DNA of 64,000 nt from Kiritimatiellia bacterium. GTDB taxonomy: Bacteria > Verrucomicrobiota > Kiritimatiellia > RFP12 > UBA1067. Numbering within the stretch: the first letter of the stretch is position 1; each line of letters begins with the position of its first letter. The stretch is taken from NCBI GenBank assembly GCA_024405265.1, contig JAKSOZ010000001.1, positions 27,263-91,262 of the forward strand. The letters are read 5' to 3'. The translations under genes were made by a program, and so were the position numbers. The notes under the pieces were generated by a model. The model did no database searches, had not been told where the DNA came from, and worked only from the letters and a program-made list of their open reading frames with translations. This document shows, piece after piece, positions 1-64,000 of the stretch.

Positions 1-120
1 GATTACGTCGCTGATGGCGACATCACCGTCGAGAAGTATCTCGAGGGCGTTTCGAAGGCCTGCGGCGGTGCGCCGATCACCATCAAGCGCTTCACGCGCC
101 TCCAGCTCGGAGCCTAAGAC

Positions 121-343
121 GATGGAAGCGACCATTCGCGCCAAACTCGAAGAACTCAGGATCGGCCTCCAGAATGATGGGGGCGATCTTGAGCTCGTTA
201 AAATCGAAGGCAAGGTCGTTTATTTGAAGCTGGTCGGTCATTGCGGAAGCTGTCCTTTCGCGATGATGACCTTGAAGCAGGGTATTGAGGTAGCTCTCAA
301 GGAAATCGACCCTGAAATCACCGTCGAAAGAGTCGTGGAATAA
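121..343 (+). CDS. NifU-like Fe-S cluster assembly domain protein (may start upstream at 14)
   Basis: C-terminal motif LVGHCGSCPFAMMTLKQGIE typical of NifU C-terminal domain; ORF 14..343. Confidence 0.55.
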
Positions 344-939
344 TGAAGACTTTCAACGTATCTCTCGTTGGTGTAGGTGGTCAGGGTATTATCCTGACTG
401 CCGATTTGCTCGCTGCTGCGGCTGCCATTGCCGGTAAGGACGTCAAGAAGTCCGAAATTCATGGTATGGCTCAGCGCGGCGGTTCGGTTATTTCTCAGGT
501 TCGCTTCGGCGAATCGGTCGCATCGCCGATCATTCAGGAAGGTACGAGCGATATTCTCGTTTCCTTCGATCGTCTTGAGGCGCTCCGTTGGGGCCATCTC
601 CTCGCCGAAGACGGCAAGGTTCTCCTCAACGACATGGATCTCGTCCCGATTACCGTTTCTTCCGGTCAGCAGCCGGCGGTAACCGATCTTGATGAGCGTA
701 TCGCGAAAGCTTATCCTAAGGCGATTATCATCGATGCGATGAAGATCGCGAAGGACGAAGTCGGCAATGAGCGCACGATGAACATGGTTATCGCGGGAGC
801 CTTGTCGACGCTCGTCGATATCGACGAAGCTTGCTTCATTAAGGCGATGGAAGAAAAGCTTACGGGAGCTAAGGCGAAGCTCCTCGAGGTCAACAAGAAG
901 GCCTTCGAACTCGGCCGCGCCGCTGCTATCGGGGAGTGA
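343..939 (+). CDS. iorB: indolepyruvate:ferredoxin oxidoreductase subunit beta
   Basis: 198-aa product with N-terminal GxGGQG fold typical of the IorB/PorG family; precedes a phenylacetate-CoA ligase as in ior-paaK clusters; stop overlaps next start region. Confidence 0.7.
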   Translation: MKTFNVSLVGVGGQGIILTADLLAAAAAIAGKDVKKSEIHGMAQRGGSVISQVRFGESVASPIIQEGTSDILVSFDRLEALRWGHLLAEDGKVLLNDMDLVPITVSSGQQPAVTDLDERIAKAYPKAIIIDAMKIAKDEVGNERTMNMVIAGALSTLVDIDEACFIKAMEEKLTGAKAKLLEVNKKAFELGRAAAIGE

Positions 940-947
940 GTTTCGAT

Positions 948-2225
948 ATGGGAATGTGGAATAGAGCTGCCGAAACGATGTCGAGAGACGAGCTGAATAA
1001 GGTTCAGCTCGAAGGACTTAAAAAGTCTCTTCGTCGTGTTTGGGGTAATGAGTTCTATCGTTCCCGTCTTCTTAAAAGTGGAATCACTTCCCCCGAGGAA
1101 GTGAAGTCGCTTGATGATTTGAAGAAGCTTCCGTTCTTCACGAAGGACGATTTCCGCGAAGCTTATCCCCTTAAAATGAATTGCGTCGACCGCAAGGAAC
1201 TCCTCGAGTTCCATATGTCGTCGGGTTCGACGGGTACGCCGGTAGTTATGGCGTACACGAAAAACGATTTGAATCAGTGGGCCGAGTGCATGGCGCGTTG
1301 CTATGCGATGGCTGGGCTCGAAAAGGGCGATGCGCTTCAGATCATGCCGACTTTCGGGCTTTTCAACGGTGGCTTCGGTTGCTATCACGGTTCGCGCAAG
1401 GCGGGGCTCTTTACTATTCCCGCGTCCTCCGGCAATACCGAGCGGCAGATTCGCTTGATGCGTGATTTCCATGCGAAGGGCTTCGTTTCGGTCGTCTCTT
1501 ATGTGCCGCGCATTATGGAAATGCTTGATGCTCAGGAAGATCATGATATTCCTTCCTTGCGCGTCGGTATCTTCGGTTCCGAGACTTTCTCCGATGAAAT
1601 GCGCCGCAAGATCGAAAAGCGCCTCCATATCGAGTGCTTCGATATCTACGGCATGACCGAAACCGGCGGTATCGGTACTACCGGCCAGGATTGCAAGGAA
1701 CATTGCGGTATCCATGTTTGGGAAGATCAGTACATTACCGAGATTATCGATCCTGTGACGGGCGAAGTTCTCCCCGATGGTGAGTATGGTGAGGCGGTCT
1801 TCACTTCGCTTACGCGCGAAGCGATGCCGATTATCCGCTATCGTACTCACGACATTACGCGTATTCTTTCCCGCGAAAAGTGTGCCTGCGGCCGCACTTC
1901 TCTTCGCATCGATCGCATCACGGGCCGCACTGACGATATGCTTATCGTCAAGGGCGTCAATTTCTATCCGCGTCAGGTCGAACAGGCGCTTATGGAAATC
2001 CCGGGCGTCAAAGATGAATTTCAGATTATCCTCGAAGAGCGTCACGGCATGACCGACGTTACGATTAACGTCGAAGCCGAAGAGGGGGTTACCGGCCACA
2101 TGGTCGCGAAGCACCTTCGTGAGCGCCTCGGCTTCCTTCCCAAGGGTGATGTGTTCCCGGTCGGTTCGCTTCCCCGCAATGAAGGCAAGGCCAAGCGCGT
2201 CATCCGTCGCAAAATCGAAGATTAA
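948..2225 (+). CDS. paaK: phenylacetate-CoA ligase
   Basis: about 425-aa AMP-forming enzyme; motif SSGSTGTP (AMP-binding) and overall PaaK-like length and organisation; GGGGAG Shine-Dalgarno 11 nt upstream; ORF caller used GTG at 936. Confidence 0.75.
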   Translation: MGMWNRAAETMSRDELNKVQLEGLKKSLRRVWGNEFYRSRLLKSGITSPEEVKSLDDLKKLPFFTKDDFREAYPLKMNCVDRKELLEFHMSSGSTGTPVVMAYTKNDLNQWAECMARCYAMAGLEKGDALQIMPTFGLFNGGFGCYHGSRKAGLFTIPASSGNTERQIRLMRDFHAKGFVSVVSYVPRIMEMLDAQEDHDIPSLRVGIFGSETFSDEMRRKIEKRLHIECFDIYGMTETGGIGTTGQDCKEHCGIHVWEDQYITEIIDPVTGEVLPDGEYGEAVFTSLTREAMPIIRYRTHDITRILSREKCACGRTSLRIDRITGRTDDMLIVKGVNFYPRQVEQALMEIPGVKDEFQIILEERHGMTDVTINVEAEEGVTGHMVAKHLRERLGFLPKGDVFPVGSLPRNEGKAKRVIRRKIED

Positions 2226-2231
2226 AAGTTT

Positions 2232-2307
2232 GGACGATTAGCTCAGTTGGTAGAGCGCTTCCTTTACACGGAAGATGTCGGGGGTCCGAGTCCCTCATCG
2301 TCCACCA
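2232..2307 (+). tRNA. tRNA-Val: tRNA-Val (anticodon UAC)
   Basis: cloverleaf folds by hand: acceptor GGACGAU/AUCGUCC, D-arm GCUC..GAGC, anticodon stem CUUCC/GGAAG with loop UUUACAC, T-arm GGGGG UCCGAGU CCCUC, 3' CCA encoded. Confidence 0.85.
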
Positions 2308-2311
2308 AGCA

Positions 2312-3238
2312 GTGAAAAGAATAAGTGATTTTGTTGTGAGAGAAACTCCGGCGGTTGTAATCGCCGCAGGAGTTATCGCCTACTTTTTCCCCGAAAGCTT
2401 CTGCTGGGTGCGGGGGCTTACTCAGACGCTCATCTTGGGGCTCATCATGCTTACGATGGGACTCACGCTCACGACGGAAGACTTCCGCGCACTAGCGAAA
2501 AGTCCGCTCGACTTGGCGATCGGCGCCGCGGCACAATTCACGATTATGCCGCTCGTAGCCCTCAAGCTCGTAAAACTCCTCGGCTTGAACGAAGGCATCG
2601 CCGTCGGCCTTATTCTTGTCGGTTGCAGCCCGGGCGGCGTTTCTTCGAATTTGATGAGCTTCTTGTGTAAAGGCGACGTCGCGTATTCGGTCGGCATGAC
2701 GACCGTTTCAACGCTTCTCTCTCCGATCATGACGCCGCTTTTGATGCTCTACCTCGCAGGGACGCGAGTCGACGTCGATGCGCTCGGCATGTTCCAATCG
2801 ATCATTTTCGTGACGATTTTGCCGATTATTCTCGGCGTCTCGCTGAATCGTTTCTTCGGCAAAAATCCCCGCTACCAGGCGACGAAGAGCATACTCCCGC
2901 TCATCGCTGTCCTCGCTCTCGCGGCGATTGTCGGGGGCGTCGTCTCCGCTCAAGGTTCGGCCATCGCTAAGTCTGGCCTGATGATTTTCGCCGCGGTTTT
3001 GATCCACAATGGCCTCGGATATCTCCTCGGCTTTTTTGCCGCGGTAGCTTGCCGCTTCCCCATGCCTAAAAGGCGTACGCTGTCGCTCGAAGTCGGCATG
3101 CAAAATGCCGGGCTCGCGACTGTCCTTGCGACGAAGCATTTTCCTTTGCTCCCGGAAGCCGCGATTGCGAGCGCCGTTTCCTGCATTTGGCATTCCGTCT
3201 CCGGTGCTTTGATGTCTCGCTTCTTCGCTCATCACTGA
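2312..3238 (+). CDS. bile acid:sodium symporter (BASS) family transporter
   Basis: multi-TM protein with conserved GLTLTTEDF...AKSP motif of BASS/ASBT family; start directly abuts the tRNA (GTG 2312), so the exact start is uncertain. Confidence 0.7.
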   Translation: MKRISDFVVRETPAVVIAAGVIAYFFPESFCWVRGLTQTLILGLIMLTMGLTLTTEDFRALAKSPLDLAIGAAAQFTIMPLVALKLVKLLGLNEGIAVGLILVGCSPGGVSSNLMSFLCKGDVAYSVGMTTVSTLLSPIMTPLLMLYLAGTRVDVDALGMFQSIIFVTILPIILGVSLNRFFGKNPRYQATKSILPLIAVLALAAIVGGVVSAQGSAIAKSGLMIFAAVLIHNGLGYLLGFFAAVACRFPMPKRRTLSLEVGMQNAGLATVLATKHFPLLPEAAIASAVSCIWHSVSGALMSRFFAHH

Positions 3239-3359
3239 AATATTCCTCTGTTTTTCGCGCGGCTATGCCGTCCTTCTGGTCGAGAATCCCCCTGATGACA
3301 TTGCTCGAATTTGCCTTGAACGCGGCACTTCGTGGCTTGCGTATGGAACTGCTGCGCTT

Positions 3360-3878
3360 TTGCCGCAGATCAGGGATATTCGACTCAGATTTCCGAACGG
3401 GATTCTCTGGAGCGGCTTTTCGCTCGGTACGGAACTTATGATGTCGACTGCGAATCTCGACAATGCGCCCGGCGACAAGTTTATCTACAATGATTTCCTC
3501 TGCCGCTCGAAAGAGCGTCTTATAGTAATGGATCAAGAGCCGAATGGACTTAGGAATATTACGCCCGGCTATTTTGTGTGCCGCGATTTCCCTGAGCGAA
3601 TGCTTGCGCTTTCCGATCATCCTGTTCTCTTTACCGAAGGAGGCCTTGATCGCGATTTTGCGATTGTAAAGTCGATCTTTCCTCAAAACATTACCGCTTA
3701 TCACCAACCTCGGTATGCGAATGTCGAACGATTCCTTGATGATAATTTGCCACGACATCTTTCTCTAATGGAGTACTTCACTCTTTGCAATGTTGATCCC
3801 ACAAATCACTATTACAAGCAGAATCTAGTCGCCGTTTGGCTCGATAAGTTGGAAGAAAAGCTGCAAAACATGGATTGA
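3360..3878 (+). CDS. hypothetical protein
   Basis: 172-aa ORF, no recognisable motif; alternative start MMSTANLD about 3438. Confidence 0.35.
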   Translation: MPQIRDIRLRFPNGILWSGFSLGTELMMSTANLDNAPGDKFIYNDFLCRSKERLIVMDQEPNGLRNITPGYFVCRDFPERMLALSDHPVLFTEGGLDRDFAIVKSIFPQNITAYHQPRYANVERFLDDNLPRHLSLMEYFTLCNVDPTNHYYKQNLVAVWLDKLEEKLQNMD

Positions 3879-3951
3879 CTGCCAAGTCTACACCGATTAA
3901 TAAATCCACGCCGAATCGACTGGGAATATGATTTTATAATAGGCTGCGGAT

Positions 3952-4115
3952 GAGGCGGGAATGATTCGTTGCTGGTGCTCGCTAAATTGCTGCGCAATTT
4001 CCAGGTAAGAAAGCCAGGTCGACATCGATTTTGCGCCTTTCATTTCAATCGGCGTCAAAATCGGGTCGCATGCAGTCTTTCTTACCTGTCGCTGTGCAGG
4101 CTAACGAATCATTCC
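3952..4115. repeat. nested inverted repeat: outer arms GAGGCGGGAATGATTCGTT / AACGAATCATTCCCGCC(CC)TC, inner arms CAGGTAAGAAAG / CTTTCTTACCTG
   Basis: read directly; arms 3952-3972 vs 4092-4115 and 3991-4002 vs 4076-4087. Confidence 0.6.
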
Positions 4116-4190
4116 CGCCCCTCCGTAGCATGAGAATACTATTAAATGCGAGGTTTGTCGCATTACGCGGCATTTGGTATAATACGAGAT

Positions 4191-5246
4191 ATGAATACTA
4201 TTGTTCGATTGTTCAATGAGTTCAAGCATGCAAAATGCTTGGAAGATATTCTTCATTCTTTTGATCCTTATGCGGAAATGTTATTCACGCGCGTTTGCCC
4301 TCCACATGTTAGTCTGACGAGGAAGTGCGATGATGCCGCAAGACTTTACGAACAAAAGTTGAGAATCGCAGCGGGAATTGCGGGTGATTTACCGGAAGAA
4401 TCACCTACCTACGGGACTATCTTTAAGGCAATTGTGGCCGCCGGTGATTTGAAGACCATTTATTATATGCGTGGTGATGCAGTTGAATTTATAAATGAAG
4501 CCAAGCATACGTTAAAACTAACGCCGGACCACTTTATTGATAATTTCTCTAAACCTGTTGTCGTATATGTAGACGATAATCGGCCTATCGTAGATGATAT
4601 AGTCGCCGTTTTAGTCTATTACAATGACGAAACAAAAATTCTATCGTGTATCTATTCATTTCGCACGCCTCAAGGATCGCGAGAGGTCGGGAAAGAGTTT
4701 TATCTAGAAGATTTGTGCGGGAAGCTGTCAAAAGAGATGGTAAGTATCGATGTGACATCAAGTAATACTGCACAGTTTTTATTGGAGGAAGGATATGTAA
4801 AAGAACTTGATGATGTCAATGATAAGATGTATAAGTCTATGGACTTCGTTTTGAAGTTCGTTCTTATGATGCAAGCTGACAAGCAGATCCTTGACATTCA
4901 TCGCACATACAAAGAGTTTAAAGATAAGAAAAAAGAGAGGGAGTCTCGTGGCCTTGTCAGTCACCAAACGGTGGCGTTAACCCAGCGCTACAGGATTCAT
5001 ATGGACAGGTGTCGTACAGATTCGCAGGTGGTCGTGCTCGATAAAGAGGGAAAGATTCTTAAAACCACTATGGTAACCGGATTCATCCGACAGCAACACT
5101 ATGGCCCAGGTAATACATTAGTCAAAACCATTTTTATTGAGCCCCACGAGACGCACGTTTGGATTAACGAAGGACTTAGAATCACAAAGGTGGTTGCGCA
5201 ATTAGGTGCAAATATTTCCCCAAAGCAAGCAGGGAAAATGGTATAA
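4191..5246 (+). CDS. hypothetical protein (AT-rich island gene)
   Basis: 352 aa; TGGTATAAT at 4176-4183 then 7 nt then ATG (leaderless arrangement); no recognisable domain. Confidence 0.5.
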   Translation: MNTIVRLFNEFKHAKCLEDILHSFDPYAEMLFTRVCPPHVSLTRKCDDAARLYEQKLRIAAGIAGDLPEESPTYGTIFKAIVAAGDLKTIYYMRGDAVEFINEAKHTLKLTPDHFIDNFSKPVVVYVDDNRPIVDDIVAVLVYYNDETKILSCIYSFRTPQGSREVGKEFYLEDLCGKLSKEMVSIDVTSSNTAQFLLEEGYVKELDDVNDKMYKSMDFVLKFVLMMQADKQILDIHRTYKEFKDKKKERESRGLVSHQTVALTQRYRIHMDRCRTDSQVVVLDKEGKILKTTMVTGFIRQQHYGPGNTLVKTIFIEPHETHVWINEGLRITKVVAQLGANISPKQAGKMV

Positions 5247-5389
5247 TATTAGCAGATAGACGATAGTAATATCGTTGCCGCGCGCTGGAACGCGAGTAGA
5301 GAATTTGTAAAGCGCACGGATCGTTTGTCAGAAACCTGGAAAGTTCGAACAAGCAAAGCTACCTCTGCGGAGAGAAATCAAGAGAAGAT

Positions 5390-7392
5390 ATGAGTGATTT
5401 AGGACTTGATTTATTTGGAGCGACAGAGGAAACAGCAAAGAGCGAAGGCCTTCGCAAGCTTGATGTTGTTAAGATGGACTATGTCGGCGCTGAAACGTTG
5501 ACATGGGAAGAGTTGTTTGATGGCTTTGACGATCTAAAGGCGATTACGTTTTCTTCAGGCATCGGGTTTGTCGAGAAGCTTCTTCGTCGGTTTAAGACAG
5601 CTGAGATCATCTTCGGATGCGAAGAGGTGATTTCCGGTACCATGCAAGATGCAATGGCATTTCAGACACTCCTTCTGGAGCGCATTCGTAAGGATGCCAC
5701 AAAGACGCTTCAGTCGATTATTGAGCGTATTGAGTCCGAATCATTGCATCTTTATGTGTCTCGAAATCGACTCTCTCATGAGAAGGTGTATCTTCTTTCT
5801 GCAGAGGATGGACGTAAGCGCGTCGTAATGGGCTCGGCGAATATGTCCTTCAATGCGTTTTCGGGGCGGCAACGCGAAAACATTTGCTATATTGATGGAG
5901 ATAGCGCGTACGATTGGTATCTTGAGAGTTTTAATGATCTCAAGCGCGAGAGTGTAGATGAGATTTCAAAGAAAGCGCTTGTCGCGGCAGATGCGGTTGA
6001 GAACATTGATTCATTGCCGATTGCTGAGACAGTAAAGGTTAAGAAGGCGATTTATATTGAACCGGTTCAAGAGGCAAAAGAGGATGTACGCTTTATACTT
6101 GATGTACATCAGCTCTCTGGGAAGTTGGCGCCAAGTATGCCTGTAATAACAAAGGCGGATAAGAAGACAGGGCGCACGCTGATCGTCCCCGATACAATTG
6201 TTAAAGTGCGCCGTCAACTCGTTCAAGAGGAAGAGAGGGAGAAGGTTCAGCGCGACGAATACCCGCAACTCGATGTTAATGTAGAGGAAGCTGTCGTTCG
6301 TTTGAATAATAAAGAACTTGATCTTAATCCAACACCTGAAGAGGTTAAAACTGATGTTGAACTGTATCTTAAGTACATGGACGGGTATTCGAAGTTCCAT
6401 GGTGCTTGGGAGGATATGCAACGGCGTTACTTTGAGTTCGCTAATTGGTTTTTCTGTACTCCGTTTATGGCAGTAATGCGTGATACTGCCGTGCGCTATG
6501 ATCGGGGTCTTCTTGCATATCCAGTCTTCGGGCTGTTATATGGGCAAAGTAAGGCTGGAAAGACGACATTCCTCGAGACGTTGCTCAAAATGATGATTGG
6601 ACAGAAACAAAGATTTCGGCGCCGGACTTCACAAGAAGCGTTATATTTGCGCTCAAGAAGAATGTGCATGGGGCGCCGATTATTGTTGACGATCTTACGC
6701 AGGCGCGCTTTAGTCAGCATGCGGTTGAGACAATAAAGTGGGATGATTATGGTGTTAATGAGCATAATTTGACTTATCCTGCTGTTGTCATAAGTGCAAA
6801 TGAAGACGTTAAAGCAATCGCCCATGAAGTTACGCGGCGCACTGTTGTTTGCAGAGTTCAGGCGGGGTTAACTAATACTGAGGTTATGAAAAGTAATATC
6901 ATTCGCTCTGTGCAAAAGAAGATGGGAACTGCGTTTTATCGAGAGTATCTTCGCCGAATGCTTGAGCAAGTGCCTGAACTTTTGGATGCGATTAAGAATG
7001 ATGAAGTCGAAGAGTCTCCGGATATTCTGAAGCTCTCGTCTGAGGTCATAGTATCGATAATCAAGGAGCATAGCGATAAGTCTCCTTCTTATGTTAGAGA
7101 ACTCTCGCTGGGAAGTTATTTTGATGAAGATGTGACAGGTAAATATGCCATTGAGGCGATTCAGCGTTCCTGGCGCACGAGCAGGGCTTCTTTTGAAATT
7201 AGTAAGAAATCGAATGAACTTCGGTACAACGCTGGAACAACTTATGATGTTGACAGGTTGCTAAAAGAGCTTCCTGAAACATTGGAGCCACGACGTTCAA
7301 GAGACTGGCTTATTGTTAATCTTGATGAGGCAAAGAAGTTCTTTAAAGTAGACTTTGAGCCAACGATTATGGAACGTTTGTTTGGGAGGTAA
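5390..7392 (+). pseudogene. PLD-family (single HKD) nuclease domain fused to P-loop NTPase; reading frame broken near 6600-6615
   Basis: HEKVYLLSAEDGRKRVVMGSANMS = HxK(x4)D(x6)GSxN motif; Walker A GQSKAGKTT; ORF 5390..6736 and ORF 6664..7392 are one protein shifted by one frame (frame-1 continues TETKISAPDF...NVHGAPIIVDD upstream of 6664). Confidence 0.55.
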
Positions 7393-7395
7393 TAT

Positions 7396-8025
7396 ATGCT
7401 TTATCTAGTGCTGATATTAATATTTGCTTTTCTTATAGCAATCAAGACGTTAGATTGCTATCTCAGATCTGCAAAAGGTAAAGGGGTGCTCGGAGAGAAG
7501 CTTGTATCCATGCGCTTGCGTGATGGGTTGGGGCCGGAATATGAGATTCTAAATGATATTTACTTGCCGACACAAGATGGTGCTACAACACAAATTGACC
7601 ATGTGGTGGTCAGCAAATACGGTATTTTCGTAGTTGAAACTAAGAATTATTCTGGCTGGATTTTTGGAGACGCGAAGGCTGCAAAATGGACGAAAAGCGA
7701 TTATGGGAAGAAGAGTCAGTTTCAAAATCCGATGCGGCAGAACTATCGTCATATATGTGCGCTCTCAGAGAACCTTGGGATCCCCAAAGACTACTTTATT
7801 GGGATTGTAGCCTTTTGTGGTACAGGGGAATTTAAGACGGAAATGCCTGAGGGCGTTGTTTATTCTAGGCGTGCGGCTAAATATATCAAGAGCTATTCGA
7901 GTCAGATTATTAAGGACGAACAGGTTCATGAAATCGCAGAGGTGATTTTGGAATGGCAGGCAACGCTTTCTAAGCAGCAAATAGCTGCGCACGTCCAGAA
8001 TCTTAATGTCAGGCATGCTAAGTAA
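7396..8025 (+). CDS. NERD (nuclease-related) domain protein
   Basis: N-terminal TM helix then NERD core (LNDIYLP...IDHVVVSKYGIFVVETKNYSGWIFG); 4 nt after previous gene. Confidence 0.65.
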   Translation: MLYLVLILIFAFLIAIKTLDCYLRSAKGKGVLGEKLVSMRLRDGLGPEYEILNDIYLPTQDGATTQIDHVVVSKYGIFVVETKNYSGWIFGDAKAAKWTKSDYGKKSQFQNPMRQNYRHICALSENLGIPKDYFIGIVAFCGTGEFKTEMPEGVVYSRRAAKYIKSYSSQIIKDEQVHEIAEVILEWQATLSKQQIAAHVQNLNVRHAK

Positions 8026-8043
8026 GGAGTTGCGAGGGAAAGG

Positions 8044-8892
8044 ATGCGATGTATGAAAAAAGGGGTTATTTATATTCTTACCAATCCGAGCTTCCCTAGC
8101 TATGTAAAGATTGGATATGCGGATGATGTAGATGCGCGGGTTAATCAACTTAACTCTAGTAGCGCAGTGCCTTTTTCGTTTCATACATATGCAACTCTTG
8201 AGGTGGAGAATCGTTGTAGCGATAAGTACGTCCACAATCTGATCGACATGATGAGGCCAGAACTTCGGAGCGTGGAGAAAAATAATATTGGTAAGATTAC
8301 TCGCCAGAGAGAATTCTTTCGTATGGAGCCGGATGAAGCATATGATGTCCTCGAGCAAATCGCTGGCTTGACCGGAGGGAAACTGACTCTTTCGGATGAG
8401 ACCAAGAATGAGACCGAAGAGAAGAAGGTTGCGGCTATCGAGATGGGTAAGTTTCAAGACACTTTGAATGCGCGTCGCAACTTCTGGTCTCAGCTTATTG
8501 ATTATGCAAATAAGAATAGCCGTTACGTAGAATTATTCTCTACCGAAAGGAAGGCCTCGCAAGATCATTGGCTTAACTTTGCATGCGGATCTAAGTATGC
8601 TCATATAGCACTGACCGTTAATACTCGTCATAATGGGATCGCAGTAGAATTTTATATACCGAAGCACAAAGCGTTGTATTCTAAGCTTGAGCAGAATCGT
8701 AAGGAAATCGAGAATGATTTAGGGTTTGAGTGTGAATGGCAACCGCTAGAAGACAAAAATGCGTCTAGGATCATTATACGTAATGAACTAGGTGATTTTA
8801 GAAAATTTGACGATAAAACTCGCAACATGGCTTTCGAGTGGCTTATTGATAAACTCGTTGTTATGCGGACGGTCTTCGCGAAGTATTATTGA
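8044..8892 (+). CDS. GIY-YIG / T5orf172-family nuclease domain fused to DUF4268-like C-terminal domain
   Basis: GVIYILTNPSFPSYVKIGYADD start typical of T5orf172/GIY-YIG; C-terminal region resembles DUF4268. Confidence 0.6.
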   Translation: MRCMKKGVIYILTNPSFPSYVKIGYADDVDARVNQLNSSSAVPFSFHTYATLEVENRCSDKYVHNLIDMMRPELRSVEKNNIGKITRQREFFRMEPDEAYDVLEQIAGLTGGKLTLSDETKNETEEKKVAAIEMGKFQDTLNARRNFWSQLIDYANKNSRYVELFSTERKASQDHWLNFACGSKYAHIALTVNTRHNGIAVEFYIPKHKALYSKLEQNRKEIENDLGFECEWQPLEDKNASRIIIRNELGDFRKFDDKTRNMAFEWLIDKLVVMRTVFAKYY

Positions 8893-8903
8893 TTGGCGGT
8901 GGT

Positions 8904-9119
8904 ATGGAAAGATATACTGAGTATAAGGTGATTCGTGTTAGCGAGAGCGGACTAGCGACGATTCTCTTGGGTGCGTCGGTTTTGCCGATGAAGAAGCTTG
9001 AGAAGGAGCTTAACAAGTATGCGCGAGATGGTTGGCAGGTCGTGTTCGAGACGATCGAGCGCCAGCGCTATCTCCTCTTCTGGACGCGTGAATCTATGAT
9101 CGTTACGCTAGGGCGATAA
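8904..9119 (+). CDS. DUF4177-like small protein
   Basis: ERYTEYKVIRV...ARDGWQVV pattern; overlaps end of previous gene (operon). Confidence 0.5.
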   Translation: MERYTEYKVIRVSESGLATILLGASVLPMKKLEKELNKYARDGWQVVFETIERQRYLLFWTRESMIVTLGR

Positions 9120-9183
9120 TATTTTTCCATAAATTATTGGAAAATTGGTCTGAACTCTTTTCTATATCACAAGAAATTCGACA

Positions 9184-9696
9184 ATGAACTATAATGACAA
9201 CAAAGTTTCGATGTCTAGTATTGTAGATGTGTTGAGAACTATCTTCCTGACAAATCATTTTGCTTCGCGGGCTTCGATCAATAAGTTGTTTGAGGGATGT
9301 AACTACGATTTGCTTGATGCAGCGTTTGAGTGCTTATGCGATAGCCTGGAAATTAATCTTGTGGATGCAGGACGTGCCAAAATTGCTCATATTAGGAATG
9401 ATGTGTATTATTTAAAACCTTGGTGTGATAAAAGAAAAGATGAATTAGGTGTTACTTCGGCAGAAGCAGTAATTATATTTACATTGTTAGATGAGGTGCG
9501 GTATGGGACACGGAGCACAATCGAAATTCGTCTTTGTGAGGCAATGCATCATGGCATTATAATAGATTGTGACAAATTCTTTAATTTTGCGAAAGGATTA
9601 TATCGACGACACCTTGCGAATATGATAGGAAATATTAACAATCAAGGTGAGTCTGCTAAGTTCGTTCAAGCGGTTAGATATTTGACGGGAAAATAG
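9184..9696 (+). CDS. hypothetical protein
   Basis: 170-aa ORF in AT-rich island, no motif. Confidence 0.4.
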   Translation: MNYNDNKVSMSSIVDVLRTIFLTNHFASRASINKLFEGCNYDLLDAAFECLCDSLEINLVDAGRAKIAHIRNDVYYLKPWCDKRKDELGVTSAEAVIIFTLLDEVRYGTRSTIEIRLCEAMHHGIIIDCDKFFNFAKGLYRRHLANMIGNINNQGESAKFVQAVRYLTGK

Positions 9697-9787
9697 AAAT
9701 TATTTTGTAACAGGGGATGGTGTTGTTATATAAAGGCGGATAGAATAAGGTAATTCGATCTGTGTCGAATTTGTGCCGCGTTATTAA

Positions 9788-10120
9788 TCAACCTTCGTAC
9801 GACAACACAATTCTATGTGGGACGCGGCGGATTAGGACTTTTGCCGCGGAAAAGGGGATGTAGGGTGAATGTTCGAAGAAGAGATGTCTTAGGCGAGTGG
9901 TTATGTATTTATCTGGTGTTGGGAAGAGTTCAGGTTTTGAAGTGTAAATCTCTTGCGGAATAGAATTGCCGCGGAGGGTGTCGCCGGGCTTCATGTATAG
10001 GTATAGGGCACGAGCCAAAAGCATCGTGCCAGTGTCCATCCATTCAAGGTGGTAGGCGTCTTTCATGCGGGCGAAGGTTTCGCCGTGGAAGGCAATCGAG
10101 TATTCTAGTTTGACTTTCAT
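9788..10120 (-). CDS. hypothetical protein
   Basis: 110-aa ORF; minus-strand GGTATAATATAGAT immediately followed by ATG (leaderless consensus promoter at 10121-10136). Confidence 0.4.
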   Translation of the reverse strand: MKVKLEYSIAFHGETFARMKDAYHLEWMDTGTMLLARALYLYMKPGDTLRGNSIPQEIYTSKPELFPTPDKYITTRLRHLFFEHSPYIPFSAAKVLIRRVPHRIVLSYEG

Positions 10121-10526
10121 ATCTATATTATACCGGATTTGCTTCCCTTTGTCCGGTTCCCAATTCTGCCGCGCGGTGTAATAAGATTCGGCTGGGACGG
10201 AGTGGGACCCATGCCGAATCTTCTCTTCTAAAGGCGGGTCGACTTGGCGTACGCGTAGCGTATCGCCGACAAAGACACGCAGTGTTTATTTTTTTTTGTG
10301 GATGGATATTATAAGCGCGGAGGGGTGGATGGCGAGAGGCGGCCTACATAGCGACGGCGAAGAAAGCATGCAGCGACCCGATTTCGACGCCGGTTGAAAT
10401 GAAAGGCGCGAAATCGATGTCGACCTTGCTTTCTTAGCCGGGAATCGCTTGCGATTCAGCGAGTATCGCCGCCCCTCGCCATCAACCCCGTAGCGCTGAA
10501 TGCTTGGATGTGGTATAATATAAGGT

Positions 10527-10784
10527 ATGAGTACAAAATGCAGATATTGTGGGTCGACGACCTATGGCACGGGGTGTTATCACAGCCCGACGGGAAAGCA
10601 CGAGCATCGCGATGATGAGAAGCACTGCGAATATTGCGGGTCGTCTTCTTATGGCACGGGGTGCTATCATTCGCCCACGAGAAAGCATCGGCATGGACCC
10701 GGCGCGAACAAGTGCATCTGGTGCGGCTCGACCTCCAACGGCTCCGGGTGTTACCACAGTCCGACGGGTAAGCACGAGAAATAA
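10527..10784 (+). CDS. small protein with three tandem CxxCG...GCYHSPTGKH zinc-ribbon-like repeats
   Basis: internal triple repeat KCRYCGSTTYGTGCYHSPTGKH / HCEYCGSSSYGTGCYHSPTRKH / KCIWCGSTSNGSGCYHSPTGKH; TATAAT 10514-10519 then 7 nt then ATG. Confidence 0.6.
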   Translation: MSTKCRYCGSTTYGTGCYHSPTGKHEHRDDEKHCEYCGSSSYGTGCYHSPTRKHRHGPGANKCIWCGSTSNGSGCYHSPTGKHEK

Positions 10785-10835
10785 GAAGACGCTATCGCTT
10801 TCCCTTTGTTCGGTGGATGTGGTATAATATTCGGT

Positions 10836-11207
10836 ATGAATCTTGTTGACATATTTGCCGCGGTGAAGAAGTGGTTTCGGAGGGCGCCGGAGACGCGCCT
10901 TAGGGGGACCACGGATGGGAATGCGTTAGCGCGGCAAAAATCGGAGATTGCGGAGCTTCTTAAGCGTGAGTGGAACCAGACAAGGAATGGAGCGCTTACT
11001 CCAAATGACATCGCGCGAGGATCGGGACGAAAAGCGTGGTGGAAGTGCGAGGCGTGCGGGCACGAGTGGGAAGCGCGAGTCTTCAGCAGATTTGATGGCT
11101 GTGGATGCCCCGAGTGTGCGAAAGTGAAGGCGGCCTGGACGCGGCGAAACAAAAAGGACAAGTTTCAACTGCAACTTTTCGAAGCTAACGGTAGCTTTCC
11201 GTTGTAA
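10836..11207 (+). CDS. treble-clef zinc-ribbon protein (DUF4379-like WxCxxGHEW...GCPxC)
   Basis: KAWWKCEACGHEWEARVFSRFDGCGCPECA; TGGTATAATAT at 10819-10829 then 7 nt then ATG (ORF caller started at upstream 10806). Confidence 0.55.
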   Translation: MNLVDIFAAVKKWFRRAPETRLRGTTDGNALARQKSEIAELLKREWNQTRNGALTPNDIARGSGRKAWWKCEACGHEWEARVFSRFDGCGCPECAKVKAAWTRRNKKDKFQLQLFEANGSFPL

Positions 11208-11227
11208 TTCTGCCGCGGAAGTTTCAT

Positions 11228-11998
11228 ATGGATGAATCCGCGGTAAAAATGGTAAAATGTAAAAGTATGGCGAATCGAGGATATGAGCCCAAATTTATGC
11301 TCGACAAGATCCTTCGTACGCTCAAAGCTAAAGGTCAAGCATACGAAAGTAACCGGAAAAGTAGCCGGAAAAGAAGGGAAGTAAAGATGATATCGTTTAG
11401 TGATATGAAACCATTCGGCTCGATGACATGGTTTAATGAGCCGGAGAAGTGGGCGGTAGAGAATGGAACGCTTACGATTGAGGTGACGGGTCAGAGCGAT
11501 TATTGGCGAGTCTCTCATTATGGCTTCACGGTCGATGACGGCCCGTTCCTTTACTCCGAGCGTGGCGGCGAGTTCGAAGTTTCCCTCAAAGTGAAGGGCA
11601 ATTACAAGAATCGCTTCGATCAGGCGGGGCTCATGCTTCGCATCGATCACGAAAACTGGATTAAGGCCGGTGTTGAGTTTGTTGAAGGCCATTACAATAT
11701 CAGCGCGGTCGTGACCCATGGGAAGAGTGACTGGAGCGTCATCAAACTTGAGAAGCCGATCGAGGCTCTCTGGATTAAAGCCGTTCGTAGGCGTGACGCT
11801 GTCGAGCTCTTTTATTCTTTAGACGGTAACGACTATACATTGATGCGCAACGCCTGGTTTCAGGATAATGTTCCTGTGAAGGTGGGTCCGGTGGCTGCCG
11901 CGCCGGATGGTAGTGGTTTTGAGGCCAGCTTCTCCGATTTCACGATAAAGCATCTCCCTGATGCCCGTCGTCTTGAATGGCTTGAGTCTCACAAGTGA
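11228..11998 (+). CDS. DUF1349-like (concanavalin-type beta-sandwich) protein
   Basis: WFNEP...W...G.L.I pattern; start could be Met at about 11381. Confidence 0.4.
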   Translation: MDESAVKMVKCKSMANRGYEPKFMLDKILRTLKAKGQAYESNRKSSRKRREVKMISFSDMKPFGSMTWFNEPEKWAVENGTLTIEVTGQSDYWRVSHYGFTVDDGPFLYSERGGEFEVSLKVKGNYKNRFDQAGLMLRIDHENWIKAGVEFVEGHYNISAVVTHGKSDWSVIKLEKPIEALWIKAVRRRDAVELFYSLDGNDYTLMRNAWFQDNVPVKVGPVAAAPDGSGFEASFSDFTIKHLPDARRLEWLESHK

Positions 11999-12143
11999 CC
12001 AAAAGCGAGGCGTTTGCGAAGCTGATATATCTTAATTTGGCTTTATGTCCGGCGATAGCCGATTCTATGGATGTCGGCATAGCCGACCTGCGGTTAAGTA
12101 GTTCATCCCTAACTCGTCCCTAATCCCCAGCCCCTAAATCTCA

Positions 12144-12193
12144 CTTTCTTCCTTTCCATTCTTGCCGCGGAAGCGGCAAATTTGGTATAATAT
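12144..12193 (+). promoter_or_regulatory. portable promoter module copy 1: CTTTCTTCCTTTCCATTC-TTGCCGCGGAAGCGGCAA-ATTTGGTATAATAT
   Basis: near-identical copies at 26547-26598 and 59300-59350; contains perfect hairpin TTGCCGC/GCGGCAA in -35 position and extended -10. Confidence 0.6.
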
Positions 12194-12204
12194 AAATCTA
12201 AAAA

Positions 12205-13136
12205 TGAAGATTTCGCTCATAACGGTTTGCTGGAATAGTGCCGCGGTGATTAGGACCGCGCTCGACTCCGTCTTCGCCCAGTCAACTCCCGCCGATCTTG
12301 AAATCGAATACATTGTCGTCGACGGCGGCTCGACGGACGGAACGGTGGAGATTTTGAAGGAATACGCTACTCGTCCTGTGCCCGAGCATCGTATGCTCGG
12401 GTCAACCCCTATCTCCTTCCGATACATCTCGGAACGTGATGCCGGGATGTATGACGCCCTGAATAAGGGCATTAGGATGTCCACGGGAGAGGTGATCGGG
12501 TGGCTCAATGCCGATGATGTTCTTGCCGCGGATGATGTGCTCGCGAAAGTGGCGGCCGCTTTCGAGGCGAATCCCGACATCGACGGCACCTACGCCGACA
12601 TCCGTTTTGTTAAGCCCCTAGTGAAGGGCAGTGATGAGCCCGAAACGAGCGGAAGTCCGAGCGAAGGGATACCCGGATTGGAGCGCAGCGGAAATAGGCG
12701 TAGCCCGCGGTATTCCGCCGAGGGGCTCCCTGAGGAGGAGCTTCCGGCGTTGAGGGCGTTGCCCACGCTTCGCTATTGCTCCGGCAAGCATTTCCGCCCC
12801 TGGATGTTCCGCTTCGGCACCCAGACGGCGCATCCCTCGACCTTCTTCCGCCGCTCCGCATTCGATCGCTGGGGCTTTTACTCGCTCGACTACGGCATGT
12901 TCGGCGACTTCGAGCTTCTCTGCCGCTTTATCTGGCGCCATCGCGCGAAAATGCGCTACCTCCCGTTCTGTACGACGGTCATGCGCTCCGGCGGCGCTTC
13001 AACGAACGGCTGGCGCACGACCTTAAAGATCAATCGCACGGACCTCCGCGCTCTTAACGCAAACGGCTGCTACTCGAATCTCCTCTTCCTCTACTCCCGC
13101 TACTTCTTCAAAATTTGGGGCTTCCTCTTTAAATAA
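12205..13136 (+). CDS. glycosyltransferase family 2
   Basis: ISLITVCWNSAAVIRTALDSVFAQ...VVDGGSTDGT...LNADD motifs. Confidence 0.7.
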
Positions 13137-13185
13137 CCTCTCTTCCGACTCCACCGAGCGGAAATTGTTGAAGTGATATTCTTGC

Positions 13186-13212
13186 CGCGGGAAGCCGCGG
13201 CGTTTTTTATAT
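13186..13212 (+). terminator. rho-independent terminator GCCGCGG-GAA-CCGCGGC followed by TTTTTT
   Basis: hairpin plus U-run read directly after GT2 stop. Confidence 0.65.
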
Positions 13213-13213
13213 C

Positions 13214-13258
13214 GGCGAAAAGTCAATTCTAGTGTTTTATAAAACGTTAGAATTGACT
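13214..13258. promoter_or_regulatory. 40-bp AT-rich palindrome AGTCAATTCTA-N-TTTTATAAAAC-N-TAGAATTGACT (copy 1 of 3)
   Basis: near-identical copies at 14093-14137 and 14163-14207 flank the two-wHTH regulator gene. Confidence 0.55.
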
Positions 13259-13275
13259 CGGATCTCGTTTAATGG

Positions 13276-14070
13276 TTATGCCTCTTCTTCGTCAGGGGAG
13301 GGTGGTTGAGTGTCCGGGGCGGGTTTGGGTTTGATGATGACAGGGCCGGTTTCTCGCCAATTTTGCCGCGGATTGCCTTCCGCGCGATTGACTTTTTTGA
13401 GGACGGCCTTCGTCTCTTTGTCGGTCGCGCGCCCCGTACCTTCGTTGTAGTAATACGCATGACTCGCCGCGTTGCCAAGCGTCAGATCGAGTAAAGTTGC
13501 GGCGATTTTGTCAGTGGGCCTCACGAGCTCGAAAGTTGAGGGGCCGTGATATGTGCGCGTTTCGTGGATGAGTCCCGCAGCTTGCAAAAAGCCGAGATGA
13601 TGATAAATCGACTTCACGCAAACTCCCATCGCAGCGTAAAGTTCGTTCAAATATGCCGGGCCTTGGGCGAGGCGAATCAGAATCGCCAGGCGGTTAAAGT
13701 GAGTGAAGGCGCGAAGGGTGGTCATGATCGACTCTTCCCACTTGGGCGGCAGCTCCGCGGCAAAATAGGTGGCGAAGGCTTTTTGGAGTTCGATCGAATC
13801 GGGAAGCGAGCGGTCCTGCTCGTCATTGTAGTAGACTTTGATGCGATCTCGCTTTACGCCGATGAGACCGCGTGCATTCAGTTGACGGAGAGAAATACTC
13901 GCGGTGGCATCGGAAATGCTGAGGATGCGGGCATAGTCTCGCACGCAAAGTGCGCCTTCATTTTGAATGGCGAGGCGAAGCACATTGAGTCTTGTCGCGT
14001 TCATCAACGCGCGGCAGGTGCGCCATAAAGTCGGCTTCAGTTTTTTCTCATCGTTCATGATGAAAATCAT
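13276..14070 (-). CDS. transcriptional regulator with two tandem ArsR/SmtB-like winged-HTH domains
   Basis: two repeats of the ArsR-type HTH pattern (RLNVLRLAIQNEGALCVRDYARILSIS... and FNRLAILIRLAQGPAYLNELYAAMGV...). Confidence 0.55.
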   Translation of the reverse strand: MIFIMNDEKKLKPTLWRTCRALMNATRLNVLRLAIQNEGALCVRDYARILSISDATASISLRQLNARGLIGVKRDRIKVYYNDEQDRSLPDSIELQKAFATYFAAELPPKWEESIMTTLRAFTHFNRLAILIRLAQGPAYLNELYAAMGVCVKSIYHHLGFLQAAGLIHETRTYHGPSTFELVRPTDKIAATLLDLTLGNAASHAYYYNEGTGRATDKETKAVLKKVNRAEGNPRQNWRETGPVIIKPKPAPDTQPPSPDEEEA

Positions 14071-14092
14071 TCTACCATATTACCGGTCGAGA

Positions 14093-14207
14093 AGTCAATT
14101 CTAAAGTTTTATAAAACATTAGAATCGACTTCGGGAAAGAGGAGATGGGCAAATACGGTTGACAGATTCTAAAGTTTTTAAAAACGTTAGAATCGACTTC
14201 GGAGGAG
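14093..14207. promoter_or_regulatory. two further copies of the 40-bp palindrome upstream of the regulator gene
   Basis: 14093-14137 and 14163-14207, read directly. Confidence 0.55.
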
Positions 14208-14552
14208 GGGGAAGCAGGGAGAGGTGTGGAGGGGTTTGGATGTTTAGAACGGGGAGGAAGGGAGGGTGGGGAGATTCCATTTTCCATGGATGTGCCTGGC
14301 AGAAGTGTGGAAAAGTGAAAGGGGGATGGTGCGCGCGGGGGCGACGAAGTTTGCGCTGGCGCTAACTGGACCACACTAGGCGAAACGTAGATATGCCGTC
14401 CGCGGTATTCCGCGGGGCGTAGGCATTCAAATTTCGCCTAATTTTGCGTATGGCCAAAGGCCATCTGCGTTCCAACTATGACCCATACAATCACGCAATC
14501 CATTATCGTTTACTATATACAGTTATGCGTCAAAATGGTATAATACCAGTAT

Positions 14553-15584
14553 ATGAATATGCGCTACATGATTTGGAATAATAAGGGTGGGGTCGGCAAG
14601 ACCTTTCTTACCTATGTGATTGCCACGGAGTATGCGATCAAGCACCCCGAGAAGCGTGTGGCGGTTGTAGATATGTGCCCCCAAGCTAATGTTTCCGAGA
14701 TGCTATTGGGTGGTAATGGCACGGGCGAGAAGAATCTGGCCGAATACGCGTCGAACGGCAAGACGATCGCCGGCTACATTAAGGAACGCTATGCGCGGAG
14801 TCGTAATTCTCGACTCGGAACGGAAAGCGGCTATTATTGCCATGTCGTGACGAAGAATCCCGAGATGCCGCGAAATCTCTATTTGCTCCCCGGCGATGTC
14901 GATCTTGATATTTGCTCGAGCTTGATTTCGTATATGGGGCAGGCGCCAGAAAAGCAGGCGTGGCGCAATAGCCGCATGTTGCTCGATGATGTGATCGGCG
15001 CCTTCGAAAACGAGCATCGCGATACGGTTGTCTTCATCGATTGCAATCCCAGCTTTGCCGTTTACACGGAGATGGCGGTTGTGGCCGCGCGTGAACTTAT
15101 CATTCCCTGCACGGCGGATACTGCGTCCATCCGCGGCATTCTCAACGTCTTCCGTCTGATTTACGGCATTAACGCCTATCATTTGCTCGGCATCAAGCAG
15201 GATGTCGACGACTCCTTCTTCACGTTCTCGGAAACGGCGTCAGCGCAGGGGCTTACTTCGCCGAAGGTGCGGATGATCGTTCTCAATAAGTCGCGCAGTC
15301 TCGATGCGAAGGCGACGCGTGCGTGGCAGGCGCACAGTCAGCAGATTCGCGAAATCATGGCGAAGATCCATACGGCCTATGAAGATTGCTTCCGCGATGT
15401 GGAGGAGCTCATCTACGATATCAAGGACGGCAATACGCTCGCCACCATCGCCAATCATTGTGGGCTTCCGATTTCCTCGATGAGCCAAGGCGAGTACGAC
15501 ATCTACGGTTGCAGTACGATGGCCAATCAGACGCAGATCGACGCGATTCAATCGCAACTCGACGTCCTCGTCGCGAGCTTATAA
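14553..15584 (+). CDS. ParA/MinD-family ATPase (stand-alone)
   Basis: deviant Walker A NNKGGVGKT at N-terminus; TGGTATAAT 14536-14544 then 8 nt then ATG. Confidence 0.7.
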   Translation: MNMRYMIWNNKGGVGKTFLTYVIATEYAIKHPEKRVAVVDMCPQANVSEMLLGGNGTGEKNLAEYASNGKTIAGYIKERYARSRNSRLGTESGYYCHVVTKNPEMPRNLYLLPGDVDLDICSSLISYMGQAPEKQAWRNSRMLLDDVIGAFENEHRDTVVFIDCNPSFAVYTEMAVVAARELIIPCTADTASIRGILNVFRLIYGINAYHLLGIKQDVDDSFFTFSETASAQGLTSPKVRMIVLNKSRSLDAKATRAWQAHSQQIREIMAKIHTAYEDCFRDVEELIYDIKDGNTLATIANHCGLPISSMSQGEYDIYGCSTMANQTQIDAIQSQLDVLVASL

Positions 15585-15732
15585 CTCGAGTCTAAATGAG
15601 AAAGACGATATACGTTTATCGCCAAAGCACGCGTTGTAGGACTATTCATGCGTGTCGGGAGCTTTTTCTTGTCTTTCGATGGGGTGATATCGATATCGAT
15701 GATTAAAAATAGGATTTTGCAAGGAAGTTGAT

Positions 15733-17790
15733 ATGAATAATATAGCTGAAATTCTTAAGAAATCGTCTTCCCACGGTTTGGAACTTTTTAGCGCGGAAGA
15801 AATAGCTTGGCTTGAAGACCGAATTGAAATCAAGAAAACCAAAACAGGCGAGGGCTATTATACTAATTGCTATGTGCGCAACAAGAGCATCAAGGTGACG
15901 CCGGAGGAGGTTGTGCGTCAGCTCTACGCGCATCGCTTGGTCGAAGAGTATGGATATGATATCGGAAGACTCGCCTTTGAGTTTCCGGTGTTCTTTGGAC
16001 GAGAGGCGAAGAGAGCCGATATAGTCGTTCGCGATAAAGAGGATTTGAATGTCCCGTACATTATCGTCGAGACGAAGAAGCCGAAAGCCAAAGACGGACG
16101 TGAGCAGCTGAAGAGTTACACGCATGCAACCGGCGCGAGTATGGCCGTCTGGACGAACGGCACGACTATAACCTATCATCAACGCAAGAACCCCAATTTC
16201 TTCGAGGATATCCCCGAGATTCCGACCGCCGACAAGACCTTGGGAGACATTCTTAGTAAGAAGTTCACGATTAAAGATCTTATCGAGCAAGACAAACTCA
16301 CGAAGACGGGTAAATCGCTTAAAGATCTGATTCTAGAAATGGAAGATGAAGTCTTGGCGAATGCCGGAGTGGACGTCTTTGAGGAAGTCTTTAAACTAGT
16401 CTTTGCAAAGCTCTACGATGAGAAGCGAGGCGCGAGATATCCGGAGAATGATCTGGAATTTCGCAACTCCGGGCAGAGTGATATTCAGCTTAAGGACAAG
16501 ATTGAGAAGTTGTTTAAAAAGGCGTGCAACGAGTGGCCGGGCGTCTTTCCGGAGGATGCCAAAATCAACTTGACTCCGCCGCATCTGTCGATCTGTATCG
16601 CTTCATTGGAAACCGTCAAGCTCTTTAATTCTAACCTCGACGTTGTTGATGAGGCTTTCGAGTATCTGATCAACAAGAGCAGTAAGGGTGAGAAGGGACA
16701 GTACTTTACGCCGCGTTATGTGATTGATATGTGCGTGCGGATGTTGAATCCCAAGCCGACCGAGAAGATGATTGATACAGCGGCGGGCAGTTCGGGATTC
16801 CCTGTGCATACGATCTTTCATGTTTGGAAGCAAATGCAATTGGCGGCACACAAGCCGATCAGCCATTTATTTACCGCTACTGATAAAGGTGAAGAGGAAA
16901 CGGATTATGTCCGCAATAATGTCTTCGCCATTGACTTTGACGAAAAAGCCGTGCGCGTTGCACGAACCTTGAATTTGATTGCCGGTGATGGACATACGAA
17001 TGTCTTGCATTTAAATACGCTTGACTTTGGTCGATGGAACTCGACGACCAAGGAAGAAGCTTGGGTAGATACCTATAATGAGGGTTGGAAGAAGCTTAAG
17101 AAGCTTGAACGAGATTCCTCTCACACCTATTTCGAGTTTGATATCGTCATGGCAAATCCGCCTTTTGCCGGAGAGGTCAAAGAAGGTCAGATTCTCTCTC
17201 GGTACGAGTTCGGACAGAAGAACGGTAAGCCGCAGCATAGCGTTAATAGAGACATCCTTTTTATCGAGCGGAATATCAAGTTTCTGGGAGCCGGCGGTCG
17301 AATGGCCATAGTCCTTCCGCAGGGACGATTTAATAATTCGACTGATAAGTATATTCGTGACTACATTGCTAAGCAATGTCGTATTTTGGCGGTAGTCGGC
17401 ATTCACGGAAATACGTTTAAGCCGCACACCGGCACAAAGACGAGTGTCTTGTTCGTTCAGAAGTGGCAACCCGATCCGAGGCAGCCGAACTATAACCCCG
17501 TGCGCGAAGATTATCCCATTTTCTTCGCGACTCAGCGATTGGAAGGTAAGAACTCTCGCGGCGACAAGTTGTATTGGAACAAGGATAAATCCGGCACGAC
17601 AACGGACCCCAAGCTGGCTCTGTGCGATATACATGGTCACCCAGTTATCTATCATGATCTTTTTGCAACTTATGACTATAAGTGGAATGAAGAGAAGAAT
17701 GATAATGAAGAAGTTAGGCTTACGCCTGATGGAATTGCAGAGGCGTTTGCACAATTTGCGGCAAAGGAGAAACTGAGTTTTTTTCGCTAA
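15733..17790 (+). CDS. restriction-modification enzyme: N-terminal HsdR_N-like PD-(D/E)xK nuclease domain fused to N6-adenine DNA methyltransferase (BcgI-A-like)
   Basis: DIVV...IIVETKKP (D...ExK) nuclease motif near N-terminus; MTase motif I-like region and catalytic NPPF (ANPPFAG); 685 aa. Confidence 0.65.
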   Translation: MNNIAEILKKSSSHGLELFSAEEIAWLEDRIEIKKTKTGEGYYTNCYVRNKSIKVTPEEVVRQLYAHRLVEEYGYDIGRLAFEFPVFFGREAKRADIVVRDKEDLNVPYIIVETKKPKAKDGREQLKSYTHATGASMAVWTNGTTITYHQRKNPNFFEDIPEIPTADKTLGDILSKKFTIKDLIEQDKLTKTGKSLKDLILEMEDEVLANAGVDVFEEVFKLVFAKLYDEKRGARYPENDLEFRNSGQSDIQLKDKIEKLFKKACNEWPGVFPEDAKINLTPPHLSICIASLETVKLFNSNLDVVDEAFEYLINKSSKGEKGQYFTPRYVIDMCVRMLNPKPTEKMIDTAAGSSGFPVHTIFHVWKQMQLAAHKPISHLFTATDKGEEETDYVRNNVFAIDFDEKAVRVARTLNLIAGDGHTNVLHLNTLDFGRWNSTTKEEAWVDTYNEGWKKLKKLERDSSHTYFEFDIVMANPPFAGEVKEGQILSRYEFGQKNGKPQHSVNRDILFIERNIKFLGAGGRMAIVLPQGRFNNSTDKYIRDYIAKQCRILAVVGIHGNTFKPHTGTKTSVLFVQKWQPDPRQPNYNPVREDYPIFFATQRLEGKNSRGDKLYWNKDKSGTTTDPKLALCDIHGHPVIYHDLFATYDYKWNEEKNDNEEVRLTPDGIAEAFAQFAAKEKLSFFR

Positions 17791-17822
17791 CCCCCTTTGA
17801 CGAGACGAAGTACGAGTCTCTG

Positions 17823-19232
17823 TTGGAGGGGTTGGAGATTTGCGAGGTGTTGCTCTCGGATGTTCGAGGCGAGGATGAGTCTTTTCGCTTTGACTCTGAA
17901 TTCTTTAGAAAGGATGACATTAATCGCCTTCGACAGCTCGGTTTGTTGTCACACTCTTCGTTGATTGAGCTAAGTCGTAGAATCGATGTGGGGTATGTTG
18001 GGGAGATGACAAGCGAATATACCACTGATGCAACAGCTCCGAAGTTGATTCAGACTCGAAATATTGATGAATTTATACCAAATGACACTGACATAATTCA
18101 TATCAGTCAAGAATTCCATGAACAGTTGCGGAAAAGCCAAATTCATACGAATGATATTCTGTTGGCGCGAAGCGGCTCTTTTGGAAATGCGGCAATCTGG
18201 CTTGACAAGGAGACGGTTAATTCGTCCGATATTATTATTATAGACGTTGATCCGAGTAAGATCGATCCGTGTTACCTGGTGGCCTTTTTGAATTCTCGGT
18301 ATGGTAGATTTCAGTTGGATCGTTATGCAAGTGGGGCGGTTCAAAGACATGTTAACTTGACTATACTTGAGCGGCTTAATATTGCGTTGTTGTCAGAAGA
18401 CGTCAGATCTTTTGTTGGGTCTTTGGTGCGTCAGGCTTTCAAAACGATAACTGACTCGCGCGCCTGTTATCGCGCTGCCGAGGATAAGTTGCTAAAGGAC
18501 CTTGGTTTCTTAAATTGGTCACCTGTAGACGGAGGAGTTTCTGTTAAACCGTTTTCGGAGGTGGCTAATGCATGCCGTATAGACGCGGAGTACTTTCAGC
18601 CGAAGTTTGATGAACTGAAGCAGTTGCTCGCGCAATGTGAGTTGCGTGACTTGGGTGGTAATGAAGGGTTGGTAAATATCTATAAATCGATAGATCCCCC
18701 GAGTGATTGCTATGGAAGCGAAGGTGTGCCATTTGTGCGTATTTCTGATTTCTCGAAGTTTGGCATAGAGATACCGGATATAAGAGTTTCGGAAGAAGTA
18801 TGTAGCGATTGCCGCCGCATAAAGAAGAATGCGATTCTTCTTACGAAAGACGGTAGTGTGGGCATTGCGTACAAAGCGGAGTGTGATCTTGAGATGGTAA
18901 CATCTGGAGCCATTCTTCATTTGGAAGTAAAAGACGATTCTGTTGATCCTGATTATCTCGCGTTAGTTCTTAATTCTCGCATTGTCAGAATGCAGGCGGA
19001 GCGCGATGCCGGCGGATCGATTATTCAGCATTGGAAACCTTCACAGATAGAGAAAGTTCAGATTCCGATCTTGCCGCGAGGTGTTCAACATGCTCTTGCG
19101 GATAAAGTGCGCGAGTCTTTTCGCCTTCGTCACGAAAGCAAGCGGCTTCTGAATCTTGCCAAATCTGCTGTCGAGAAGGCAATAGAAGATGGCGAAGAGG
19201 CTGCTGTAAAATTTATTGAGGAGGGTGTGTAA
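17823..19232 (+). CDS. restriction-modification specificity (S) subunit with two target-recognition domains
   Basis: two-TRD architecture with central and C-terminal conserved helices typical of HsdS; apparent TTG start, so the true start is uncertain. Confidence 0.6.
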   Translation: MEGLEICEVLLSDVRGEDESFRFDSEFFRKDDINRLRQLGLLSHSSLIELSRRIDVGYVGEMTSEYTTDATAPKLIQTRNIDEFIPNDTDIIHISQEFHEQLRKSQIHTNDILLARSGSFGNAAIWLDKETVNSSDIIIIDVDPSKIDPCYLVAFLNSRYGRFQLDRYASGAVQRHVNLTILERLNIALLSEDVRSFVGSLVRQAFKTITDSRACYRAAEDKLLKDLGFLNWSPVDGGVSVKPFSEVANACRIDAEYFQPKFDELKQLLAQCELRDLGGNEGLVNIYKSIDPPSDCYGSEGVPFVRISDFSKFGIEIPDIRVSEEVCSDCRRIKKNAILLTKDGSVGIAYKAECDLEMVTSGAILHLEVKDDSVDPDYLALVLNSRIVRMQAERDAGGSIIQHWKPSQIEKVQIPILPRGVQHALADKVRESFRLRHESKRLLNLAKSAVEKAIEDGEEAAVKFIEEGV

Positions 19233-20035
19233 TGGCAAAGGCAAAAGTCCCTGCGGCATATTATGTGCGCGAATGGTACGAGAAGTCTGAGATTGATTAT
19301 TTCAGCGCTTTTGTAAAGGCCTATATCCCGTTTAATGCTTGGATGAATGATCATTTTAAAGGTGAGGCAACAGATCGTGCCATGCTTGAGCGGGTAAAGA
19401 GCGATGCGAATACATTTCGACAAAAGATACTTACTCTGCTTGAACTTGAAGATACGGCTGGCTATGAGTTCCGTGGAGCGATAGGATCGTTGCACGGAGC
19501 ATTAGAAGAGTCTACTGTTGCAAATAGCGGAGAGAAGATATCGTTTCAGAATGTAGTTATCTGTAAGAATTCTATTACGAATGTTAATCAGTCGTATCAT
19601 GGGTTGCAATATAGCGCAAAATATGATCAGTCGACGGGTGCGACTACTGTTGAAGTTAAAGAAAATAAGTCCGGAAAGATCTTGGTGGCGTTGTCGGAAC
19701 CCGGGTATCCGACCGAAGATACCGTTATAAAAAATCCTAGTGTTAATGCCTTGAACCAGAGCCGACTGGATTACTTGTTGGGTGTTTATCGACAGGTAAA
19801 TCCTAGGAAGGAAGAATCGTTGCTATATCAAGGTCGGAAGAAGAAAGAAGGGATAGTTTGTGGTGCATATAAAATGATAAAAGAAGAAAAGAAGCTGGCA
19901 GCTGGTCTTATTGAAATTTTATACAGTCTGCGAAATGCTTTATTTCATGGCGTTATTGATCCGAACAAAGATGCGAATAAGGTCTACGGCGCGGCATATC
20001 GGATTATGCATACATTGGTCGGAGCATTGACATGA
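19232..20035 (+). CDS. hypothetical protein co-transcribed with the RM genes
   Basis: ATG overlaps S-subunit stop (TAATG); no motif. Confidence 0.45.
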   Translation: MAKAKVPAAYYVREWYEKSEIDYFSAFVKAYIPFNAWMNDHFKGEATDRAMLERVKSDANTFRQKILTLLELEDTAGYEFRGAIGSLHGALEESTVANSGEKISFQNVVICKNSITNVNQSYHGLQYSAKYDQSTGATTVEVKENKSGKILVALSEPGYPTEDTVIKNPSVNALNQSRLDYLLGVYRQVNPRKEESLLYQGRKKKEGIVCGAYKMIKEEKKLAAGLIEILYSLRNALFHGVIDPNKDANKVYGAAYRIMHTLVGALT

Positions 20036-20195
20036 ACGATTCGGGGTTTGATGAGTAAAAACAATAAGGGGTAATTAATGACTGCCAACCGTCGGATATT
20101 CCTGAACATATTGCCACATGCGGGTGTTCTCTGTATGCGTTGGCAAGTTGTTTTGGACGGCGATAGGTGCGGAATGTGCGGAATTTTGGTATAAT

Positions 20196-20345
20196 ATGAA
20201 GCGTAATTTGAGTGTGAGAATGAGACAGAATCGACTTGGGCGTGGTGTCCGGCGCGGACGCGACGGCGAAGGGTCTTTGCGTCGTTCGCGCGATACCTAT
20301 GCTCTCCGTCCTATGCACTGGGGCTTGTCTCTCCTGGGTTTATAA
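20196..20345 (+). promoter_or_regulatory. conserved ~150-nt transcribed leader following TGGTATAAT (copy 1)
   Basis: nucleotide homology to 24941-25075 that does not preserve a reading frame; shares GCACTGGGG(C/T) motif also at 27078-27098. Confidence 0.4.
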
Positions 20346-20360
20346 ACTTGACATAAGCAA

Positions 20361-21410
20361 ATGACAAAGCGGCAACATTACGTTCAGCAAGCATACCTAG
20401 AACAATGGTGTGTGGGAGGCCGATTTGCTGTTAGGATCAATGGACGTTTGTTGGAGAATCAGACTCCGTTGAATTATGCGAATGAAAGTTGGTTCTATGC
20501 TTTTGTCGATCTTTCGACTCGTGAGTTGGATTATCTCTTTCGATCATTGATGCAAGTGTTTGATTTTGACAGGCACGAACTTGCGCGGAAGATGTTTGGC
20601 GCGATTTGTTTGAATGTTCTAAGGTTTCGATGCGAGAAATCGGACTACAGTTCGGAATACGATGAGGTTTACAGCAAGATCGTTTCAGGCATCAAATTTG
20701 GCGATGAATGGGAAAAGATGTTTGCTTTTCTAAAGAAAGGCGCACAAAGAAGTGATCTCATAAGCCCGATTGAACTTGCACGATTGAAGGATCAGGCATC
20801 CGAAGGATTTGAGTCGTTTCAGTGTAACATTGAAGAAGTTGCGGCTCCGTATTTCAAGATGGCACGAGCTGGCAGCTTGTCGTTCATGAAGGACAAAGCT
20901 TCGGCGCATGCGTTGATTCTGTATTTGGTCAATCAGGCTTTTCGCGGTCCGGATTATTTGAAGGTGATAGACAAGAACCTGCCTGAAAGTATTCGAGAAG
21001 CAGGAGGGAGCGTGGAACTTGGCAAGTATATGCGGTATTTTCAGCCGATGCTTGTGGCTGCTAAGCTTGCGAGGGAGTCTGAAGAACGCAAAATGATGGT
21101 GATAAACAATGCCACTAATGTAGATTTTATTACCGGAGATGTTCCTTTGGTGATATATGGCGAACGACACTCGAATGTCCCCTGTATTATTTACTATCCT
21201 CTAACACCGCGCAAGGGATTACTTTACGGATTTAGGAGTGCGGTGAATGATTTCAACAAGAAATTTACTTCGACGCTACGTCGCGTTGACAAAGTTGATT
21301 GGTTTAATCGAGAGATCATAGCCTCGAGTATGCGAGCTGTTTTTGCGATGAAAAAAGAGACGCTACAGCATTACGGCACTGATAAGCCGCAGTGTCTGGA
21401 TCACCAATAA
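20361..21410 (+). CDS. DUF4238 domain protein
   Basis: N-terminal KRQHYVQQAYLEQW resembles the HxVPQxYLxxF signature of DUF4238. Confidence 0.55.
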   Translation: MTKRQHYVQQAYLEQWCVGGRFAVRINGRLLENQTPLNYANESWFYAFVDLSTRELDYLFRSLMQVFDFDRHELARKMFGAICLNVLRFRCEKSDYSSEYDEVYSKIVSGIKFGDEWEKMFAFLKKGAQRSDLISPIELARLKDQASEGFESFQCNIEEVAAPYFKMARAGSLSFMKDKASAHALILYLVNQAFRGPDYLKVIDKNLPESIREAGGSVELGKYMRYFQPMLVAAKLARESEERKMMVINNATNVDFITGDVPLVIYGERHSNVPCIIYYPLTPRKGLLYGFRSAVNDFNKKFTSTLRRVDKVDWFNREIIASSMRAVFAMKKETLQHYGTDKPQCLDHQ

Positions 21411-21844
21411 GAGGGATTGAATATGGAACGAAAGCATTATTACACTGACGAGCGGAATACGCAGATTGTTATTGCGTTGCTGAAGACGTATGGGATATTT
21501 CGGTTTGGTCGGAGAGAGGGGTATTCTAGGTGACCGCAAACAAGCGCATATTCTTTAACATCATTGCCACATACGGCCGATTGCGGCCTTCGGCTATTTC
21601 CGCTTCGCTCCAATCCGGGTATGCGTTGGTGATTTTTGCGGCAGGAATAAAAAGATTGCCGCATCTATTCAAATTTTGGCAAATCTGATATAATATTGCG
21701 TAGAAAATGAGTAAGACGATTACTATCGATCGCCATTGGACGCGGTGTAGATTTGCGCACCTCGTAGCGAGAGCTTTGCGCGCGGCGAACATCAACTCTA
21801 CACCTACGCCTTATTTCTACACCTAATTTACGGAGTAAATTCTT

Positions 21845-22600
21845 ATGATCAAAGTCGGTATTATCGGTTGTGGATTTGTCGGGGGCGCGCTGAAGGCGTG
21901 GCTCGAAGAGAATAACAAGGACGCGGTCATTCGCGTCAGCGATCCGCCGAAGGGGTTCAATGACGACCTCTCGGACATTGACATCGCGTTCTTGCAGATT
22001 CACGTGCCGACCGAGGACGACGGTACTCAGGATTTGACGCTCATGAAGGAACTGATTCGCAAGCTGCCGAACGTTCCGGTCTTCGTCCGTACGACGATTC
22101 TCCCGGGCACCTCGGACCTCCTCTCGCGCGAGACGGGTCATCAGGTCTGCTACATGCCGGAGTTCTTGACCGAGCGCACACACATCGAGGACTTCAAAAA
22201 GCAGACGATGGTCTTTACCGGCGCTGTCGATCTTCTGATCAAGGTCTTCCCGTCGAAGAAGTTTACGGTCATGTCCCCGCTTGAGGCCGAGATCACGAAG
22301 TATTCCCACAACGTCTTCGGCGCGTACAAGGTGACATACTTCAACGCCGTACGCGAGTACTGTGAGAAGATGGGCGCGGACTGGGCAAAGGTCCACACGG
22401 GCTGCCTCCTCTCCGGCTACATTAACGACACCCACACCTACGTCCCCGGTCCGGACGGCAAGTTCGGTTATGGCGGCAAGTGCTTCCCGAAGGACGTCAA
22501 CGCCTTTGCGAAGCTCACCGAAGACTGCTCGCTCGGTAAGCTCCTCGCTCCGCTCCATGACCTCAACGTCCACTTCCGTGGATTTGAAGAGCATATATAA
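21845..22600 (+). CDS. short UDP-glucose/GDP-mannose dehydrogenase-family protein
   Basis: N-terminal GIIGCGFVGG Rossmann motif and catalytic GGKCFPKD motif; only about 251 aa. Confidence 0.55.
   Translation: MIKVGIIGCGFVGGALKAWLEENNKDAVIRVSDPPKGFNDDLSDIDIAFLQIHVPTEDDGTQDLTLMKELIRKLPNVPVFVRTTILPGTSDLLSRETGHQVCYMPEFLTERTHIEDFKKQTMVFTGAVDLLIKVFPSKKFTVMSPLEAEITKYSHNVFGAYKVTYFNAVREYCEKMGADWAKVHTGCLLSGYINDTHTYVPGPDGKFGYGGKCFPKDVNAFAKLTEDCSLGKLLAPLHDLNVHFRGFEEHI
22541..22600 (+). repeat. direct repeat A (3' end of dehydrogenase gene), repeated at 25075-25133
   Basis: CTCCTCGC(T/C)CCGCT(C/T)CA(T/C)GA(C/A)CTCAACGTCCACTTCCGTGGATTTGA(A/G)GAGCATAT present twice. Confidence 0.8.
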
Positions 22601-22616
22601 AATTGGATTGAGAAGT

Positions 22617-24689
22617 ATGGGATCAAACGATAGCATTGTCTTAGATGGGATTCTCTCTGATCGACAAAATGCCGAAGGTTTGCCGACTGGTGAAGTTTTT
22701 GAAAAGTTCGCATTTGAGCAGATTCTTAAAGAATAGGCATTAACGGCAAATCAACTTGATCAAGGTTGGGTTGATGGCGGCGGTGATGGTGGAATTGATG
22801 GTTTTTATGTCATTATTAATGGTTATGTGTATGGGGGAGATGCTGGTTTTCAATGGCCGCGTGAGAATCCTCATATTTCAGTATGGATTTTGATATGTAA
22901 GCATAGAGAAGGTTTTATAGAGTCTCCTCTGGCGTCAATGTATATGACGCTAAGTGAGTTCTTTGATTGCACAAAATCGAATCAAGAGTTGCACGGCGAT
23001 TATTCAGAAGATTTATTAGAGGCAAGGACGATCTTTCTTCAAGCATATAATACGTTGGCTAGGCTAGATCCTTTGATTGATGTTCGCTTTGCCTATGCTA
23101 GCCGTGGTGATGCAACTAATGTCTCTGATGCCGTGGCTGGAAGAATGCAGCAACTCGAGTCTTTGGTGAGTGAGAAATTCAGCAAGGCTACTGTTTGTAG
23201 TAGTTTTGTCGGAGCGAAGGAATTACTACAGTTGTATCGGAAAGTTAGAGATGATGATTTTGTGTTGCCGTTTGTGTCGTCTTTGACGCATGATGAGAAT
23301 AATTACGTTGTAATTGCGACTCTTCGTGATTATTATAATTTTGTAAAAGATGACGAAGGCAAGTTAAGACGTTATCTATTTGACTCTAATGTTCGAGATT
23401 TCTTGGGATACAATAATGTAAATGGAGATATTGATTACACTCTAAAGAATCCCAGTGTAGCGAATTTTTGGTGGTTAAATAATGGAATCACAATTTTGGC
23501 AAATAATGCCCATGTCACAGGGCATAGCCTTCATTTGAGAACTGTTCAAATTGTCAATGGACTTCAGACAACAGAAACCTTATATCGGCACTTTGCGGGA
23601 GGAAATGTTGAGTCGTTAGACAAGAACATTCTCATAAAAATCCTTACATCGCAGGATGTTGATGTTAGGACAAATATCATTCAGGCGACTAATAACCAGA
23701 GTAACGTAATGAGTTATTCTTTGCATGCTACGGATGATGTTCAACGTAATATAGAAGATGTGTTGCGCCGCGAGAATTTCTATTATGAACGACGCGATCA
23801 TTATTATAAAAACGAGGGGATGCCTGAAGATCGCTCGATAACTCCTCTTGAATTGGCGAAGTGTTTCCTTGCTGTCGTATACTTAAATCCTGCAATAGCA
23901 TCGAAGCTGAAGAATAAATTTATGCGCAATTCGCTGTCGTACAATGCAGTCTTCAACTCTGATTTCCCTATTGATAAGTGGCCTTTTCTGGCGGCACTGT
24001 GGCTTGATGCGGGGAAAGTCTTTCGACAGGTCTACCTCAAAAAATTTGGTGATATATTGCATCCTTGGCGGCCTTTGGTGGCGTATTGTGTTGTAGCGAG
24101 AATGTTTGGTAAGCTTAATTTCTCGCTAAAAAATATTGTGACTCTCAAATTAAAGGATCTGCGCGCAGATTTGATTAGTGAGGTGTGGGAGTTTGTTGCG
24201 CCGTTTATGACAAAGTTCGAGGCATCGTCAAGGAATAAACTTAAGAAGCCACATCAAGTATATAACGTTGTCATTAAAGAGTTCGCTATGAAATATAACT
24301 TGAACGGTGTGGAGGCAGTAAATAGACGGATTCTCCAAAGGGTTGATCAATTGCCAACTCAAGGCGTTGAATTGACTGAAGATTTTATAGAGCGGGTTCG
24401 TTTGCTTTTGCCTGCTCAACCATGGAAACCTGGGATGTATCGGGATTTGTGTGCAAGATTGCAGGTTCGGCCGTCTTGCGTTTATGAAGCAATAGATGTG
24501 CTAATTGATCGCGGTATCGTACATGAGCAGAAGAATGGTGTCGTGTATGATGAAGCCGGGAATGTATTAATGGTGGATCCAACAAGGTGTAGGTTTACTG
24601 TCGCGGAGTTGAATGCGGATATTGCAAGAAGGGGGCGAGAGCATTCTTCGATTATGAAGCCTTTGCGTAAAGAGCCTCTTGTAAAATGA
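22617..24689 (+). pseudogene. AIPR (abortive-infection phage-resistance) family protein interrupted by in-frame TAG at 22734-22736
   Basis: N-terminal VDGGGDGGIDGFY and central NFWWLNNGITI...QIVNGLQTT AIPR signatures; the ORF before the TAG (FEKFAFEQILKE*) is in the same frame. Confidence 0.6.
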
Positions 24690-24928
24690 ACCAAAACAAG
24701 CGCATATTCCAAAGCGAGATAGCGACCTGTGCCAGACCGTTGTTTGCGGTTGTATACGGCGGTTAACATGAATATGACCCTTACACTTTACATTCGGTCG
24801 TGGAGGGACTTCGCTAAGGTTGTGAAGCTCCTTTCGGGCGAGGATTGGATGTTTCGGGGGCAGCGCGATAGTAATCGCCTCTTGCGGATAGGTTTAAACT
24901 AGACACTAATGTTGCTGAATTTGGTATA

Positions 24929-25133
24929 ATATATTGGGTGTAAGATGAATGTGAGAACGAGACAGAATCGACGTGGTTGTGGAGTATCGCGAGTACTCGA
25001 CGGAGAAAGGGCTTGGTTTCAATCGTCCAATCCTATGCACGCATCTTATGCATCGAGGCCTGTCCCCCTTGAACTCCTCGCCCCGCTTCACGAACTCAAC
25101 GTCCACTTCCGTGGATTTGAGGAGCATATTTGA
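24929..25133 (+). promoter_or_regulatory. leader copy 2 fused to duplicate of dehydrogenase 3' end (chimeric junction)
   Basis: 24914-25075 homologous to 20181-20330; 25075-25133 homologous to 22541-22600. Confidence 0.5.
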
Positions 25134-26465
25134 TGTCTGCAAAGTTCGTATCATTGGGGGATGTTGATGCGGCATCCAAACCGTCCTTATGGTCTCCAGA
25201 GGATGACGAGGTACGCGTTAAATTATCTAGCACGATGGTTAGCTTTGTGTCGGCTCAGACAATGCCGCTTACGATTGGCTTGGATGGAGTATGGGGTAGT
25301 GGCAAAACCTATTTCTTGCGTCGGTTTGAGACTGACTATGCGAATTCGGCTGGTTCTGGGGCATGCATTTATCTAAACGCGTGGGAGCGGGATTTTCTCC
25401 ACGATCCTTTACTATATCTTTTCTACGGGTTAGATGAATTCGTTACGCGAAATCCAGACTATGCCTCGATTGATGACTTTAGTTGGGATGTGTGCAAGAA
25501 GAATCTTGTGGCTATTGCGAAGGGTAGCTTATCGGCCGTATTGCACGTTGCAACTAATGGCGCATCAGACAAAGTTATGGAAGGGATTGATGCGTGCTCA
25601 AATTCGATAGACAAACATCCGCTTAGCTTGTATCGCGAACAAACGCATTCAGTCGATACAATTAAAGGGTACCTAACAAAACTTGGTAATAAGGTACGTG
25701 AATCAACTGAACATAGTCTTTGTTCTTGGCCTAGATTTTGTTCAACTTGGGAAATCAATTCAGTCATTGTACGGGGAGATTGATACCGGGAATTATCTTC
25801 ATCGAATGATACAGTATCGATTCTCTCTGAGTGCTCTTCCGATTGACATGTTTGTCAGGACGATAGCAGAGCGAGATGCGATAAACACGCTTGTTTGGAA
25901 GTCGAAACCTAGATATCCTAATGAGCCGACATCAAATGATACTTTGGCGTTCAAGGTGTTCTGCTGGTTTGCCAAATTCTACGGGATATCTCTTCGTCAG
26001 ATTGAGCGGGCTATCGGGTTTTATCGAATGTCTGTAGTGTCTCCTCATCAATCCTCTTTGGCGATGGCGGTTTTTGCTATGACAAGTGTTTTGAAGGTAC
26101 ATGGGAATGGACTTGATAAGTTGCTGGTCGATGTTTCTGCAGAGGAATCTATAGTAGCCGATATACTTGACGAAAAAGGTTCTTCGAATAAACAAGATAG
26201 CAGTTGCATAAGGGAATTCCTGACTTATCTGATTAAAGCCTCCCGATGCACCGGCAGTGAGTCGGCAGAAAGGTTATATGGGGAATATCGTTCGCGCTAT
26301 CAGTTGTCTAAAGCGCGGCAGCCTGTCGATGATGCCTTTGGTCCGATGACCGTAGAGCTTTTGCTTAGGGCGTTTTATGCAGAGTTTGATAATGAATACA
26401 TTGATTTTGGAGATTCTCTCGTTAATATTGCAACGAGATGCATAAATTTGCAATGTGTCGTGTGA
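25133..26465 (+). pseudogene. KAP-family P-loop NTPase with frameshift near 25690-25715
   Basis: Walker A GLDGVWGSGKTYFL; ORFs 25130..25783 and 25683..26465 overlap by 100 nt in different frames. Confidence 0.5.
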
Positions 26466-26546
26466 TTATATAGGCTTCTCGAATACAATGGAGAAACCTT
26501 GCTGCGCGGTGTGATCATCTCTCCGACCGTAAGAGCGGCGGAATCA

Positions 26547-26598
26547 AACTTTCTTCCTTTCCATTCTTGCCGCAGAAGCGGGAAATATGGTATAATAT
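26547..26598 (+). promoter_or_regulatory. portable promoter module copy 2 (palindrome variant TTGCCGCAGAAGCGGGAA)
   Basis: aligned by eye with 12144-12193. Confidence 0.55.
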
Positions 26599-26620
26599 CT
26601 ATGTAGAAACGAGGTGCGAA

Positions 26621-27025
26621 ATGGAAGAAAGAAAACTGTATAACGAATGCGCTAATTGCTGGTGCTTCAAGAATAAACGGTGTGATGGCCGCTACCATAA
26701 TGTCGAGGAAATCAAGGCTGAAGATGGCTCGATCATTGAGTCGAGTTCTTTCTCGCTTGGCGATATGAATTGTGAGTGGCCTGGTGACGGGGAATGCGCG
26801 AAGCGTCTTGTTACGGTTGAAGATGGGTGTATCTATCTCAACTATGCCGACCAATATCCGATTCGCATGCTTTCCACTTTCACTAAGAACGAGATGGCTG
26901 AGTTTATGGTTCATCTTACGGGGAAGACCTGGTACTCGATCTTTCTTCAGCGTGTGTTTGTGCGCCGTGTGTTTGAATTAAAGGGTTGGTCGCCAACGAT
27001 TGAGCTTGACATTTCGCGAATGTGA
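26621..27025 (+). CDS. Cys-rich hypothetical protein
   Basis: 134 aa, CxxC pairs near N-terminus; GAGG 9 nt upstream of ATG. Confidence 0.45.
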   Translation: MEERKLYNECANCWCFKNKRCDGRYHNVEEIKAEDGSIIESSSFSLGDMNCEWPGDGECAKRLVTVEDGCIYLNYADQYPIRMLSTFTKNEMAEFMVHLTGKTWYSIFLQRVFVRRVFELKGWSPTIELDISRM

Positions 27026-27134
27026 GCAGAAACGCATGGACGGAGACTAGGAGGATTTGTATCATTTGCGAGATCCCTCGCACTGGGGTCTATCGCTTAC
27101 GAATTCTATTTTTGATGCTGAGGTGTAGCAGTGG

Positions 27135-28844
27135 ATGAGCCGAAGAAAACTATCAAAGAATAAGCAGGCGGCTATTGATAAACGTTTGCTTAACGGGGCT
27201 CGGGGCAAGCTTGTGTCTTGCCTTGCACGCATTTTGCCGCAAGCAGAGAAGCTTCTGAAAAAGCCAATTAAGGAGACGCCTATTCATGACGTTTGGCTTG
27301 AACGAGAGGCGAACGAGAAGTCAACACTCGCAACGCTGCATGAAGCGTTAAGGCGTAAGCCCGTCATACAACCGCCGAAATGGGGCTTTAATCTTCAGAA
27401 GGTTGCATTGCCGGATAAAGGGGTTGTGAAGAGGTCGTATTTCTCAGGTTTGAAATGGCCGATTCTAGAACAGGCATCTGAACACGTTATTCACCTGAAA
27501 TCTGGATCGATTGGAGTGCTGGTGGTTGATCTTCGAGCAGAATCATCAGATTACCAGAGGTATACATTTGTGCGACTCACGGAAAAGAAGTCGACTTTGA
27601 TGTTGATACCAGAAGGTTGTGCATTTGCCTATTATGGACTTGCCCGATTCTCAAAGATTGAGCTCCGTGGTCGTAGTAAGGGAGAATTTCAGTTTCTAAA
27701 GGCTCTTGATGTCCTTGATCCTTCCCTAGGGATTGATCGAATAGACGGGGTGCCTACGAAAGTGTTGAATGATAATCGAAAGAGTTTCGCAAGATTCGAG
27801 ACGTTGACGCCTTGGGACTCGCGAATCAGCCATCGGGTGCTGACGCGCGGCGAACGAATGATTATTAACGCGATGGATGTCGCGAGTGATCGCGAGTATC
27901 AGATTAAACCCAAGGGGGTTGAATTTGTTTTTGATGAGTCTTGCGACCGTGGAGTGTTGCATGTTCGTGAGTATTCGGCTTTTATTCAAGTCCTCGGTAA
28001 GTTGAAATATTTATTTGCTGGCGCTGATAAGGCGCGCGGTGCAAGAATGGGAATCGCTTTCCGAGGGCAGGTTATGGGATATGGAGATCATATGATACCA
28101 TCTCTGTATCGGGGCGTTAAGACAGATAAAGAACGGAAGCGGCGTGAAAGCCATCTTTCGGAGAAGATCAAACGAGCGGTGGGGTATTTTGACCAGCTCA
28201 AGAAGTTGGATGATAGCGTTGTCGAGGCGTTGTTTCAGCAGTATGGGGTTGATACGAGTTGGATTGATGCTGTTGATAATGTGTGGATCGCTCTTTGGTT
28301 TGCTTGCCATCGAGCGGAATGTTGTCTTCAGGGGCGCTCGGTTCATTACGTGCGCCGCGATCCAAACAAAGAGTGTCCAAACGTTAGATATGCGTATATT
28401 GTGGTGTTTGGATACCCAGATTCGGTGTTGTCAGGAACCCGTAAATCTAGGCTCGGCCCTGGTCATGTTTTGAAAGACGGAGTTGAGTATATAGATCTCC
28501 GTCTGGCGGTGCCGTCTCAATTTGTACGTCCCCATGCGCAGCACGGGCTTATGCTAAGGCAATATTCGGATAAAAGGGAGCCGAAAACTGATTACCGAGA
28601 GTTGGTGCAGGCAATCATTCGTATTGATTTAGTGGATGCTCTTCGATGGTTGGGGTCCGGTGAGGCCGTTTCATTTGGGGCTTTGTTTCCACCGCCAGTA
28701 CACGACGCTGGTTTCCAAGGACTTCTTCGGATGGAGGATAGGACAAAGCTTAAGCACTCCGATATGTATTCCGAACTTAAGGTAAAAGAAGCTGGTGGGG
28801 AACATGAGTATAAGTCATTAAGTTTTCAGAGGTTTGATATATAG
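27135..28844 (+). CDS. FRG-domain protein
   Basis: FRGQ...IPSLYR signature about residue 300; 569 aa. Confidence 0.55.
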   Translation: MSRRKLSKNKQAAIDKRLLNGARGKLVSCLARILPQAEKLLKKPIKETPIHDVWLEREANEKSTLATLHEALRRKPVIQPPKWGFNLQKVALPDKGVVKRSYFSGLKWPILEQASEHVIHLKSGSIGVLVVDLRAESSDYQRYTFVRLTEKKSTLMLIPEGCAFAYYGLARFSKIELRGRSKGEFQFLKALDVLDPSLGIDRIDGVPTKVLNDNRKSFARFETLTPWDSRISHRVLTRGERMIINAMDVASDREYQIKPKGVEFVFDESCDRGVLHVREYSAFIQVLGKLKYLFAGADKARGARMGIAFRGQVMGYGDHMIPSLYRGVKTDKERKRRESHLSEKIKRAVGYFDQLKKLDDSVVEALFQQYGVDTSWIDAVDNVWIALWFACHRAECCLQGRSVHYVRRDPNKECPNVRYAYIVVFGYPDSVLSGTRKSRLGPGHVLKDGVEYIDLRLAVPSQFVRPHAQHGLMLRQYSDKREPKTDYRELVQAIIRIDLVDALRWLGSGEAVSFGALFPPPVHDAGFQGLLRMEDRTKLKHSDMYSELKVKEAGGEHEYKSLSFQRFDI

Positions 28845-28876
28845 GAGTAGCTTCGGCGCAGTTCAATGTATAGCTT

Positions 28877-30217
28877 ATGAGACGCAAAGATTTATTTTCA
28901 TTTGGCAATACGCCGGCGGAGCGCTCGGCGGCGCGGTTGTTGTTTTTGATAGGTCTAGGCTCGTCTACTCAGATTAACATCGGTGGGTATACGGCGATTT
29001 CGGAACTGCTGCTTGTTCTCTATATGCCGATTGCGATGGCGAAGAATTGGGGGCTGTTTAGGCGCGATCGGTGCACGGCAATTTTGTGGTTGCTTATCAT
29101 CTGGGGCTTAGGGCAGTTGGCAACGGATTTGTCGATTGGAAATTATTTTGCGTTCATGATTCGCGGATTGATCCCTCCTGTAGGCATCTTTGCTGCATTG
29201 ATTACAGTATATCCTTTGCTCAAGCGTAACCCAGATGGGCTCAAATGGATCCTTCTGGGGACGGCTATCTCAGGTGTTGTCTCTATCTTTGTCTTTCAGC
29301 ATGGTTCAGATATTGACACCGCAGAGGTGCGGTCAGGTGCGATGTCTGTATCAGAAGCTGTTATGGGGTATAAGTTATTCTGGGTTGGAAAGTTGAATGA
29401 GTGGCTCGCGCTACCAGTTAAAGGCTGGTATATGCATATGCCGCATGGGGGGAATGTTGTAATTGCAGCGTTTCTTGCAGTATTCGGTCTTGCTTCTGGA
29501 GGGCGATCCGCATTTCTTGTTTGTATGGTATCAACGTTGCTGTTGATGTTTGGAGGAAAGTCGAGTCGCAAAATGAGGTGGCTTAAGAAGAGTTGGCCGA
29601 TTCTGGTTGGACTTTTGATAGTATTAATTCCAATAGTTAAATTTACCTATCAATTTGCGGCTAGTAGTGGATGGATGGGGGAGGAAGAATTAGCAAAGTA
29701 TGAGGAACAATCAAAAGGTAAGAGTGGCTTAGAGACACTGATGGCAGGCAGGGCTGAGTTTTTTATCGCGCTTTCTGCTATTAAAGACAAACCATTGTTT
29801 GGACATGGGTCGCATGCTCTGGATACAGCTGGATATAAGCTAAATTTTTTCATTAAGTATGGCGCGGACGAAGAAACTTTGAAGAGAATTCAAGGAGTAG
29901 AAAAGATCTCAGGAGTTCGTACAATTCCAGCTCATTCGCATATTGCCGAGTTTTGGATGTGGGCGGGAATTCCTGGCCTTCTGCCATGGATATATATCCT
30001 CGTATTGCTGGGAAAGACTTTATTTAAAAGAATGCATATTTATCCGCCTTATTATGGATATTTCGCCCTAATCATCCCGTCGATGTTTTGGCATATCTTC
30101 TTCTCGCCGTTCGGTAGCCGCATTAATATGGCCGTGATGATTGCTGCTTGTTTGGTCGTGCAGACCATGGAGCGAGAGCAGAGACGGACGAACGGATTTA
30201 TAGCAAAGGCATGGTAA
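28877..30217 (+). CDS. O-antigen ligase/polymerase-like (Wzy/WaaL family) integral membrane protein
   Basis: about 10 TM helices with large periplasmic loop near C-terminus; context in a glycan cluster. Confidence 0.5.
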   Translation: MRRKDLFSFGNTPAERSAARLLFLIGLGSSTQINIGGYTAISELLLVLYMPIAMAKNWGLFRRDRCTAILWLLIIWGLGQLATDLSIGNYFAFMIRGLIPPVGIFAALITVYPLLKRNPDGLKWILLGTAISGVVSIFVFQHGSDIDTAEVRSGAMSVSEAVMGYKLFWVGKLNEWLALPVKGWYMHMPHGGNVVIAAFLAVFGLASGGRSAFLVCMVSTLLLMFGGKSSRKMRWLKKSWPILVGLLIVLIPIVKFTYQFAASSGWMGEEELAKYEEQSKGKSGLETLMAGRAEFFIALSAIKDKPLFGHGSHALDTAGYKLNFFIKYGADEETLKRIQGVEKISGVRTIPAHSHIAEFWMWAGIPGLLPWIYILVLLGKTLFKRMHIYPPYYGYFALIIPSMFWHIFFSPFGSRINMAVMIAACLVVQTMEREQRRTNGFIAKAW

Positions 30218-30221
30218 GATA

Positions 30222-31457
30222 ATGAAAGTCATTCTTTCAACAGGACATGGGCGACTTCATCTTGTGCAATCAGCAACTTGGTTGCGTAAGTTGGGGTTGA
30301 ATGTTAGAGTTTTAACGGGATGGATTCCGAAACATCCGGATGGATTACTAGTTAAGTTGGCCTCGAAAATTGTTCGTCGCGATTTAACTTCCGGGATGAA
30401 GAAGCGCCTTGTTCCCGAACTTGAAGGATGTGTTAGGACATGTCCTTTAGCGGAGTCTCTTGACACTCTTTTGCGAGTAGCATGTCGAATCTTAAAGATA
30501 TCTACCCATCGAGTGTCTTCGATAGGCTGGACAATCTTCGGCCTTGCGAGTCGCAAGTATCTAAAGGATGCAGACATCTTTCATTGCCGTTCAGGTGCAG
30601 GACAGGGTGGTGCGATTAAACTCGCACGGAACCGTGGGATGAAGATTTTGGTTGATCACAGTTGCCTTCATCCGGCTAAATGCGAGGAGAATCTCAAGGA
30701 TGACTACGCGCGTTGGGGGCAGGAGATTGTCATTGCTCCCGGTCGAGGCGTTTGGAAGAACGTACTTAAAGATTGCGAAGATGCTGATATGATTATGGTC
30801 AATGCGAATCATATTCGTGATTCGTTTGTTGAGCAGGGGTACGCGCCGGAGAAGGTTAGAGTTGTTTATTTGGGTGTACGGGAAGATTTTCAGGGCGTGA
30901 AGAAGAACTACGCGAGCCATGGAACTTTTAGGGTTCTTTTTACAGGTGGATTTATTATTCTTAAAGGCGCGGAGTATCTTCTCGAGTCGCTTAAGATATT
31001 GAAAGAACGTGGGGTTGATGTTGCGTATGATGTGATCGGCTCGGTCGGTGCTCCAAAAGCATTGCTCGAAAAGTATAGCAATCTTCCGTTTAAATTTTAT
31101 GGTGTTTTACCGCAAGATAATTTGAAGTCTCATCTCGCAAATGCGGATGCGTATCTCTTCCCTTCACTTGCCGATGGTTGCGCACAAAGCGGAATGGAAG
31201 CATTAACGGCGGGTCTTCCGGTTGTGGCGACTTATCAAAGCGGGCTTCCGATAACGGATGGTGAGAATGGATGTGTGGTGCCGATGAAGGATGCCATGGC
31301 AATTGCCGATAAAATCGAGTGGTTGATTGCACATCCAGAAGAGCGAGAGAGGTTGGGTAAGTCTGCTGCAAAGATGATGAGAGAAAAATATACATGGCGG
31401 CATTATGCGGAGAATGTTCGAGACCTCTACGAGGAACTTGTAGAGAGTGGGAGTTGA
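30222..31457 (+). CDS. glycosyltransferase family 4 (GT-B, group 1)
   Basis: C-terminal pattern FPSLADGCAQSGMEALTAGLPVV typical of GT4 (ExxxxxxE variant). Confidence 0.65.
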   Translation: MKVILSTGHGRLHLVQSATWLRKLGLNVRVLTGWIPKHPDGLLVKLASKIVRRDLTSGMKKRLVPELEGCVRTCPLAESLDTLLRVACRILKISTHRVSSIGWTIFGLASRKYLKDADIFHCRSGAGQGGAIKLARNRGMKILVDHSCLHPAKCEENLKDDYARWGQEIVIAPGRGVWKNVLKDCEDADMIMVNANHIRDSFVEQGYAPEKVRVVYLGVREDFQGVKKNYASHGTFRVLFTGGFIILKGAEYLLESLKILKERGVDVAYDVIGSVGAPKALLEKYSNLPFKFYGVLPQDNLKSHLANADAYLFPSLADGCAQSGMEALTAGLPVVATYQSGLPITDGENGCVVPMKDAMAIADKIEWLIAHPEERERLGKSAAKMMREKYTWRHYAENVRDLYEELVESGS

Positions 31458-31479
31458 AAGTTGGAGTGGGAGAATGGTG

Positions 31480-32547
31480 AAGAAACATTATTATTTGTTA
31501 GACGTGCTAAGAGCACTGGAAATGCTCGCAGTGGTAAGGGGCCATTATCGTAATGTGCTTTTCCCTTCATGGAGCGAGGTTGCGCATTCCTCAAGAGGGG
31601 GGGGGGTACAGCTCCTCTATGCCCTTACGAGGTGGGGGCACAGCGCTGTTATCGTCTTCTTTGTGTTGAGTGGATTTTTGGTCGGAGGTAAATCAATCGA
31701 GAGGGCCATGCGAAATCAGTTTGACATAATCGGATACGCAAAGAATCGATGCGAGCGGATTTTCCCTCCGCTTGCATTGATGTGCTTTCTTGTGCCGGTT
31801 ACGTTTCTTAGCCTTGGCGTTCCTGTACCGTGGGGTTCGGTTTTGGGTAATCTTTTTTCTTTGCAAGGACTTTGCTGCCAGTCGTTGCTCGGCCCTTGGT
31901 GGGCGCTTTCGGTTGAAGTCTGGTTCTATGTTTGGTGTGGCGCGGCGTTAGGTGCATGGCGTGCGAAGGGGGGGCTCCGATTCCTATGCGCTGGGATCCT
32001 GGCGCTAATGAGCTTCATCTTCATTCGTGGATCGATTTGGTTCTTGCTAATATGGCTACTCGGCGCGGCAACTTATTTCGTTTTGCCGCGGACGAAGAAT
32101 ATCTGGCGATTGCTGGGATCGTTTGTCGCCTGCGCGGCGCTTGCAGTCGTTGGCTCGCGAACAACAACAAACGCTCAAATTGCTGATTTCTTTTTAGGGG
32201 TTGGCTTGTGCTTGATTGTTCGCGAGGTCGTGATGTGGGAGCCGAGCGGCTTAATTTCCAGGACGGCAAATAAGCTCGGAACGTGGTTGTCTGCTCCGTC
32301 GTATTCGATTTATCTTTCTCATATGCTGGTTATGATTGTCTTTGCGAACCTGTTCTTAACTCCAGCGGCAAGTGCGACTGTGGATCGTGAGTATATGGTT
32401 CAAGAAGGAATCCTTGCTGCATTTACGAAGGTCGGTGCACTTGAAATCGGTGCATTGATTGGTTCGTTGGTGCTTGCAATTGTTTTCGGTTATCTCGTGT
32501 ATCTTGTTGCGGAAAAGCCTTGGTGGAAAAGGCGAGTGGAAGTCTGA
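31480..32547 (+). CDS. acyltransferase family 3 (O-acyltransferase) membrane protein; contains G11 tract at 31593-31603
   Basis: N-terminal LDVLRALEMLAVV and multi-TM architecture of the OafA/acyltransferase_3 family; homopolymer read directly. Confidence 0.6.
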   Translation, partial: KKHYYLLDVLRALEMLAVVRGHYRNVLFPSWSEVAHSSRGGGVQLLYALTRWGHSAVIVFFVLSGFLVGGKSIERAMRNQFDIIGYAKNRCERIFPPLALMCFLVPVTFLSLGVPVPWGSVLGNLFSLQGLCCQSLLGPWWALSVEVWFYVWCGAALGAWRAKGGLRFLCAGILALMSFIFIRGSIWFLLIWLLGAATYFVLPRTKNIWRLLGSFVACAALAVVGSRTTTNAQIADFFLGVGLCLIVREVVMWEPSGLISRTANKLGTWLSAPSYSIYLSHMLVMIVFANLFLTPAASATVDREYMVQEGILAAFTKVGALEIGALIGSLVLAIVFGYLVYLVAEKPWWKRRVEV

Positions 32548-32566
32548 AGTTGGAGTGGGAGAATAT

Positions 32567-33439
32567 ATGAATCCGATACTGTCAATTGCTATTGTCAACT
32601 TTAACTACGGCCGCTATCTGGAGGCGGCGGTTCGCTCTGTTCTTGATCAGCAGGTCGAGGGCGTGGAGTTGGTCGTTGTCGACGGCGGTTCGAAGGATAA
32701 CTCAGTAGAGGTCATCAAAAAGTACGCGGATAAGCTTGGCTGGTGGGTGAGTGAACCTGATAAGGGGCAGAGCGATGCCTTTAACAAGGCGTTTGCGCAT
32801 TGTCGCGGCAAGTATCTCACATGGCTCAATGCCGATGATATCATGCCGAAGGGGTGCCTCAAGAAGATTGTGAAAGAGTTGGTTCGTCACCCGAAGTGCG
32901 AATGGTTTACGGGGAACCTCTTTCGGTTTGTAGACAAGCTGAAAGAGGAGGTGGAGAAAATAGGTGGAGGTGGAGAGCGGACGGTTTATCCTGTTGTTGA
33001 ATGCGCATGGGGACCGAATTATTTGCCGGGGTTCTTGCAGGGCAAAGGAATGCCGATTGCGGTGTACGGCCCTGCGACGATTTTCACGAAGCGAATCTTT
33101 GATGCGGCGGGTGGCATGAAGCTTCACCAGAACTTCATGATGGACACGGATTTATGGATGCGGTTCGTGATGATGGGCGTGAAGCAGCGGCGCATCAATT
33201 GTTTCTGCTGGGCGTTTCGTATGCACGTCGATTCGAAGACGGCGGAGTTCGGCGATCACAAGCTCTCGCCCGAGCAGCGCACGAAGTTCGAAGCCGAGCG
33301 AAAGGCGTCGCATGAGGCGACGGGGTATAAGCCGAGCAAGGTGTTGGGGCGGCTGTGGCAGCTGTGGCGAATTCTCGATGGTTCGTTTGTTAAGGGGCTG
33401 TGGCTGAAGAAGATGTTTAAGCACGTGGAGGTTGTATAA
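32567..33439 (+). CDS. glycosyltransferase family 2
   Basis: LSIAIVNFNYGRYLEAAVRSVLDQ...VVDGGSKDNS...LNADD. Confidence 0.7.
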   Translation: MNPILSIAIVNFNYGRYLEAAVRSVLDQQVEGVELVVVDGGSKDNSVEVIKKYADKLGWWVSEPDKGQSDAFNKAFAHCRGKYLTWLNADDIMPKGCLKKIVKELVRHPKCEWFTGNLFRFVDKLKEEVEKIGGGGERTVYPVVECAWGPNYLPGFLQGKGMPIAVYGPATIFTKRIFDAAGGMKLHQNFMMDTDLWMRFVMMGVKQRRINCFCWAFRMHVDSKTAEFGDHKLSPEQRTKFEAERKASHEATGYKPSKVLGRLWQLWRILDGSFVKGLWLKKMFKHVEVV

Positions 33440-34821
33440 TGAGCTTTGAGGTACGCCGAGTTTCAAACGGACCAAAGCACCACCTCTTTGGATTCCACGA
33501 TCTTCCGATAACAAACGCCAGGGGGGATTTAGCGTTATCGTTGGAAGTCGACGATATATCCCACCCTCCATTGCCCGGAGAGTCTTGCGCTGCGGGAGTT
33601 ATTGATCTGGCGACTGGTGCGTTCAAGAAGCTTCACGAGACGCATACTTGGAACTATCCGCAGGGGGCGCGGCAGCAGTGGATCGGCGATACGGATCTTT
33701 GCGTGTGCAACGATCGTGCGGAGGATGGGACGCTGATCTCGCGTATCTACAACGCGCGGACGGGTGAGAAGGTTGATACGCTGCCTTTCCCCGTACAATG
33801 TGTCCAAGCGGAGAAGCAACTTGCCTTCTATCAGAACTTTGACCGTTTGCATGGAGTCGGTGGGTATGGTTATGTCGGCGGTGAATTACCAAAGAAGCTC
33901 GTTGATTTGCCGGAGGATGATGGACTTTGGGTTGGCGATCTAGAGACCAAAGAGAAGAAGCTCCTTCTTTCGATGGTTGAGATAGTGGCTTGCGGGGAGA
34001 CGAAACCGGTTAAGACCGGATATCCTCATTACATTACGCATGGCATGCTTAACCCCAGCGGTACGCGACTCGCTTTCTTGCATCAATATCGTGTTCCGGA
34101 TGGCGGTGACATCGCGCGAATCCTGGCGTGTGATTTGGACGGTAAGAATCTTCGGTGTCTCGGGAAGGGATTCTTGAGCCACTACACTTGGATTGACGAC
34201 GAAACCATCTTCACATGGGGAGAGGATCAACACGCACTATCGGCTTTTCGTGAGGCGGCATGGCTTCGCATCCCGGGCGTCCTCCAACTTGCGCTTCTCG
34301 CGAAGAAATGCATGCGCTGTGCTCGCTCACTTAAGTCACTTCTTAAACATCAAACCTCAAACATCAAGCCTCAAACTAAACCGCAAGGTAAAGCGTTCCT
34401 CCTGTTGAAGGATTGTGATCCGGTCATTCAAACGAAAGTCGCCATTGGAATTCTGACAGAAGACGGGCATCCGATGTCTAATCCGAAGAATCCGCATCTT
34501 GTTGTGAACGATACGTATCCGAATAAGGAAGGGGATCGTTGGCTCATGTTTTATGATGTAGATAAAAACGAGCGCACCAATGTCGGACAATTCCGTCGCC
34601 TTTTCAAGGAGCCGGATGTTAAGACATTCGACTGGCGAAAGTCGATGGAGGGTGTCGATCCTCGGGTTTGTGCGAAATTTCCTCGCGACCTTTATCTCTT
34701 TACGCGTTCCGGTTACCATACAGACCTCCACCCCCGCTGGTCGTACGACGGCAAGACGGCCTTTTTTGACTCTATTCACGAAGGGACTCGACAGATTTAT
34801 GCGGTTGACTATTCATGCTGA
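33439..34821 (+). CDS. hypothetical protein (possibly beta-propeller); contains in-frame short tandem repeat block 34337-34385
   Basis: 460-aa ORF; no confident motif. Confidence 0.4.
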   Translation: MSFEVRRVSNGPKHHLFGFHDLPITNARGDLALSLEVDDISHPPLPGESCAAGVIDLATGAFKKLHETHTWNYPQGARQQWIGDTDLCVCNDRAEDGTLISRIYNARTGEKVDTLPFPVQCVQAEKQLAFYQNFDRLHGVGGYGYVGGELPKKLVDLPEDDGLWVGDLETKEKKLLLSMVEIVACGETKPVKTGYPHYITHGMLNPSGTRLAFLHQYRVPDGGDIARILACDLDGKNLRCLGKGFLSHYTWIDDETIFTWGEDQHALSAFREAAWLRIPGVLQLALLAKKCMRCARSLKSLLKHQTSNIKPQTKPQGKAFLLLKDCDPVIQTKVAIGILTEDGHPMSNPKNPHLVVNDTYPNKEGDRWLMFYDVDKNERTNVGQFRRLFKEPDVKTFDWRKSMEGVDPRVCAKFPRDLYLFTRSGYHTDLHPRWSYDGKTAFFDSIHEGTRQIYAVDYSC

Positions 34822-35515
34822 TGATTTCGGTATCAGCGAAAGTGTAAGTCGCTGCATCGCCGAATGCTTTGCCAAGGGCTGGGTCAATGAGACCAGTCTG
34901 ATGGTGAATATGCCGTACGCGGATAAAGCCGTTGAGCTTGCGCGGCAGAACGGCTTTGTCGGGAAGGTCGGACTTCATCTTAACCTCTCGCAAGGTATGC
35001 CGCTTACCGAGAAGATCAAATCGTGTCCTCGCTTCTGCAATGAGGATGGAACTTTCAACAAGAAGTTTCATCATATGACGAAGACGCGTTTCGTAATTAC
35101 TAAAGCGGAACAGGATGCGGTGCGCGAGGAAGTCGAAGCGCAACTTGCGAAGTTCGTGAAGTATGATGGAGTTCTTAAGAAACTCGACTCGCATCATCAT
35201 GTGCATACGGATTGGTCGGTCTATCGCTTGCTTGAACCGCTCGCACTTAAGTATGGTATTCGTGCGATGCGAATCAGTGCAACCTTGCACAAGGTAGGAC
35301 TCGTGAAAGAGCTGTACAAGCGCTATCTGAATCGACGCATTCGTAAGCACTTCGTGACGACGGCCGAGTTTGATGGATTCAATGCGAATCTTGTTGCAGC
35401 TACCAAACACGGCCAAGATGTTGAACTGATGGTACATCCGATGTATGCGGAATCCGGAGAGATTGTTGATGCCAAGCGTCCGTACAATGAATTGATGGAG
35501 GCGATCAATGGCTAA
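34799..35515 (+). CDS. YdjC/ChbG-family carbohydrate deacetylase
   Basis: start MRLTIHADDFGIS matches the YdjC N-terminal motif (hADDFG); 239 aa. Confidence 0.55.
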   Translation: MRLTIHADDFGISESVSRCIAECFAKGWVNETSLMVNMPYADKAVELARQNGFVGKVGLHLNLSQGMPLTEKIKSCPRFCNEDGTFNKKFHHMTKTRFVITKAEQDAVREEVEAQLAKFVKYDGVLKKLDSHHHVHTDWSVYRLLEPLALKYGIRAMRISATLHKVGLVKELYKRYLNRRIRKHFVTTAEFDGFNANLVAATKHGQDVELMVHPMYAESGEIVDAKRPYNELMEAING

Positions 35516-36629
35516 GATCCGAATTTTTCAGCCGATTGTCCCGGAGTATCGCGTCGCGCTTTTTGAAGGCGTGGGGAAGCGGTATGGCGCTGATGTCGAG
35601 ATCTGGGCTTCGGAGGGCGCCGGGCAGGACAAGTCGTATACGCTAAAATCGATGCGTTACGATTATAACCATCCCTTTAAGAACTTTGGGCCGATTCGTT
35701 GGCAGAAGAGACTGTCTTTGAAGGGCCTCAATAAGGGCGATGTGATTGTCATTTGTGGCGATGTGCATCAGCTCTCGTCGCTTTGGATTGCCGCGCTTGC
35801 GAAACTGCGCGGAATCGGCGTCGTATGGTGGGGCCATCACGTTTCGGTTGGCTCGAAAGAACTCGGCGTTCGTATTCGCCTATTCTTGACGCGGCTTTTG
35901 TCGAATGTCGTGCTTTGCTACACCAAGCAGGGCATCGAATGGTTTAAGGCTCGCGGATGGAAATCACCTGTCTTTGCAACCGGCAATACGATTGATATGG
36001 AGGCAGTTAAGGCGGCGCTTGCCGCATGGACTCCGGAGAAGCTCACGGCGTTTCAGCGCGAGCGGGGGCTCGAGAATCAAGAGGCGATTGTCTTCTGCTC
36101 GGTGCTGCGCTGGAAGACACGTCTTGATCAACTCCTCAAGGCCATGGCGTCTGATGCGCTCAATAAGCGCGGCACGAAGCTTATCGTGATTGGCGATGGC
36201 GAGGGACGCGCGACATGGGAGCAACAAGCAAAAGATCTCGGAATCTCTGATCGCATCATTTGGGTTGGCGCATTGCGCGAGCAGATGAAGATCGCGCCGT
36301 GGTTCTTGAGCGCGAAGGCCTATGTTTATCCAGGGCCGATTGGGCTCAGTATCATTCACGCATTCTCTTACGGGCTTCCGGTTGTCTGCCACGACACCGC
36401 CGCGCATCATGGCCCCGAGTTCGAGGCGATGACTGATGGAGAGACTGGATTGGTTTTCAAGGAGAATGATGCCGACGACTTGGCGCGGCAAATCGTACGG
36501 TTGCTTGAGAACGAATCCGAACGACGCACGATGTCAACGCGTGTTCAAGAATTGGCCTATTCCAAGTACGGCATCGAATCGATGGTGAATAACTACTGTG
36601 AAGCGCTGGAGGCGGCGAAAGACGCATGA
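35508..36629 (+). CDS. glycosyltransferase family 4
   Basis: GT-B architecture; C-terminal motif region (YVYPGPIGLSIIHAFSYGLPVV). Confidence 0.6.
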   Translation: MAKIRIFQPIVPEYRVALFEGVGKRYGADVEIWASEGAGQDKSYTLKSMRYDYNHPFKNFGPIRWQKRLSLKGLNKGDVIVICGDVHQLSSLWIAALAKLRGIGVVWWGHHVSVGSKELGVRIRLFLTRLLSNVVLCYTKQGIEWFKARGWKSPVFATGNTIDMEAVKAALAAWTPEKLTAFQRERGLENQEAIVFCSVLRWKTRLDQLLKAMASDALNKRGTKLIVIGDGEGRATWEQQAKDLGISDRIIWVGALREQMKIAPWFLSAKAYVYPGPIGLSIIHAFSYGLPVVCHDTAAHHGPEFEAMTDGETGLVFKENDADDLARQIVRLLENESERRTMSTRVQELAYSKYGIESMVNNYCEALEAAKDA

Positions 36630-37573
36630 TTACGCTTTTTCAATATTATCGCATTGCGGCGGCGTTTCTGATTGTGATGATTCATCAGCAATTCTGGAAG
36701 CCGTGCGCTTTCATCAACGGACTTGAGGGCTGTGCTGTGCCGCTCTTTGCTTGCATGGCCGGTTACCTCTACAAGGGAGGCCTCCTCAAGAAAGTGCCGC
36801 GGGTCATCATCCCGTACCTTATCTGGGCGGTCATTTACTTCGTAGCGAACAATGTTGTTCTTGATGTGTTCGTTCGCCACGAGTCCTTTGAGTTCCCAGG
36901 CCTGAAGTCTTGGCTACTCGGTGGTACGGCGTGTCACCTTTGGTTCCTACCGAGTCTGTTCGCGGCGTTTGCCGCGGCAGAGGGTTTGATGCGTGTGAGA
37001 TGTTTGAGGGGTTCCGAACCCACTAACCCACTAACCTCAATAACCCCTAACCTCATCCTTCTTGCTTTAGGAATTGCGTCACAGTGGCTCCCCGGCGAGA
37101 CTTCGGAAACTTTCCTCGGTTACTGCCGCATCTACTTCGGTCGACTCCTCCTCTTCTTCTCCCTTGGCGGTTTGATTCGAACACTAACATCAAACATCAA
37201 ACATCAAACCTCAAACTTGCCACGCATAACTATCAAAATAATGGGGGGGGGCGCAATTATGCTCGGTTTGGCTAATCTTGCGCTTCGTTTCATCCCCGGC
37301 CTTGCATTTCAGCCGCTTCTTCTCATAATCGGCTTGATGCTTTTGGCGGTCGGCTTCGGCGAGTTTACTCTCCCGAAGTTTGTCGGAAATCTCGCCAATG
37401 CGACGATGGGTATCTACCTTGTTCATGTTCTCTTTACCTCCGCTGCAAATGTGGTCCTGGCGAAGCTTGGACACGCGGCATTACCGGCATTTGCCGCCTT
37501 GCCTATTATCGCAGGTATTTTCCTTTGTTGCTATTTCGTCGTACGATTCATGCCGAAGAGGATGAAAGGATAA
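36626..37573 (+). CDS. acyltransferase-3-like membrane protein carrying two repeat blocks and a G9 tract (37243-37251)
   Basis: multi-TM; repeats 37019-37055 and 37186-37222 and the homopolymer are read directly. Confidence 0.5.
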   Translation: MITLFQYYRIAAAFLIVMIHQQFWKPCAFINGLEGCAVPLFACMAGYLYKGGLLKKVPRVIIPYLIWAVIYFVANNVVLDVFVRHESFEFPGLKSWLLGGTACHLWFLPSLFAAFAAAEGLMRVRCLRGSEPTNPLTSITPNLILLALGIASQWLPGETSETFLGYCRIYFGRLLLFFSLGGLIRTLTSNIKHQTSNLPRITIKIMGGGAIMLGLANLALRFIPGLAFQPLLLIIGLMLLAVGFGEFTLPKFVGNLANATMGIYLVHVLFTSAANVVLAKLGHAALPAFAALPIIAGIFLCCYFVVRFMPKRMKG

Positions 37574-37578
37574 TACAT

Positions 37579-38655
37579 ATGTCCGATCGTAATCAATCGT
37601 TAGACGCAGCTCGTTGCGTGATGAACTATATGATTGTCATTCTTCATGCATGGGCGGTGTTTCAGTATGTGAAGTGGGATACGATTGAATTCATATCTTG
37701 GACTGTTATTTGCTCGCACCTGATGTGGCTTGCGATACCGGCGTTCTTTATGATCAGCGGGTATTTGCTCTTTCAAAAGTTCTCGCTTGCGAGTTGGCCG
37801 AACAAAATGGTGCGCCGCGTGAAGCGATTGGCGGTTCCGTATTTTGCGTGGAATATCTTCTTCGTCGCCTTTTACTTGGCGCTCGCGCATTTTGTGCCGC
37901 GGCTTGGGACGCGCGTCGCTTCGTTCGGGCTCGACACGATTGGTGGAGCAATTTCGAAGATCGCAAGTCTCACGGTTGCGCCGATTGACGGACCGCTTTG
38001 GTTCTTGCGCGTGTTGTTTCTCTTCGCGCTCGTTTCGCCGATTCTGTGGTGGTTGATGTGCTTTGCGAGGGGATGGGCGCTTTTCGGAGCTACGGTTGTT
38101 TGGTGCGTCGTAGAAGGAATGTTAGGTATTGCCGAGCCTCTTCATCTAACGGCTCCTGCGTATGCGCTTTCGTGTTTCGTCTTAGGTGGCGTTTTGGCAC
38201 GCAATGAAAAGGATTTGGTCTCGACTTTCAAGCATTGGGGGTGGTTTGCCATTGGACTCGCCGCATGCTTGATTCGTGCCGCAATTTCCATACCTCGCCT
38301 TGGCGTACATTCAGATACAAACGCGGCGATCAGTATCATTCTCTCGCTTCTGGCGATTCTTGAGGCGCCGGCGCTTATTTCGCTCGTGAGTCACATTCGT
38401 ACGGAAGGCGTTGTGAAGAGCCGCGTCTACGGATTTCTGAAGGAGATGTCTTTCTTCGCGTATGCTGGGCACTTTCTCTTTTGTTCGATGTGGCTTCATA
38501 CCGCGGCACCTTTGCTTTCCGGAATGGGGGGGGGTAAGATGACGCTTTTGATTTTGATCTTTGTCGGTTGTGGTATTCCGACAATGGCACTAGTGTATTG
38601 GCTCGGCAAGCGGATATGTCCTCGAGCGATGAAAATCTTTGATGGGACTTTGTGA
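37579..38655 (+). CDS. acyltransferase family 3 membrane protein; G9 tract at 38526-38534
   Basis: multi-TM, acyltransferase_3-like N-terminus (LDAARCVMNYMIVILH). Confidence 0.6.
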   Translation: MSDRNQSLDAARCVMNYMIVILHAWAVFQYVKWDTIEFISWTVICSHLMWLAIPAFFMISGYLLFQKFSLASWPNKMVRRVKRLAVPYFAWNIFFVAFYLALAHFVPRLGTRVASFGLDTIGGAISKIASLTVAPIDGPLWFLRVLFLFALVSPILWWLMCFARGWALFGATVVWCVVEGMLGIAEPLHLTAPAYALSCFVLGGVLARNEKDLVSTFKHWGWFAIGLAACLIRAAISIPRLGVHSDTNAAISIILSLLAILEAPALISLVSHIRTEGVVKSRVYGFLKEMSFFAYAGHFLFCSMWLHTAAPLLSGMGGGKMTLLILIFVGCGIPTMALVYWLGKRICPRAMKIFDGTL

Positions 38656-38657
38656 TC

Positions 38658-39788
38658 ATGAAGATACTTCACGTCATAACCGGTATGAAGAAAGCGGCGG
38701 GGACGAGCGTTTTCGCCGGAGAGGTGACGAATGAACTCGTCGCGCAAGGGCATGAGGTTGCAATTGCCGTTGCAGATCCCAAGTGCGACGATTGCTACAA
38801 GCTCGATCCGCGCGTGAGGCTAATTGGTTTTGGCGAGGTCGTAGTTGCTGATTATGACATCGTTCATATTCATGCGCTCTGGTCGCCGATTCTTTCGAGG
38901 ATTGCAAGGACAGCGCGTAAGGCAGGCGTGAAAGTTGTGTGGTCACCTCACGGAATGCTCACCCCGTGGGCGCTCAAGAACAAGTGGTGGAAGAAACTTC
39001 TTGGACTTGTTCTCTATCAATATTGGGCGCTTCGGAATGCCGACCTAATTCATGTCACCGCGCAGAGCGAAGTCGAAGATGTAAGGAGACTCGGGCTGAA
39101 GAACGAGGTGGTGGTAGCGCCGTTGGGAGTAAGGGTTAGCCGTGTAGAACGTATAGAACGTGTAGAAAAGAAAGAGAAGACGCTTCTGTTCGTGTCGAGA
39201 GTTCAGCGGAAGAAGGGGTTGCCGAATCTATTGGACGCGTGGGCGAGATTGCCGGAGGAGTTGAAGAACGATTGGACGATTAGAATCGTCGGTCCGGATC
39301 AGGATAATCATACCGCAGAGCTTAAGGAGCTCTGCGAGAAGTTGAAGATCAAAGTCGAAGTCGAAGTGCAGTTCGTCGGGCCTAAGTATGATGAGGAACT
39401 GGATTGGGAGTACAGGAACTCTGATCTTTTCGTATTGCCTACGCATTCCGAGAACTTCGGTTCTGTGGTTATTGAGGCGCTCGCGCGCGGCGTGCCGGTT
39501 ATCTGCACGAAGGAGGCCCCTTGGGAAGAACTCGAGACGCATAAGTGCGGTTGGTGGATTGATGATAACGTCGATGCTTTAGAAGCGGCATTGCGAGATG
39601 GATTAAGCCGTGTAGAACGTGGAGAACATGTAGAAATGGGGAAGAAAGGATTGGAGCTTGTAAAGTCCAAATACGATTGGAAGGTTATCGGTAAGACTAT
39701 CGCCGATGCCTATTGGAAGATTTCGCACGGATGCGAAAAGGGTCGTTGCGTTAATTGCGCTGAGTTGTACGACACGTGTAGTCCGTAA
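38658..39788 (+). CDS. glycosyltransferase family 4
   Basis: MKILHVITGMKKAAGTSVFAGEV...; C-terminal GT4 motif region; internal 9-nt repeats (SRVERIERVE / SRVERGEHVE). Confidence 0.65.
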   Translation: MKILHVITGMKKAAGTSVFAGEVTNELVAQGHEVAIAVADPKCDDCYKLDPRVRLIGFGEVVVADYDIVHIHALWSPILSRIARTARKAGVKVVWSPHGMLTPWALKNKWWKKLLGLVLYQYWALRNADLIHVTAQSEVEDVRRLGLKNEVVVAPLGVRVSRVERIERVEKKEKTLLFVSRVQRKKGLPNLLDAWARLPEELKNDWTIRIVGPDQDNHTAELKELCEKLKIKVEVEVQFVGPKYDEELDWEYRNSDLFVLPTHSENFGSVVIEALARGVPVICTKEAPWEELETHKCGWWIDDNVDALEAALRDGLSRVERGEHVEMGKKGLELVKSKYDWKVIGKTIADAYWKISHGCEKGRCVNCAELYDTCSP

Positions 39789-39847
39789 GGGCAGCTTAAT
39801 AAAGAAAACGCCGAGGAAGGGGATTAGCCCAACCGCGGCGAATTTTT

Positions 39848-39949
39848 TTATAGGTCGCCGAAGATTAGTTTGAGCGTGGCGTGCTTGATGACCTCGAGCA
39901 AGACCTGAAAGATGATGGCCTTGATTGCGGATTGAAGGTTCTTCTTCAT
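39848..39949 (-). CDS. candidate 33-aa amphipathic peptide MKKNLQSAIKAIIFQVLLEVIKHATLKLIFGDL
   Basis: GGAG 9 nt upstream of ATG on minus strand; lies between convergent genes next to a GC hairpin/T-run; below ORF-table size cutoff. Confidence 0.25.
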   Translation of the reverse strand: MKKNLQSAIKAIIFQVLLEVIKHATLKLIFGDL

Positions 39950-40109
39950 AGTTAGATTCTCCTTTCGTATGCGGCTTCATTACCGCTGCATATTGCCGAA
40001 GCGACAAATCTAACTATGGCCGGTCATTCAAACGGCAAGAAAATCTGCCGCGTTTTTGTGTAAGGGGGTTGGAGATACAACGCGAAAAATGGTATAATAT
40101 TGTTAAATT

Positions 40110-41495
40110 ATGATTGGCGGATTGACCCAAATGATTCAGCTGGTAACTTCTGAAGAGCTCCTTGTCGAGCTCTTCGAAGCTTATGCCCCCGCGTTGAAGA
40201 TTAAAGAGCTCGGTTTGACCGCCGATCCGGAAGAACGAGCGCAATGTATTTTTAAGGCGATGGAACAACTCGTCTTGGTTAATCCGGCCGAACATAGCGC
40301 AATTTTCAAAGTCCTCAACACTATTGCAGTCGTCAATAGCGATCCGGCGAATCATAAGGTTATAGTCGATTATTTGAAATATAATTTTGCGTTGAAGAAG
40401 GTTTACGATTCGCTTCATTATGCCGCGACCTTCAGCAAACGTCGCCCGATTGCCGCAATGGCAGCCTTTATCGCCATACAGTGCAAGAGCGGAAACGATG
40501 TTGTTCGCGGCGAGGCTCTCAAACTTTGGGATGCCTTTATAGTCGAATGTTCGAAGGTTGCGCAAGGGAACTTCCTCCGTAAAAACATTACCCCGCCAAG
40601 CAAAGGAGCGGTTGAGCGCGCACGAGGGCTTAAGGACTTCCAAAGTGAACTCGAAAACTATGTCCGCCTTCAGAGTCAACAAAAGGACTACATCGCATTT
40701 GTCGTTCCGAATCAAACAACTAGCGGTTATACGCGCTATTACGTCAACACTTCTCCGCCGGAGCGTGACGTCCTTCAAGTGAAGAAGGGCAAAAGCGGTA
40801 TGGGTAAGGACATCAATATGACCGGGTTTGAAATCCGTCATTATTATGTCACCGACCGCGTTTGGATATCCGAGACGAAAACCGGAGACCAAGCCTACAT
40901 TCTCGATCTGTTCTTAAAGAATGTTCTCGGTTCCACGATTGATCGTCGCCATCGGGTTCACTGTGAGCACCGTCTACCTGTTTTTCGCTCAAAGGATCGT
41001 TTCTTGCGCGAGATTACACTGCCGATAGAGCTTTCTCGGAATCATGAAAAGGTTTATCTTTCTCAATTAAAGATTGTCGTCGCCGAACGGCATTCCGATT
41101 TGGTACTGGAAGGGGATGGTGAAGGCGTTTATATGCCCGTAACATACGAAGGCACGGAGTATGTATCGATTCACGATCAAATCGCCAAGATTCAGCAGCG
41201 AAAATTTCCGAGTGAACTTTGGACGATTTCCTATGCCGAGGTCGTCGCACTTCTTCATCCGTACATCTACGATAAAGAGACGAATGAGCCGGTCGGGCGT
41301 TCTTCTGAATTTACGAAGGTGACGTTTCCGGTCAAACCAGGCGGATGTACACCTCGTTTTGAGGCACGTCATAAGCTCGACCAAAAGCTACGAGAGGATG
41401 CGCTGATGTTGCGTGCGCGATGGGAGTTGGATGGCGTTAATGACGAGACATTCTACTTGGGTATGACCGAGGCCCAACGCAATGGTGGAATCTAA
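40110..41495 (+). CDS. hypothetical protein (461 aa)
   Basis: TGGTATAATAT 40092-40102 then 8 nt then ATG; no motif; antisense ORF 40014..40892 judged spurious. Confidence 0.5.
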   Translation: MIGGLTQMIQLVTSEELLVELFEAYAPALKIKELGLTADPEERAQCIFKAMEQLVLVNPAEHSAIFKVLNTIAVVNSDPANHKVIVDYLKYNFALKKVYDSLHYAATFSKRRPIAAMAAFIAIQCKSGNDVVRGEALKLWDAFIVECSKVAQGNFLRKNITPPSKGAVERARGLKDFQSELENYVRLQSQQKDYIAFVVPNQTTSGYTRYYVNTSPPERDVLQVKKGKSGMGKDINMTGFEIRHYYVTDRVWISETKTGDQAYILDLFLKNVLGSTIDRRHRVHCEHRLPVFRSKDRFLREITLPIELSRNHEKVYLSQLKIVVAERHSDLVLEGDGEGVYMPVTYEGTEYVSIHDQIAKIQQRKFPSELWTISYAEVVALLHPYIYDKETNEPVGRSSEFTKVTFPVKPGGCTPRFEARHKLDQKLREDALMLRARWELDGVNDETFYLGMTEAQRNGGI

Positions 41496-42036
41496 TTATA
41501 ATGTCGAGTGCCCGAGATATCGGCTTGAATGTGATATCGAGTCTTGCCCTCGTTATCTGACGCGTTGTGTCATTGATATAGATGAGGAGTCAGGCGAACT
41601 TGTGGCATCGGGATTTTGTCATGAACGAGGGATTAAATTCTTTCCTTCTATCCCAAATAACAAGATATCGATTAAGACGATTTCGGAGCAACACGCCGAG
41701 CAACGAACTAAAGGTTTTTGCGAGTTCTCAGGTACAGAAGTTAATTCGAAGATAGATATTGATCCGGGTGTAAGCGTAACCGTCAATTTTCATAAACATT
41801 CTTTTACGGCCGGAAAGCCGTGGGAAATCTTCAATCGATTCTTTCGCTCAATTAAAGCGGGCGATGACCATTCTGATAAACATTATCCCGTTCCATTTAC
41901 GACTTCGGATTACAACCAATTGAAGGACGATGCGTTGGCGCTTTTCGACAAATATTGCGAGCGGCAGCCGGCGATTGAGCGTAAGGGCAATAAGCAATTT
42001 GAGCCGTATGCTAGGTTCAAATTAGAACTGCTTTAG
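41482..42036 (+). CDS. Cys-rich hypothetical protein (CPRY x2 near N-terminus)
   Basis: overlaps previous stop by 14 nt (operon); followed by terminator. Confidence 0.5.
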   Translation: MVESNYNVECPRYRLECDIESCPRYLTRCVIDIDEESGELVASGFCHERGIKFFPSIPNNKISIKTISEQHAEQRTKGFCEFSGTEVNSKIDIDPGVSVTVNFHKHSFTAGKPWEIFNRFFRSIKAGDDHSDKHYPVPFTTSDYNQLKDDALALFDKYCERQPAIERKGNKQFEPYARFKLELL

Positions 42037-42072
42037 GTAGAAATTTAGTTTAGATTAGAAATTTATTTTAAG

Positions 42073-42108
42073 CCGTAGAAGTGCAAACTTCTGCGGCTTT
42101 TTCTTTTA
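42073..42108 (+). terminator. rho-independent terminator GCCGTAGAAGT-GCAA-ACTTCTGCGGC + TTTTTCTTTT
   Basis: read directly. Confidence 0.65.
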
Positions 42109-42290
42109 TTCTGCGCATTTTTGCCGCACAAATCCCACGTTTAGTTTACTTTGGGATTTGAATTAATTACTTTACTTGGGAAAAATGATTTAATAATCGC
42201 GCACAAAGGGCTAATTAGCTCGGTTCGGCGCGAAGATAAGTCATCTTTCGGAATGCGGCTATTCCTTTGTGCTAAACAAAGGAAAGAGCC

Positions 42291-42494
42291 ATGACTAAAA
42301 AGTTCATTGCGGCGCATGTCGCCGAGTTCAAGGGTAAGAAGGAAGTTGTCGATTTCATTTGGAATCGACTTTGTTGGGGTGCGAGCATCTCGTCCGCTGT
42401 AGTGGAGGCGATGGAAGAGTTCGAGCTCATCAAGGTGGGTGAGATTCTTCGGCCTATTCGTCCCTCGTTTTCCGATGGTCGGATCGCCGGTTAA
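42291..42494 (+). CDS. small hypothetical protein (67 aa)
   Basis: AAAGGAAAGAG upstream of ATG; begins the GC-richer block. Confidence 0.35.
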   Translation: MTKKFIAAHVAEFKGKKEVVDFIWNRLCWGASISSAVVEAMEEFELIKVGEILRPIRPSFSDGRIAG

Positions 42495-42510
42495 GAAAGG
42501 AGGTTCGACC

Positions 42511-43119
42511 ATGGAAAACACGAATCTCCCGGAGGTGAATCTCGATGCGCTCGCGGCGGAATTGCCTGCGGCGTTTCAGGGACATTGGATCGCCGATGTC
42601 GTAAGGGCTTTTGGCGGCGCGCGCGCCATGGTGAGCGACGAGGAATTGCTCGATTATTGGCAGGAGGCGGTCGTGAGAGCCATGAGGGCTCTCACGGAGT
42701 TGGAGGGACAAGTGGAAGTTGGAGATGGAATGCGGGTCGCGTATGTGAAACGGGCGGTGAGGAGCTTACTGACAGACTTGAATCGAAAATACGATGTCAG
42801 GTCGGAAGTGGTTAGTGGGCAGTGTGGAGTGGTTAGTGAGGAGGAAGACGAGGTTGATCTCGTTGAGAAGGCGGAGAGTTCGGCGTTCGAGCTAAAGAAT
42901 CGCAAGCGAATCGACGACTTTCATGTTGCGCTGAAGTTGGTGGAGGACGATCCGAAGTGCCGCGCGTATTGGGAGGCGTATGTGCGAACGGATGGGTCGG
43001 ATCGTGCGGTCGGGAAGCGGCTCGGGCTTTCGCATACGGCGGTCAGGAAGTATTATCGGCTCCCGTTCTTTAAGGCGTTCAAGGAAGCGTGGGAATTGGT
43101 AAAGGTTGTTAGGGGGTGA
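42511..43119 (+). CDS. sigma-70 region-4-like HTH protein (possible alternative sigma/antiterminator-type regulator)
   Basis: C-terminal GKRLGLSHTAVRKYYRL helix-turn-helix; strong GAAAGGAGG RBS. Confidence 0.4.
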   Translation: MENTNLPEVNLDALAAELPAAFQGHWIADVVRAFGGARAMVSDEELLDYWQEAVVRAMRALTELEGQVEVGDGMRVAYVKRAVRSLLTDLNRKYDVRSEVVSGQCGVVSEEEDEVDLVEKAESSAFELKNRKRIDDFHVALKLVEDDPKCRAYWEAYVRTDGSDRAVGKRLGLSHTAVRKYYRLPFFKAFKEAWELVKVVRG

Positions 43120-43122
43120 GTT

Positions 43123-43395
43123 ATGAAGAAAAGAAGTAGCAGATCGGAGAGGACACGGCTTTGGCAGATGATGAACGCGGCGCTTGACGATGCTGAGCGG
43201 CTATTCTCCGGGACGAAAGTCGACCGCGCCATTTGGGCGCGGATCGCCTGGCGAGTCGGACTTGAGAACTTTCTCGACGCGATCTTTCAGGCCGAGGCGG
43301 AGGCGAGAGATAGGAATAAGCGCATCCCGAGCTCCCAACTCCCGCGCTTCTTTCAGTCAGTTCTCAACCGGAGATTTCCGAAACGTGAGAGTTGA
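43123..43395 (+). CDS. small basic hypothetical protein
   Basis: overlaps previous stop (GTGAGTTATG). Confidence 0.35.
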   Translation: MKKRSSRSERTRLWQMMNAALDDAERLFSGTKVDRAIWARIAWRVGLENFLDAIFQAEAEARDRNKRIPSSQLPRFFQSVLNRRFPKRES

Positions 43396-43609
43396 AGAAA
43401 GCGGAAGGAAAGAGAAGGTTTCCCCTCTTGACTCCCCTATAAGAGAAATGAAGGGTAAAGAATTAAGCCAGAGCAAGTAATTGCTCATGTCTTTCGCGCG
43501 CGTGACGCGCACGCAGGACGCATGTGCGAGGCAAGATTTGTGAAAATTCCCGTTTCCAAATCGCAAAGCTGAAACGAATAGTATAGGCAGCTGGACGAAG
43601 CGCTCGCGC

Positions 43610-43650
43610 TAAGTGATTAGTGCTTAGTGGTTAGTGCTTAGTCTTCGAAT
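43610..43650 (+). repeat. tandem TTAGTG(C/G) repeats GTGATTAGTGCTTAGTGGTTAGTGCTTAGT
   Basis: read directly; related GTGATAAGTG palindrome at 46226-46330. Confidence 0.6.
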
Positions 43651-43674
43651 ACCAAACGAAAGGATACGAAAATT

Positions 43675-44247
43675 ATGACTAAGAAGAAAACGAACAGCAA
43701 TAAGCCCGAGGAGATTCGCCTCAAGGTCGCCAACTGGGACGAAGAAGTCCCGATGATGGTTAACCGCGACCATGGCTCCAGCGGCTCAAGGAAAGTGATA
43801 ACTCGCGGTGTTGTCCGCTCGAATGACGAGGATGTCCTCATCGGCTCGACCGATCTCGGAGCCGAAATACTCGACATTGCGCTCAACTATCTACGAAAAG
43901 GTTTCGAGTTCCGTTTCACGGATCTCGACGGCGAAGACGCGCTTCGCCTCATTCCCGTCGTCGATAAGGACATGAAAACGGTCTCTGTCGTCGCTCAGAC
44001 GATGGGGAGCTTTCGGGAGTCGCTCGAGGACAAAATCGTTACACCTTTTTATCGCGGCAAAGCGATTGATCCTGAAGAAGCGCTCAAGCTCCGCGAAGAA
44101 GTCCTCAACGCCGACAAAGATAAAAAGCGCCGCGCCGCGGCACCTCAGAAAGGCGGCGTTACGCCGGATATTATGGTTACGTGCCCTAATTGCGGCGAGG
44201 CCGTCCGAGTAGGAAGGTGTGCGCACACGGCGGATAAAGACGCCTAA
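43675..44247 (+). CDS. hypothetical protein with C-terminal CxxC pair
   Basis: AAAGGATACGAAAATT-ATG RBS; 190 aa. Confidence 0.45.
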   Translation: MTKKKTNSNKPEEIRLKVANWDEEVPMMVNRDHGSSGSRKVITRGVVRSNDEDVLIGSTDLGAEILDIALNYLRKGFEFRFTDLDGEDALRLIPVVDKDMKTVSVVAQTMGSFRESLEDKIVTPFYRGKAIDPEEALKLREEVLNADKDKKRRAAAPQKGGVTPDIMVTCPNCGEAVRVGRCAHTADKDA

Positions 44248-44351
44248 GAAGAATTGAAATGTCCTTACTGACGTTTTCTTGACCGTCGCCTGATGGAAAC
44301 GTTTCCGTCAGGTGATGGTGAGGCGGGGTCTTGGGTGAGACTCCGCAGGGG

Positions 44352-44397
44352 TATCAGGCGATGCAATGCGAGGCCATCGCCTGATGCTTTTTATTCT
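44352..44397 (+). terminator. rho-independent terminator ATCAGGCGATG...CATCGCCTGAT + TTTTTATT
   Basis: read directly; a second palindrome CCTGATGGAAACGTTTCCGTCAGG lies at 44289-44312. Confidence 0.55.
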
Positions 44398-44421
44398 ATT
44401 GCCTCGTGAAAGGAGTGCCAT

Positions 44422-45129
44422 ATGGCAAAGATCAAGGGGAGCGCGGTGCTCTCCAATTTCAAGCGCAAGGGTGACATCACGTGTTACTTCCTGCGCCTTC
44501 AGTCCAACGGCAAGGTCGACACCGCGTCGATCGCCGAAAACACCAAGGCCGACACGCGACTCTCCACGGAGTTTGCGACGGCCGCCATGCAGACGCTCAC
44601 CAACGAAATGGTGAACGCGCTGATGGAAGGCAAGCGCATCGAAACGCAGTACTTCTCGATGTACTTGAAGTGCCTCGGTCGCTTCAACGGTCCGACCGAC
44701 AAGTTCGATCCCGCGCGCCATCAACTCGGCATCGTCTTCGCTCCGAAGCCGGCGATGAAGAAGCTCCTCGAGACGCTCGAAGTCGAAAACATGACGGCGC
44801 ACGTCAAGGTCGCGCTTTCGTTCGTGCGCTCCGACGGCGTCGACGAGAAGAACGTCGTCAAGCTCGGCGCGAACGTCTTCGGTGAAGGCGAGGGACTCAC
44901 GCTCGTTGAGGGCCGTGAGGACGAATACGTCGCGCTCCTCGACAAGACTTCGCGCGCCATCGTCGCCAAGGCGGACGTGCTCGAAAGCTCCGTCGGTACC
45001 TTGAAGGCGAAGTTCGCCGCGGGTGCCGTCGAGCCGGGCGAGTACCTCTTCGTCGTGAGCTCCCGTAACGGCGGCGAGGAATCGCTCACGCCGTTCCAGA
45101 CCGAGAAGCTCGTCAAGGTCATCGCGTAA
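44422..45129 (+). CDS. HU-like (Bacteroidetes-type HU-family fold) DNA-binding domain protein with C-terminal extension
   Basis: N-terminal pattern KGDITCYFLRLQSNGKVDTASIAENTKADTRLS resembles the N-terminus of these HU-like proteins; GGAG RBS; GC visibly higher than flanks. Confidence 0.35.
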   Translation: MAKIKGSAVLSNFKRKGDITCYFLRLQSNGKVDTASIAENTKADTRLSTEFATAAMQTLTNEMVNALMEGKRIETQYFSMYLKCLGRFNGPTDKFDPARHQLGIVFAPKPAMKKLLETLEVENMTAHVKVALSFVRSDGVDEKNVVKLGANVFGEGEGLTLVEGREDEYVALLDKTSRAIVAKADVLESSVGTLKAKFAAGAVEPGEYLFVVSSRNGGEESLTPFQTEKLVKVIA

Positions 45130-45146
45130 GGAAAGGAGGCGATACT

Positions 45147-46208
45147 ATGGCTAACAAGATTCAGCTCAAGCTCGTCAAGAGTTCCTTGGAAACCGTGCGC
45201 GACGACTTCACGGCGATTGTCGTCAACTCGGGGACGGTCGGTCTCGATGAACTCCTTGCGCGTGCCGCGGAGAAGGAACCGAACTTCTCGGTGACATCGA
45301 TCGGCCTCGCCTTCGCCTCGTGGATGCGCTACGCGGCGACGCAGATCGGCGAGGGCATGTTCGTCAACTTCGGCGGCATCGGGCTTATGGCGTATGTGCC
45401 GGGCTCGCTCCTCCACATGGACGAAGCGGTCTCGTCCGATCGTCTCGGCGTGCAGGTCACGATGTATGAAAACGCGTTCACCGAAGCGATCGCCAAGCTC
45501 GAGGCGACGACGTCCGTCGATGAGGACGCGCTCTCGTTCGTCTTCAAGAAGGTCGAGGACGAAACGACCAATACGCTCGGCGTCATCACTCCCGGCGGCA
45601 CGATCAAGGTCCTCGGCGATCGTCTCTCCACGGGACTCGACGGCGAGAAGATTACAATCACCGACTCGACCGGCGCTACGATGGAGGCGGCGAATGTCGT
45701 CGGCGATGCGGAGGGCTGCTGGCTCAAGGGCGACGCGGCGCGCAAGCTCAAGCCCGGCAAGGGCGAGGTTGCGGTTTACTGCCGCGGACTCAAGACGCCC
45801 GAAGCCGATGTCGTCCGACAGACGCGCAAGGTCACGATTCTCTCGCCGAACATCGAGCCCGGTCCGCATATCGAATCGCTCAAGTCGCGTGCGACGCGTG
45901 GCGAGGGCGAGTGGCGTGTGTTCGCAGACGTCTTCGACATCGAGGGCTATGGCTTCGATCCCGACACGACTGCGACGCTTCGCCTCGTGAAGCGCGCGAC
46001 GGGACAGGAGGCGGCGAAGGTCAACTCGCAGACGAGCGGCTACAACGTGCTCAAGCGCGAGAGCGACGAAAAGCTCGTCTTCACGCTCGACCGCAACAGC
46101 TCGGCCGAACCCGACGGCTCGTGGCTCGATGACGTGACGTACGACGCCGAACTCGTCCTCACTAACGCCAAGGGCACGACGACCCTCCCGCTCCAGCGCG
46201 AGTGGTAA
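45147..46208 (+). CDS. HU-like N-terminal domain protein, paralog of the previous gene, with long C-terminal beta-rich region
   Basis: KIQLKLVKSSLETVRDDFTAIVVNSGTVGLDELLARAAEKEPNFSVTSIGLAFAS... ; AAGGAAAGGAGG RBS. Confidence 0.4.
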   Translation: MANKIQLKLVKSSLETVRDDFTAIVVNSGTVGLDELLARAAEKEPNFSVTSIGLAFASWMRYAATQIGEGMFVNFGGIGLMAYVPGSLLHMDEAVSSDRLGVQVTMYENAFTEAIAKLEATTSVDEDALSFVFKKVEDETTNTLGVITPGGTIKVLGDRLSTGLDGEKITITDSTGATMEAANVVGDAEGCWLKGDAARKLKPGKGEVAVYCRGLKTPEADVVRQTRKVTILSPNIEPGPHIESLKSRATRGEGEWRVFADVFDIEGYGFDPDTTATLRLVKRATGQEAAKVNSQTSGYNVLKRESDEKLVFTLDRNSSAEPDGSWLDDVTYDAELVLTNAKGTTTLPLQREW

Positions 46209-46225
46209 CGCGCTAAAGCGAGCGA

Positions 46226-46330
46226 TAAAGTATAAGTGATAAGTGTTAAGTGGTGGTGTTTAAGCTCTTCTTGTAAAAGGGGACAAAATTCCATCACTTA
46301 TCATTTATCACTTATCGGTTATCACTAACA
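46226..46330. repeat. long imperfect palindrome built from GTGATAAGTG units
   Basis: 46231-46260 pairs with 46296-46325. Confidence 0.55.
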
Positions 46331-46346
46331 AAGGAAAGGTCCTATT

Positions 46347-46481
46347 ATGAAGCTAAATATCGATTGGAAGGGAATGGCGAAGGCCGTAGTGAAGGCCATT
46401 CTCCCGTTCTTCTCCGGCGCGCTGGGCGGCCTCCTCTTCGGTTGCTCCGTCTATGGCACCGGCGCAGGCGTTACGTTCTGA
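46347..46481 (+). CDS. candidate 44-aa hydrophobic Gly-rich peptide MKLNIDWKGMAKAVVKAILPFFSGALGGLLFGCSVYGTGAGVTF
   Basis: AAAGGAAAGG RBS 8 nt upstream; followed by perfect hairpin GTGGGCGGGG-TAAC-TCCCCGCCCAC (46498-46522). Confidence 0.4.
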   Translation: MKLNIDWKGMAKAVVKAILPFFSGALGGLLFGCSVYGTGAGVTF

Positions 46482-46578
46482 CGCGCGAACGCCTAAGGTG
46501 GGCGGGGTAACTCCCCGCCCACTCAATACTATCACCCTCTTTACATTTGATGCGTAAAAATGGTATAATAGTATCCAA

Positions 46579-47274
46579 ATGTTGGAGATAAGGGAGATAA
46601 TTCGTGCATCCAGTCAGGGTGTTACCGTGCCTGTGCTATGCAAAGGCGATGATGGAGCACTGTACTGGTGCAAGGGCGATCAGGCTGGATTGGCATCTTG
46701 TCGAAACGAATGGGTTTGCGGATGCTTGGCTAAGGCTTTGAATTTGTCGATTCCAAAGTTTGATATTGCTAAAGTCCCTTGGGAGCTGTTTGTCGCATGG
46801 AGGAATCTTGCCGTTGATGTACCGCCATTGATTAAGGAATCAAATCCATATGTCTTTGCTTCTCGTCATGTGGAAGATGCGAAGGACATTGTTTCCGTTA
46901 GGGAAATCAAGGATGTTGATGAAAGTGACCAAGTGAAGATTTTTCTTTTCGACGAGTTTATCCGCAATGTGGATCGGACAGATTCGAACAGTAACCTCTT
47001 GGTAACTGCAGCAAAACGATGGTATGTCATTGACCATAATTCGTCATATGCCGAGAATTTTGACAGACCGAGTTTTGTGTCGGATCATTTGTTTAAGAAC
47101 TCGATTCATGGAGAAGCATACCGAGGGAAGGATGCGTTTCTAAAACAAATCAAAGAGGTGTTCACGGTTGATTTCTTAGAGTCTGTGTGGAGTGAAATGC
47201 CGAATTCGTGGGTATCTGACGATGCGGCTGAAGCTCACAAGGAAAGAATTCTGAAAACTATACATGGAGAATGA
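46579..47274 (+). CDS. HipA-C-like Ser/Thr kinase domain protein
   Basis: IRNVDRTDSNSNLLV aligns with HipA catalytic loop IGNTDDHLKNFSLL, and VIDHN with the HipA metal-binding D; TGGTATAATAG then 6 nt then ATG. Confidence 0.45.
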   Translation: MLEIREIIRASSQGVTVPVLCKGDDGALYWCKGDQAGLASCRNEWVCGCLAKALNLSIPKFDIAKVPWELFVAWRNLAVDVPPLIKESNPYVFASRHVEDAKDIVSVREIKDVDESDQVKIFLFDEFIRNVDRTDSNSNLLVTAAKRWYVIDHNSSYAENFDRPSFVSDHLFKNSIHGEAYRGKDAFLKQIKEVFTVDFLESVWSEMPNSWVSDDAAEAHKERILKTIHGE

Positions 47275-48125
47275 ATATGACTACAATGCATGTGTGCACA
47301 GTTGTGCCGGTTGTATTCTGCCCGTTCCCTGAGACCGGGGAGTTCGCTTGTATTGGTGTCATTATGTGTTGCCCTGCTATAGGTTGGTATGGGTATAAGC
47401 TTATTAAGGCCAACGAGCGTCCATTCAAGCGGGCGGCTAAGTTTTTTGATCAGATAGATGACTCGATTATTCGTACTGCCATTAGATGTGCTAAGCAGGA
47501 TATTGAGTACACTATAGATATGGCCACAGAAGAGCTTGACCCTGTTGTCCGTAATGCCGCTTTTCAAAACTTAATTAGACCGCGGGAGGGTTTTATTAGG
47601 TATGGCAATGCTAAGGCTATAATGGTTGAAGATTATCGGGCAGCATTGGAGGAGCAGTTCAAGAGTATTGTTCATCGGAACTTCATTGATAGAGAAGGCT
47701 ATTACGAGAATAAAATGCGTGAACGCGTTCAAGACTACCTGACATCGCGTAAGATAAGCTTCCATTCTAAGAAAAGGTATGAGTTCGAGAATGGTTATTT
47801 TAGCTTTAATATTCCGTTTGTTCTCGGCGAAAAAGATTCTGCAAAGCTAATTAAGCCGTTAAACTTCGTTACAAAGAGCAACAACGAGACAATGGAGCAT
47901 TGGTTTAAGTGGCGGACGCGTTTTGACTATCTTCACAGTGTCGGTTTTGATAAGGAGCGTATCCTTGTGCCGGTGCGTTTGCCGGAGCCTGGTCACGCTT
48001 CTTACGATGCGGCGTATCGTGTATTTGATCTTTTGCAGAAGCACACCATGACGGTTAACGAAGATGATAAAAAGCAGGAAGAGGCATCGGTTGTGAATTT
48101 TGCAACTAGCGGAGCCTCAGTATGA
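47271..48125 (+). CDS. DUF3037-like protein
   Basis: ATGA overlap with kinase gene; N-terminal HVCTVVPVVFCPFPETGEFACIGVIM pattern. Confidence 0.45.
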   Translation: MNMTTMHVCTVVPVVFCPFPETGEFACIGVIMCCPAIGWYGYKLIKANERPFKRAAKFFDQIDDSIIRTAIRCAKQDIEYTIDMATEELDPVVRNAAFQNLIRPREGFIRYGNAKAIMVEDYRAALEEQFKSIVHRNFIDREGYYENKMRERVQDYLTSRKISFHSKKRYEFENGYFSFNIPFVLGEKDSAKLIKPLNFVTKSNNETMEHWFKWRTRFDYLHSVGFDKERILVPVRLPEPGHASYDAAYRVFDLLQKHTMTVNEDDKKQEEASVVNFATSGASV

Positions 48126-48169
48126 TGCTAATATTGGTTAGAAGAACTTGTGATTAATGGGTGTGAACA

Positions 48170-48547
48170 ATGTCCCGAAAGAAGTCTTCAGAAGAGATTC
48201 ATGCGAGTGAAACGAAGTTTGTTGCGATTTGCGATTTGTTAAAGACCGCAATGGTGATATCTGTTGTAGGCTTTTTGGGTTATCGCGTTATAGAGATGAT
48301 GACTGTGGCACTCTCGGCAAAGCCTGAGACATTGGATTCGTTTGCAAAGTGTCTCTCGGAATGGAAAGTCGCCGATATCATTTTTGCTATTGTATCGATT
48401 ATTACTGGCGGAGGATGGTATATAGAACACCAACGCAATAACAATCTCGTACAAAGCAATGGCGATCTTAGGCATGAGAAAGAATCTCGTGATGTTGTCT
48501 CTACAAGAAGCGGACTTGACAAAGTCGGAAGAACACCTAAGGAGTAA
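48170..48547 (+). CDS. small membrane protein (2 TM)
   Basis: hydrophobic segments; no motif. Confidence 0.4.
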   Translation: MSRKKSSEEIHASETKFVAICDLLKTAMVISVVGFLGYRVIEMMTVALSAKPETLDSFAKCLSEWKVADIIFAIVSIITGGGWYIEHQRNNNLVQSNGDLRHEKESRDVVSTRSGLDKVGRTPKE

Positions 48548-48551
48548 GAAA

Positions 48552-49079
48552 ATGTGTGAAGCCTTACTATCTATTGTTGGATTCGTTGCATTAGTGTTCG
48601 CTTGGAGGGCATGGAAAAAGACCGCTCGTGGTGCAGTAAGAGATTGCTTGTTCTCATTGCGTGATGAGTGGCGCAATCACTATGTAGACTGCAAGCTGGA
48701 TATGCAAGATGGGGCTTATGCAGATATTAGGAATCTACTTAATGGGATGCTAAGATACACCAAGAGAATGCGTATGATGGGTTTCTTATATTTCGCTGCG
48801 CACGCATCCTCGGAGGAAGTGGCTTCGACATCATCTCGGATAGACGAGACAATAGATAGATGTGATAGCGATACTAGGGAGCTGGCAAAAAGGATTCGGA
48901 GAAAAGCATGTGAAGCAATTTTGATATATATGGCTGCCACATCGCTAGGGTTTATTTCTGCGGCAGTGTTTATGTTTGTTTATTTCCTTCCTAATAGGAT
49001 TTTCTCCGCAATAAAGACTAGTATACGCTCGGTGTTTGATGTCAAGCCTGCTATGCTTGAGTATGCTGTCCTATATTAG
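48552..49079 (+). CDS. membrane protein (N- and C-terminal TM helices)
   Basis: TAAGGAGTAAGAAA-ATG RBS. Confidence 0.4.
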   Translation: MCEALLSIVGFVALVFAWRAWKKTARGAVRDCLFSLRDEWRNHYVDCKLDMQDGAYADIRNLLNGMLRYTKRMRMMGFLYFAAHASSEEVASTSSRIDETIDRCDSDTRELAKRIRRKACEAILIYMAATSLGFISAAVFMFVYFLPNRIFSAIKTSIRSVFDVKPAMLEYAVLY

Positions 49080-49353
49080 ATCCGTCCGCTACGATGATCT
49101 CTCCTAGCTCGTGACAACGCCGATACATCGTCGCGCGGTCGAGCTTGGCGGCTTGCGCGGGCCAGAGCGAGAGAAAGAGCGCGCGGCCATCGGCGCAAAG
49201 CGCTTCGTACTCGCGCGGCGGATGGCCTCGCTCGGCGTAGGTCTGGGGCTCCAAGACAATCAAGTTGCCGCCAGCCTCGATGATCTCGCGCCGCGCCTCT
49301 TTCTCGAGCGGGCTCATGAAGGTGCCGATGCCTGCTCCGTCTTCGCCGATGCG

Positions 49354-50001
49354 CTAGGCGCGCTCCTTAACCGCAAGCCACTCGCTCGAGCCCTCGACGA
49401 TTGAGCGCGAGCAGCGGAAGGGCTCGATGAACGGCGCTTCGAGAAGCTCGAGGTTCCCGTAGGCGAACCACTCGCGCCCGAGGAAGCGAACGCCCGGAAC
49501 GACGCGAAAGAAGTCGCGCTTCGCCTGGCGGCGATAATGGCGCGCGGGGTTTTCGCGAATGTACTTGATGAAGGCATCGAGTTGTCCGCGGCGCTTAATG
49601 ATCCAATCGTGCCATTCGCGCTCGAAGATCGGCCGGACGGAACCGGCCTCAAGCCCGACAGACGTATGTTTCGCAACTGGCGGTTCCGTCCGCCAGTAGG
49701 CGCTCGACAGCGCCTTCATCAACTGGTAAACGACTCGCCCGAGGTTGCCGCGCTTCTCGATATCGGCGAGTTTGATCAGGAGATGAATATGATCGGGCAT
49801 CACGACGAAAGGGCGGATCGGCTCGATTACGAACCAGGTCTTATGGAAGTCGAGAATCGTCTTGATCAGAGCCTTCGTAATCGGCGTTTCGACTATTACG
49901 CCTTCTTGGTTGACCGAAAACGGCGCGAGGCCTTCGCGCTTTTTCAAGGTCACCATATAGTAATACGGCGCCGAATAGTCAAATCCGTTTAATCGATACA
50001 T
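49354..50001 (-). mobile_element. Y1 HUH transposase of the IS200/IS605 / REP-associated (RAYT) type
   Basis: HUH motif MPDHIHLLI; about 215 aa; consensus GGTATAATC promoter on minus strand at 50019-50030; gene is GC-rich relative to surroundings. Confidence 0.6.
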
Positions 50002-50821
50002 AAGGTTTTATGTTTTATATTGATTATACCATATTCTCTTTAAGGCATAAAGCGCAATTTGTGTTATCGATAAGATTGTGCAGTCAAGCTCCACGCGGGG
50101 CTTCGTCCCCGTGAATCCCAGATAATGCTTCATACTGCGCATGCGCCTTGATGACTGCTCTGACGTTATATCGGGTGGGGATTGGGGAGTGATTTGGGGT
50201 TGACGATGGATTGGGCGGCGAAAGGCGGCGTGCCGCTTTGTGGCTTTATCTCGCCCGGAGAGCGAGAGGTTGAACGCCGCCTTAAGGCGCTGCCGCGCGC
50301 TCGTTGGATCAAGGCGGTTCCTTATGGGCTCCCGCCGCGCTACGATCCGTCGGTCGAAGATTTGAGCCATCTCGCCGCTCATCGCGAGCTGATACTCTCG
50401 GCGTTCGACCCCGCCGAATTCGCGCCCTTTAAGGTAACTCGCGCCGGGTGCCTCGCGATGAACGACCGCCTCGTCGAGATAGCCAATGAAAGCACGGGGC
50501 TTCGCCCCGAATCACAAGTGTAATAACTGTATCCGGGAAGGGGGTTTGGTTTTGCCGCGCGAGGGGGTCGAGGGCCGCGCTAGCGTGGGTGCGAGTTGCT
50601 ATGCGCGCAGTGATTTCGGTGCCTACGATGTATGTGTTATTGGCAAAATGTGATTAGAGGGATTGGATATTATAGCGCATGATATGCCAATTGTTACAAG
50701 AGATTCCCGTAGGGTTGTCGGTGAACCATTGAGTTGACTGCGGTAATTCACAATTGACATGAGTCGGAATTATATGATATAATTTAATTAATCTTGTAGC
50801 ATAAATAGAAAGAAGGTGTAA

Positions 50822-50914
50822 ATGAAATTACAGTGGAAAGTCGTAGCAAAGCCGACAACCTCGGTTTGCTCGTTCGGTTGCTTTAAGCATTGTGATGCCA
50901 TGCGTAATGGCTGA
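50822..50914 (+). CDS. candidate precursor peptide A (30 aa) MKLQWKVVAKPTTSVCSFGCFKHCDAMRNG
   Basis: GAAGGTG 5 nt upstream; shares KL(Q/S)W(K/T)V with peptide B; 3 Cys in C-terminal half; TATAAT at 50777-50782. Confidence 0.45.
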   Translation: MKLQWKVVAKPTTSVCSFGCFKHCDAMRNG

Positions 50915-50928
50915 GGAGGTTTTGGTCA

Positions 50929-51030
50929 ATGCGAGAAATTAAGTTATCTTGGACGGTTTCTACAGAGAAGCCGAGACATATTGCGGCATCAAGTCACTAT
51001 ACTTTTGCCAATTGCAAGTCTTCTTGCTGA
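50929..51030 (+). CDS. candidate precursor peptide B (33 aa) MREIKLSWTVSTEKPRHIAASSHYTFANCKSSC
   Basis: GGAGG 9 nt upstream of ATG; followed by imperfect hairpin + T6 (51055-51088). Confidence 0.45.
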   Translation: MREIKLSWTVSTEKPRHIAASSHYTFANCKSSC

Positions 51031-51107
51031 AATAACAAGTACTTGTTCGCAAATAAACCGTCACGAGCGTCGTGTACGGTTTTTTGTTTAAGTATGGGGG
51101 TAAGAGT

Positions 51108-52445
51108 ATGAACGAGCAACGTGAGTCCGATGTTCCAATTGACAAGTCCTATAGCATGCCGTCGTTCAAACTAGTCAAATATAACGGTTGTGGCTTAGCG
51201 GTTTTTGTTGATATCGCACGATGGGTGGTTCTTAGGAACGATCGTCAGCAGGTAATCTTTAACGAGTTAACAAACGGCCGTTCGATTGGAAATGTATTGG
51301 AGGGACATTCGGACTCTATAAACGATGTTCGTGAGGTTCTTGTGCAATTAGAGGCTTTGCAGGTGGAGAAAATCAAAGCCAAATCGATTTTTTCAAACAC
51401 AAGATTGCATCTGCATCTTACTAATCGATGCAACATGCATTGCCCTCATTGTTATGTATGTTCGAGTGTTGCTTACGATAACGAACTCACCACCGAGGAG
51501 ATACAAAGTTTATGCAAGCATTTCAGAGATATCGGCGGAACCGATGTTTCTCTGACGGGAGGAGAACCGACATTAAGGGATGACTTTTTCGAAATTGTCA
51601 AATACATATCGGACATAGGAATGCGAGTTTCCGTTTACACCAACGGGTTGAATTGGGATGAAGAAAAGATAAAAAGACTCGCAACTTATTCTATCGAAGG
51701 TGTTCAGGTTAGTATTGACGGTTATGACGAACAAACCAACGCTGTTTTCAGAAATAAGGGAGCCTTTGAAAGGGCCTTGAACACAGTTGATTTGATGTTG
51801 AAGCATAAACTCCACTTGAAGATTGCAATAACGCCGCCATACGAAGTTCTTATGGAGAATCGGCAAAAGTATATTGATTTTGCGAAGTCTCTTCTTGATA
51901 AGTACGGGACGGATTCTTTGGAATTGAACTTTTCGTATGCACTTATGCCAGGGCGGGAACTGACGGTTGCGTTTGTTGATAGCGTCCGCGATAAATACCA
52001 AGATTATATAGATAAAATTGTGAGCTCGGTATGGCCGAATGCAAAGATGGACTCTTTCGTCGCAAATATCTCGGACGGCATATATGATAGTTGTGGTTAT
52101 GGTGGTTTGAATGTTTTGTCCAATGGCGATCTTTATTTTTGTGATAGACTTAGTGATGTAGCTAAAAACGGCAATATTAGAGATATGCCGTTCGAAGAAA
52201 TACATCGTCTTATGCAGCTAGCGGAAGAGACCGGAAAGATAGATCACTTCAGGCCTTGTAAAGACTGCGAACTTAAGTATATTTGCGGTGGTGGTTGCAG
52301 AGCTGAATGGTTCCGTCAATTTACGCAGATAGATAACGTTGAAGAAGTCGATTATACTTCGATAGCTCCGCGCAAGTGTACTTACTCCGATAAAGAGCGA
52401 ATTTATGATCTCATGTTAAGGACGACGGAGATGTTCTATCGTTAA
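51108..52445 (+). CDS. radical SAM enzyme with C-terminal SPASM domain and N-terminal PqqD/RRE-like extension
   Basis: CNMHCPHC (CxxxCxxC) about residue 105; C-terminal CKDCELKYICGGGCRA; first about 95 aa resemble a RiPP recognition element. Confidence 0.7.
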   Translation: MNEQRESDVPIDKSYSMPSFKLVKYNGCGLAVFVDIARWVVLRNDRQQVIFNELTNGRSIGNVLEGHSDSINDVREVLVQLEALQVEKIKAKSIFSNTRLHLHLTNRCNMHCPHCYVCSSVAYDNELTTEEIQSLCKHFRDIGGTDVSLTGGEPTLRDDFFEIVKYISDIGMRVSVYTNGLNWDEEKIKRLATYSIEGVQVSIDGYDEQTNAVFRNKGAFERALNTVDLMLKHKLHLKIAITPPYEVLMENRQKYIDFAKSLLDKYGTDSLELNFSYALMPGRELTVAFVDSVRDKYQDYIDKIVSSVWPNAKMDSFVANISDGIYDSCGYGGLNVLSNGDLYFCDRLSDVAKNGNIRDMPFEEIHRLMQLAEETGKIDHFRPCKDCELKYICGGGCRAEWFRQFTQIDNVEEVDYTSIAPRKCTYSDKERIYDLMLRTTEMFYR

Positions 52446-52446
52446 T

Positions 52447-54873
52447 ATGGGGGATTTGCTTATAGCGATTAATGCTTCTGCATCAAGACGAAATGACTTC
52501 TTGGTATTGCAAACTTATTGCGCAAAAGAAGTTGTTGTCAATAAGAACGGAAAATACAAGGGCGGTAGTATCTCGGAACTTGATGCTCTGAATTGCCCTC
52601 GTCTCTCAAACGTAAATAGTGCGTTAACACGGGATATATTTTCTAGATATTGCTTTCGTCTTTCATATAATTCATTTTACTTGCCGCTTTATGATGTTGC
52701 TGACTTCCAAAAAGCGTTTGGAGGAAGCTGCCCACTGTTCTTAGATAATACGGATAGGTCGATATTTGCAATTTCCGATGTTAAATATGATAGCTCCCCA
52801 CGAAGCAAATACAAGTATAAGATTGGCGCTGGCGAAATAACTCGCACGAATGATGGTATTCTTTGGATAAGCGACAAGGAAGTCGATCGGAAAGTTCGCC
52901 AAATTGTTCCGACAGCAAGGTTGGTATACAATCCGGAGATTCAGGCTCATACACTTTTTTTCGATTATGAAAACACCTCGATTCCATATAGTGCACAACA
53001 ACTTTCGATTTGCGAAAAGGACCGTATTTACTTGAGAAATTACCAAGCTGAGGACGTTGTTGTTAATCGATTGTCTCTTAATTTCAAAAGTCTTACAAAG
53101 GGCCGTTTCCTTTATAGCGGACATGGGCATCTTGCGGATTTGAAAGACACTTTACGGCAACAGGATATTTTTTTGGAAGAAGATCGGGAGTTTTTAGTTC
53201 CACAAGTTAATGTAAGACGAGGAGACTCCGGGTGGTTTGAGATTGATTTGTTCTGCCGTAAAGATGGTGAAATTGTGAATCTTGCGGAAAGAATCGATTT
53301 GTTCGCCTCTAAGAATGCTATTGAGATCGACGGCAAGAAGGTAGTGCTTCCGGAATCAATCGTAAGCGTTAAAGATAGGCTGGTGTTTGAAAATGGTAGA
53401 TTGAAGTTGTCGGAAGGGAATACGCTCGGCTTATTGCGTCTTATTTCTGATAGTGGTGCCAAGGTGGAGGAGTTCTTTCCGTATCCAAACATTCAGTTGA
53501 AGTTGTTGGAGAAGATGCAATCGGTTGCATATCCATATCAAGTCGAGGGAATCAAATGGCTGAAGTTTCTTTTCCTCAATCAAATAGGTGGATGCCTTGC
53601 GGATGATATGGGATTAGGAAAGACATTTCAGGTGATTTCATTTCTTTGTGATCGAGAGGTCAGAAAGAAAGTTAAGAAAGTTTTGGTTGTTGTTCCAAAG
53701 TCGCTCTTGACCAATTGGGTTAGGGAGTTTAACAAATTTGGCTCTGATTACAAGGTGCAGATATACCACGGCGCCGCACGAAAGGATTTCGATTTAGAGG
53801 CATGTGATGTGTTGATAACAACGTATAATACGGCAACCATCGATGAAGAAGTGTTAAGCAAGTGTAACTTCTCGGTTGCGATATTTGATGAGATTCAAAC
53901 TATCAAGAATCGCAATTCAACAACATCCGCGTCGATGAAGAAGCTGAATGCGAAGGTTAAGTTCGGATTGTCAGGAACTCCGATGGAAAATAATATCTCG
54001 GAGTTGTGGAATGTTATGGATGTAGTTAATCCTGGCGTTTTCTCCGATTGCGATACTTTTTGTCGGCGGTATGGTAATTCGAATTATGAAGAGCTAAGAA
54101 CGATCTTGACTCTATTCGTTATGCGTCGCACCAAAGAGCTGGTCTTGAAAGAATTGCCACCGAAAATCGAGCGAATTGTGTATTGTGATATGGATCCCGC
54201 GCAGCGAAAGCTTTACGATGGAATAAAAATGTCCGTCAGACGAGCTATTGAGAGATTGAAGGTGTTTGCAGCACCAGTTATCTTGAAAGGACTTACATTA
54301 CTAAGGGAATGTTGTTGTCATCCTCAACTCTTGGGCCATGAAGTTAATGTCGAAAACATTTCTGATTCTTGTAAACTAGACGCACTACGTATTCTTGTCG
54401 AGGACCTCTATAAAAATGGCCATAAGATATTAATCTTCAGTAGTTGGACATCGATGTTGGAAATTGTCAAGCATGAACTTGGGTCAGATGACGCGTATCG
54501 AAATCACATTTATTATCTGGATGGAAAAACATGCCACAGGCAAGAATTGATAGAACGGTTTGAATCAGCTGATAAGGGGGTGTTTCTCATCAGCATCAAA
54601 GCAGGTGGCGTTGGCCTTAATTTAACCTCGGCGCAGGATGTGATTATTTATGACCCGTGGTGGAACCCATTCGTTGAGCAGCAAGCGGTTGATCGCGCTC
54701 ATCGTATAGGACAAGATAAGCCCGTTTGTGTTTATAAGTTAGTGACGGCAGGTACTTTGGAGGAAAAGATTGTGGATATCGAAAACGATAAACGAAAGAG
54801 TTTCGATGCAATCATAAATGGTATATCCTCGGATAAGAATATGAAGTTAGAGGATATTTTGCGACTCCTTTAA
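52447..54873 (+). CDS. SNF2-family helicase/ATPase with unknown 350-aa N-terminal region
   Basis: YPYQVEGIKWL, DDMGLGKT (motif I), DEIQTIKN (motif II), helicase-C motifs (QAVDRAHRIGQ); ATG 2 nt after rSAM stop. Confidence 0.7.
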   Translation: MGDLLIAINASASRRNDFLVLQTYCAKEVVVNKNGKYKGGSISELDALNCPRLSNVNSALTRDIFSRYCFRLSYNSFYLPLYDVADFQKAFGGSCPLFLDNTDRSIFAISDVKYDSSPRSKYKYKIGAGEITRTNDGILWISDKEVDRKVRQIVPTARLVYNPEIQAHTLFFDYENTSIPYSAQQLSICEKDRIYLRNYQAEDVVVNRLSLNFKSLTKGRFLYSGHGHLADLKDTLRQQDIFLEEDREFLVPQVNVRRGDSGWFEIDLFCRKDGEIVNLAERIDLFASKNAIEIDGKKVVLPESIVSVKDRLVFENGRLKLSEGNTLGLLRLISDSGAKVEEFFPYPNIQLKLLEKMQSVAYPYQVEGIKWLKFLFLNQIGGCLADDMGLGKTFQVISFLCDREVRKKVKKVLVVVPKSLLTNWVREFNKFGSDYKVQIYHGAARKDFDLEACDVLITTYNTATIDEEVLSKCNFSVAIFDEIQTIKNRNSTTSASMKKLNAKVKFGLSGTPMENNISELWNVMDVVNPGVFSDCDTFCRRYGNSNYEELRTILTLFVMRRTKELVLKELPPKIERIVYCDMDPAQRKLYDGIKMSVRRAIERLKVFAAPVILKGLTLLRECCCHPQLLGHEVNVENISDSCKLDALRILVEDLYKNGHKILIFSSWTSMLEIVKHELGSDDAYRNHIYYLDGKTCHRQELIERFESADKGVFLISIKAGGVGLNLTSAQDVIIYDPWWNPFVEQQAVDRAHRIGQDKPVCVYKLVTAGTLEEKIVDIENDKRKSFDAIINGISSDKNMKLEDILRLL

Positions 54874-54877
54874 TGTT

Positions 54878-55477
54878 ATGGAAGTGACTGATATAGAAAT
54901 GTATGTGAGATATTTCAAGAAAGTTGTTTTCTTGAATATCTTGAGAATCTTTAAATCGATAGATTTCACCGGTAGGATCGAGTCAGACAATGAGGAATTG
55001 CGAGGATACGAAGGGTGCTATCCCGTGAGCCGAATGCTCGACTCATTGCAAATTTCAGAGCAAGATTCAGTTCTGGACATTGGATGCGGGAAGGGGATGT
55101 TCCTGTATTATGCCAAAAGGTATCCATTCAGACTCATTAGCGGTATTGATCTGAACGCTCAACTTGTTTCTGTTGCGCGGCGAAATATGTCTAAATTATC
55201 TGATACTCGAATTGATGTGTGGCATTGTGATGCACGTACATTTGGAGCGTATGACAAATACAATATATTCTTTATTAACAATCCTTTTTGTAAGGAAGTC
55301 TTGTGTGAAGTTGTTAATAGAATAATTGATAGCCAGCGACAGAATATGAGACGGATAACTGTCATTTATCAATTCCCGTATCATTTAGATGTGTTTGCAG
55401 GGCTTGGATTTATGATTAAAGCCGACGATGGCGTGAATGTTATTCTTGAGCGGAGTGTAGTTTTCGATGACGTGTGA
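54878..55477 (+). CDS. small class-I SAM-dependent methyltransferase (RsmD-like architecture)
   Basis: motif I VLDIGCGKG and downstream FFINNPF (degenerate D/NPPF). Confidence 0.45.
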   Translation: MEVTDIEMYVRYFKKVVFLNILRIFKSIDFTGRIESDNEELRGYEGCYPVSRMLDSLQISEQDSVLDIGCGKGMFLYYAKRYPFRLISGIDLNAQLVSVARRNMSKLSDTRIDVWHCDARTFGAYDKYNIFFINNPFCKEVLCEVVNRIIDSQRQNMRRITVIYQFPYHLDVFAGLGFMIKADDGVNVILERSVVFDDV

Positions 55478-55699
55478 GTTCTCGCAGATTTCTTATTCTA
55501 CGGCTTATGTGTTATGTGGTCGTCGATGCCTCCGCGCGCGTGTCTCGAACGCCGCGCTAGATGATAAAATGGATTGATGTTTTAAGTAACGAGATTGTGG
55601 TTTTATGCGTACTTATTAGCATAGAACGCTTTGCCCGCCGGCAATCTCCAATAGAGGTGTGCACACCTCGCGGAAAATATGATATAATATAAGCATACA

Positions 55700-55780
55700 A
55701 TGAAGAGCCCTAAGTTCTCCATAATCATCCCGGTCTACAATGTAACGCCGTATTTGCGCGAGCGTTTTTGTTTGGTGTAG
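55700..55780 (+). pseudogene. 26-codon remnant of a GT2 glycosyltransferase N-terminus (MKSPKFSIIIPVYNVTPYLRERF...stop)
   Basis: canonical GT2 start FSIIIPVYN directly after a consensus TATAAT promoter, terminated after 26 codons. Confidence 0.45.
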
Positions 55781-55796
55781 CGCGTTGATTTTTCTT

Positions 55797-56615
55797 ATGA
55801 CCGACATAACCGTTATCATTTTAACCGGGAAGGAAGAGCTGCATATCGGGCGGTGCTTGGAGAAGCTTGCGCCGCTTGAACCGCGGCAGATTATTGTCGT
55901 CGAATCGCAGAAGGGCGATCGGACGCATGAGATTGCGTTAGCGCATGGCGCGACTTGCGTTTGGCACGATTGGCCGGGGCTTTATGCGAAGCAATTCAAT
56001 TGGATTATTGATCAGCTTGCGCGAACTAATGTATCAAATACATTAGTTCACACGAAGTGGATTCTGAGACTTGATGCAGACGAGTATTTGACGTCTGAGA
56101 CGATTGAAAAGTTGAAGGCGGAACTGCCACGGATGCCGGAGGATGTGGCAGGAATTAACCTCGAACTCAAGCGGCGGTTTTGCGGGTGTGAGATTCGGCA
56201 CGCGACGAATGGCATTCGGCTTCTGCGCATTTGGCGCGCGGGGCGCGGCAGAAGTGAAGAGCGGGCGATGGACGAACACATTGAGGTTGACGGCAAGGTC
56301 ATCGACTTCGACGGCGCGTTCTACGACGATAATCTCAACGACATGGATTGGTGGCGCGAGAAGCACCGCGGATATGCGAAGCGCGAGGCGGCGGATGCGC
56401 TCGCGTTTGCGCGCGGCGAGATTCACTTCAAGCCCGCCAAAGAGGCCTACTATCGCATGCCGCGCTACCTGCGCGCGTTCATCTACTTCGCCATCCGCTA
56501 CTTCCTCAAAGGCGGGATCCTCGATGGCTACGGCGGCTGGATGTGGAACTTCTGGCAAGGCCTTTGGTATCGCTGCCTCGTCGATTACGAGATTGGAAAG
56601 TTGAAGAGGACTTGA
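55797..56615 (+). CDS. glycosyltransferase family 2-like protein
   Basis: TVIILTGKEELHIGRCLEKL...RLDADEY (DxD-like). Confidence 0.5.
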   Translation: MTDITVIILTGKEELHIGRCLEKLAPLEPRQIIVVESQKGDRTHEIALAHGATCVWHDWPGLYAKQFNWIIDQLARTNVSNTLVHTKWILRLDADEYLTSETIEKLKAELPRMPEDVAGINLELKRRFCGCEIRHATNGIRLLRIWRAGRGRSEERAMDEHIEVDGKVIDFDGAFYDDNLNDMDWWREKHRGYAKREAADALAFARGEIHFKPAKEAYYRMPRYLRAFIYFAIRYFLKGGILDGYGGWMWNFWQGLWYRCLVDYEIGKLKRT

Positions 56616-56616
56616 A

Positions 56617-58731
56617 ATGAAAATCGGCATTATTACCATTCAAAAGTGTAATAACTTTGGAGCGGATCTGCAAGCATATGCGCTAGGTGCGAAGTTGCGC
56701 AATCTCGGCTATGACGCGGAGAATATCGATTATCTCTTTTACAAGCATCCGCGGCACTTGAAAGGCAAGGGCGAAAAACCGATTTTCAAACTCTCGCTGG
56801 TTAATCGTGCGAAGGAAATTCTCTTTCCGATTGTTGCGGGGCTAAAGAATCTAAAGCGCCGCGCAGCAATCCATGCTCGTCATGAACGTTTTGCCGCGTG
56901 GACGGACGAGTATCTCAAATGCGGCCCGGAATACCGTTCTGTCGCATCGCTTTACGCGAATCCGCCGCGCTACGATGTCTACGTGGTCGGATCGGATCAA
57001 GTTTGGAATCCTCGCATGGGTTCGAATATCCTCCCATACTTCCTCGACTTTGCGCCTAAAGATGCCCGCCTAGTAAGCTATGCCTCATCGATGGGAGTTG
57101 CCGAACTCCCGGCCGGAGCGTTTTACAAATTCAAGCAACTCCTGCGTCGATTCTCGGCAATCTCCACTCGCGAGAAAAGTGCAGCGGACATTGTAAACGC
57201 AATGGCGCTAGGAGTAGAAGTCAAGCATGTTGTCGATCCGACCTTGCTATTGAGCGCGGCAGAATGGATGAAAGTGTCGAAGGTGCCAGCTGACATCCCC
57301 GCCAAGCCCTATCTCTTGTTGTATGATTTGATTGCTAGTGAAGAGACCGTAAAACTCGCCCGCAAGATTGCCGCGGAGAAGGGTTTATCGATTGTGCGCA
57401 TTGGAGATGGCGCATATGGCCCCGGCGAATTCATTTGGCTCTTTAACAACGCCGATTTCGTAGTTACGAATTCCTTCCATGGCACCGCTTTCTCAATCAT
57501 CAATAACAAGGACTTCTTCTCCGTCATACCTCGCGGCATGACGAATGCCGCGCGAATCGAAAGTCTACTTAAGGTTGTCGCTTCCGAAGATCGTCTCGTT
57601 CGAGCCGAGCATATCGATAATGTTGATTCTTCCGATTCGATAGATTGGACTAAGGTCAATTCGCTCCTCGAAGCGACGAAGACGGAATCACTCGGCTTTT
57701 TGACTCGCGCAGTAGAAAGCAAATCGAACCGAATCGAACCGAAGTTGCCAATTGGTTGCTACGCTGTCTGGAATGCTGATGATGATGTTCGTGCGGCTTC
57801 CACGAGTGGCGGACTTTTCCGTGTCCTTGCCGAGCGCACGATTGCGCGCGGGGGTGTCGTTTATGGCGCGGCGTTTTCTCAAGACTTCCATCACGTCTCG
57901 CATCAGGCCGCCGAAACAATCGATGAACTTGAGCCGCTGATGAAGTCGAAGTATGTTTGGAGCGATCCGACCGCGGCATACAAACAAGCCCTCGAACATC
58001 TCAAGTCCGGGCGCGAGGTCCTTTTCACCGGTACGCCTTGCCAAATTGCCGCGATAAAGTCGTTGGCGAAGGGTTATGACGAGAAACTGCTGACGATGGA
58101 CATCGTTTGCCATGGCACGCCTCGCCCTGAAATCTTCGAGTCCTACATTTCCGAACTTGAAAACCGTTTTGGCGGAAAGGTCACGCACTATGAATTTCGC
58201 AACAAGGATGCCGGTTGGAATTTCTCGCATGTGCGCGGCGTGTTCGAAAGCAGCGCTGTGTATGATAAAGTACTTCGCAATGATCTGTATTACCTGGCTT
58301 TTGGAATTGGAGATTCTCTTCGTCCCGGCTGTTTCAATTGCCCATTCATCGGACTTGAACGAGTCGCCGATTTTACGATTGCTGACTGCTGGCGCGTTGC
58401 TGCATCCAATCCGGAATTTGACGATGGAAAGGGGACGAGTCTCGTGCTTGTTAACTCGCCTAAGGCCGCGGCAATTTGGAAGGAGGTGCTTGCGTCAGGA
58501 AAAATCAAAGGCGGCGCATACGATCTTGACCTCGCGCAAATGCGTAACATGCCGCTAATGCAAAAGGCGCATAAGCCGCGCTCTTACGAAAGTTTCCAAC
58601 GCGTGTTTAACGAGACAAAGTCCTTTAATGAAGCAGCGAAAGTTTTTCTTACACGTAAGTTGCTCCTCAAAGCGACAATCGTCTACTGGGTTAAGAAACT
58701 CGGTTGGTTCTACTTCAAACATCATCAATAA
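56617..58731 (+). CDS. polysaccharide pyruvyl transferase domain fused to F420-hydrogenase/dehydrogenase beta-subunit-like (FrhB/FdhB) domain
   Basis: N-terminal MKIGIITIQKCNNFGADLQAYAL (PS_pyruv_trans-like); C-terminal half with Cys-rich FrhB-like region (CHGTP, CFNCP). Confidence 0.55.
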   Translation: MKIGIITIQKCNNFGADLQAYALGAKLRNLGYDAENIDYLFYKHPRHLKGKGEKPIFKLSLVNRAKEILFPIVAGLKNLKRRAAIHARHERFAAWTDEYLKCGPEYRSVASLYANPPRYDVYVVGSDQVWNPRMGSNILPYFLDFAPKDARLVSYASSMGVAELPAGAFYKFKQLLRRFSAISTREKSAADIVNAMALGVEVKHVVDPTLLLSAAEWMKVSKVPADIPAKPYLLLYDLIASEETVKLARKIAAEKGLSIVRIGDGAYGPGEFIWLFNNADFVVTNSFHGTAFSIINNKDFFSVIPRGMTNAARIESLLKVVASEDRLVRAEHIDNVDSSDSIDWTKVNSLLEATKTESLGFLTRAVESKSNRIEPKLPIGCYAVWNADDDVRAASTSGGLFRVLAERTIARGGVVYGAAFSQDFHHVSHQAAETIDELEPLMKSKYVWSDPTAAYKQALEHLKSGREVLFTGTPCQIAAIKSLAKGYDEKLLTMDIVCHGTPRPEIFESYISELENRFGGKVTHYEFRNKDAGWNFSHVRGVFESSAVYDKVLRNDLYYLAFGIGDSLRPGCFNCPFIGLERVADFTIADCWRVAASNPEFDDGKGTSLVLVNSPKAAAIWKEVLASGKIKGGAYDLDLAQMRNMPLMQKAHKPRSYESFQRVFNETKSFNEAAKVFLTRKLLLKATIVYWVKKLGWFYFKHHQ

Positions 58732-58742
58732 GGATTTCTGTT

Positions 58743-59291
58743 ATGGCAACCGACATTGAAAAGTATGTTGATGCTTTGAGTCTTAAGAACAAGCTTGCGC
58801 GTGCGGCTTGGATGGCGTTTTCGTGTGTACTCTTCCGCCCCTTTGCCGGGCCGCTCTTTCGATACTATCGTTCGCTCGTCCTTCGTCTTTGGGGTGCAAA
58901 AGTCGGGAAGCGTTGCGCAATTGCTGCCGGAGCGAAGATTTGGGCTCCTTGGAATCTGGTAATCGGAGATTATGTTGCGGTTGCGAATGGCGCCGAGCTT
59001 TATGATGTCGCACTGATAACGCTTGGAGATCATGTAACGATTTCGCAAGACTCCTACCTCTGTACGGCGAGCCACGATATCAGTAAGAAATTGAAGCCGC
59101 TTACATTCAATCCGATTCATATTGAAGCATATGCTTGGGTCTGTGCGCGTGCAACGATTCTCCCCGGAGTAACGATTGGAGAAGGTTCCGTCGCAGGTTG
59201 TGCATCAGTCGTCGCTAAAGATGTCGAACCCTGGACAGTGGTTGGAGGCAACCCGGCGAAGTTTATCAAGAAGCGGGAGCTTAAGGCTTAG
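58743..59291 (+). CDS. hexapeptide-repeat (LbH) acetyltransferase, WcaF-like
   Basis: isoleucine-patch repeats IGDYVAVANGAELYDVALITLGDHVTISQ. Confidence 0.6.
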   Translation: MATDIEKYVDALSLKNKLARAAWMAFSCVLFRPFAGPLFRYYRSLVLRLWGAKVGKRCAIAAGAKIWAPWNLVIGDYVAVANGAELYDVALITLGDHVTISQDSYLCTASHDISKKLKPLTFNPIHIEAYAWVCARATILPGVTIGEGSVAGCASVVAKDVEPWTVVGGNPAKFIKKRELKA

Positions 59292-59299
59292 GGCATAAG

Positions 59300-59350
59300 A
59301 CTTTCTTTTGACCCATTCTTGCCGCGGAAGCGGCAAATATGTTATAATAT
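59300..59350 (+). promoter_or_regulatory. portable promoter module copy 3
   Basis: GACTTTCTTTTGACCCATTC-TTGCCGCGGAAGCGGCAA-ATATGTTATAATAT. Confidence 0.55.
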
Positions 59351-59446
59351 CTAACTATGAAGATGAGTGCGAATTTGCGAATTCGGCGGATGTGTGGGGT
59401 GCTGTTGGTACACCACTGGCAAGAGCTTTGTAGCGTATGGTAATTA

Positions 59447-59779
59447 ATGAAGGAACTTAAAATGATTTCACGTGGTTTGATTTTAATGATGTGTGGCGCG
59501 TTGATGATGTTGTCTGCGTGTACAACACAGGCAACTATTAGCGGACGTGAGATATCAGATGAAGTCCTTGAGAAACCATCCGACATGGCATTGTACAATG
59601 GGTGCTTTTGGAATGACCGCTTATGGGAAGATGCTTGGGTGAGCAAGAAAAGTAGACAACACACCTTAAAACAAGTGCGCATGCGAATCTCCCCGTGGCA
59701 ACCATTGGCTGCTATCGGCACGTTGGGACTGTGGGTGCCATTTTATGTGGAATGGGAGCTAAATGGAGATGCGTTATGA
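59447..59779 (+). CDS. small secreted/lipoprotein-like protein
   Basis: signal peptide LILMMCGALMMLSAC (lipobox-like); SD AAGGAA upstream; a 28-codon uORF (59357-59443) lies between promoter and this gene. Confidence 0.45.
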   Translation: MKELKMISRGLILMMCGALMMLSACTTQATISGREISDEVLEKPSDMALYNGCFWNDRLWEDAWVSKKSRQHTLKQVRMRISPWQPLAAIGTLGLWVPFYVEWELNGDAL

Positions 59780-60813
59780 AGATCCATAATATCGCGATTT
59801 TCTTTGACGGCACCGGACAAAGCAAGAGTCAACAAAAGCCGACAGATTACACAAATGTCGTGTTGTTGCATGATGCGCTTGATATGGCGAAGACGTCGAG
59901 TGTGTCACAAGTTCGCAAATATATTGAAGGCGTTGGCACACGGAAAGAAGAGTCTCTCAAGGGTGGAGCCTGGGGAATTGGACTTGATGAGCGTATCGAA
60001 GAGGCTTATGCATATCTTTGGCAAGAGTATAATAATGCCAAAGAAGCATCCGTCGAGCCCCATATATTCCTCTTTGGCTTTAGCCGCGGCGCATACGCCG
60101 CTAGATGGCTTGCTTCTTTGATTGTTAATGCGGGTATTCCAAAGAATGAAGACGATGTGCGTACGCTATTTATGAAGCACCGTTCTGAGAATCGGAAGTA
60201 TTTGGAAAAGATCAAGGCGGATAATCGTGTATGGTGCGACGCGACGATTGATTACATTGGAGTTTGGGATACGGTTGAGGCATCGGTTAACAAGAGCTTT
60301 GATATCGAGAATGCGCATCCGATGATAAAATCGGTTCGTCATGCATTAGCGATGGATGAGTGGAGATTCAAGTTCTTGCCGACAAGATACAATCCTCGGA
60401 ATGGTGTCGAAGAGCTATGGTTCCCCGGCTGCCATACGGATGTCGGCGGTGGATATCCTGAGCGAGGTCTGGCGCGTTGTCCACTCGAGTGGATCGCGGA
60501 AGGTGCAATTAATGCGGGACTGAAAGTGGATTCTGATAGGCTGAATCAATCCATTGATGATAGATCGTCCAAAATCAAATATCACGATGAGCTTGTAGAT
60601 GGAGGCTTGGGAATGGGTCTCTTGTGGTGGTTTACGAATATCTGTGGTGGTTTAAGGAGTAAGACATATCGTCAAATGCGTGTAGATGATTTTTACGATC
60701 AAACATATGTGACATACAAAGATCAAGCACCTTCTGATGACGAGCGACTCAATATTCCGGCCACATGTTTGGCTTACAATAATCACCATTCTGATGCGTT
60801 TGAGCGCGCGTAA
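59776..60813 (+). CDS. DUF2235 (Tle1-like alpha/beta-hydrolase) protein
   Basis: N-terminal IAIFFDGTGQS signature; GFSRGA nucleophile-elbow-like; ATGA overlap with previous gene. Confidence 0.55.
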   Translation: MKIHNIAIFFDGTGQSKSQQKPTDYTNVVLLHDALDMAKTSSVSQVRKYIEGVGTRKEESLKGGAWGIGLDERIEEAYAYLWQEYNNAKEASVEPHIFLFGFSRGAYAARWLASLIVNAGIPKNEDDVRTLFMKHRSENRKYLEKIKADNRVWCDATIDYIGVWDTVEASVNKSFDIENAHPMIKSVRHALAMDEWRFKFLPTRYNPRNGVEELWFPGCHTDVGGGYPERGLARCPLEWIAEGAINAGLKVDSDRLNQSIDDRSSKIKYHDELVDGGLGMGLLWWFTNICGGLRSKTYRQMRVDDFYDQTYVTYKDQAPSDDERLNIPATCLAYNNHHSDAFERA

Positions 60814-60824
60814 AGGCACAATTT

Positions 60825-61226
60825 ATGGCTAAAAAGGCAAAAATATCCAGAAATAAACAGAGGGTAGTTCCAAGAAAAGAAAAGGAAACGCTTCAAATGT
60901 GCAAAAAAGTCAGCCCGATAATGGCTTTGGGATTTGCTTTGCAAAAAAGAGACAGAATCTCTTACGATCAGTTGTTGTTGAAAAGCCAGAAATTGTTGAG
61001 TACCGATGATGGATATCTGCTTGATGTGTCTTTTCGAGAAATTGCAAAAACAGTAGAGGCGTATCCCGGGGCTTTTGAGATTGTTGTTGATAGGGAATGT
61101 TATTCTGTTATCAAAAAGCGTACAGATGTTCGAATGTTCAAGGAATCGCACTTGAAGATGTGTTATCACGAGGCCTTTTCCGAAGCGGAGTTCAAAGAAT
61201 TGGTCAGTATTCTGATCGAGGCCTGA
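60825..61226 (+). CDS. hypothetical protein
   Basis: 133 aa; stop 1 nt before HD gene ATG. Confidence 0.4.
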   Translation: MAKKAKISRNKQRVVPRKEKETLQMCKKVSPIMALGFALQKRDRISYDQLLLKSQKLLSTDDGYLLDVSFREIAKTVEAYPGAFEIVVDRECYSVIKKRTDVRMFKESHLKMCYHEAFSEAEFKELVSILIEA

Positions 61227-61227
61227 A

Positions 61228-62697
61228 ATGTCGCTAAAATATAAACTCTTCCGAGATCCTGTACACGGGGATATAGAAGTTGAACGTTGGATATGTTCTG
61301 CTTTTGTTGACTCTGATGTTTTTCAGCGATTGCGTTTCGTTGAGCAATCGTCCATGAGAATGTTGTTCCCCGGTGCTCGACATGACAGATTCATACACAG
61401 CCTCGGTACGTTTTTAATGGCTAAAAGAATCTTTGATGCTCTACAAGATTCTATACGTGTCTGCTTTGAGGAGGAGCAGGTTCATGAGTTCCGTAACACA
61501 TTCCTAATAGCAGCTCTTTTGCATGATTGTGCCCATTCGCCATTCTCTCATACCGGAGAATCGCTAGCTAAGTACTATTGCGGATCGGAGATAGATAAGC
61601 TTCTTGCAGGCGCAGTTAATGATATCTCGTTCAAGAATGAATTATCTCGATCACGAAGTGCAACACACGAAAAAGCAAGCGCATATGTTGCATGTGTTCG
61701 ATTTGAAGCCGAATTCTCAAAACATTCAATTAATCGTGTTCAGTTAGCGAGAATGATAATAGGATTGAAAAACGAGGGGGCGTTAAACGATCCTGTTATG
61801 CGCGTATATAATTGCTTGATATCTCTTGTTAATGGCTTTATTATAGATGTCGATAGGTTGGATTATTTAGAGCGTGATACGTGGGCGACAGGTATTCGTA
61901 ATGCTTCTGTTGATTTGGAGAGGTTGATCTCGGGGCTTGAAATTGATTTTGATTTGGGCGAGGTGATAATTAATAATAGCGCAACATCTAGCGTAATCAA
62001 TGCTGTTGCAGCGAGGGATTACATCTATAAATGGGTAATACCACACCATAAAGTCGCTTACGCGAACGAGGTTCTAGAGCGGGCGATGCACGCATTGATT
62101 CACGCGTTAGTTAAAAAATCTAGGAAAACACGAGGCGAGGTCGGCAAGATATTGTTTTCTCCGGATCGATTACTGCTGAATGGGCAGGCAAAACTAGCCG
62201 GTGAGACTATTAGACTTCCAACTGATGGGGATCTTGTTTATCTCATGAAGAAGTATGTGCCTAAAGATGAGTTCTTTATGGCGTATTCTGAACGTCGCGT
62301 CATTCATAAGTCGTTATGGAAGACACATGCAGAGTTTATGCATATCTTCAATCCTCCTAAGAAGGGAGAGAGATTAAATCAAGATTTCTGGGATATGTTT
62401 GCAGGTAAGGCAAATGCCATTTGCAATAAGTACGGAGGATTTGCAACTGAAGCGAATCCAGTTAAGGTGTCGATGGAGAAGGTTGCTGATGTCAAGTTTG
62501 TCCTTAAAGACAATAAGCAAAAGCTTGACCTAACATACTTATTAGGGCCTCAAAGACAGGACGAAGGCGTCTATTACCTAAATGCATATATAGGGAATTC
62601 TTATGCAGATAGTACTGACGAAGTTATGATACAGCTAAGGGGAGCCTTTGATGATTGCATCAAGTTGTTTAAGGCGTCAACTAAGACTAACCAATGA
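61228..62697 (+). CDS. HD-domain phosphohydrolase of the dGTPase/SAMHD1-like (COG1078-type) family
   Basis: DPVHG...FQRLRFVEQ...RHDRFIHSLG...LLHDCAHSPFSH motifs. Confidence 0.6.
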   Translation: MSLKYKLFRDPVHGDIEVERWICSAFVDSDVFQRLRFVEQSSMRMLFPGARHDRFIHSLGTFLMAKRIFDALQDSIRVCFEEEQVHEFRNTFLIAALLHDCAHSPFSHTGESLAKYYCGSEIDKLLAGAVNDISFKNELSRSRSATHEKASAYVACVRFEAEFSKHSINRVQLARMIIGLKNEGALNDPVMRVYNCLISLVNGFIIDVDRLDYLERDTWATGIRNASVDLERLISGLEIDFDLGEVIINNSATSSVINAVAARDYIYKWVIPHHKVAYANEVLERAMHALIHALVKKSRKTRGEVGKILFSPDRLLLNGQAKLAGETIRLPTDGDLVYLMKKYVPKDEFFMAYSERRVIHKSLWKTHAEFMHIFNPPKKGERLNQDFWDMFAGKANAICNKYGGFATEANPVKVSMEKVADVKFVLKDNKQKLDLTYLLGPQRQDEGVYYLNAYIGNSYADSTDEVMIQLRGAFDDCIKLFKASTKTNQ

Positions 62698-62785
62698 GAG
62701 GTTTCTATGAAAAAGATTGCGGTAATTTTTGGTATGCGTCAGGAGGCGATTAGGTTTTGTGAGATGAATGCTTTTAAGGCGTAAT

Positions 62786-63727
62786 ATGTTGTTCTCTATC
62801 GTCATACCTCTCTACAATAAAGCCGATACGATTGAGCGGACGCTTCGGGCTGTCGAGGCGCAGGTGTTTCGTGATTTCGAAGTGGTGGTCGTTGACGACG
62901 GGAGTGCTGACGATAGCGCGGCAGTGGTTGCGCGGACAAAAAGGACGTTCCCGCTGCGGATTATTACTCAAGCCAATGCCGGAGTCTCGGTCGCTAGGAA
63001 TCGAGGCGTGGCGGAGTCGCATGGTAAGTACATCGCTTTCCTTGACGCGGATGATGTTTGGCATAAGGAGTATTTGCAGGAGCTGGCGAAGATTATTGAG
63101 CTGAATCCCGAGTCGGAATATATCGGGTGCTCGAGCGAGATCGTTTATGCCGATTATGTGATGCGGATGAAAGAGACGGGAAAGATAGAGAAAATTTCTT
63201 TCTATGACGAGTGGCCGTTTTATAGCGCCATCCACACGTCCTCATTTGCCGTCACTAAAAAGGCATTTGATCGAGTCGGAGGATTTACGCCCGGATGCAA
63301 GTTTTACGAAGATGCGGAGCTTTACTATAAGCTTGCCAAGCATTATCCGCTGTATGTAAGTCGCCGTAATCTTGAGTATTATTATCGTGATGCGGAAGTC
63401 AAGGCGTGTAGCACTTCTTCAAAGACGTGTCTCGACTGGCCGCATTGGAAGTGGGCGGAGTCCGAATTGGCGAATGGCTCTCGGGATAAAGCGCTTAAGA
63501 GATGTATTCGCATCGAGCTTCTGCGGCAGTTGAATAATTACGCTCGTAGCGGTAACGTGGAGATGATCGGGAGGATAGTAGAGACGTATCCTAATTTAAC
63601 CACGCTATTGCCGGTTGGATTCTTCAAGAGTAAATTAACCCGAACGTTGGGGCTCCCGATTCTGTTGGCCATTGCCGCATGGTTCAGAATGAAACACAAT
63701 ATGCGAGTGAAAGTGGAGGCGAAATAA
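62786..63727 (+). CDS. glycosyltransferase family 2
   Basis: MLFSIVIPLYNKADTIERTL...VVVDDGSADDS...LDADD. Confidence 0.7.
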   Translation: MLFSIVIPLYNKADTIERTLRAVEAQVFRDFEVVVVDDGSADDSAAVVARTKRTFPLRIITQANAGVSVARNRGVAESHGKYIAFLDADDVWHKEYLQELAKIIELNPESEYIGCSSEIVYADYVMRMKETGKIEKISFYDEWPFYSAIHTSSFAVTKKAFDRVGGFTPGCKFYEDAELYYKLAKHYPLYVSRRNLEYYYRDAEVKACSTSSKTCLDWPHWKWAESELANGSRDKALKRCIRIELLRQLNNYARSGNVEMIGRIVETYPNLTTLLPVGFFKSKLTRTLGLPILLAIAAWFRMKHNMRVKVEAK

Positions 63728-63728
63728 G

Positions 63729-64000
63729 ATGCTTAAAGCTCGTAGTTCATTTTGGGATATTGTGAAGTTCGTCGCCATTGCGCTGGTTGTTTTCGGGCAT
63801 GTGCAAGGGTCGGCGGGGATAATGGTCGGACAGCCGTTTGTCGGGAACTTCATTGTCAATATGAATATGCCGCTGTTCTTCTTGATCAGCGGGTATTTCT
63901 CGTACGGGCTGGTATCGGGAGGGGATTGGAAGAAGTTCGGTTGGCGGTTGCTCGGATATTTCTGGCCGCTCATGATTACGGCGATTATCTTCAATTTCTG
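63729..64000 (+). CDS. acyltransferase family 3 membrane protein (5' part; runs off window)
   Basis: DIVKFVAIALVVFGHV...MPLFFLISGYF. Confidence 0.55.
   Translation, partial: MLKARSSFWDIVKFVAIALVVFGHVQGSAGIMVGQPFVGNFIVNMNMPLFFLISGYFSYGLVSGGDWKKFGWRLLGYFWPLMITAIIFNF

Follow-up and report, generated by a model that had tools for sequence, protein, structure and literature searches.

Four closely spaced nuclease-type genes in a Kiritimatiellia island are probably a stack of independent defence modules

We analysed a 64,000-nt stretch of DNA from a Kiritimatiellia bacterium (the window), in which four co-oriented genes at 5390-9119 (+ strand) encode a PLD (HKD) nuclease/P-loop ATPase (PLD-ATPase), a NERD protein, a T5orf172-DUF4268 fusion and a DUF4177 protein. 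These genes are probably a strain-specific stack of independently mobile single-gene modules, presumably active in defence, rather than one multi-component machine. A single conserved four-gene system, as proposed in the initial annotation, was not borne out, because the full set is limited to islands of one population that share at least 98% identity. Neighbourhood comparison showed independence for T5orf172-DUF4268, DUF4177 and most PLD-ATPase genes, with NERD as the exception. The host of the island looks like a gut or rumen Kiritimatiellae bacterium.

Results

Layout of the island

ORFs and Pfam matches for each gene confirmed the four closely spaced genes that had been claimed, and the ORF coordinates reproduced the reported gaps of 3 and 18 nt (Table 1). 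The third gap had been given as -4 nt, which holds solely with a TTG start at 8889; from the ATG at 8904, used in the NCBI and Logan gene calls, it becomes +11 nt. The AT-rich character of the region was also upheld, with a GC content of 0.37-0.47 across about 3.5-10.0 kb against mostly 0.51-0.57 in the flanks. Two further + strand genes lie in the island. The first has a product whose predicted fold resembles AcrVA2/FinQ, and it looks leaderless, starting from a TGGTATAAT box at 4175-4183; for the product of the last, Pfam, PADLOC and other homology searches detected no family. The island has a hairpin repeat of about 125-180 nt on each side, and the two copies are inverted to each other.

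Table 1 Features of the island, in window coordinates
Feature	Position	Strand	Basis
Left hairpin repeat flanking the island	3954..4114		context
First island gene, 351 aa, rare family without annotation	4191..5246	+	context
Extended -10 promoter box TGGTATAAT (putative)	5239..5247	+	motif over-representation; overlaps the stop codon of the upstream gene
PLD(HKD)-nuclease/SF3-like P-loop ATPase gene, frameshifted (ORFs 5390-6736 plus 6664-7392); repaired product 667 aa	5390..7392	+	Pfam, homologues, AF2/Foldseek
HKD catalytic motif, H130-E-K132 ... G148-S-A-N151	5777..5842	+	alignments
Walker A, GQSKAGKT, residues 385-392	6542..6565	+	alignments of 32 and 40 sequences
Frameshift, A3 versus A4 in intact alleles (CAG AAA ACA AAG = QKTK)	6605..6607	+	DNA comparison
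Walker B, IIVDD, residues 431-435, downstream frame	6679..6693	+	sequence and alignment
NERD protein, 209 aa, N-terminal hydrophobic anchor, PD-(D/E)xK-type motif D68...E81-T-K83	7396..8025	+	Pfam, sequence
T5orf172 (GIY-YIG-like) head (~8062-8361) fused to DUF4268 tail (~8473-8886)	8044..8892	+	Pfam, PADLOC
DUF4177 small protein, 71 aa from ATG 8904	8904..9119	+	Pfam, gene calls
Last island gene, 170 aa	9184..9696	+	context
Right hairpin repeat, in inverted orientation to the left one	10314..10497		context

The window contains 12 copies of the TGGTATAAT box where 0.27 would be expected; 11 of the 12 are on the + strand, and several stand directly before genes. Judging from this over-representation, a unit spanning the four genes is likely to be transcribed from the copy at 5239, its leader being about 135 nt long. 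Shine-Dalgarno-like sequences precede the four genes, that of NERD overlapping the PLD-ATPase stop codon. No terminator-like site was found within the intergenic gaps, the four + strand matches being inside genes or upstream of the unit. With all genes on one strand, these sequences, the box at 5239 and no terminator-like site in the gaps, the single transcription unit suggested earlier is plausible, and the four genes would then be co-transcribed. Gaps as short as 3 and 18 nt, a lone promoter box and a gene order that does not vary between at least four samples are also compatible with a cooperating unit.

Domains and predicted fold of the PLD-ATPase

The PLD-ATPase belongs to Pfam family PF27394 ('Aq_aa27'), which its full-length homologues (at 90% identity) carry as well, and NCBI names homologues 'NgoFVII family restriction endonuclease'. 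Its head carries the HxK...GSxN pattern of the PLD/HKD superfamily and scores above the Pfam cut-offs for RE_NgoFVII (34.0 bits, cut-off 23.8) and PLDc_2 (28.4 bits, cut-off 27); H130, K132, G148, S149 and N151 are invariant in alignments of 32 and 40 sequences. The remaining part shows the features of SF3/AAA+ ATPases, namely Walker A and B motifs, a sensor-1 Asn, an Arg finger and, in a model of moderate quality, an ASCE fold. Seven of the eight Walker A residues are invariant across the family and Q386 is conserved in at least 90%, while D434-D435 of IIVDD, N471 of ISANED, R483, R484 and R489 are likewise invariant.

The AF2 model (pLDDT 69, pTM 0.50) was used for Foldseek searches, which matched Cch (5dgk, E 2e-6), the NgoAVII R protein (4rct, 3.3e-5) and SauUSI (1.2e-3). 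Other matches of the ATPase half were the JCV and SV40 LTag, papillomavirus E1, poxvirus D5, RuvB and the SaPI5 primase-helicase. Hence the motor half models like the Cch/D5/E1-type ring helicases and may be oligomeric in the same way. Elsewhere, the SF3/Cch-like motor class is known from helicases that replicate mobile elements.

Distribution and neighbours of the PLD-ATPase family

The homologue search returned 2074 clusters at E ≤ 1e-3, nearly all of about 665 aa, for which there is no PADLOC model and no solved relative. The loci come from Clostridia, Kiritimatiellia, Verrucomicrobia, Spirochaetota, Lentisphaerae and Bacteroidota; identity across these phyla is 55-66%, which points to horizontal transfer, and solitary copies were found on 12 plasmids. 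Neighbourhoods were compared, using crude ORF calls, in 83 other loci from gut and rumen MAGs. The commonest neighbour cluster was present in at most 13 of the 83 loci, and 28 of 76 PLD-ATPase genes were solitary, having no same-strand neighbour within 100 nt. The defence-island setting proposed in the initial annotation held up, since the homologues adjoin varied defence-type genes, including SLFN-g3 helicase (PDC-S41), GmrSD, HsdM, Csm6, BrxL, PD-T4-1-like and similar genes. An SLFN-g3-type helicase recurs in 10 loci, and a NUDIX-type gene and a 105-115-aa gene in about nine each; these recurrences look like clade-specific island synteny. An SLFN-g3 helicase lies upstream of the PLD-ATPase in the relatives L001 (84% identity) and L002 (90%). 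Downstream, L001 has a PD-T4-1/PDC-M26A-like gene followed by a DUF2357/PDDEXK_7 gene, while L002 has T5orf172-DUF4268 immediately next to the PLD-ATPase and carries neither NERD nor DUF4177.

NERD as a facultative neighbour

The NERD protein matches its Pfam family with 113.3 bits (cut-off 22.1; 1e-32). Genes for NERD proteins adjoin the PLD-ATPase in four of the 83 loci (L015, L029, L038 and L072) and occur nowhere else in them, that is, at 4 of 158 adjacent positions versus 0 of 812 other genes (Fisher p ~7e-4). The association between the two genes is rare, non-random and facultative, and it is a weak one. One reading is that the PLD-ATPase and the membrane-anchored NERD protein form a facultative two-gene module in the PVC group, with T5orf172-DUF4268 and DUF4177 as independent passengers. 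This would account for NERD always being the immediate neighbour and for the 3-nt gap in the window, where the NERD Shine-Dalgarno lies over the PLD-ATPase stop codon. Moreover, NERD is on the upstream side in two loci and on the downstream side in the other two, its subtypes differ, and the nearest relatives of the PLD lineages concerned (92-97% identical) are without NERD, which suggests repeated independent acquisition. Against this, NERD is absent from 79 of the 83 loci, including the closest relatives L001 and L002, and in L015 and L029 it is separated from the PLD-ATPase by 129-176 nt. In addition, the SLFN-g3-type, NUDIX-type and 105-115-aa neighbours recur in the same manner, and NERD is still intact here after the PLD gene broke. 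We therefore regard a two-gene module as unlikely.

Independent T5orf172-DUF4268 and DUF4177 genes

The T5orf172-DUF4268 protein, which has an alternative start at 8053 (279 aa), scores 55.1 bits for T5orf172 (cut-off 20) and 100.6 bits for DUF4268 (cut-off 27; model positions 2-139 of 140). Its head shows the GIY-YIG-like IY...KIG(Y/W)...R...E core, with I9, Y10, K22, I23, G24, R32, R89 and E90 invariant in 18 fusion homologues. In PADLOC, the N-terminal half matched PDC-S57 (3.6e-47) and the C-terminal half PDC-S11 (3.6e-29). Full membership of either family was rejected, as only model positions 1-128 of 221 and 159-311 of 318 are covered; this partial coverage indicates a chimera of both candidate families. 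Its homologues adjoin SLFN_AlbA_2/GmrSD or HsdR/RadC, or sit amid housekeeping genes, and the fusion neighbours the PLD-ATPase in one of the 83 loci.

DUF4177 (42.2 bits, cut-off 25; 9.7e-11) adjoins the PLD-ATPase in none of the 83 loci. A gene-sized copy with 87% DNA identity is present in an unrelated island (L100), where it adjoins a C5 methyltransferase and DUF2357/PDDEXK_7 and where the similarity ends at the gene borders.

Such exchange of gene-sized modules would also fit a role of these genes in an integrated mobile element, in which the PLD-SF3 helicase serves in replication or processing and T5orf172-DUF4268 is a free-standing homing endonuclease, within an island bounded by inverted repeats. 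The top structural matches of the ATPase half (SCCmec Cch, SaPI5 primase-helicase, poxvirus D5 and papillomavirus E1) agree with this, as do the AT-rich island between inverted hairpin repeats, the AcrVA2/FinQ-like predicted fold of the first gene product, typical of mobile elements, and the occurrence of T5orf172 genes as homing endonucleases in phages (PMC10448857). Nevertheless, Pfam, homology and repeat scans found no integrase, transposase, primase or origin-like feature in the island, and the PLD-ATPase is nearly absent from viral contigs (one match among 2.9 million). Its neighbours are mostly defence genes, and in chromosomes it is often solitary; furthermore, the T5orf172 head matches a PADLOC defence candidate (PDC-S57) and DUF4268 is tied to Type IV restriction. 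A mobile-element role is thus quite improbable.

An integrated multi-nuclease defence system needing all four components appears very improbable. It draws on the tight spacing, the single promoter box and the gaps free of terminator-like sites, on a gene order that is unchanged in at least four metagenome samples, and on L038, where a PLD-ATPase is accompanied within 3 kb by a NERD and a DUF4268 protein. The DUF4268 protein of L038, however, has another N-terminal domain and the gene order differs. The full set does not extend beyond islands at least 98% identical, DUF4177 and the fusion are next to the PLD-ATPase in 0 and 1 of 83 loci, L002 pairs the PLD-ATPase with T5orf172-DUF4268 in the absence of the other two genes, and every component is also found alone in unrelated contexts. 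We attribute the packing of the four genes to modules having been stacked where defence genes concentrate in a hotspot, rather than to co-function.

A recent frameshift with intact alleles in the same population

The PLD-ATPase gene had been reported as frameshifted, and DNA comparison traced this to an A4-to-A3 deletion that makes it a pseudogene in this genome. The window reads CAGAAACAAAG at the site, whereas L084, L086 and L087, from other metagenomes and 98-99.9% identical to the window, have CAGAAAACAAAG and encode the intact 667-aa protein; the family consensus is KMMIGQKTKISAPDF, and homologue lengths are uniform (658-700 aa). The deletion puts Walker A and Walker B in separate frames. 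The same frameshift is carried by L085, while the intact L084 differs from the window at about four positions in 6.5 kb (99.94% identity), one of them the 1-nt indel. Compared with L002, protein identity is 90% against 79% for DNA, which indicates purifying selection in the lineage. The possible decay of the locus raised earlier applies to the PLD-ATPase, which is broken, but not to the other ORFs, which are intact and keep their catalytic motifs. That the whole locus is a decaying, functionless remnant, as the frameshift of its largest gene in the window and L085 might imply, is extremely improbable in view of the near-identical intact allele, the unbroken remaining ORFs and the protein-level conservation.

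Comparison with known systems

As the initial annotation had supposed, PADLOC and other searches matched the combination to no named system. N-terminal PLD nucleases with variable C-terminal domains are known as single-gene defences, namely END nucleases, SauUSI and BfiI (PMC12191111). Like these, the PLD-ATPase has an N-terminal single-HKD PLD head and no obligatory partner gene, and most members of its family have no adjoining methyltransferase; unlike these, its C-terminal part is the PF27394 SF3/AAA+ module and not an iEndoIII, EVE or B3 sensor. General Pfam scans gave no B3 match, nor was a target-recognition domain found. SauUSI has an SF2 helicase and an SRA-like domain, neither of which is present in the PLD-ATPase. 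A SauUSI-type Type IV enzyme was rejected, as the motor is SF3/AAA+-like instead of SF2 and Pfam and Foldseek found no SRA, EVE or PUA domain.

NgoAVII/NgoFVII likewise pairs a nuclease with an ATPase, through an R subunit (PLD and B3) and an N subunit (ATPase), together with a methyltransferase. In the PLD-ATPase, by contrast, nuclease and ATPase share a single polypeptide, and the methyltransferase is absent from the operon and rare near homologues: Pfam found none within 4.1-10.1 kb of the window, and N6_Mtase was 3 of 84 scanned immediate neighbours. A classical NgoFVII/NgoAVII-type restriction-modification system was rejected, as no cognate methyltransferase lies beside the nuclease. Mokosh and DISARM DrmC also combine a PLD effector with an NTPase, of a different motor class. 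No protein here gave a PADLOC match to Mokosh, and weak domain-level PADLOC matches were obtained for DrmC (E 0.0057) and PLD_Helicase (E 0.0034).

The modification-dependent nucleases MdgA/MdgB (PMC12366544) contain DUF4268, as do GmrSD fusions (PMC4619093). These resemble T5orf172-DUF4268 in being single-gene, defence-island proteins with a nuclease head and a DUF4268 tail, the likeness to MdgA/MdgB being based on their published DUF4268 domain. The head here is T5orf172 (GIY-YIG-like), while GmrSD is ParB-like and HNH, and dependence on modification is presumed. In ZwsA, a stand-alone defence protein, a NERD domain serves as the effector (bioRxiv 10.64898/2026.04.06.716636). The window protein shares the domain, the D...ExK motif and a defence-island location with the NERD modules of ZwsA, PglW and MAD6, yet it is minimal (209 aa) and membrane-anchored, without their kinase, VHS, S4 and UvrD domains.

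Discussion

Taken as a stack of modules, the island would be a horizontally acquired set of self-sufficient, nuclease-based innate-immunity genes arranged head to tail behind one promoter. The PLD-ATPase may be a stand-alone, ATP-driven, restriction-like enzyme, in which NgoFVII/BfiI-type HKD heads would pair to form one active site and the SF3/AAA+ motor would presumably assemble on foreign DNA, translocate and license cleavage. Because the family has no linked methyltransferase, it is more likely to be Type IV-like or structure-sensing than part of classical restriction-modification. Here it is inactivated by the recent 1-nt deletion; intact alleles circulate in the same population. The NERD protein may be a membrane-anchored PD-(D/E)xK-type nuclease that acts alone and is an optional, recurrent neighbour of the PLD-ATPase in the PVC group. 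T5orf172-DUF4268 is a candidate single-chain nuclease that joins a GIY-YIG-like cutter to a putative DNA- or modification-sensing tail, and DUF4177 is probably a small, separately mobile gene.

Tentatively, and with the balance somewhat against it, PF27394 might represent a new class of defence nucleases that are ATP-dependent and made of one polypeptide, uniting an NgoFVII-type PLD cutter with an SF3/Cch-like ring motor; the class would be widely distributed among gut and rumen bacteria and would escape the defence-finding tools now in use. Interchangeable adjacent partners (NERD, SLFN-g3 helicase and NUDIX) might tune or extend it, and the island itself might hold an AcrVA2-like gene for counter-defence, with a new hairpin repeat at its boundaries.

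The gene cluster should not enter catalogues as a new immune system of four genes. The worthwhile target is the PLD-SF3-like ATPase family, with more than 2000 sequence clusters spread horizontally over gut and rumen phyla, and an activity test would have a natural control in the intact and frameshifted alleles, which are 99.9% identical. If active, this family would extend the ATP-dependent restriction enzymes by a new class of motor.

Layout of the AT-rich island

The initial annotation proposed, from the sequence alone, that four adjacent genes constitute a single multi-nuclease anti-phage operon. Our results bear out the cluster itself, agree with a defence island and probably with an operon, but the comparison of 83 loci argues against a new four-gene system. 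The four genes, whose domains were all recovered above the Pfam gathering thresholds, lie among six + strand genes of the window, which belongs to the Kiritimatiellae MAG GCA_024500545.1 (proteins MCQ2367414-420), in an island that is AT-rich as first described, with a GC content of 0.37-0.47 across ~3.5-10.0 kb versus mostly 0.51-0.57 on either side. The left flank is of housekeeping type (a POR subunit, an AMP-binding ligase, tRNA-Val and an SBF transporter), and the right flank carries DUF1349, GT2 and ArsR genes. Antisense ORFs at 6011-6421, 6496-6825 and 7765-8457 were rejected as genes because they overlap Pfam-supported + strand genes.

Features of the island and its surroundings (window coordinates)
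Feature	Position	Strand
tRNA-Val	2232-2307
Left hairpin element	3954-4114
351-aa protein without known family	4191-5246	+
PLD-ATPase, frameshifted	5390-7392	+
NERD protein, 209 aa	7396-8025	+
T5orf172+DUF4268 protein, 282 aa	8044-8892	+
DUF4177 protein, 71 aa	8904-9119	+
170-aa protein without known family	9184-9696	+
Right hairpin element	10314-10497
85-aa Cys/His-rich repeat protein	10527-10784
DUF4379 treble-clef zinc-finger gene	10806-11207
ParA-like ATPase gene	14553-15584
Second defence-type locus	15733-19232
TGGTATAAT copies	4175, 5239, 10511, 10820, 12183, 14536, 20187, 24922, 26588, 40090, 46561	+
TGGTATAAT copy	50023	-

The island is flanked by two elements that can fold into hairpins and are inverted relative to each other. 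Their cores (3978-4102 versus 10463-10342) are 83% identical; the ~19-bp outer closing stems differ in sequence while pairing is kept in both, and at one apical position a C-G pair replaces T-A. Folding gives minimum free energies of -83 kcal/mol (z -6.4) and -106 kcal/mol (z -9.2). Rfam gave no match, whether at the gathering threshold or with E<=10, no further copies were found in the window or the 98 fetched loci, and JGI metagenome contigs lack a 21-mer of the apical loop. In assemblies of the same island, contigs break off at or near the right hairpin. Possible identities of the two elements are paralogous small RNAs, recombination sites and insulators. The island was rejected as an IS110 element, retron or integron cassette, since it lacks a DEDD transposase, a reverse transcriptase and an integrase, and its repeats are in inverted, not direct, orientation.

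To the right, the 85-aa protein consists of three Cys/His-rich units of 29 aa, each specified by an 87-nt DNA repeat (72-77% identity between repeats), and is followed by the DUF4379 gene. DUF4379 homologues also adjoin island genes elsewhere, namely in L002 (6440-6709), a close relative described below, and 10 nt upstream of the 351-aa protein homologue in loci L101 and L102. For the 351-aa protein, the plasmid collection gave no match, and the contigs bearing its homologues are only 1.2-1.5 kb long. The second defence-type locus encodes a 685-aa protein with N6_Mtase/Eco57I-type methylase and HSDR_N_2 domains and then a 469-aa specificity-subunit-like protein, and the ParA-like ATPase gene precedes this pair.

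Probable co-transcription of the four genes

Against an expectation of 0.27, the window contains 12 copies of the motif TGGTATAAT, of which the one at 5239-5247 lies ~140 nt upstream of the PLD-ATPase gene. At 4175, 10511 and 10820 an ATG is located 7 nt past the box, which suggests that leaderless mRNAs are common in the source organism. In front of the - strand ORF 9788-10120, CGGTATAAT is followed by 6 nt and then ATG. The internal genes of the four-gene unit have Shine-Dalgarno-like sequences, and the gaps are 3, 18 and 11 nt; the first two are as previously given, while the third, formerly -4 nt, becomes 11 nt with DUF4177 starting at 8904. No terminator-like site was found between the four genes, the four + strand scan matches being intragenic or upstream of the unit. 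Given the putative promoter box, the Shine-Dalgarno-like sequences, the short gaps and the terminator-free spacing, co-transcription is plausible, and the single transcription unit proposed earlier is probably an operon.

A frameshift in the PLD-ATPase gene

The ORFs 5390-6736 and 6664-7392 are two halves of one PLD-ATPase gene, whose homologues have 658-700 aa, the best of them matching over its full length with 90% identity. Copies of the island were located in Logan assemblies by exact-protein look-up. Three of these near-identical islands (L084, L086 and L087; 98-99.9% DNA identity to the window) carry CAGAAAACAAAG, whereas CAGAAACAAAG is present in the window and in L085, which is 100% identical and may share the MAG's own reads. 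A one-base deletion at 6605-6607 has thus shortened an A4 run to A3, and it parts Walker A from Walker B. In L084 the complete 667-aa PLD-ATPase is called, bearing out the frameshift originally reported for the first gene; in L086 and L087 the contig ends inside the gene. Over 6.5 kb, only ~4 differences, the indel among them, separate the window from L084 (99.94% identity), so the frameshift is recent. Recoding at 6602-6612, whether by programmed frameshifting or by slippage during transcription, was rejected, since the site has no slippery heptamer and an A-run of only 3-4 bases, and phase variation was rejected on the same grounds.

Architecture and distribution of the PLD-ATPase family

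With 2074 clusters at E<=1e-3, this is a large family. Its invariant residues include the HKD motif (H130, K132 and GSxN), the Walker A sequence GQSKAGKT except Q386, the Walker B aspartates of IIVDD, several arginines, and N471 of ISANED, a sensor-1-like Asn. The newer Pfam family PF27394 'Aq_aa27' sits after the PLD domain. PADLOC, NCBIfam and PHROGs held no model covering the PLD-ATPase, and no sequence relative turned up in the PDB by profile search. We compared an AF2 model of P0001, a protein 90% identical to the window PLD-ATPase (pLDDT 69), with the PDB using Foldseek. The N-terminal half matched the NgoAVII R protein (4rct, E 3.3e-5) and SauUSI (7clg, E 1.2e-3). The C-terminal half matched the SCCmec Cch helicase (5dgk, E 2e-6) as well as JCV/SV40 large T antigen, papillomavirus E1, poxvirus D5/E5, SaPI5 primase-helicase and RuvB (5.6e-5 to 4.7e-3).

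PLD-ATPases occur in gut and rumen Clostridia, Kiritimatiellia, Verrucomicrobia, Spirochaetota, Lentisphaerae and Bacteroidota, with 55-66% identity across phyla. Only 1 of 2.9 million viral contigs carries one, and distant copies stand alone on 12 plasmids (for the best 8 of the 12 matches, 22-28% identity across most of the protein's length). Together, this cross-phylum identity, near-absence from viral contigs and presence on plasmids point to a horizontally transferred host or plasmid gene.

Gene neighbourhoods of the PLD-ATPase and its companions

The neighbourhood set consisted of 83 PLD-ATPase loci with flanking DNA of 10 kb at most. Clustering placed the largest neighbour family in at most 13 of them, and 28 of 76 PLD-ATPase genes had no same-strand neighbour within 100 nt. 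Pfam domains in 84 directly adjoining genes on the same strand were varied and leaned towards defence: SLFN-g3 helicase (7), ResIII (6), NUDIX (4), NERD (4), DUF3427 (3), HsdM-type N6 methylase (3), GmrSD (2), Csm6 (2), Fic (2) and BrxL (1). Neighbours in L001, which with L002 is closest to the window PLD-ATPase, matched PADLOC PDC-S41 and PDC-M26A/PD-T4-1. The proposed defence-island setting is thus supported by the company that the PLD-ATPase keeps.

The window's other proteins were searched in the 83 loci by blastp, phmmer and jackhmmer. Homologues of the DUF4177, 351-aa and 170-aa proteins were found in none. The T5orf172-DUF4268 fusion was found in one, the nearest relative L002, directly after the PLD gene and without NERD; another DUF4268 protein was present in L038, and NERD homologues in four (L015, L029, L038 and L072). 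These counts, with no neighbour family exceeding 13 loci, speak against the four genes being one new system, by the yardstick of a missing shared neighbourhood that the initial annotation had itself set for refuting its proposal. L002 and the window have the PLD-ATPase, T5orf172-DUF4268 and right-flank DUF4379 in common and differ in the cargo between them, a pattern that would be expected of gene-by-gene turnover at a hotspot.

Other arrangements were also observed. In L001 and L002 an SLFN-g3 helicase lies 16-19 nt upstream of the PLD-ATPase, a position occupied in the window by the 351-aa gene with its AcrVA2-like predicted fold. The L001 helicase matches PDC-S41 at E 1e-261, and its family is present in 10 of 83 loci by clustering, nearly always upstream. 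Oscillospiraceae loci (L045, L058, L062 and L064, also L041 and L053) have a ~103-108-aa gene (called as 220 aa in L045) that begins -4 to 13 nt after the PLD-ATPase; the first four also have, 16-21 nt upstream, a gene of 126-129 aa. NUDIX was the domain scored in four upstream neighbours of the set. This three-gene arrangement is clade-specific and differs from that of the window.

The other modules travel independently of one another. Full-length T5orf172-DUF4268 homologues (36-57% identity) were found in three unrelated settings: flanked by SLFN_AlbA_2 and GmrSD genes, after HsdR and RadC, and after IspDF in housekeeping surroundings. In none of the three does the homologue adjoin a NERD, PLD or DUF4177 gene. 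The GIY-YIG-like core residues are invariant, and the protein is a chimera of the PADLOC candidates PDC-S57 (N-terminal half) and PDC-S11 (C-terminal half). In two unrelated loci, a RadC-like JAB gene directly precedes a DUF4268-containing nuclease gene (L093, 5260-6855; L038, 6237-8086), the nuclease head being T5orf172 in the former and an unknown N-terminal domain in the latter. The DUF4177 gene of another locus, L100, shares a 90%-identity protein cluster with that of the window and lies in a defence-type operon with a C5 methyltransferase, a 1088-aa gene, DUF2357/PDDEXK_7 and a 125-aa gene. Since the similarity between the two loci (L100 6000-6220 versus window 8903-9123; 87% DNA identity) stops almost exactly at the gene borders, DUF4177 is a module exchanged in one gene-sized piece.

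The main rival explanation is a facultative pairing of PLD-ATPase and NERD. All four NERD genes directly adjoin the PLD-ATPase (4/158 adjacent positions versus 0/812 other ORF-called genes; Fisher p ~7e-4), yet 79 of the 83 loci have no NERD. Two are upstream and two downstream, with gaps of -19 to 176 nt, and two of the four proteins bear an extra zinc ribbon. Between L015 and L038 the PLD genes are 95% identical, yet the NERD subtypes differ and lie on opposite sides, and the closest relatives of these PLD genes (L021, L026 and L017; 90-97% identical) have no NERD. The adjacency is therefore recurrent, independent and confined to PVC-group genomes, yet optional.

Functional interpretation

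END nucleases, BfiI and SauUSI combine an N-terminal PLD nuclease with exchangeable C-terminal domains (PMC12191111). DUF4268, a predicted DNA-binding domain (PMC5714182), forms the tail of the modification-dependent nucleases MdgA and MdgB (PMC12366544) and also of GmrSD fusions (PMC4619093), and in ZwsA, a stand-alone defence protein, the catalytic module is a NERD domain (bioRxiv 10.64898/2026.04.06.716636). By analogy, this published work supports the view that each architecture would act as a single gene. On this basis, the locus is best read as a stack of solo defence nucleases, with all activities predicted. Within this stack, the PLD-ATPase would be an ATP-driven restriction-like enzyme that is dead in this strain. 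As a whole the cluster is of a common type, a defence island, and it contains one predicted architectural variant, PLD joined to an SF3-like motor, and a chimeric GIY-YIG-like/DUF4268 nuclease.

Follow-up and report, generated by a model that had tools for sequence, protein, structure and literature searches.

How do genes that encode different products come to stand behind almost the same upstream sequence within one small stretch of a genome? The question is raised by a window of 64 kb (the whole stretch of DNA that was analysed, 64,000 nucleotides), for which the original prediction had proposed a short module with a -35 element embedded in a hairpin. The three near-identical, co-oriented modules are real and lie on the forward strand at 12143-12193 (m1), 26548-26598 (m2) and 59300-59350 (m3); the features as annotated extend over 12143-12204, 26548-26609 and 59300-59361. 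In m1 a pyrimidine tract is followed by the -35 element TTGCCG (12162-12167), the palindrome (12162-12179), a TG (12183-12184) and the -10 element TATAAT (12186-12191). The corresponding positions are 26567-26572, 26567-26584 and 26591-26596 for the -35 element, palindrome and -10 element of m2, and 59319-59324, 59319-59336 and 59343-59348 for those of m3. In m1 and m3 the proposed hairpin TTGCCGC-GGAA-GCGGCAA is fully paired; m2 has an imperfect form (TTGCCGC-AGAA-GCGGGAA) with an AGAA loop and one pair broken by a G:G mismatch. As predicted, TTGCCG stands 18 nt ahead of TATAAT in all three modules and a TG occupies the extended -10 position, which reads TGGTATAAT in m1 and m2 and TGTTATAAT in m3.

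The similarity between the modules is far from accidental. Their 37-nt core has three matches in the window at no more than two mismatches and none in shuffled sequence, and nhmmer finds each of the three copies with an E-value of about 1e-21. The borders of similarity are sharp, running from ACTTTCTT to about TATAATATCTA, and the similarity ends at or before the start codons. Pairwise upstream identity among m1, m2 and m3 is 66-84%, while for all other promoter pairs the median is 24% and the highest value 45%; since the modules lie so far above the other pairs, we conclude that they share common descent and did not arise by convergence.

Comparison with other promoters, both in the window and in 80 related loci, gives the promoter reading good support. 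The window contains 16 TGNTATAAT sites against 1.9 expected, and at least 11 of them have the ATG of a long open reading frame 7-24 nt downstream. The promoters of the window outside the modules have G.G..AAwATGGTATAATAT in common, and related genomes (1.1 Mb) yield the same consensus from 165 such sites; in 39 of these 165 sites a TTG peaks exactly at -21/-20 from the TG, the position that it has in the module. All three modules show what is expected of a sigma-70-type extended -10 promoter: a TG with a TATAAT-like -10 element, TTGnnn at 16-18 nt and a co-oriented gene start. The geometry TTGCCG / 18 nt / TGnTATAAT matches what appears to be the normal promoter of this gut Kiritimatiellia. 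Judged from sequence comparison, the 3' half of the module (GCGGnAAATaTGGTATAATAT), including the 3' arm of the hairpin, is the general promoter consensus predicted for the clade, and only the upstream 30 nt (ACTTTCTTCCTTTCCATTCTTGCCGCGGAA) are module-specific; this part seems private to the family and would mark its common descent. Extended -10 (TGn) promoters of the sigma-70/SigA type likewise carry TGnTATAAT with a weak -35 element at 17-18 nt. Compared with these, the Kiritimatiellia consensus reaches further (GCGGnAAATaTGGTATAATAT) and many start codons follow only 7-14 nt past the -10 element. A limited search of the literature found no description of Kiritimatiellia promoters.

The first genes behind the modules are indeed functionally unrelated, as had been proposed. 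The m1 module serves a GT2 glycosyltransferase gene (12204-13136, forward strand), whose ATG at 12204 lies 12 nt past the -10 element and is not preceded by a Shine-Dalgarno sequence. Behind m2 the ATG follows 24 nt past the -10 element and opens a putative transcription unit of about 13 kb (26621-39788, forward strand), a glycan operon headed by a gene for a Cys-rich protein of 134 aa and continuing with genes for an RmlC-like/FRG protein, a Wzy-like protein, three GT4, one GT2, three acyltransferase-3 proteins and YdjC; no further TGNTATAAT site occurs past m2 before 40090. The m3 module begins 9 nt past the stop codon of an upstream hexapeptide-transferase gene and heads a unit at 59357-63727 (forward strand) with a 28-codon open reading frame (59357-59443), a lipoprotein (59462-59779), a DUF2235/Tle1-like protein (59776-60813), a 133-aa protein, an HD protein and a GT2 (62768-63727). 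The ATG of the short frame lies 8 nt and the lipoprotein start 113 nt past the -10 element. BLASTP gave no alignment between the GT2 and the Cys-rich protein, and between the latter and the lipoprotein only one with E = 5.1. The claim of unrelatedness does not extend to whole units, however, all three of which contain glycosyltransferase or acyltransferase genes; in the locus L211 an acyltransferase follows in the m3 unit. With glycan genes in all three units, selection for joint regulation could be one cause of the module's conservation.

The family is larger than first noted. It includes a fourth copy and a terminator remnant in the window as well as copies in two other metagenomes, one of them before a different gene; in total it rests on five full and two to three decayed copies from a few metagenomes. 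The degenerate fourth copy (11199-11268, forward strand) consists of ATTCTGCCGCGGAAG (11207-11221), which overlaps the stop codon of a DUF4379 gene, an 18-bp insertion (11222-11239), then GCGGTAAAAATGGTAAAAT and a -10 element TAAAAT (11253-11258); the ATG at 11267 opens a DUF1349 gene. The insertion separates the half-sites and builds a longer hairpin that folds at -20 kcal/mol. The remnant (13178-13210, forward strand) lies past the stop codon of the GT2 gene, at the same place where the locus L084 from another metagenome has a full module. In it ATTCTTGCCGCGG precedes an 8-bp stem that has re-paired (13183-13202) and a run of six T, and the stretch 13183-13208 is a clear candidate for a canonical intrinsic terminator. 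These two are genuine relatives among the five truncated versions that had been claimed; the other three (9841, 13363 and 32083) turned out to be coding words.

Comparison with other metagenomes points to reuse of the promoter. In L084 a module of the m2 type precedes a DUF1016-like gene, and the GT2 orthologs in L084 and L213 have a different promoter, common to both. The ortholog of the Cys-rich gene in L208/L209, 78% identical, has another promoter and the same ribosome-binding leader. L207, another strain, has kept m2, and at the orthologous site of L210 a diverged version is found from which the palindrome is absent. Since orthologous genes stand behind other promoters in relatives, the promoter has been reused or replaced. 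The earlier idea of a mobile promoter that accompanies cassettes thus survives in its first half; the comparisons with L084, L213 and L208/L209 speak for promoter reuse or replacement, but neither transposon features nor a recombinase that would go with accompanied cassettes were found. In 80 related Kiritimatiellia loci (1.1 Mb) nhmmer detected no module, and exact-pattern scans found none in GTDB representative genomes, JGI metagenomes or viral contigs, with a first pattern so strict that the L084 variant would escape it. A looser 19-mer scan of the JGI metagenomes returned at least 120 stretches; among the matches listed all were chance or coding matches that have no -10 element. A further candidate, L010 (CCATTCTGCCGCG), was rejected as the coding 3' end of a ClC-channel gene. 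Rfam had no match at the modules or in the m3 leader.

We consider it probable that the module is a promoter cassette for the housekeeping sigma factor (sigma-70 type), and that a block of about 55-60 bp was duplicated as a whole and today stands before several transcription units. This is clear but ordinary promoter reuse before different, mostly surface-sugar genes, and not a new kind of element. RNA polymerase holoenzyme would recognise the -35 element TTGCCG, the 18-nt spacer and the extended -10 element TGnTATAAT(AT), and transcription would start about 7 nt past the -10 element. With such short distances the GT2 mRNA and that of the m3 short open reading frame would be leaderless or have very short leaders, whereas m2 would provide a 24-nt leader with a Shine-Dalgarno sequence. 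We take m2, in front of the Cys-rich gene and its operon, as the probable ancestral "home" copy, on the basis of one diverged ortholog (L210) and of a weak similarity between the leaders of m2 and m3. The other copies may have arisen by short-patch duplication or recombination, and they would have replaced or supplied promoters at the GT2 gene (m1), the lipoprotein/DUF2235 unit (m3) and the DUF1349 gene (copy 4, since decayed). The copy after the GT2 gene, intact in L084, would in the window have degenerated into a terminator. The palindrome, which may be incidental, is treated here as a secondary feature; its likeliest extra role might be that of a hairpin at the 3' end of upstream read-through transcripts, acting as insulator or terminator.

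Could the palindrome be the reason for the conservation of the module? One possibility, which takes up the common repressor or activator site of the original prediction, is a promoter with an operator, in which the 18-bp palindrome or a 30-bp quasi-palindrome (CCATtcTTGCCGCggaaGCGGCAAatATGG) binds a dimeric regulator between the -35 and -10 elements. The regulator would co-regulate a surface-glycan regulon, and conservation would reflect selection and not recent copying only. The palindrome overlaps the -35 element and the spacer, the classic position of a repressor, and it occurs nowhere else in the window at up to two mismatches. The glycosyltransferase or acyltransferase genes in all three units would suit such a regulon, and a few promoters of relatives (for example L018 and L047) have their own 8-10-bp palindromes at the same position. 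Yet the five full copies show no compensatory change in a covariation analysis (91% of cells paired), and one G:C pair is broken in three of the five. The L084 palindrome has two departures and the gene behind it encodes a DUF1016-like nuclease instead of a glycan protein, while L210 lacks the palindrome in the orthologous promoter and the insertion of 18 bp in copy 4 parts the half-sites. Moreover, the 3' arm belongs to the general promoter consensus. No candidate regulator is linked to the modules; a neighbouring ArsR-like gene is an unlikely one, being flanked by its own unrelated palindromes of 39-43 nt. On balance we regard the operator, and with it a selected glycan regulon, as doubtful.

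A second possibility assigns the hairpin to the upstream transcript. Together with the A/U-rich -10 region it would end or stabilise that transcript, and the same DNA would restart transcription, so that the module would be a bifunctional terminator and promoter. The hairpins of m1 and m3 are flagged as terminator-like and fold at -15.5 and -14.6 kcal/mol. The position of m3 directly behind an upstream stop codon, with no other terminator there, fits this reading, as does the start of copy 4 on the upstream stop codon. Decayed copies (copy 4 and the remnant at 13183-13202) have kept or rebuilt hairpins in new registers despite the loss of their promoter geometry. However, the U-tract is poor (AUUUGGUAUA, AUAUGUUAUA), the stems of m2, L207 and L084 are weakened, and m2 was not flagged, whereas m1 and m3 pass a lenient terminator scan (five T in eight). 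Nor do relatives show any enrichment of hairpins in their promoter spacers. Also, the rebuilt perfect hairpins may stem from template-switch mutation, which can produce perfect hairpins at quasi-palindromes without selection. We therefore see in this dual function a tentative proposal, on the unlikely side.

A stronger version would combine these roles in a terminator-plus-promoter cassette centred on the hairpin, actively propagated, insulating and switching on newly acquired genes in glycan and defence islands of gut Kiritimatiellia, with a glycan regulon perhaps controlled through the palindrome as operator. It might propagate by recombination directed by the hairpin or by template switching. 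We hold this combination to be improbable.

A further reading, very improbable, makes the module a small MITE- or REP-like mobile element with an outward promoter, non-autonomous and dependent on its hairpin for mobilisation in trans. Such an element would explain why a short, palindrome-centred intergenic repeat with sharp borders is present in 64 kb as at least five copies or remnants and occupies other sites in other genomes, and the Logan contig L212 is broken within the module, as is usual when assemblers meet a repeat. But inspection of the flanks revealed no terminal inverted repeats beyond the central palindrome and no consistent target-site duplication, and every copy is co-oriented with its downstream gene. 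The window's open reading frames scanned against Pfam include no transposase, RAYT or integrase, and neither 1.1 Mb of related genomes nor viral contigs contain the module. Its right border, in addition, would be the transcription start and not the end of an element.

Little credence can be given to the idea that the modules merely contain TTGCCGCGG(A) as a word over-represented throughout the genome, a signal resembling an uptake sequence or Chi. The excess of the 9-mer TTGCCGCGG noticed earlier does hold for the window, where it is the joint most frequent 9-mer (14 copies against 0.73 expected from dinucleotide shuffles and 0.8-3 from Markov models of orders 1-4), with a strand split of 12:2 and inverted pairs that form hairpins after genes. 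Higher-order Markov models, on the other hand, raise the expectation to as much as 7-11, and 8 of the 14 copies cluster in 4 kb (9.8-13.8 kb) and are not evenly spread. Related genomes show no enrichment: their 1.1 Mb contain 32 copies, where 32-45 are expected. As a marker of truncated modules the 9-mer is mostly misleading: it is not associated with gene starts, 8 of its 11 matches outside the modules encode Ala-Ala (GCC GCG or GCG GCA) on either strand by frame reading, among them the sites 9841, 13363 and 32083, and the true fourth copy reads ATTCTGCCGCGG and hence lacks the exact word.

Direct repeats of an att-site type around an island between m1 and m2 (no integrase among the Pfam-scanned frames, every copy promoter-shaped before a gene), an invertible promoter (one orientation throughout, no flanking inverted repeats) and an integron attC site (wrong position, 5' of genes, no IntI integrase) were rejected.

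How does the promoter cassette relate to known systems? JUMPstart lies in the transcribed leader and acts via its ops motif and RfaH anti-termination. The module, in contrast, ends at about the presumed transcription start and belongs to a phylum unrelated to the enterobacteria, and each of the window's three ops motifs (GGCGGTAG) lies far away from any module. JUMPstart/ops (Hobbs and Reeves 1994, cited in PMC5399914) is likewise a short conserved sequence just upstream of differing polysaccharide gene clusters in enterobacteria. As a short palindrome-containing intergenic repeat the module also resembles Correia elements, ERIC and REPIN. Such repeats occur in many copies and in both orientations, they are marked by terminal inverted repeats or target duplications, and their transposases are known or inferred; none of these mobile-element features is seen for the module. 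According to PMC3575422, elements of this kind harbour functional promoters. The closest relatives in concept are the putative mobile promoters of Matus-Garcia, Nijveen and van Passel (2012), as summarised in PMC3575422. There, too, highly similar non-coding sequence precedes non-homologous genes within a genome and recurs in a related one, a mobile element that would go with it is not known, and a role in transcription rewiring is proposed. Their screen covered -150 to -50 from the start codon and set thresholds of 80% identity and 50 nt as minimum values. In the present family m1 and m2 are 86% and m1 and m3 73% identical, each over 71 nt, and the downstream coding sequences are non-paralogous. 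The shared block lies at about -75 to -1 (m1 about -61 to -1, m2 -73 to -12), and misses the range covered by the 2012 screen because the leaders are very short; this is a departure from the screen and not from the concept. A further difference is that the promoter elements can be read here and matched to a clade consensus.

Promoter reuse as a concept is already documented in thousands of families. The family described here is a readable example in which one promoter has been recycled for different accessory genes, surface-glycan units as well as a nuclease-like gene, and in which a copy can be seen decaying into a terminator. The clade-wide promoter consensus could improve the annotation of operons and start codons in metagenome-assembled genomes of this clade, and it may supply candidate expression parts for the uncultured gut Kiritimatiellia.

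Three near-identical promoter modules had been predicted, and they are present at 12143-12193 (m1), 26548-26598 (m2) and 59300-59350 (m3). A 37-nt core, CATTCTTGCCGCGGAAGCGGCAAATATGGTATAATAT, is found at 12157, 26562 and 59314, each time with 1-2 mismatches, and did not occur in 100 shuffles, and a profile built from the three copies recovers each of them in the window at E ~1e-21 (nhmmer). The similarity sets in sharply at ACTTTCTT and runs to about TATAATATCTA; the sequences flanking the modules upstream are unrelated among the copies. The proposed promoter geometry holds for all three modules, with TTGCCG 18 nt ahead of TATAAT and a TG at the extended -10. The hairpin TTGCCGC-GGAA-GCGGCAA, described as a common feature, is perfect in m1 and m3, but m2 has an AGAA loop and one G:G mismatch.

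The source of the window is an uncultured Kiritimatiellia bacterium of the gut. Judged by its sequence, the module appears to be a promoter of this organism's normal type. The window has 16 sites of the motif TGNTATAAT compared to 1.9 expected, 15 of these sites lie on the plus strand, which is the gene-rich strand, and at least 11 have the ATG of a long ORF 7-24 nt past the -10. Window sites outside the modules have the common consensus G.G..AAwATGGTATAATAT, with a T(TG) 15 nt ahead of the TG. As relatives we used 80 loci in GTDB genomes whose proteins are 82-89% identical to the PaaK-like protein of the window. These loci come mostly from Kiritimatiellia or Kiritimatiellae metagenome-assembled genomes of human, ruminant and horse gut, and exact matches of window proteins were confined to short contigs of Logan and NCBI metagenomes. 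In the 1.1 Mb of the relatives, 165 TGnTATAAT sites yield the consensus ggnGAAATaTGgTATAATA, and TGGTATAAT alone is observed 82 times versus 0.7-8 expected. TTG has a sharp maximum at -21/-20 relative to the TG (39/165 sites), the same offset as that of the module TTG. Consensus and TTG position in window and relatives thus show that the 3' half of the module is generic promoter, the 3' hairpin arm (GCGGCAAAT) included, and only ACTTTCTTCCTTTCCATTCTTGCCGCGGAA is private to the family. The module pairs are 66-84% identical in their upstream part, whereas the remaining 168 promoter pairs in the window have a median identity of 24% and do not exceed 45%, which argues for common descent of the private part and not for convergence. 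A limited literature search retrieved no published description of Kiritimatiellia promoters.

The family is larger than three copies and seems to have moved. A fourth, degenerate copy at 11199-11268 keeps TTCC.TT..ATTCTGCCGCGGAAG, followed by an 18-bp insertion and then GCGGTAAAAATGGTAAAAT; the gene behind it encodes a DUF1349 protein with its ATG at 11267. A module remnant (13178-13210), ATTCTTGCCGCGG, lies 42 nt past the stop codon of the GT2 gene and continues as an 8-bp stem with T6, a predicted canonical terminator. On L084, a contig from another metagenome with a 77% identical GT2, a full m2-type module stands after the GT2 at the position of the remnant, and the gene downstream of it looks DUF1016-like. 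The GT2 promoter of this contig differs from m1 and is common to contig L213 (GT2 70% identical), and hence the m1 copy at GT2 is lineage-specific. Orthologs of the Cys-rich gene that follows m2 have mixed promoters. In strain L207 (98% identical) m2 is still present, and its left edge bears a 13-bp tandem duplication. L208 and L209 (78%) have another promoter, TGCTATACT, and the same leader, AGAAACGAGGTTGCAAATGG, and L210 (72%) has a diverged version of the module without the palindrome. Given this mixture, the module's right border falls near the putative transcription start. The comparison suggests that the promoter originated at the site of the Cys-rich gene and its glycan operon. Searches of 1.1 Mb of other Kiritimatiellia species, of GTDB representative genomes and of viral contigs turned up no module, and JGI metagenomes gave only chance matches among the matches listed (at least 120 stretches). 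The ORFs scanned in the window did not match recombinase or transposase families, and no terminal repeats were seen in the inspected flanks of the modules.

The original prediction had called the genes behind the modules functionally unrelated. This is true for the first genes of the units, but the units as wholes all contain glycan genes. The m1 unit is a GT2 glycosyltransferase. The m2 unit of ~13 kb, with m2 as the last TGNTATAAT site ahead of 40090, encodes a Wzy-like protein, three GT4, one GT2, three acyltransferase-3 proteins and YdjC. The m3 unit comprises a 28-codon ORF, a lipoprotein, a DUF2235/Tle1-like protein, an HD protein, a GT2 and an acyltransferase. The m3 leader has the 28-codon ORF, leaderless by position, and ~105 nt ahead of the lipoprotein gene (59357-59461); strain L212 (1-118) differs from this only by the synonymous replacement of CGG with CGA. 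The L212 contig breaks exactly within the module -10, as assemblers do at repeats. A promoter at 55680 has a like layout, with a 26-codon ORF and the gene 108 nt on, and both short ORFs could encode leader peptides. Upstream of m2, a KAP-family NTPase is split into two overlapping ORFs of 217 and 260 aa (25130-26465), while strain L207 has one intact 476-aa gene (2099-3529); the window copy is probably a frameshifted pseudogene. Within the glycan operon, short runs of the 7-nt unit CATCAAA/CCTCAAA at 34323-34376 and 37177-37216 are possible slippage-prone tracts.

The palindrome may be an operator, an insulating terminator or incidental. Pairing holds in 91% of cells when the full copies, five in number, are aligned, with no compensatory changes in the palindrome pairs and with the G:C pair broken in three of these copies. 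The promoters of the relatives show no excess of spacer hairpins; a few of these promoters have 8-10-bp palindromes of their own at the position of the module palindrome. With respect to a terminator, a lenient scan for terminators accepts the hairpins of m1 and m3, and just 9 nt separate the start of m3 from the upstream stop codon. Both decayed copies have kept or rebuilt their hairpins in new registers, which could be due to selection for a hairpin at the 3' end or to mutation by template switching at a quasi-palindrome.

The 9-mer TTGCCGCGG had been regarded as over-frequent. With 14 copies it shares first place among the 9-mers of the window, far over the low-order expectation (0.8-3 for Markov orders 1-4; 7-11 for orders 5-7), but in the relatives it stands at expectation (32 observed, 32-45 expected). 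Eight of the 14 copies are clustered within 9.8-13.8 kb. Three belong to the family, one each in m1, m3 and the terminator remnant. The other 11 encode Ala-Ala in eight cases, on either strand (frames read by eye), and none of them lies at a gene start. The Ala-Ala frames, the lack of gene starts and the count in the relatives identify the supposed truncated modules at 9841, 13363 and 32083 as ordinary coding words.

Several other repeats are found in the window. Inverted repeats of 76 nt (3994-4069/10373-10448; 89% complementary) flank a 6.3-kb block ~1.7 kb downstream of tRNA-Val (2232-2307). The block has a GC content of 0.42-0.44 versus ~0.52 outside, encodes a PLD/NgoFVII-like nuclease, NERD, T5orf172/DUF4268 and unknown genes, and could be an inserted or invertible defense island. 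A perfect-palindrome repeat of 39-43 nt, AGTCAATTCTA..GTTTTATAAAAC..TAGAATTGACT, has three copies (13216-13258, 14088-14130, 14156-14198) on both sides of an ArsR-like HTH gene (13276-14070, minus strand); these probably serve as operators of that gene or form the ends of a small element. Behind each of the promoters at 20187 and 24922 lies a common 95-nt sequence (20194-20288, 24931-25025; 73% identity), which encodes short Arg-rich ORFs or possibly an RNA. A second repeat is found close by (22541-22596/25074-25129; 56 nt, 91% identity). The arrangement resembles another duplicated unit of promoter and leader within the defense-gene region. An inverted repeat of 45 nt (12664-12708/21583-21627; 87% complementary) has one arm in the GT2 coding region, in the segment where this GT2 (310 aa) exceeds many homologs (261-301 aa). 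An 85-aa protein (10527-10784), built of C-x2-CGS-x2-YGTGCYHSPTGKHEH three times in tandem, matches no Pfam family and appears to be expressed from a putative promoter of the leaderless type; the promoters at 10511 and 10820 share 92% identity in a 26-nt stretch.

Putative mobile promoters are a catalogued kind of promoter reuse (PMC3575422), and our analysis points to the module family as a case of this known kind, of modest interest. The m1/m2 pair is as similar as the catalogue demands, and the module genes are non-paralogous, as it likewise demands; the sole departure is from the 2012 screen's range of -150 to -50, which the modules miss because the leaders here are so short. Like JUMPstart (PMC5399914), the module stands ahead of several glycan clusters; unlike JUMPstart, it lies upstream of the predicted start site and has no ops motif.

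The stereotyped promoter GCGGnAAATaTGGTATAATAT is found clade-wide, in the window for example at 4175, 10511, 10820, 14536, 40090 and 46561, and also in the 80 related loci, and its -10 is often just 7-14 nt from the start codon. With an ATG so soon after the -10, many mRNAs here must be leaderless or nearly so. The clade-wide promoter would thus imply that leaderless or near-leaderless mRNAs are widespread in gut Kiritimatiellia.

Follow-up and report, generated by a model that had tools for sequence, protein, structure and literature searches.

How did an abortive-infection gene in a Kiritimatiellia genome come to lie between two copies of the end of a dehydrogenase-like gene, with two copies of a promoter and its leader close by? 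The initial annotation explained this arrangement by the insertion of one gene cassette through short shared sequences. The analysis of the whole 64-kb stretch of DNA, hereafter the window, leads to a different answer. The repeats are remnants of older genes within a heavily rearranged stretch and not the footprint of one clean AIPR insertion. The locus is probably an integrase-less recombination hotspot within a surface-glycan cluster, containing decaying scars and reused promoter modules. Such a hotspot is of an ordinary, known kind, of which this locus is a further example.

Genomic setting

The window is a co-directional surface-glycan biosynthesis region from a rumen or gut Kiritimatiellia metagenome-assembled genome, in which defence genes are interleaved. 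Its glycan gene run (GT1, GT2, Wzy, acyltransferase, pyruvyl-transferase) is broken up by at least four defence or accessory blocks, at 4-10, 13-26.5, 40-55.5 and 59.7-62.7 kb. Unrelated defence genes are stacked there, namely a type I methylase with its specificity subunit, AbiU/AIPR, KAP/PDC-S20 and DUF4238. Throughout the 64 kb, Pfam scans of the likely genes among ORFs of 150 aa or more detected no integrase, recombinase, transposase or reverse transcriptase. In addition, a repeat search found no terminal inverted repeats around the AIPR segment, and short identical target duplications were not found either. Accessory genes are thus concentrated between conserved genes without mobility genes among the ORFs scanned by Pfam (at least 150 aa), which is the pattern of an integrase-less hotspot. 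The features of the part under study are the following.

19232-20035: 267-aa gene
20078..20165, + strand: relic F1', first ~25 codons (frameshifted) of a ~519-aa membrane-protein gene, 43 nt beyond the 267-aa gene's stop (nhmmer E=4e-9)
20187..20197, + strand: putative promoter 1, extended -10 box TGGTATAATAT, from consensus
20198..20345, + strand: leader copy 1, non-coding 5' region before the DUF4238 gene
20361..21410, + strand: DUF4238 gene, 349 aa (Pfam PF14022, E=6e-12), cargo of promoter/leader copy 1
21530..21583, + strand: relic F2', first 17 codons of the membrane-protein gene (nhmmer E=2e-7; blastp-short E=1e-8 to the L012 N-terminus)
21686..21696, + strand: putative promoter 2, box TGATATAATAT, 5' of the UGDH-like gene, with an unrelated 5' UTR
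21845..22600, + strand: UGDH-like gene, complete, 251 aa (Pfam PF03721 and PF00984; N-terminal and central domains only)
22617..24689, + strand: AIPR/AbiU-type abortive-infection gene, 690 codons (Pfam AIPR E=4e-37; PADLOC AbiU E=1e-118)
24686..24760, + strand: relic F3', ~25 diverged codons of the membrane-protein gene start (nhmmer E=0.04; blastp-short E=0.001)
24922..24932, + strand: putative promoter 3, box TGGTATAATAT, from consensus
24933..25073, + strand: leader copy 2 (repeat search, blastn and alignment)
25074..25133, + strand: E2, putative last 19 codons and stop of a second UGDH-like gene (gene-end profile, nhmmer E=4e-16)
25133..26465, + strand: KAP-family P-loop NTPase gene (Pfam KAP_NTPase), PADLOC candidate PDC-S20

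Two pairs of repeats

The two duplications that had been reported are real and far beyond chance in a blastn self-comparison (E=1e-15 for the leader, E=1e-17 for the gene end). The gene-end repeat links 22541-22596 to 25074-25129 with 91% identity (51/56, E=1e-17). Over the full copies, E1 at 22541-22600 and E2 at 25074-25133, 53 of 60 positions are identical including the stop codon, and a 26-mer taken from the repeat has exactly two occurrences in the window where 0 are expected. The two copies enclose 2533 nt as direct repeats. This segment had been described as carrying AIPR alone, which is not the case: it also contains the membrane-gene relic at 24686-24760, ~150 nt of other sequence and the second promoter and leader.

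The leader repeat was found between 20194-20288 and 24931-25025 by repeat search (73% over 95 nt). With the promoter included, blastn aligned 20173-20329 to 24908-25064 at 72.5% over 160 nt (E=1e-15), the next-best match in the window (E=0.037) consisting of the shared promoter box only. The homology runs out at ~20340 and 25073. Since the differences between the copies are spread evenly across codon positions in all frames, the leader is taken as non-coding; it is a duplicated promoter and 5'-UTR module that would drive two different defence-type genes. The leader copies do not bracket the same unit as the gene-end copies. The longest exact stretch common to both leaders is a 14-mer, GAGACAGAATCGAC, flanked by TGTGAGAA. 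Searches of 185,579 species genomes, JGI metagenomes, IMG/VR and about 100 related loci gave no homologue of the leader. Likewise, the 85 related loci inspected 5' of their UGDH-like genes lack leader-like sequence, and the idea that it is the native leader of these genes is therefore without outside support.

The UGDH-like gene and the origin of its second end

The UGDH-like gene might be taken for a truncated gene, which is rejected since its 251 aa are the full length of its family. It has 4137 homologues at E<=0.001; the 120 matches listed are 250-322 aa long, mostly 251-255 aa, with 80-91% identity, and identity reaches up to 95% in genome contigs. Its GC content is 56.6% versus 41-44% in the neighbouring cargo genes. 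Of the whole window, it alone resembles 90 related loci at the nucleotide level, and its flanks share no nucleotide similarity across species. The gene is present in most related genomes, often as two paralogous copies, and such paralogues have 73-85% nucleotide identity.

Between E1 and E2, 7 of 60 positions are different. Six of these lie in sense codons, every one at a third codon position (calculated chance (1/3)^6 = 0.0014), five being synonymous and one changing Asp to Glu. Moreover, E2 matches the UGDH-like genes of two related loci, L041 and L035, at 53/60, exactly as it matches E1. Third-position-only differences together with equal closeness to alleles of other species suggest that E2 evolved within a working gene. 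Read from the sequence, E2 is most plausibly the relic of a separately evolved UGDH-like gene and not a duplicate generated by AIPR insertion. The proposal that the duplicated end was made or used by that insertion is at odds with E2 being no closer to E1 than to L041 and L035. At third positions the gene end has diverged by 32% (6/19), near the leader divergence of 27.5%, which makes a common age of the two pieces of copy 2 plausible. E2 lies in frame with an open 62-codon ORF that begins in the leader, and translation today, instead of past history, could in principle account for its coding-type conservation.

As previously described, the second gene end is joined to the KAP start: its TGA (25131-25133) overlaps the KAP ATG (25133-25135), and E2 includes a GAGGAG ribosome-binding site. 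A similar fusion was observed in L041, in which a 27-nt relic of a UGDH-like end is attached to the ATG of a GHMP-kinase gene. At the 25073/25074 joint no microhomology was identified. The E1/E2 differences (T/C, C/T, T/C, C/A, A/G, A/T) are not adenine-specific; a diversity-generating retroelement is ruled out by differences that are not confined to adenines and by the lack of a reverse transcriptase among ORFs of at least 150 aa.

Relics of a membrane-protein gene

In five related loci (L012, L016, L019, L027, L049) a ~519-aa membrane-protein gene lies directly 3' of the UGDH-like gene. A nhmmer profile built from seven real starts of this gene detected three relics in the window, each trailing a cassette gene, namely the 267-aa gene, DUF4238 and AIPR. 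The F1' peptide matches the N-termini in L012, L016 and L027, and F3' is the weakest of the three. Similar relics were found in three related species, including 3' of P63C, DUF3990 and RhuM genes in L015 and L016 and, in L021, 300 nt after the UGDH-like gene. The shortest comprises 17 codons and the longest more than 50. Two further suspected relics, at 21420-21500 and 24768-24900, were unsupported by Pfam and related loci.

State of the cargo genes

AIPR sits between the UGDH-like stop and the relic of the gene that follows UGDH-like genes in relatives. Its stop overlaps the F3' ATG (ATGA), and because of this overlap with a native neighbour AIPR looks like an older resident of the operon. 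Its closest homologues (69-71%) are found inside type III restriction operons and not beside UGDH-like genes; full-length homologues have 676-689 aa. In translation the gene contains an in-frame TAG at 22734-22736, also present in an independently assembled Logan contig (L103). In the same way, the KAP gene is split by a +1 frameshift near 25700-25780 into ORFs of 216 and 260 aa in translation, which match PDC-S20 profile positions 23-184 and 218-400 respectively, and the split recurs in Logan contig L094. With AIPR and KAP both damaged, much of the stretch is therefore scar tissue and not a working device.

Proposed history of the locus

The order of events and the mechanism given here are those that we infer from the arrangement. 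Defence and accessory genes would have been stacked inside the co-directional glycan cluster, every one under a strong promoter of its own, and successive recombination, insertion and deletion events would have left gene fragments behind. The UGDH-like gene may have served as a highly conserved anchor for homologous, or homology-facilitated illegitimate, recombination. Segment 24908-25133 would be the remnant of a second, separately evolved unit running from promoter and leader to a UGDH-like gene; within it, the leader would have been brought up against the final 59 nt of the gene by internal deletion or by an illegitimate join. The E2 relic would then supply a ribosome-binding site and a stop/start overlap to the downstream gene, now the KAP NTPase.

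Alternative explanations

AIPR could instead have entered as one cassette via short shared sequences, the gene-end duplicate being product or substrate, for example by single-crossover integration of a circle bearing the leader/gene-end chimera. The enclosure of 2533 nt by direct repeats and the lack of a detected transposase fit this scheme, and recombination between the gene ends would bring back a UGDH-like-KAP order having the TGATG overlap that relatives show. We nevertheless consider it distinctly unlikely, as the seven differences among 60 positions all lie at third-codon or stop positions, E2 is no nearer E1 than the genes of other species, and the leader copies, 27% diverged, bracket different units. 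A native downstream-gene relic in stop/start overlap behind AIPR is what would be expected if AIPR was already in the operon, and its nearest homologues (69-71%) belong to type III restriction operons. A Campbell-type duplicative insertion is rejected for the third-position differences and the equal nearness of E2 to other species' genes, and a transposon or IS insertion for the lack of a transposase among the ORFs scanned and of terminal inverted repeats, the direct repeats being 59 and 160 nt long and 12% and 27% diverged. Hence the earlier preference for recombination over transposition stands, given that no transposase, integrase, terminal inverted repeat or target duplication was detected and that relics form a patchwork, while the insertion of an AIPR cassette between the copies does not. 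That the repeats stem from a chimeric strain join in a metagenome-assembled contig is extremely improbable. The source is indeed a metagenome, a strain variant (L001, the one within-species variant contig found) departs from the window at 21476, and no independent contig was found across the 24965-24974 join in leader copy 2. Against this, independent Logan contigs match 17772-20251, 22484-24965 and 24974-31561 at 99.95-100%, one of them (L095) crossing the leader copy 1 core and continuing into the 3' part specific to that copy; a 14-nt exact match is too short to fool an assembler, and diverged relics cannot be made by one. L001 also carries the leader-DUF4238 unit at 99.3%, diverging after 21476; no same-species genome with another arrangement was recovered.

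Two other readings give the repeated elements a function. The leader might be a cis-regulatory RNA or protein-binding 5' UTR of DUF4238 and KAP kept by selection, in agreement with the conserved blocks including the exact 14-mer, the position of both copies right after strong promoter boxes and 5' of defence-type genes, and a hairpin whose pairing survives two double changes, a covariation that is almost weightless with two sequences only. This is unlikely: the leader has no Rfam match at gathering score or even at E<=1 and no homologue in the genomes, metagenomes, IMG/VR and related loci searched, it folds no better than shuffled sequences (z-scores -0.46 for copy 1 and +0.54 for copy 2, not significant), and KAP, its would-be target, is frameshifted. 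A known cis-regulatory RNA or riboswitch is rejected on the same Rfam and folding results. Alternatively, the leader core or the membrane-gene start could be the recombination site of a site-specific cassette system with a recombinase encoded elsewhere. The same element does follow three cassette genes, with similar ones in three other species, and Logan contigs of the source sample (run SRR17543907) break inside both leader copies at or beside the 14-nt core, two ending there (L095 at 20251, L103 at 24965) and two starting there (L001 at 20231, L094 at 24974). These short contigs also break at 17772, 21476, 22484 and 31561, which makes the breaks weak evidence. Furthermore, the element is plainly a protein-gene start conserved in amino acids, with variable cut points (17 to more than 50 codons) and no symmetric structure, the cassettes have their own promoters unlike integron cassettes, and no recombinase was seen among the ORFs scanned in 64 kb, so that we hold such a system to be very improbable. 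A broader idea, highly doubtful at present, is that gut Kiritimatiellia regularly stack defence genes co-directionally in glycan operons, independently of a recombinase or with an unknown one, and that the 14-nt core is possibly active. Its parts would be the UGDH-like gene end, the membrane-protein gene start and portable promoter modules, and an active core would explain the contig breaks of the source sample in both leaders.

Comparison with known systems

Integrase-less hotspots of horizontal transfer owe their diversity to homologous recombination in the conserved genes that flank them, and the E. coli rfb (O-antigen) flank was noted as one of them (Oliveira et al. 2017, PMC5635113). The preferred reading of the present locus as such a hotspot is in line with dense, fast-turning accessory genes at one chromosomal place, the lack of recognisable mobile-element genes and a strongly conserved neighbour gene that could act as homology arm. 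On the contrary, the locus lies inside a glycan operon, its cargo is co-oriented with its own promoters, its anchor gene is multi-copy and its many partial gene relics are not expected from clean double crossovers. Core defence hotspots (Johnson et al. 2023, PMC10250203) offer another parallel. As in those hotspots, several unrelated defence genes are stacked between conserved host genes; a difference is that two of the defence genes here are damaged.

O-antigen and capsule loci reshuffle via conserved flanks, such as galF/gnd and JUMPStart in Enterobacteria or dexB/aliA in pneumococcus. Similarly, the variable glycan locus here has a conserved gene of sugar-nucleotide type at its head, and relics of the UGDH-like end move with the next gene in the window and in L041, as for this kind of reshuffling. 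The differences are that the cargo is mostly defence and not sugar genes, that the phylum is another one and that the present case is known from sequence alone. Homology-facilitated illegitimate recombination during natural transformation was reportedly described by de Vries and Wackernagel in 2002; it would explain a homologous anchor with variable-length relics at the other join, and would require no recombinase gene. Finally, tandem co-oriented units of one gene each, every gene being followed by a recurring element, resemble integron cassettes. An integron array is nonetheless rejected: no IntI-type tyrosine-recombinase integrase was found among scanned ORFs of at least 150 aa, the recurring element consists of the opening 17-50 codons of the membrane-protein gene and not of attC, without inverted repeats there, and the units are not promoterless, having their own boxes at 20187, 21686, 24922 and 26588.

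Promoter modules

The window contains 11 extended -10 boxes, all on the + strand, against 0.12 expected, and their consensus points to probable promoters. Separate TGNTATAATAT boxes are found at 20187, 21686, 24922 and 26588, the last of which belongs to a second reused module.

26542..26612, + strand: promoter module made of the hairpin TTGCCGC-GAAG-GCGG and TGGTATAATAT, closing the defence block

Sister copies of this module occur at 12137-12207 and 59294-59364 (repeat family D1; blastn E=5e-19 and 1e-13), so that it is used three times, at block borders.

Repeats beside the AIPR gene

The initial annotation had proposed that an AIPR abortive-infection gene was inserted as a cassette between two repeated sequences. 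Both repeats were recovered where it had placed them. The promoter-leader repeat, which precedes the DUF4238 and KAP genes, was found by repeat search with 73% identity over 95 nt (20194-20288 versus 24931-25025) and was widened by blastn to 72.5% over 160 nt (20173-20329 versus 24908-25064, E=1e-15). The end of the dehydrogenase-like (UGDH-like) gene recurs with 91% identity (22541-22596 versus 25074-25129, E=1e-17). With the stop codon included, the gene end E1 (22541-22600) and its second copy E2 (25074-25133) are identical at 53 of 60 positions, and a 26-mer taken from the gene end has exactly two occurrences in the window, where 0 are expected. The TGA ending E2 does overlap the KAP ATG, as had been described.

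Genes beside the repeats
20361-21410, DUF4238 protein
21845-22600, UGDH-like protein of 251 aa with N-terminal and central UDP-glucose/GDP-mannose dehydrogenase domains
22617-24689, AIPR/AbiU gene, a 690-codon frame, intact but for one in-frame TAG at codon 40 (22734-22736)
25133-26465, KAP-family NTPase gene, PADLOC candidate PDC-S20, broken in two by a +1 frameshift at about 25700-25780

AIPR and KAP, the defence genes adjoining the repeats, are decaying. Exact-protein look-ups within the same species returned only short Logan and NCBI contigs, probably from the source sample.

Logan contigs of run SRR17543907 matching the window
17772-20251, L095, 100% identical
20231-21476, L001, 99.3% identical and divergent afterwards
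22484-24965, L103, 100% identical
24974-31561, L094, 99.95% identical

The L001 variant shows that at least one other strain has the leader and DUF4238 in common with the window and a different downstream sequence. Contigs of this run start or end within both leader copies (20222-20251 and 24959-24974), adjoining a shared 14-nt core, which is weak evidence because contigs break at many places. The in-frame TAG of AIPR and the KAP frameshift recur in independent short contigs (L103 and L094), and the probability that the arrangement is an assembly artefact is low.

Origin of the second gene end

Of the 60 positions, 7 distinguish E1 from E2: one lies in the stop codon, and six are sense-codon third positions, where five changes are synonymous and one replaces Asp with Glu. 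By our calculation, six random changes would all land on third positions with a probability of (1/3)^6 = 0.0014. In parallel, E2 matches the L041 and L035 genes from related loci at 53/60 positions, the same as its match to E1. These third-position changes and this equal closeness indicate that E2 is what remains of a gene copy with its own evolutionary history. The arrival of AIPR thus did not duplicate the gene end, and the AIPR segment is not a single cassette bracketed by the repeats of its own insertion. The preference of the initial annotation for recombination over transposition holds, since no transposase or integrase was found among the scanned window ORFs of at least 150 aa.

Third-position divergence between E1 and E2 (6/19, 32%) is close to that between the leader copies (27.5%), a similarity suggesting that both parts of the second repeat may be equally old. 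They may derive from one unit running from promoter-leader to UGDH-like gene, the middle of which was lost later. In L041, a 27-nt relic of a UGDH-like end runs into the ATG of a GHMP-kinase gene; the real UGDH-like gene of that locus lies 2.9 kb downstream. A blastx match to UGDH-like protein (24999-25130) reaches into the leader; only the final 20 residues contribute to it, and the extension of homology into the leader was judged to be chance. A search of KAP homologues for a UGDH-like gene upstream elsewhere gave no matches, and the nearest AIPR homologues, which lie within type III restriction operons, are uninformative on this locus.

The UGDH-like gene as a probable anchor

The UGDH-like protein is devoid of the usual C-terminal domain. 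It is not a truncated dehydrogenase, as 251 aa is the usual length of its family: 4137 homologues were found at E<=0.001 and, among the 120 listed, lengths range from 250 to 322 aa, mostly 251-255 aa, with 80-91% identity. Identity rises to 95% in a genome scan, in which the hosts are Kiritimatiellia MAGs from rumen and gut as well as Bacteroidales MAGs. Across both groups (loci L014-L093) the protein is 82-95% identical and the flanks are without nucleotide similarity. Paralogue pairs are frequent in relatives (73-85% nucleotide identity), and the GC content of the gene is 57% versus 41-44% in its neighbours. If the hotspot reading given below is right, this short and very conserved gene is the likely recombination anchor.

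Relics of a membrane-protein gene start

In five related loci (L012, L016, L019, L027 and L049), the gene of a hydrophobic protein of about 519 aa, with no match in Pfam or NCBIfam, lies directly 3' of the UGDH-like gene. Decayed fragments of its first 17-25 codons are found three times in the window, each shortly 3' of a cassette gene.

Relics of the gene start
20078, after a 267-aa gene
21530, after DUF4238
24686, after AIPR, the relic ATG being overlapped by the AIPR stop

Comparable relics lie 3' of P63C, DUF3990 and RhuM genes in L015 and L016, and L021 has one 300 nt 3' of its UGDH-like gene. Relic length varies from 17 to more than 50 codons, which argues for illegitimate end points and against a fixed site; an unrecognised site-specific system has a low probability. 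Two further suspected relics, of a TPP-enzyme start (21420-21500) and of an FRG-protein start (24768-24900), were unsupported. In L016, two paralogous membrane-protein gene-start relics of about 200 nt (2085-2300 and 2990-3200) each follow an accessory gene (DUF3990, RhuM), a cassette-like pattern parallel to that of the window.

Nature of the leader

In every reading frame, the differences between the leader copies show no preference for a codon position, and the leader is therefore non-coding; a small protein was ruled out on this even spread and on the lack of a Pfam hit for the 62-aa ORF. A known RNA was likewise ruled out, there being neither an Rfam match (gathering score or E<=1) nor a significant fold, with folding energies not better than those of shuffled sequences. 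One hairpin keeps its pairing through two double changes, an observation of little weight as it comes from only two sequences, and a functional RNA is improbable. Outside the window, a 22-mer leader pattern had 0 matches in species-representative genome contigs, and a 20-mer pattern had 0 in IMG/VR viral contigs and 7 in JGI metagenomes, all chance and none extending. About 100 related loci gave no match to an nhmmer profile of the leader, and in 85 loci the sequence upstream of UGDH-like genes was devoid of the core motif.

A probable recombination hotspot within a glycan locus

The window consists of co-directional glycosyltransferase, Wzy, acyltransferase and pyruvyl-transferase genes broken by at least four defence or accessory blocks. 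It contains 11 extended -10 boxes of the form TGNTATAATAT, where 0.12 would be expected; every one of them is on the + strand, which also carries almost all the long ORFs. A second module of 60-70 nt, a hairpin TTGCCGCGGAAGCGGCAA followed by TGGTATAATAT, is unrelated to the leader and present in three copies of 81-86% identity.

Copies of the promoter module
12137-12207
26542-26612
59294-59364

Each copy sits where a defence or accessory block meets glycan genes, and the module is absent from all related loci. Given this threefold reuse, the recurrence of promoter modules at joins is a general feature of the region.

The best-supported reading of the region is an integrase-less recombination hotspot within a glycan locus, in which the repeats are scars and reused modules. 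It matches the class reported by Oliveira et al. 2017 (PMC5635113), in which many hotspots were free of mobile elements and homologous recombination was elevated in the flanking core genes, the E. coli rfb flank being among these. Readings as a DGR, an integron or a transposon were all rejected, as features that define these classes were not found among the scanned ORFs and repeats of the window.

If this reading is true, the surface-glycan cluster would also be a landing pad for phage defence without mobile-element machinery, in a poorly studied gut phylum, and strong promoter modules would be reused at its joins. No new mechanism is revealed, and the case bears on the joint shuffling of glycan and defence diversity. 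It also helps the annotation of such MAGs, because relics, premature stop and frameshift would otherwise be mis-called as genes.

Other features of the window

In a single 569-aa ORF (27135-28844), an RmlC-like cupin region (dTDP-sugar isomerase) is joined with an FRG domain (PADLOC candidate PDC-S15); the ORF may be a fusion of a glycan gene with a defence gene. Within 55680-55784, a promoter box (at 55680) precedes a relic of 22 codons from the start of a family-2 glycosyltransferase gene, 82% identical to the GT2 N-terminus of L012; the real GT2 gene lies immediately downstream, at 55785. Twin promoter boxes lie at 10511 and 10820 (10511-10900), and repeated Cys-rich motifs, C-x-YCGS-x-YG-x-GCYHSP-x-GKHE, are encoded after the first. 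Three copies of a 43-nt palindromic repeat (13216-13258, 14088-14130 and 14156-14198), which look like operators, flank an ArsR-type regulator gene (13276-14070), the only clear minus-strand gene. Finally, short tandem repeats of the CATCAAAC type occur within the glycan gene run (34323-34376 and 37177-37216).
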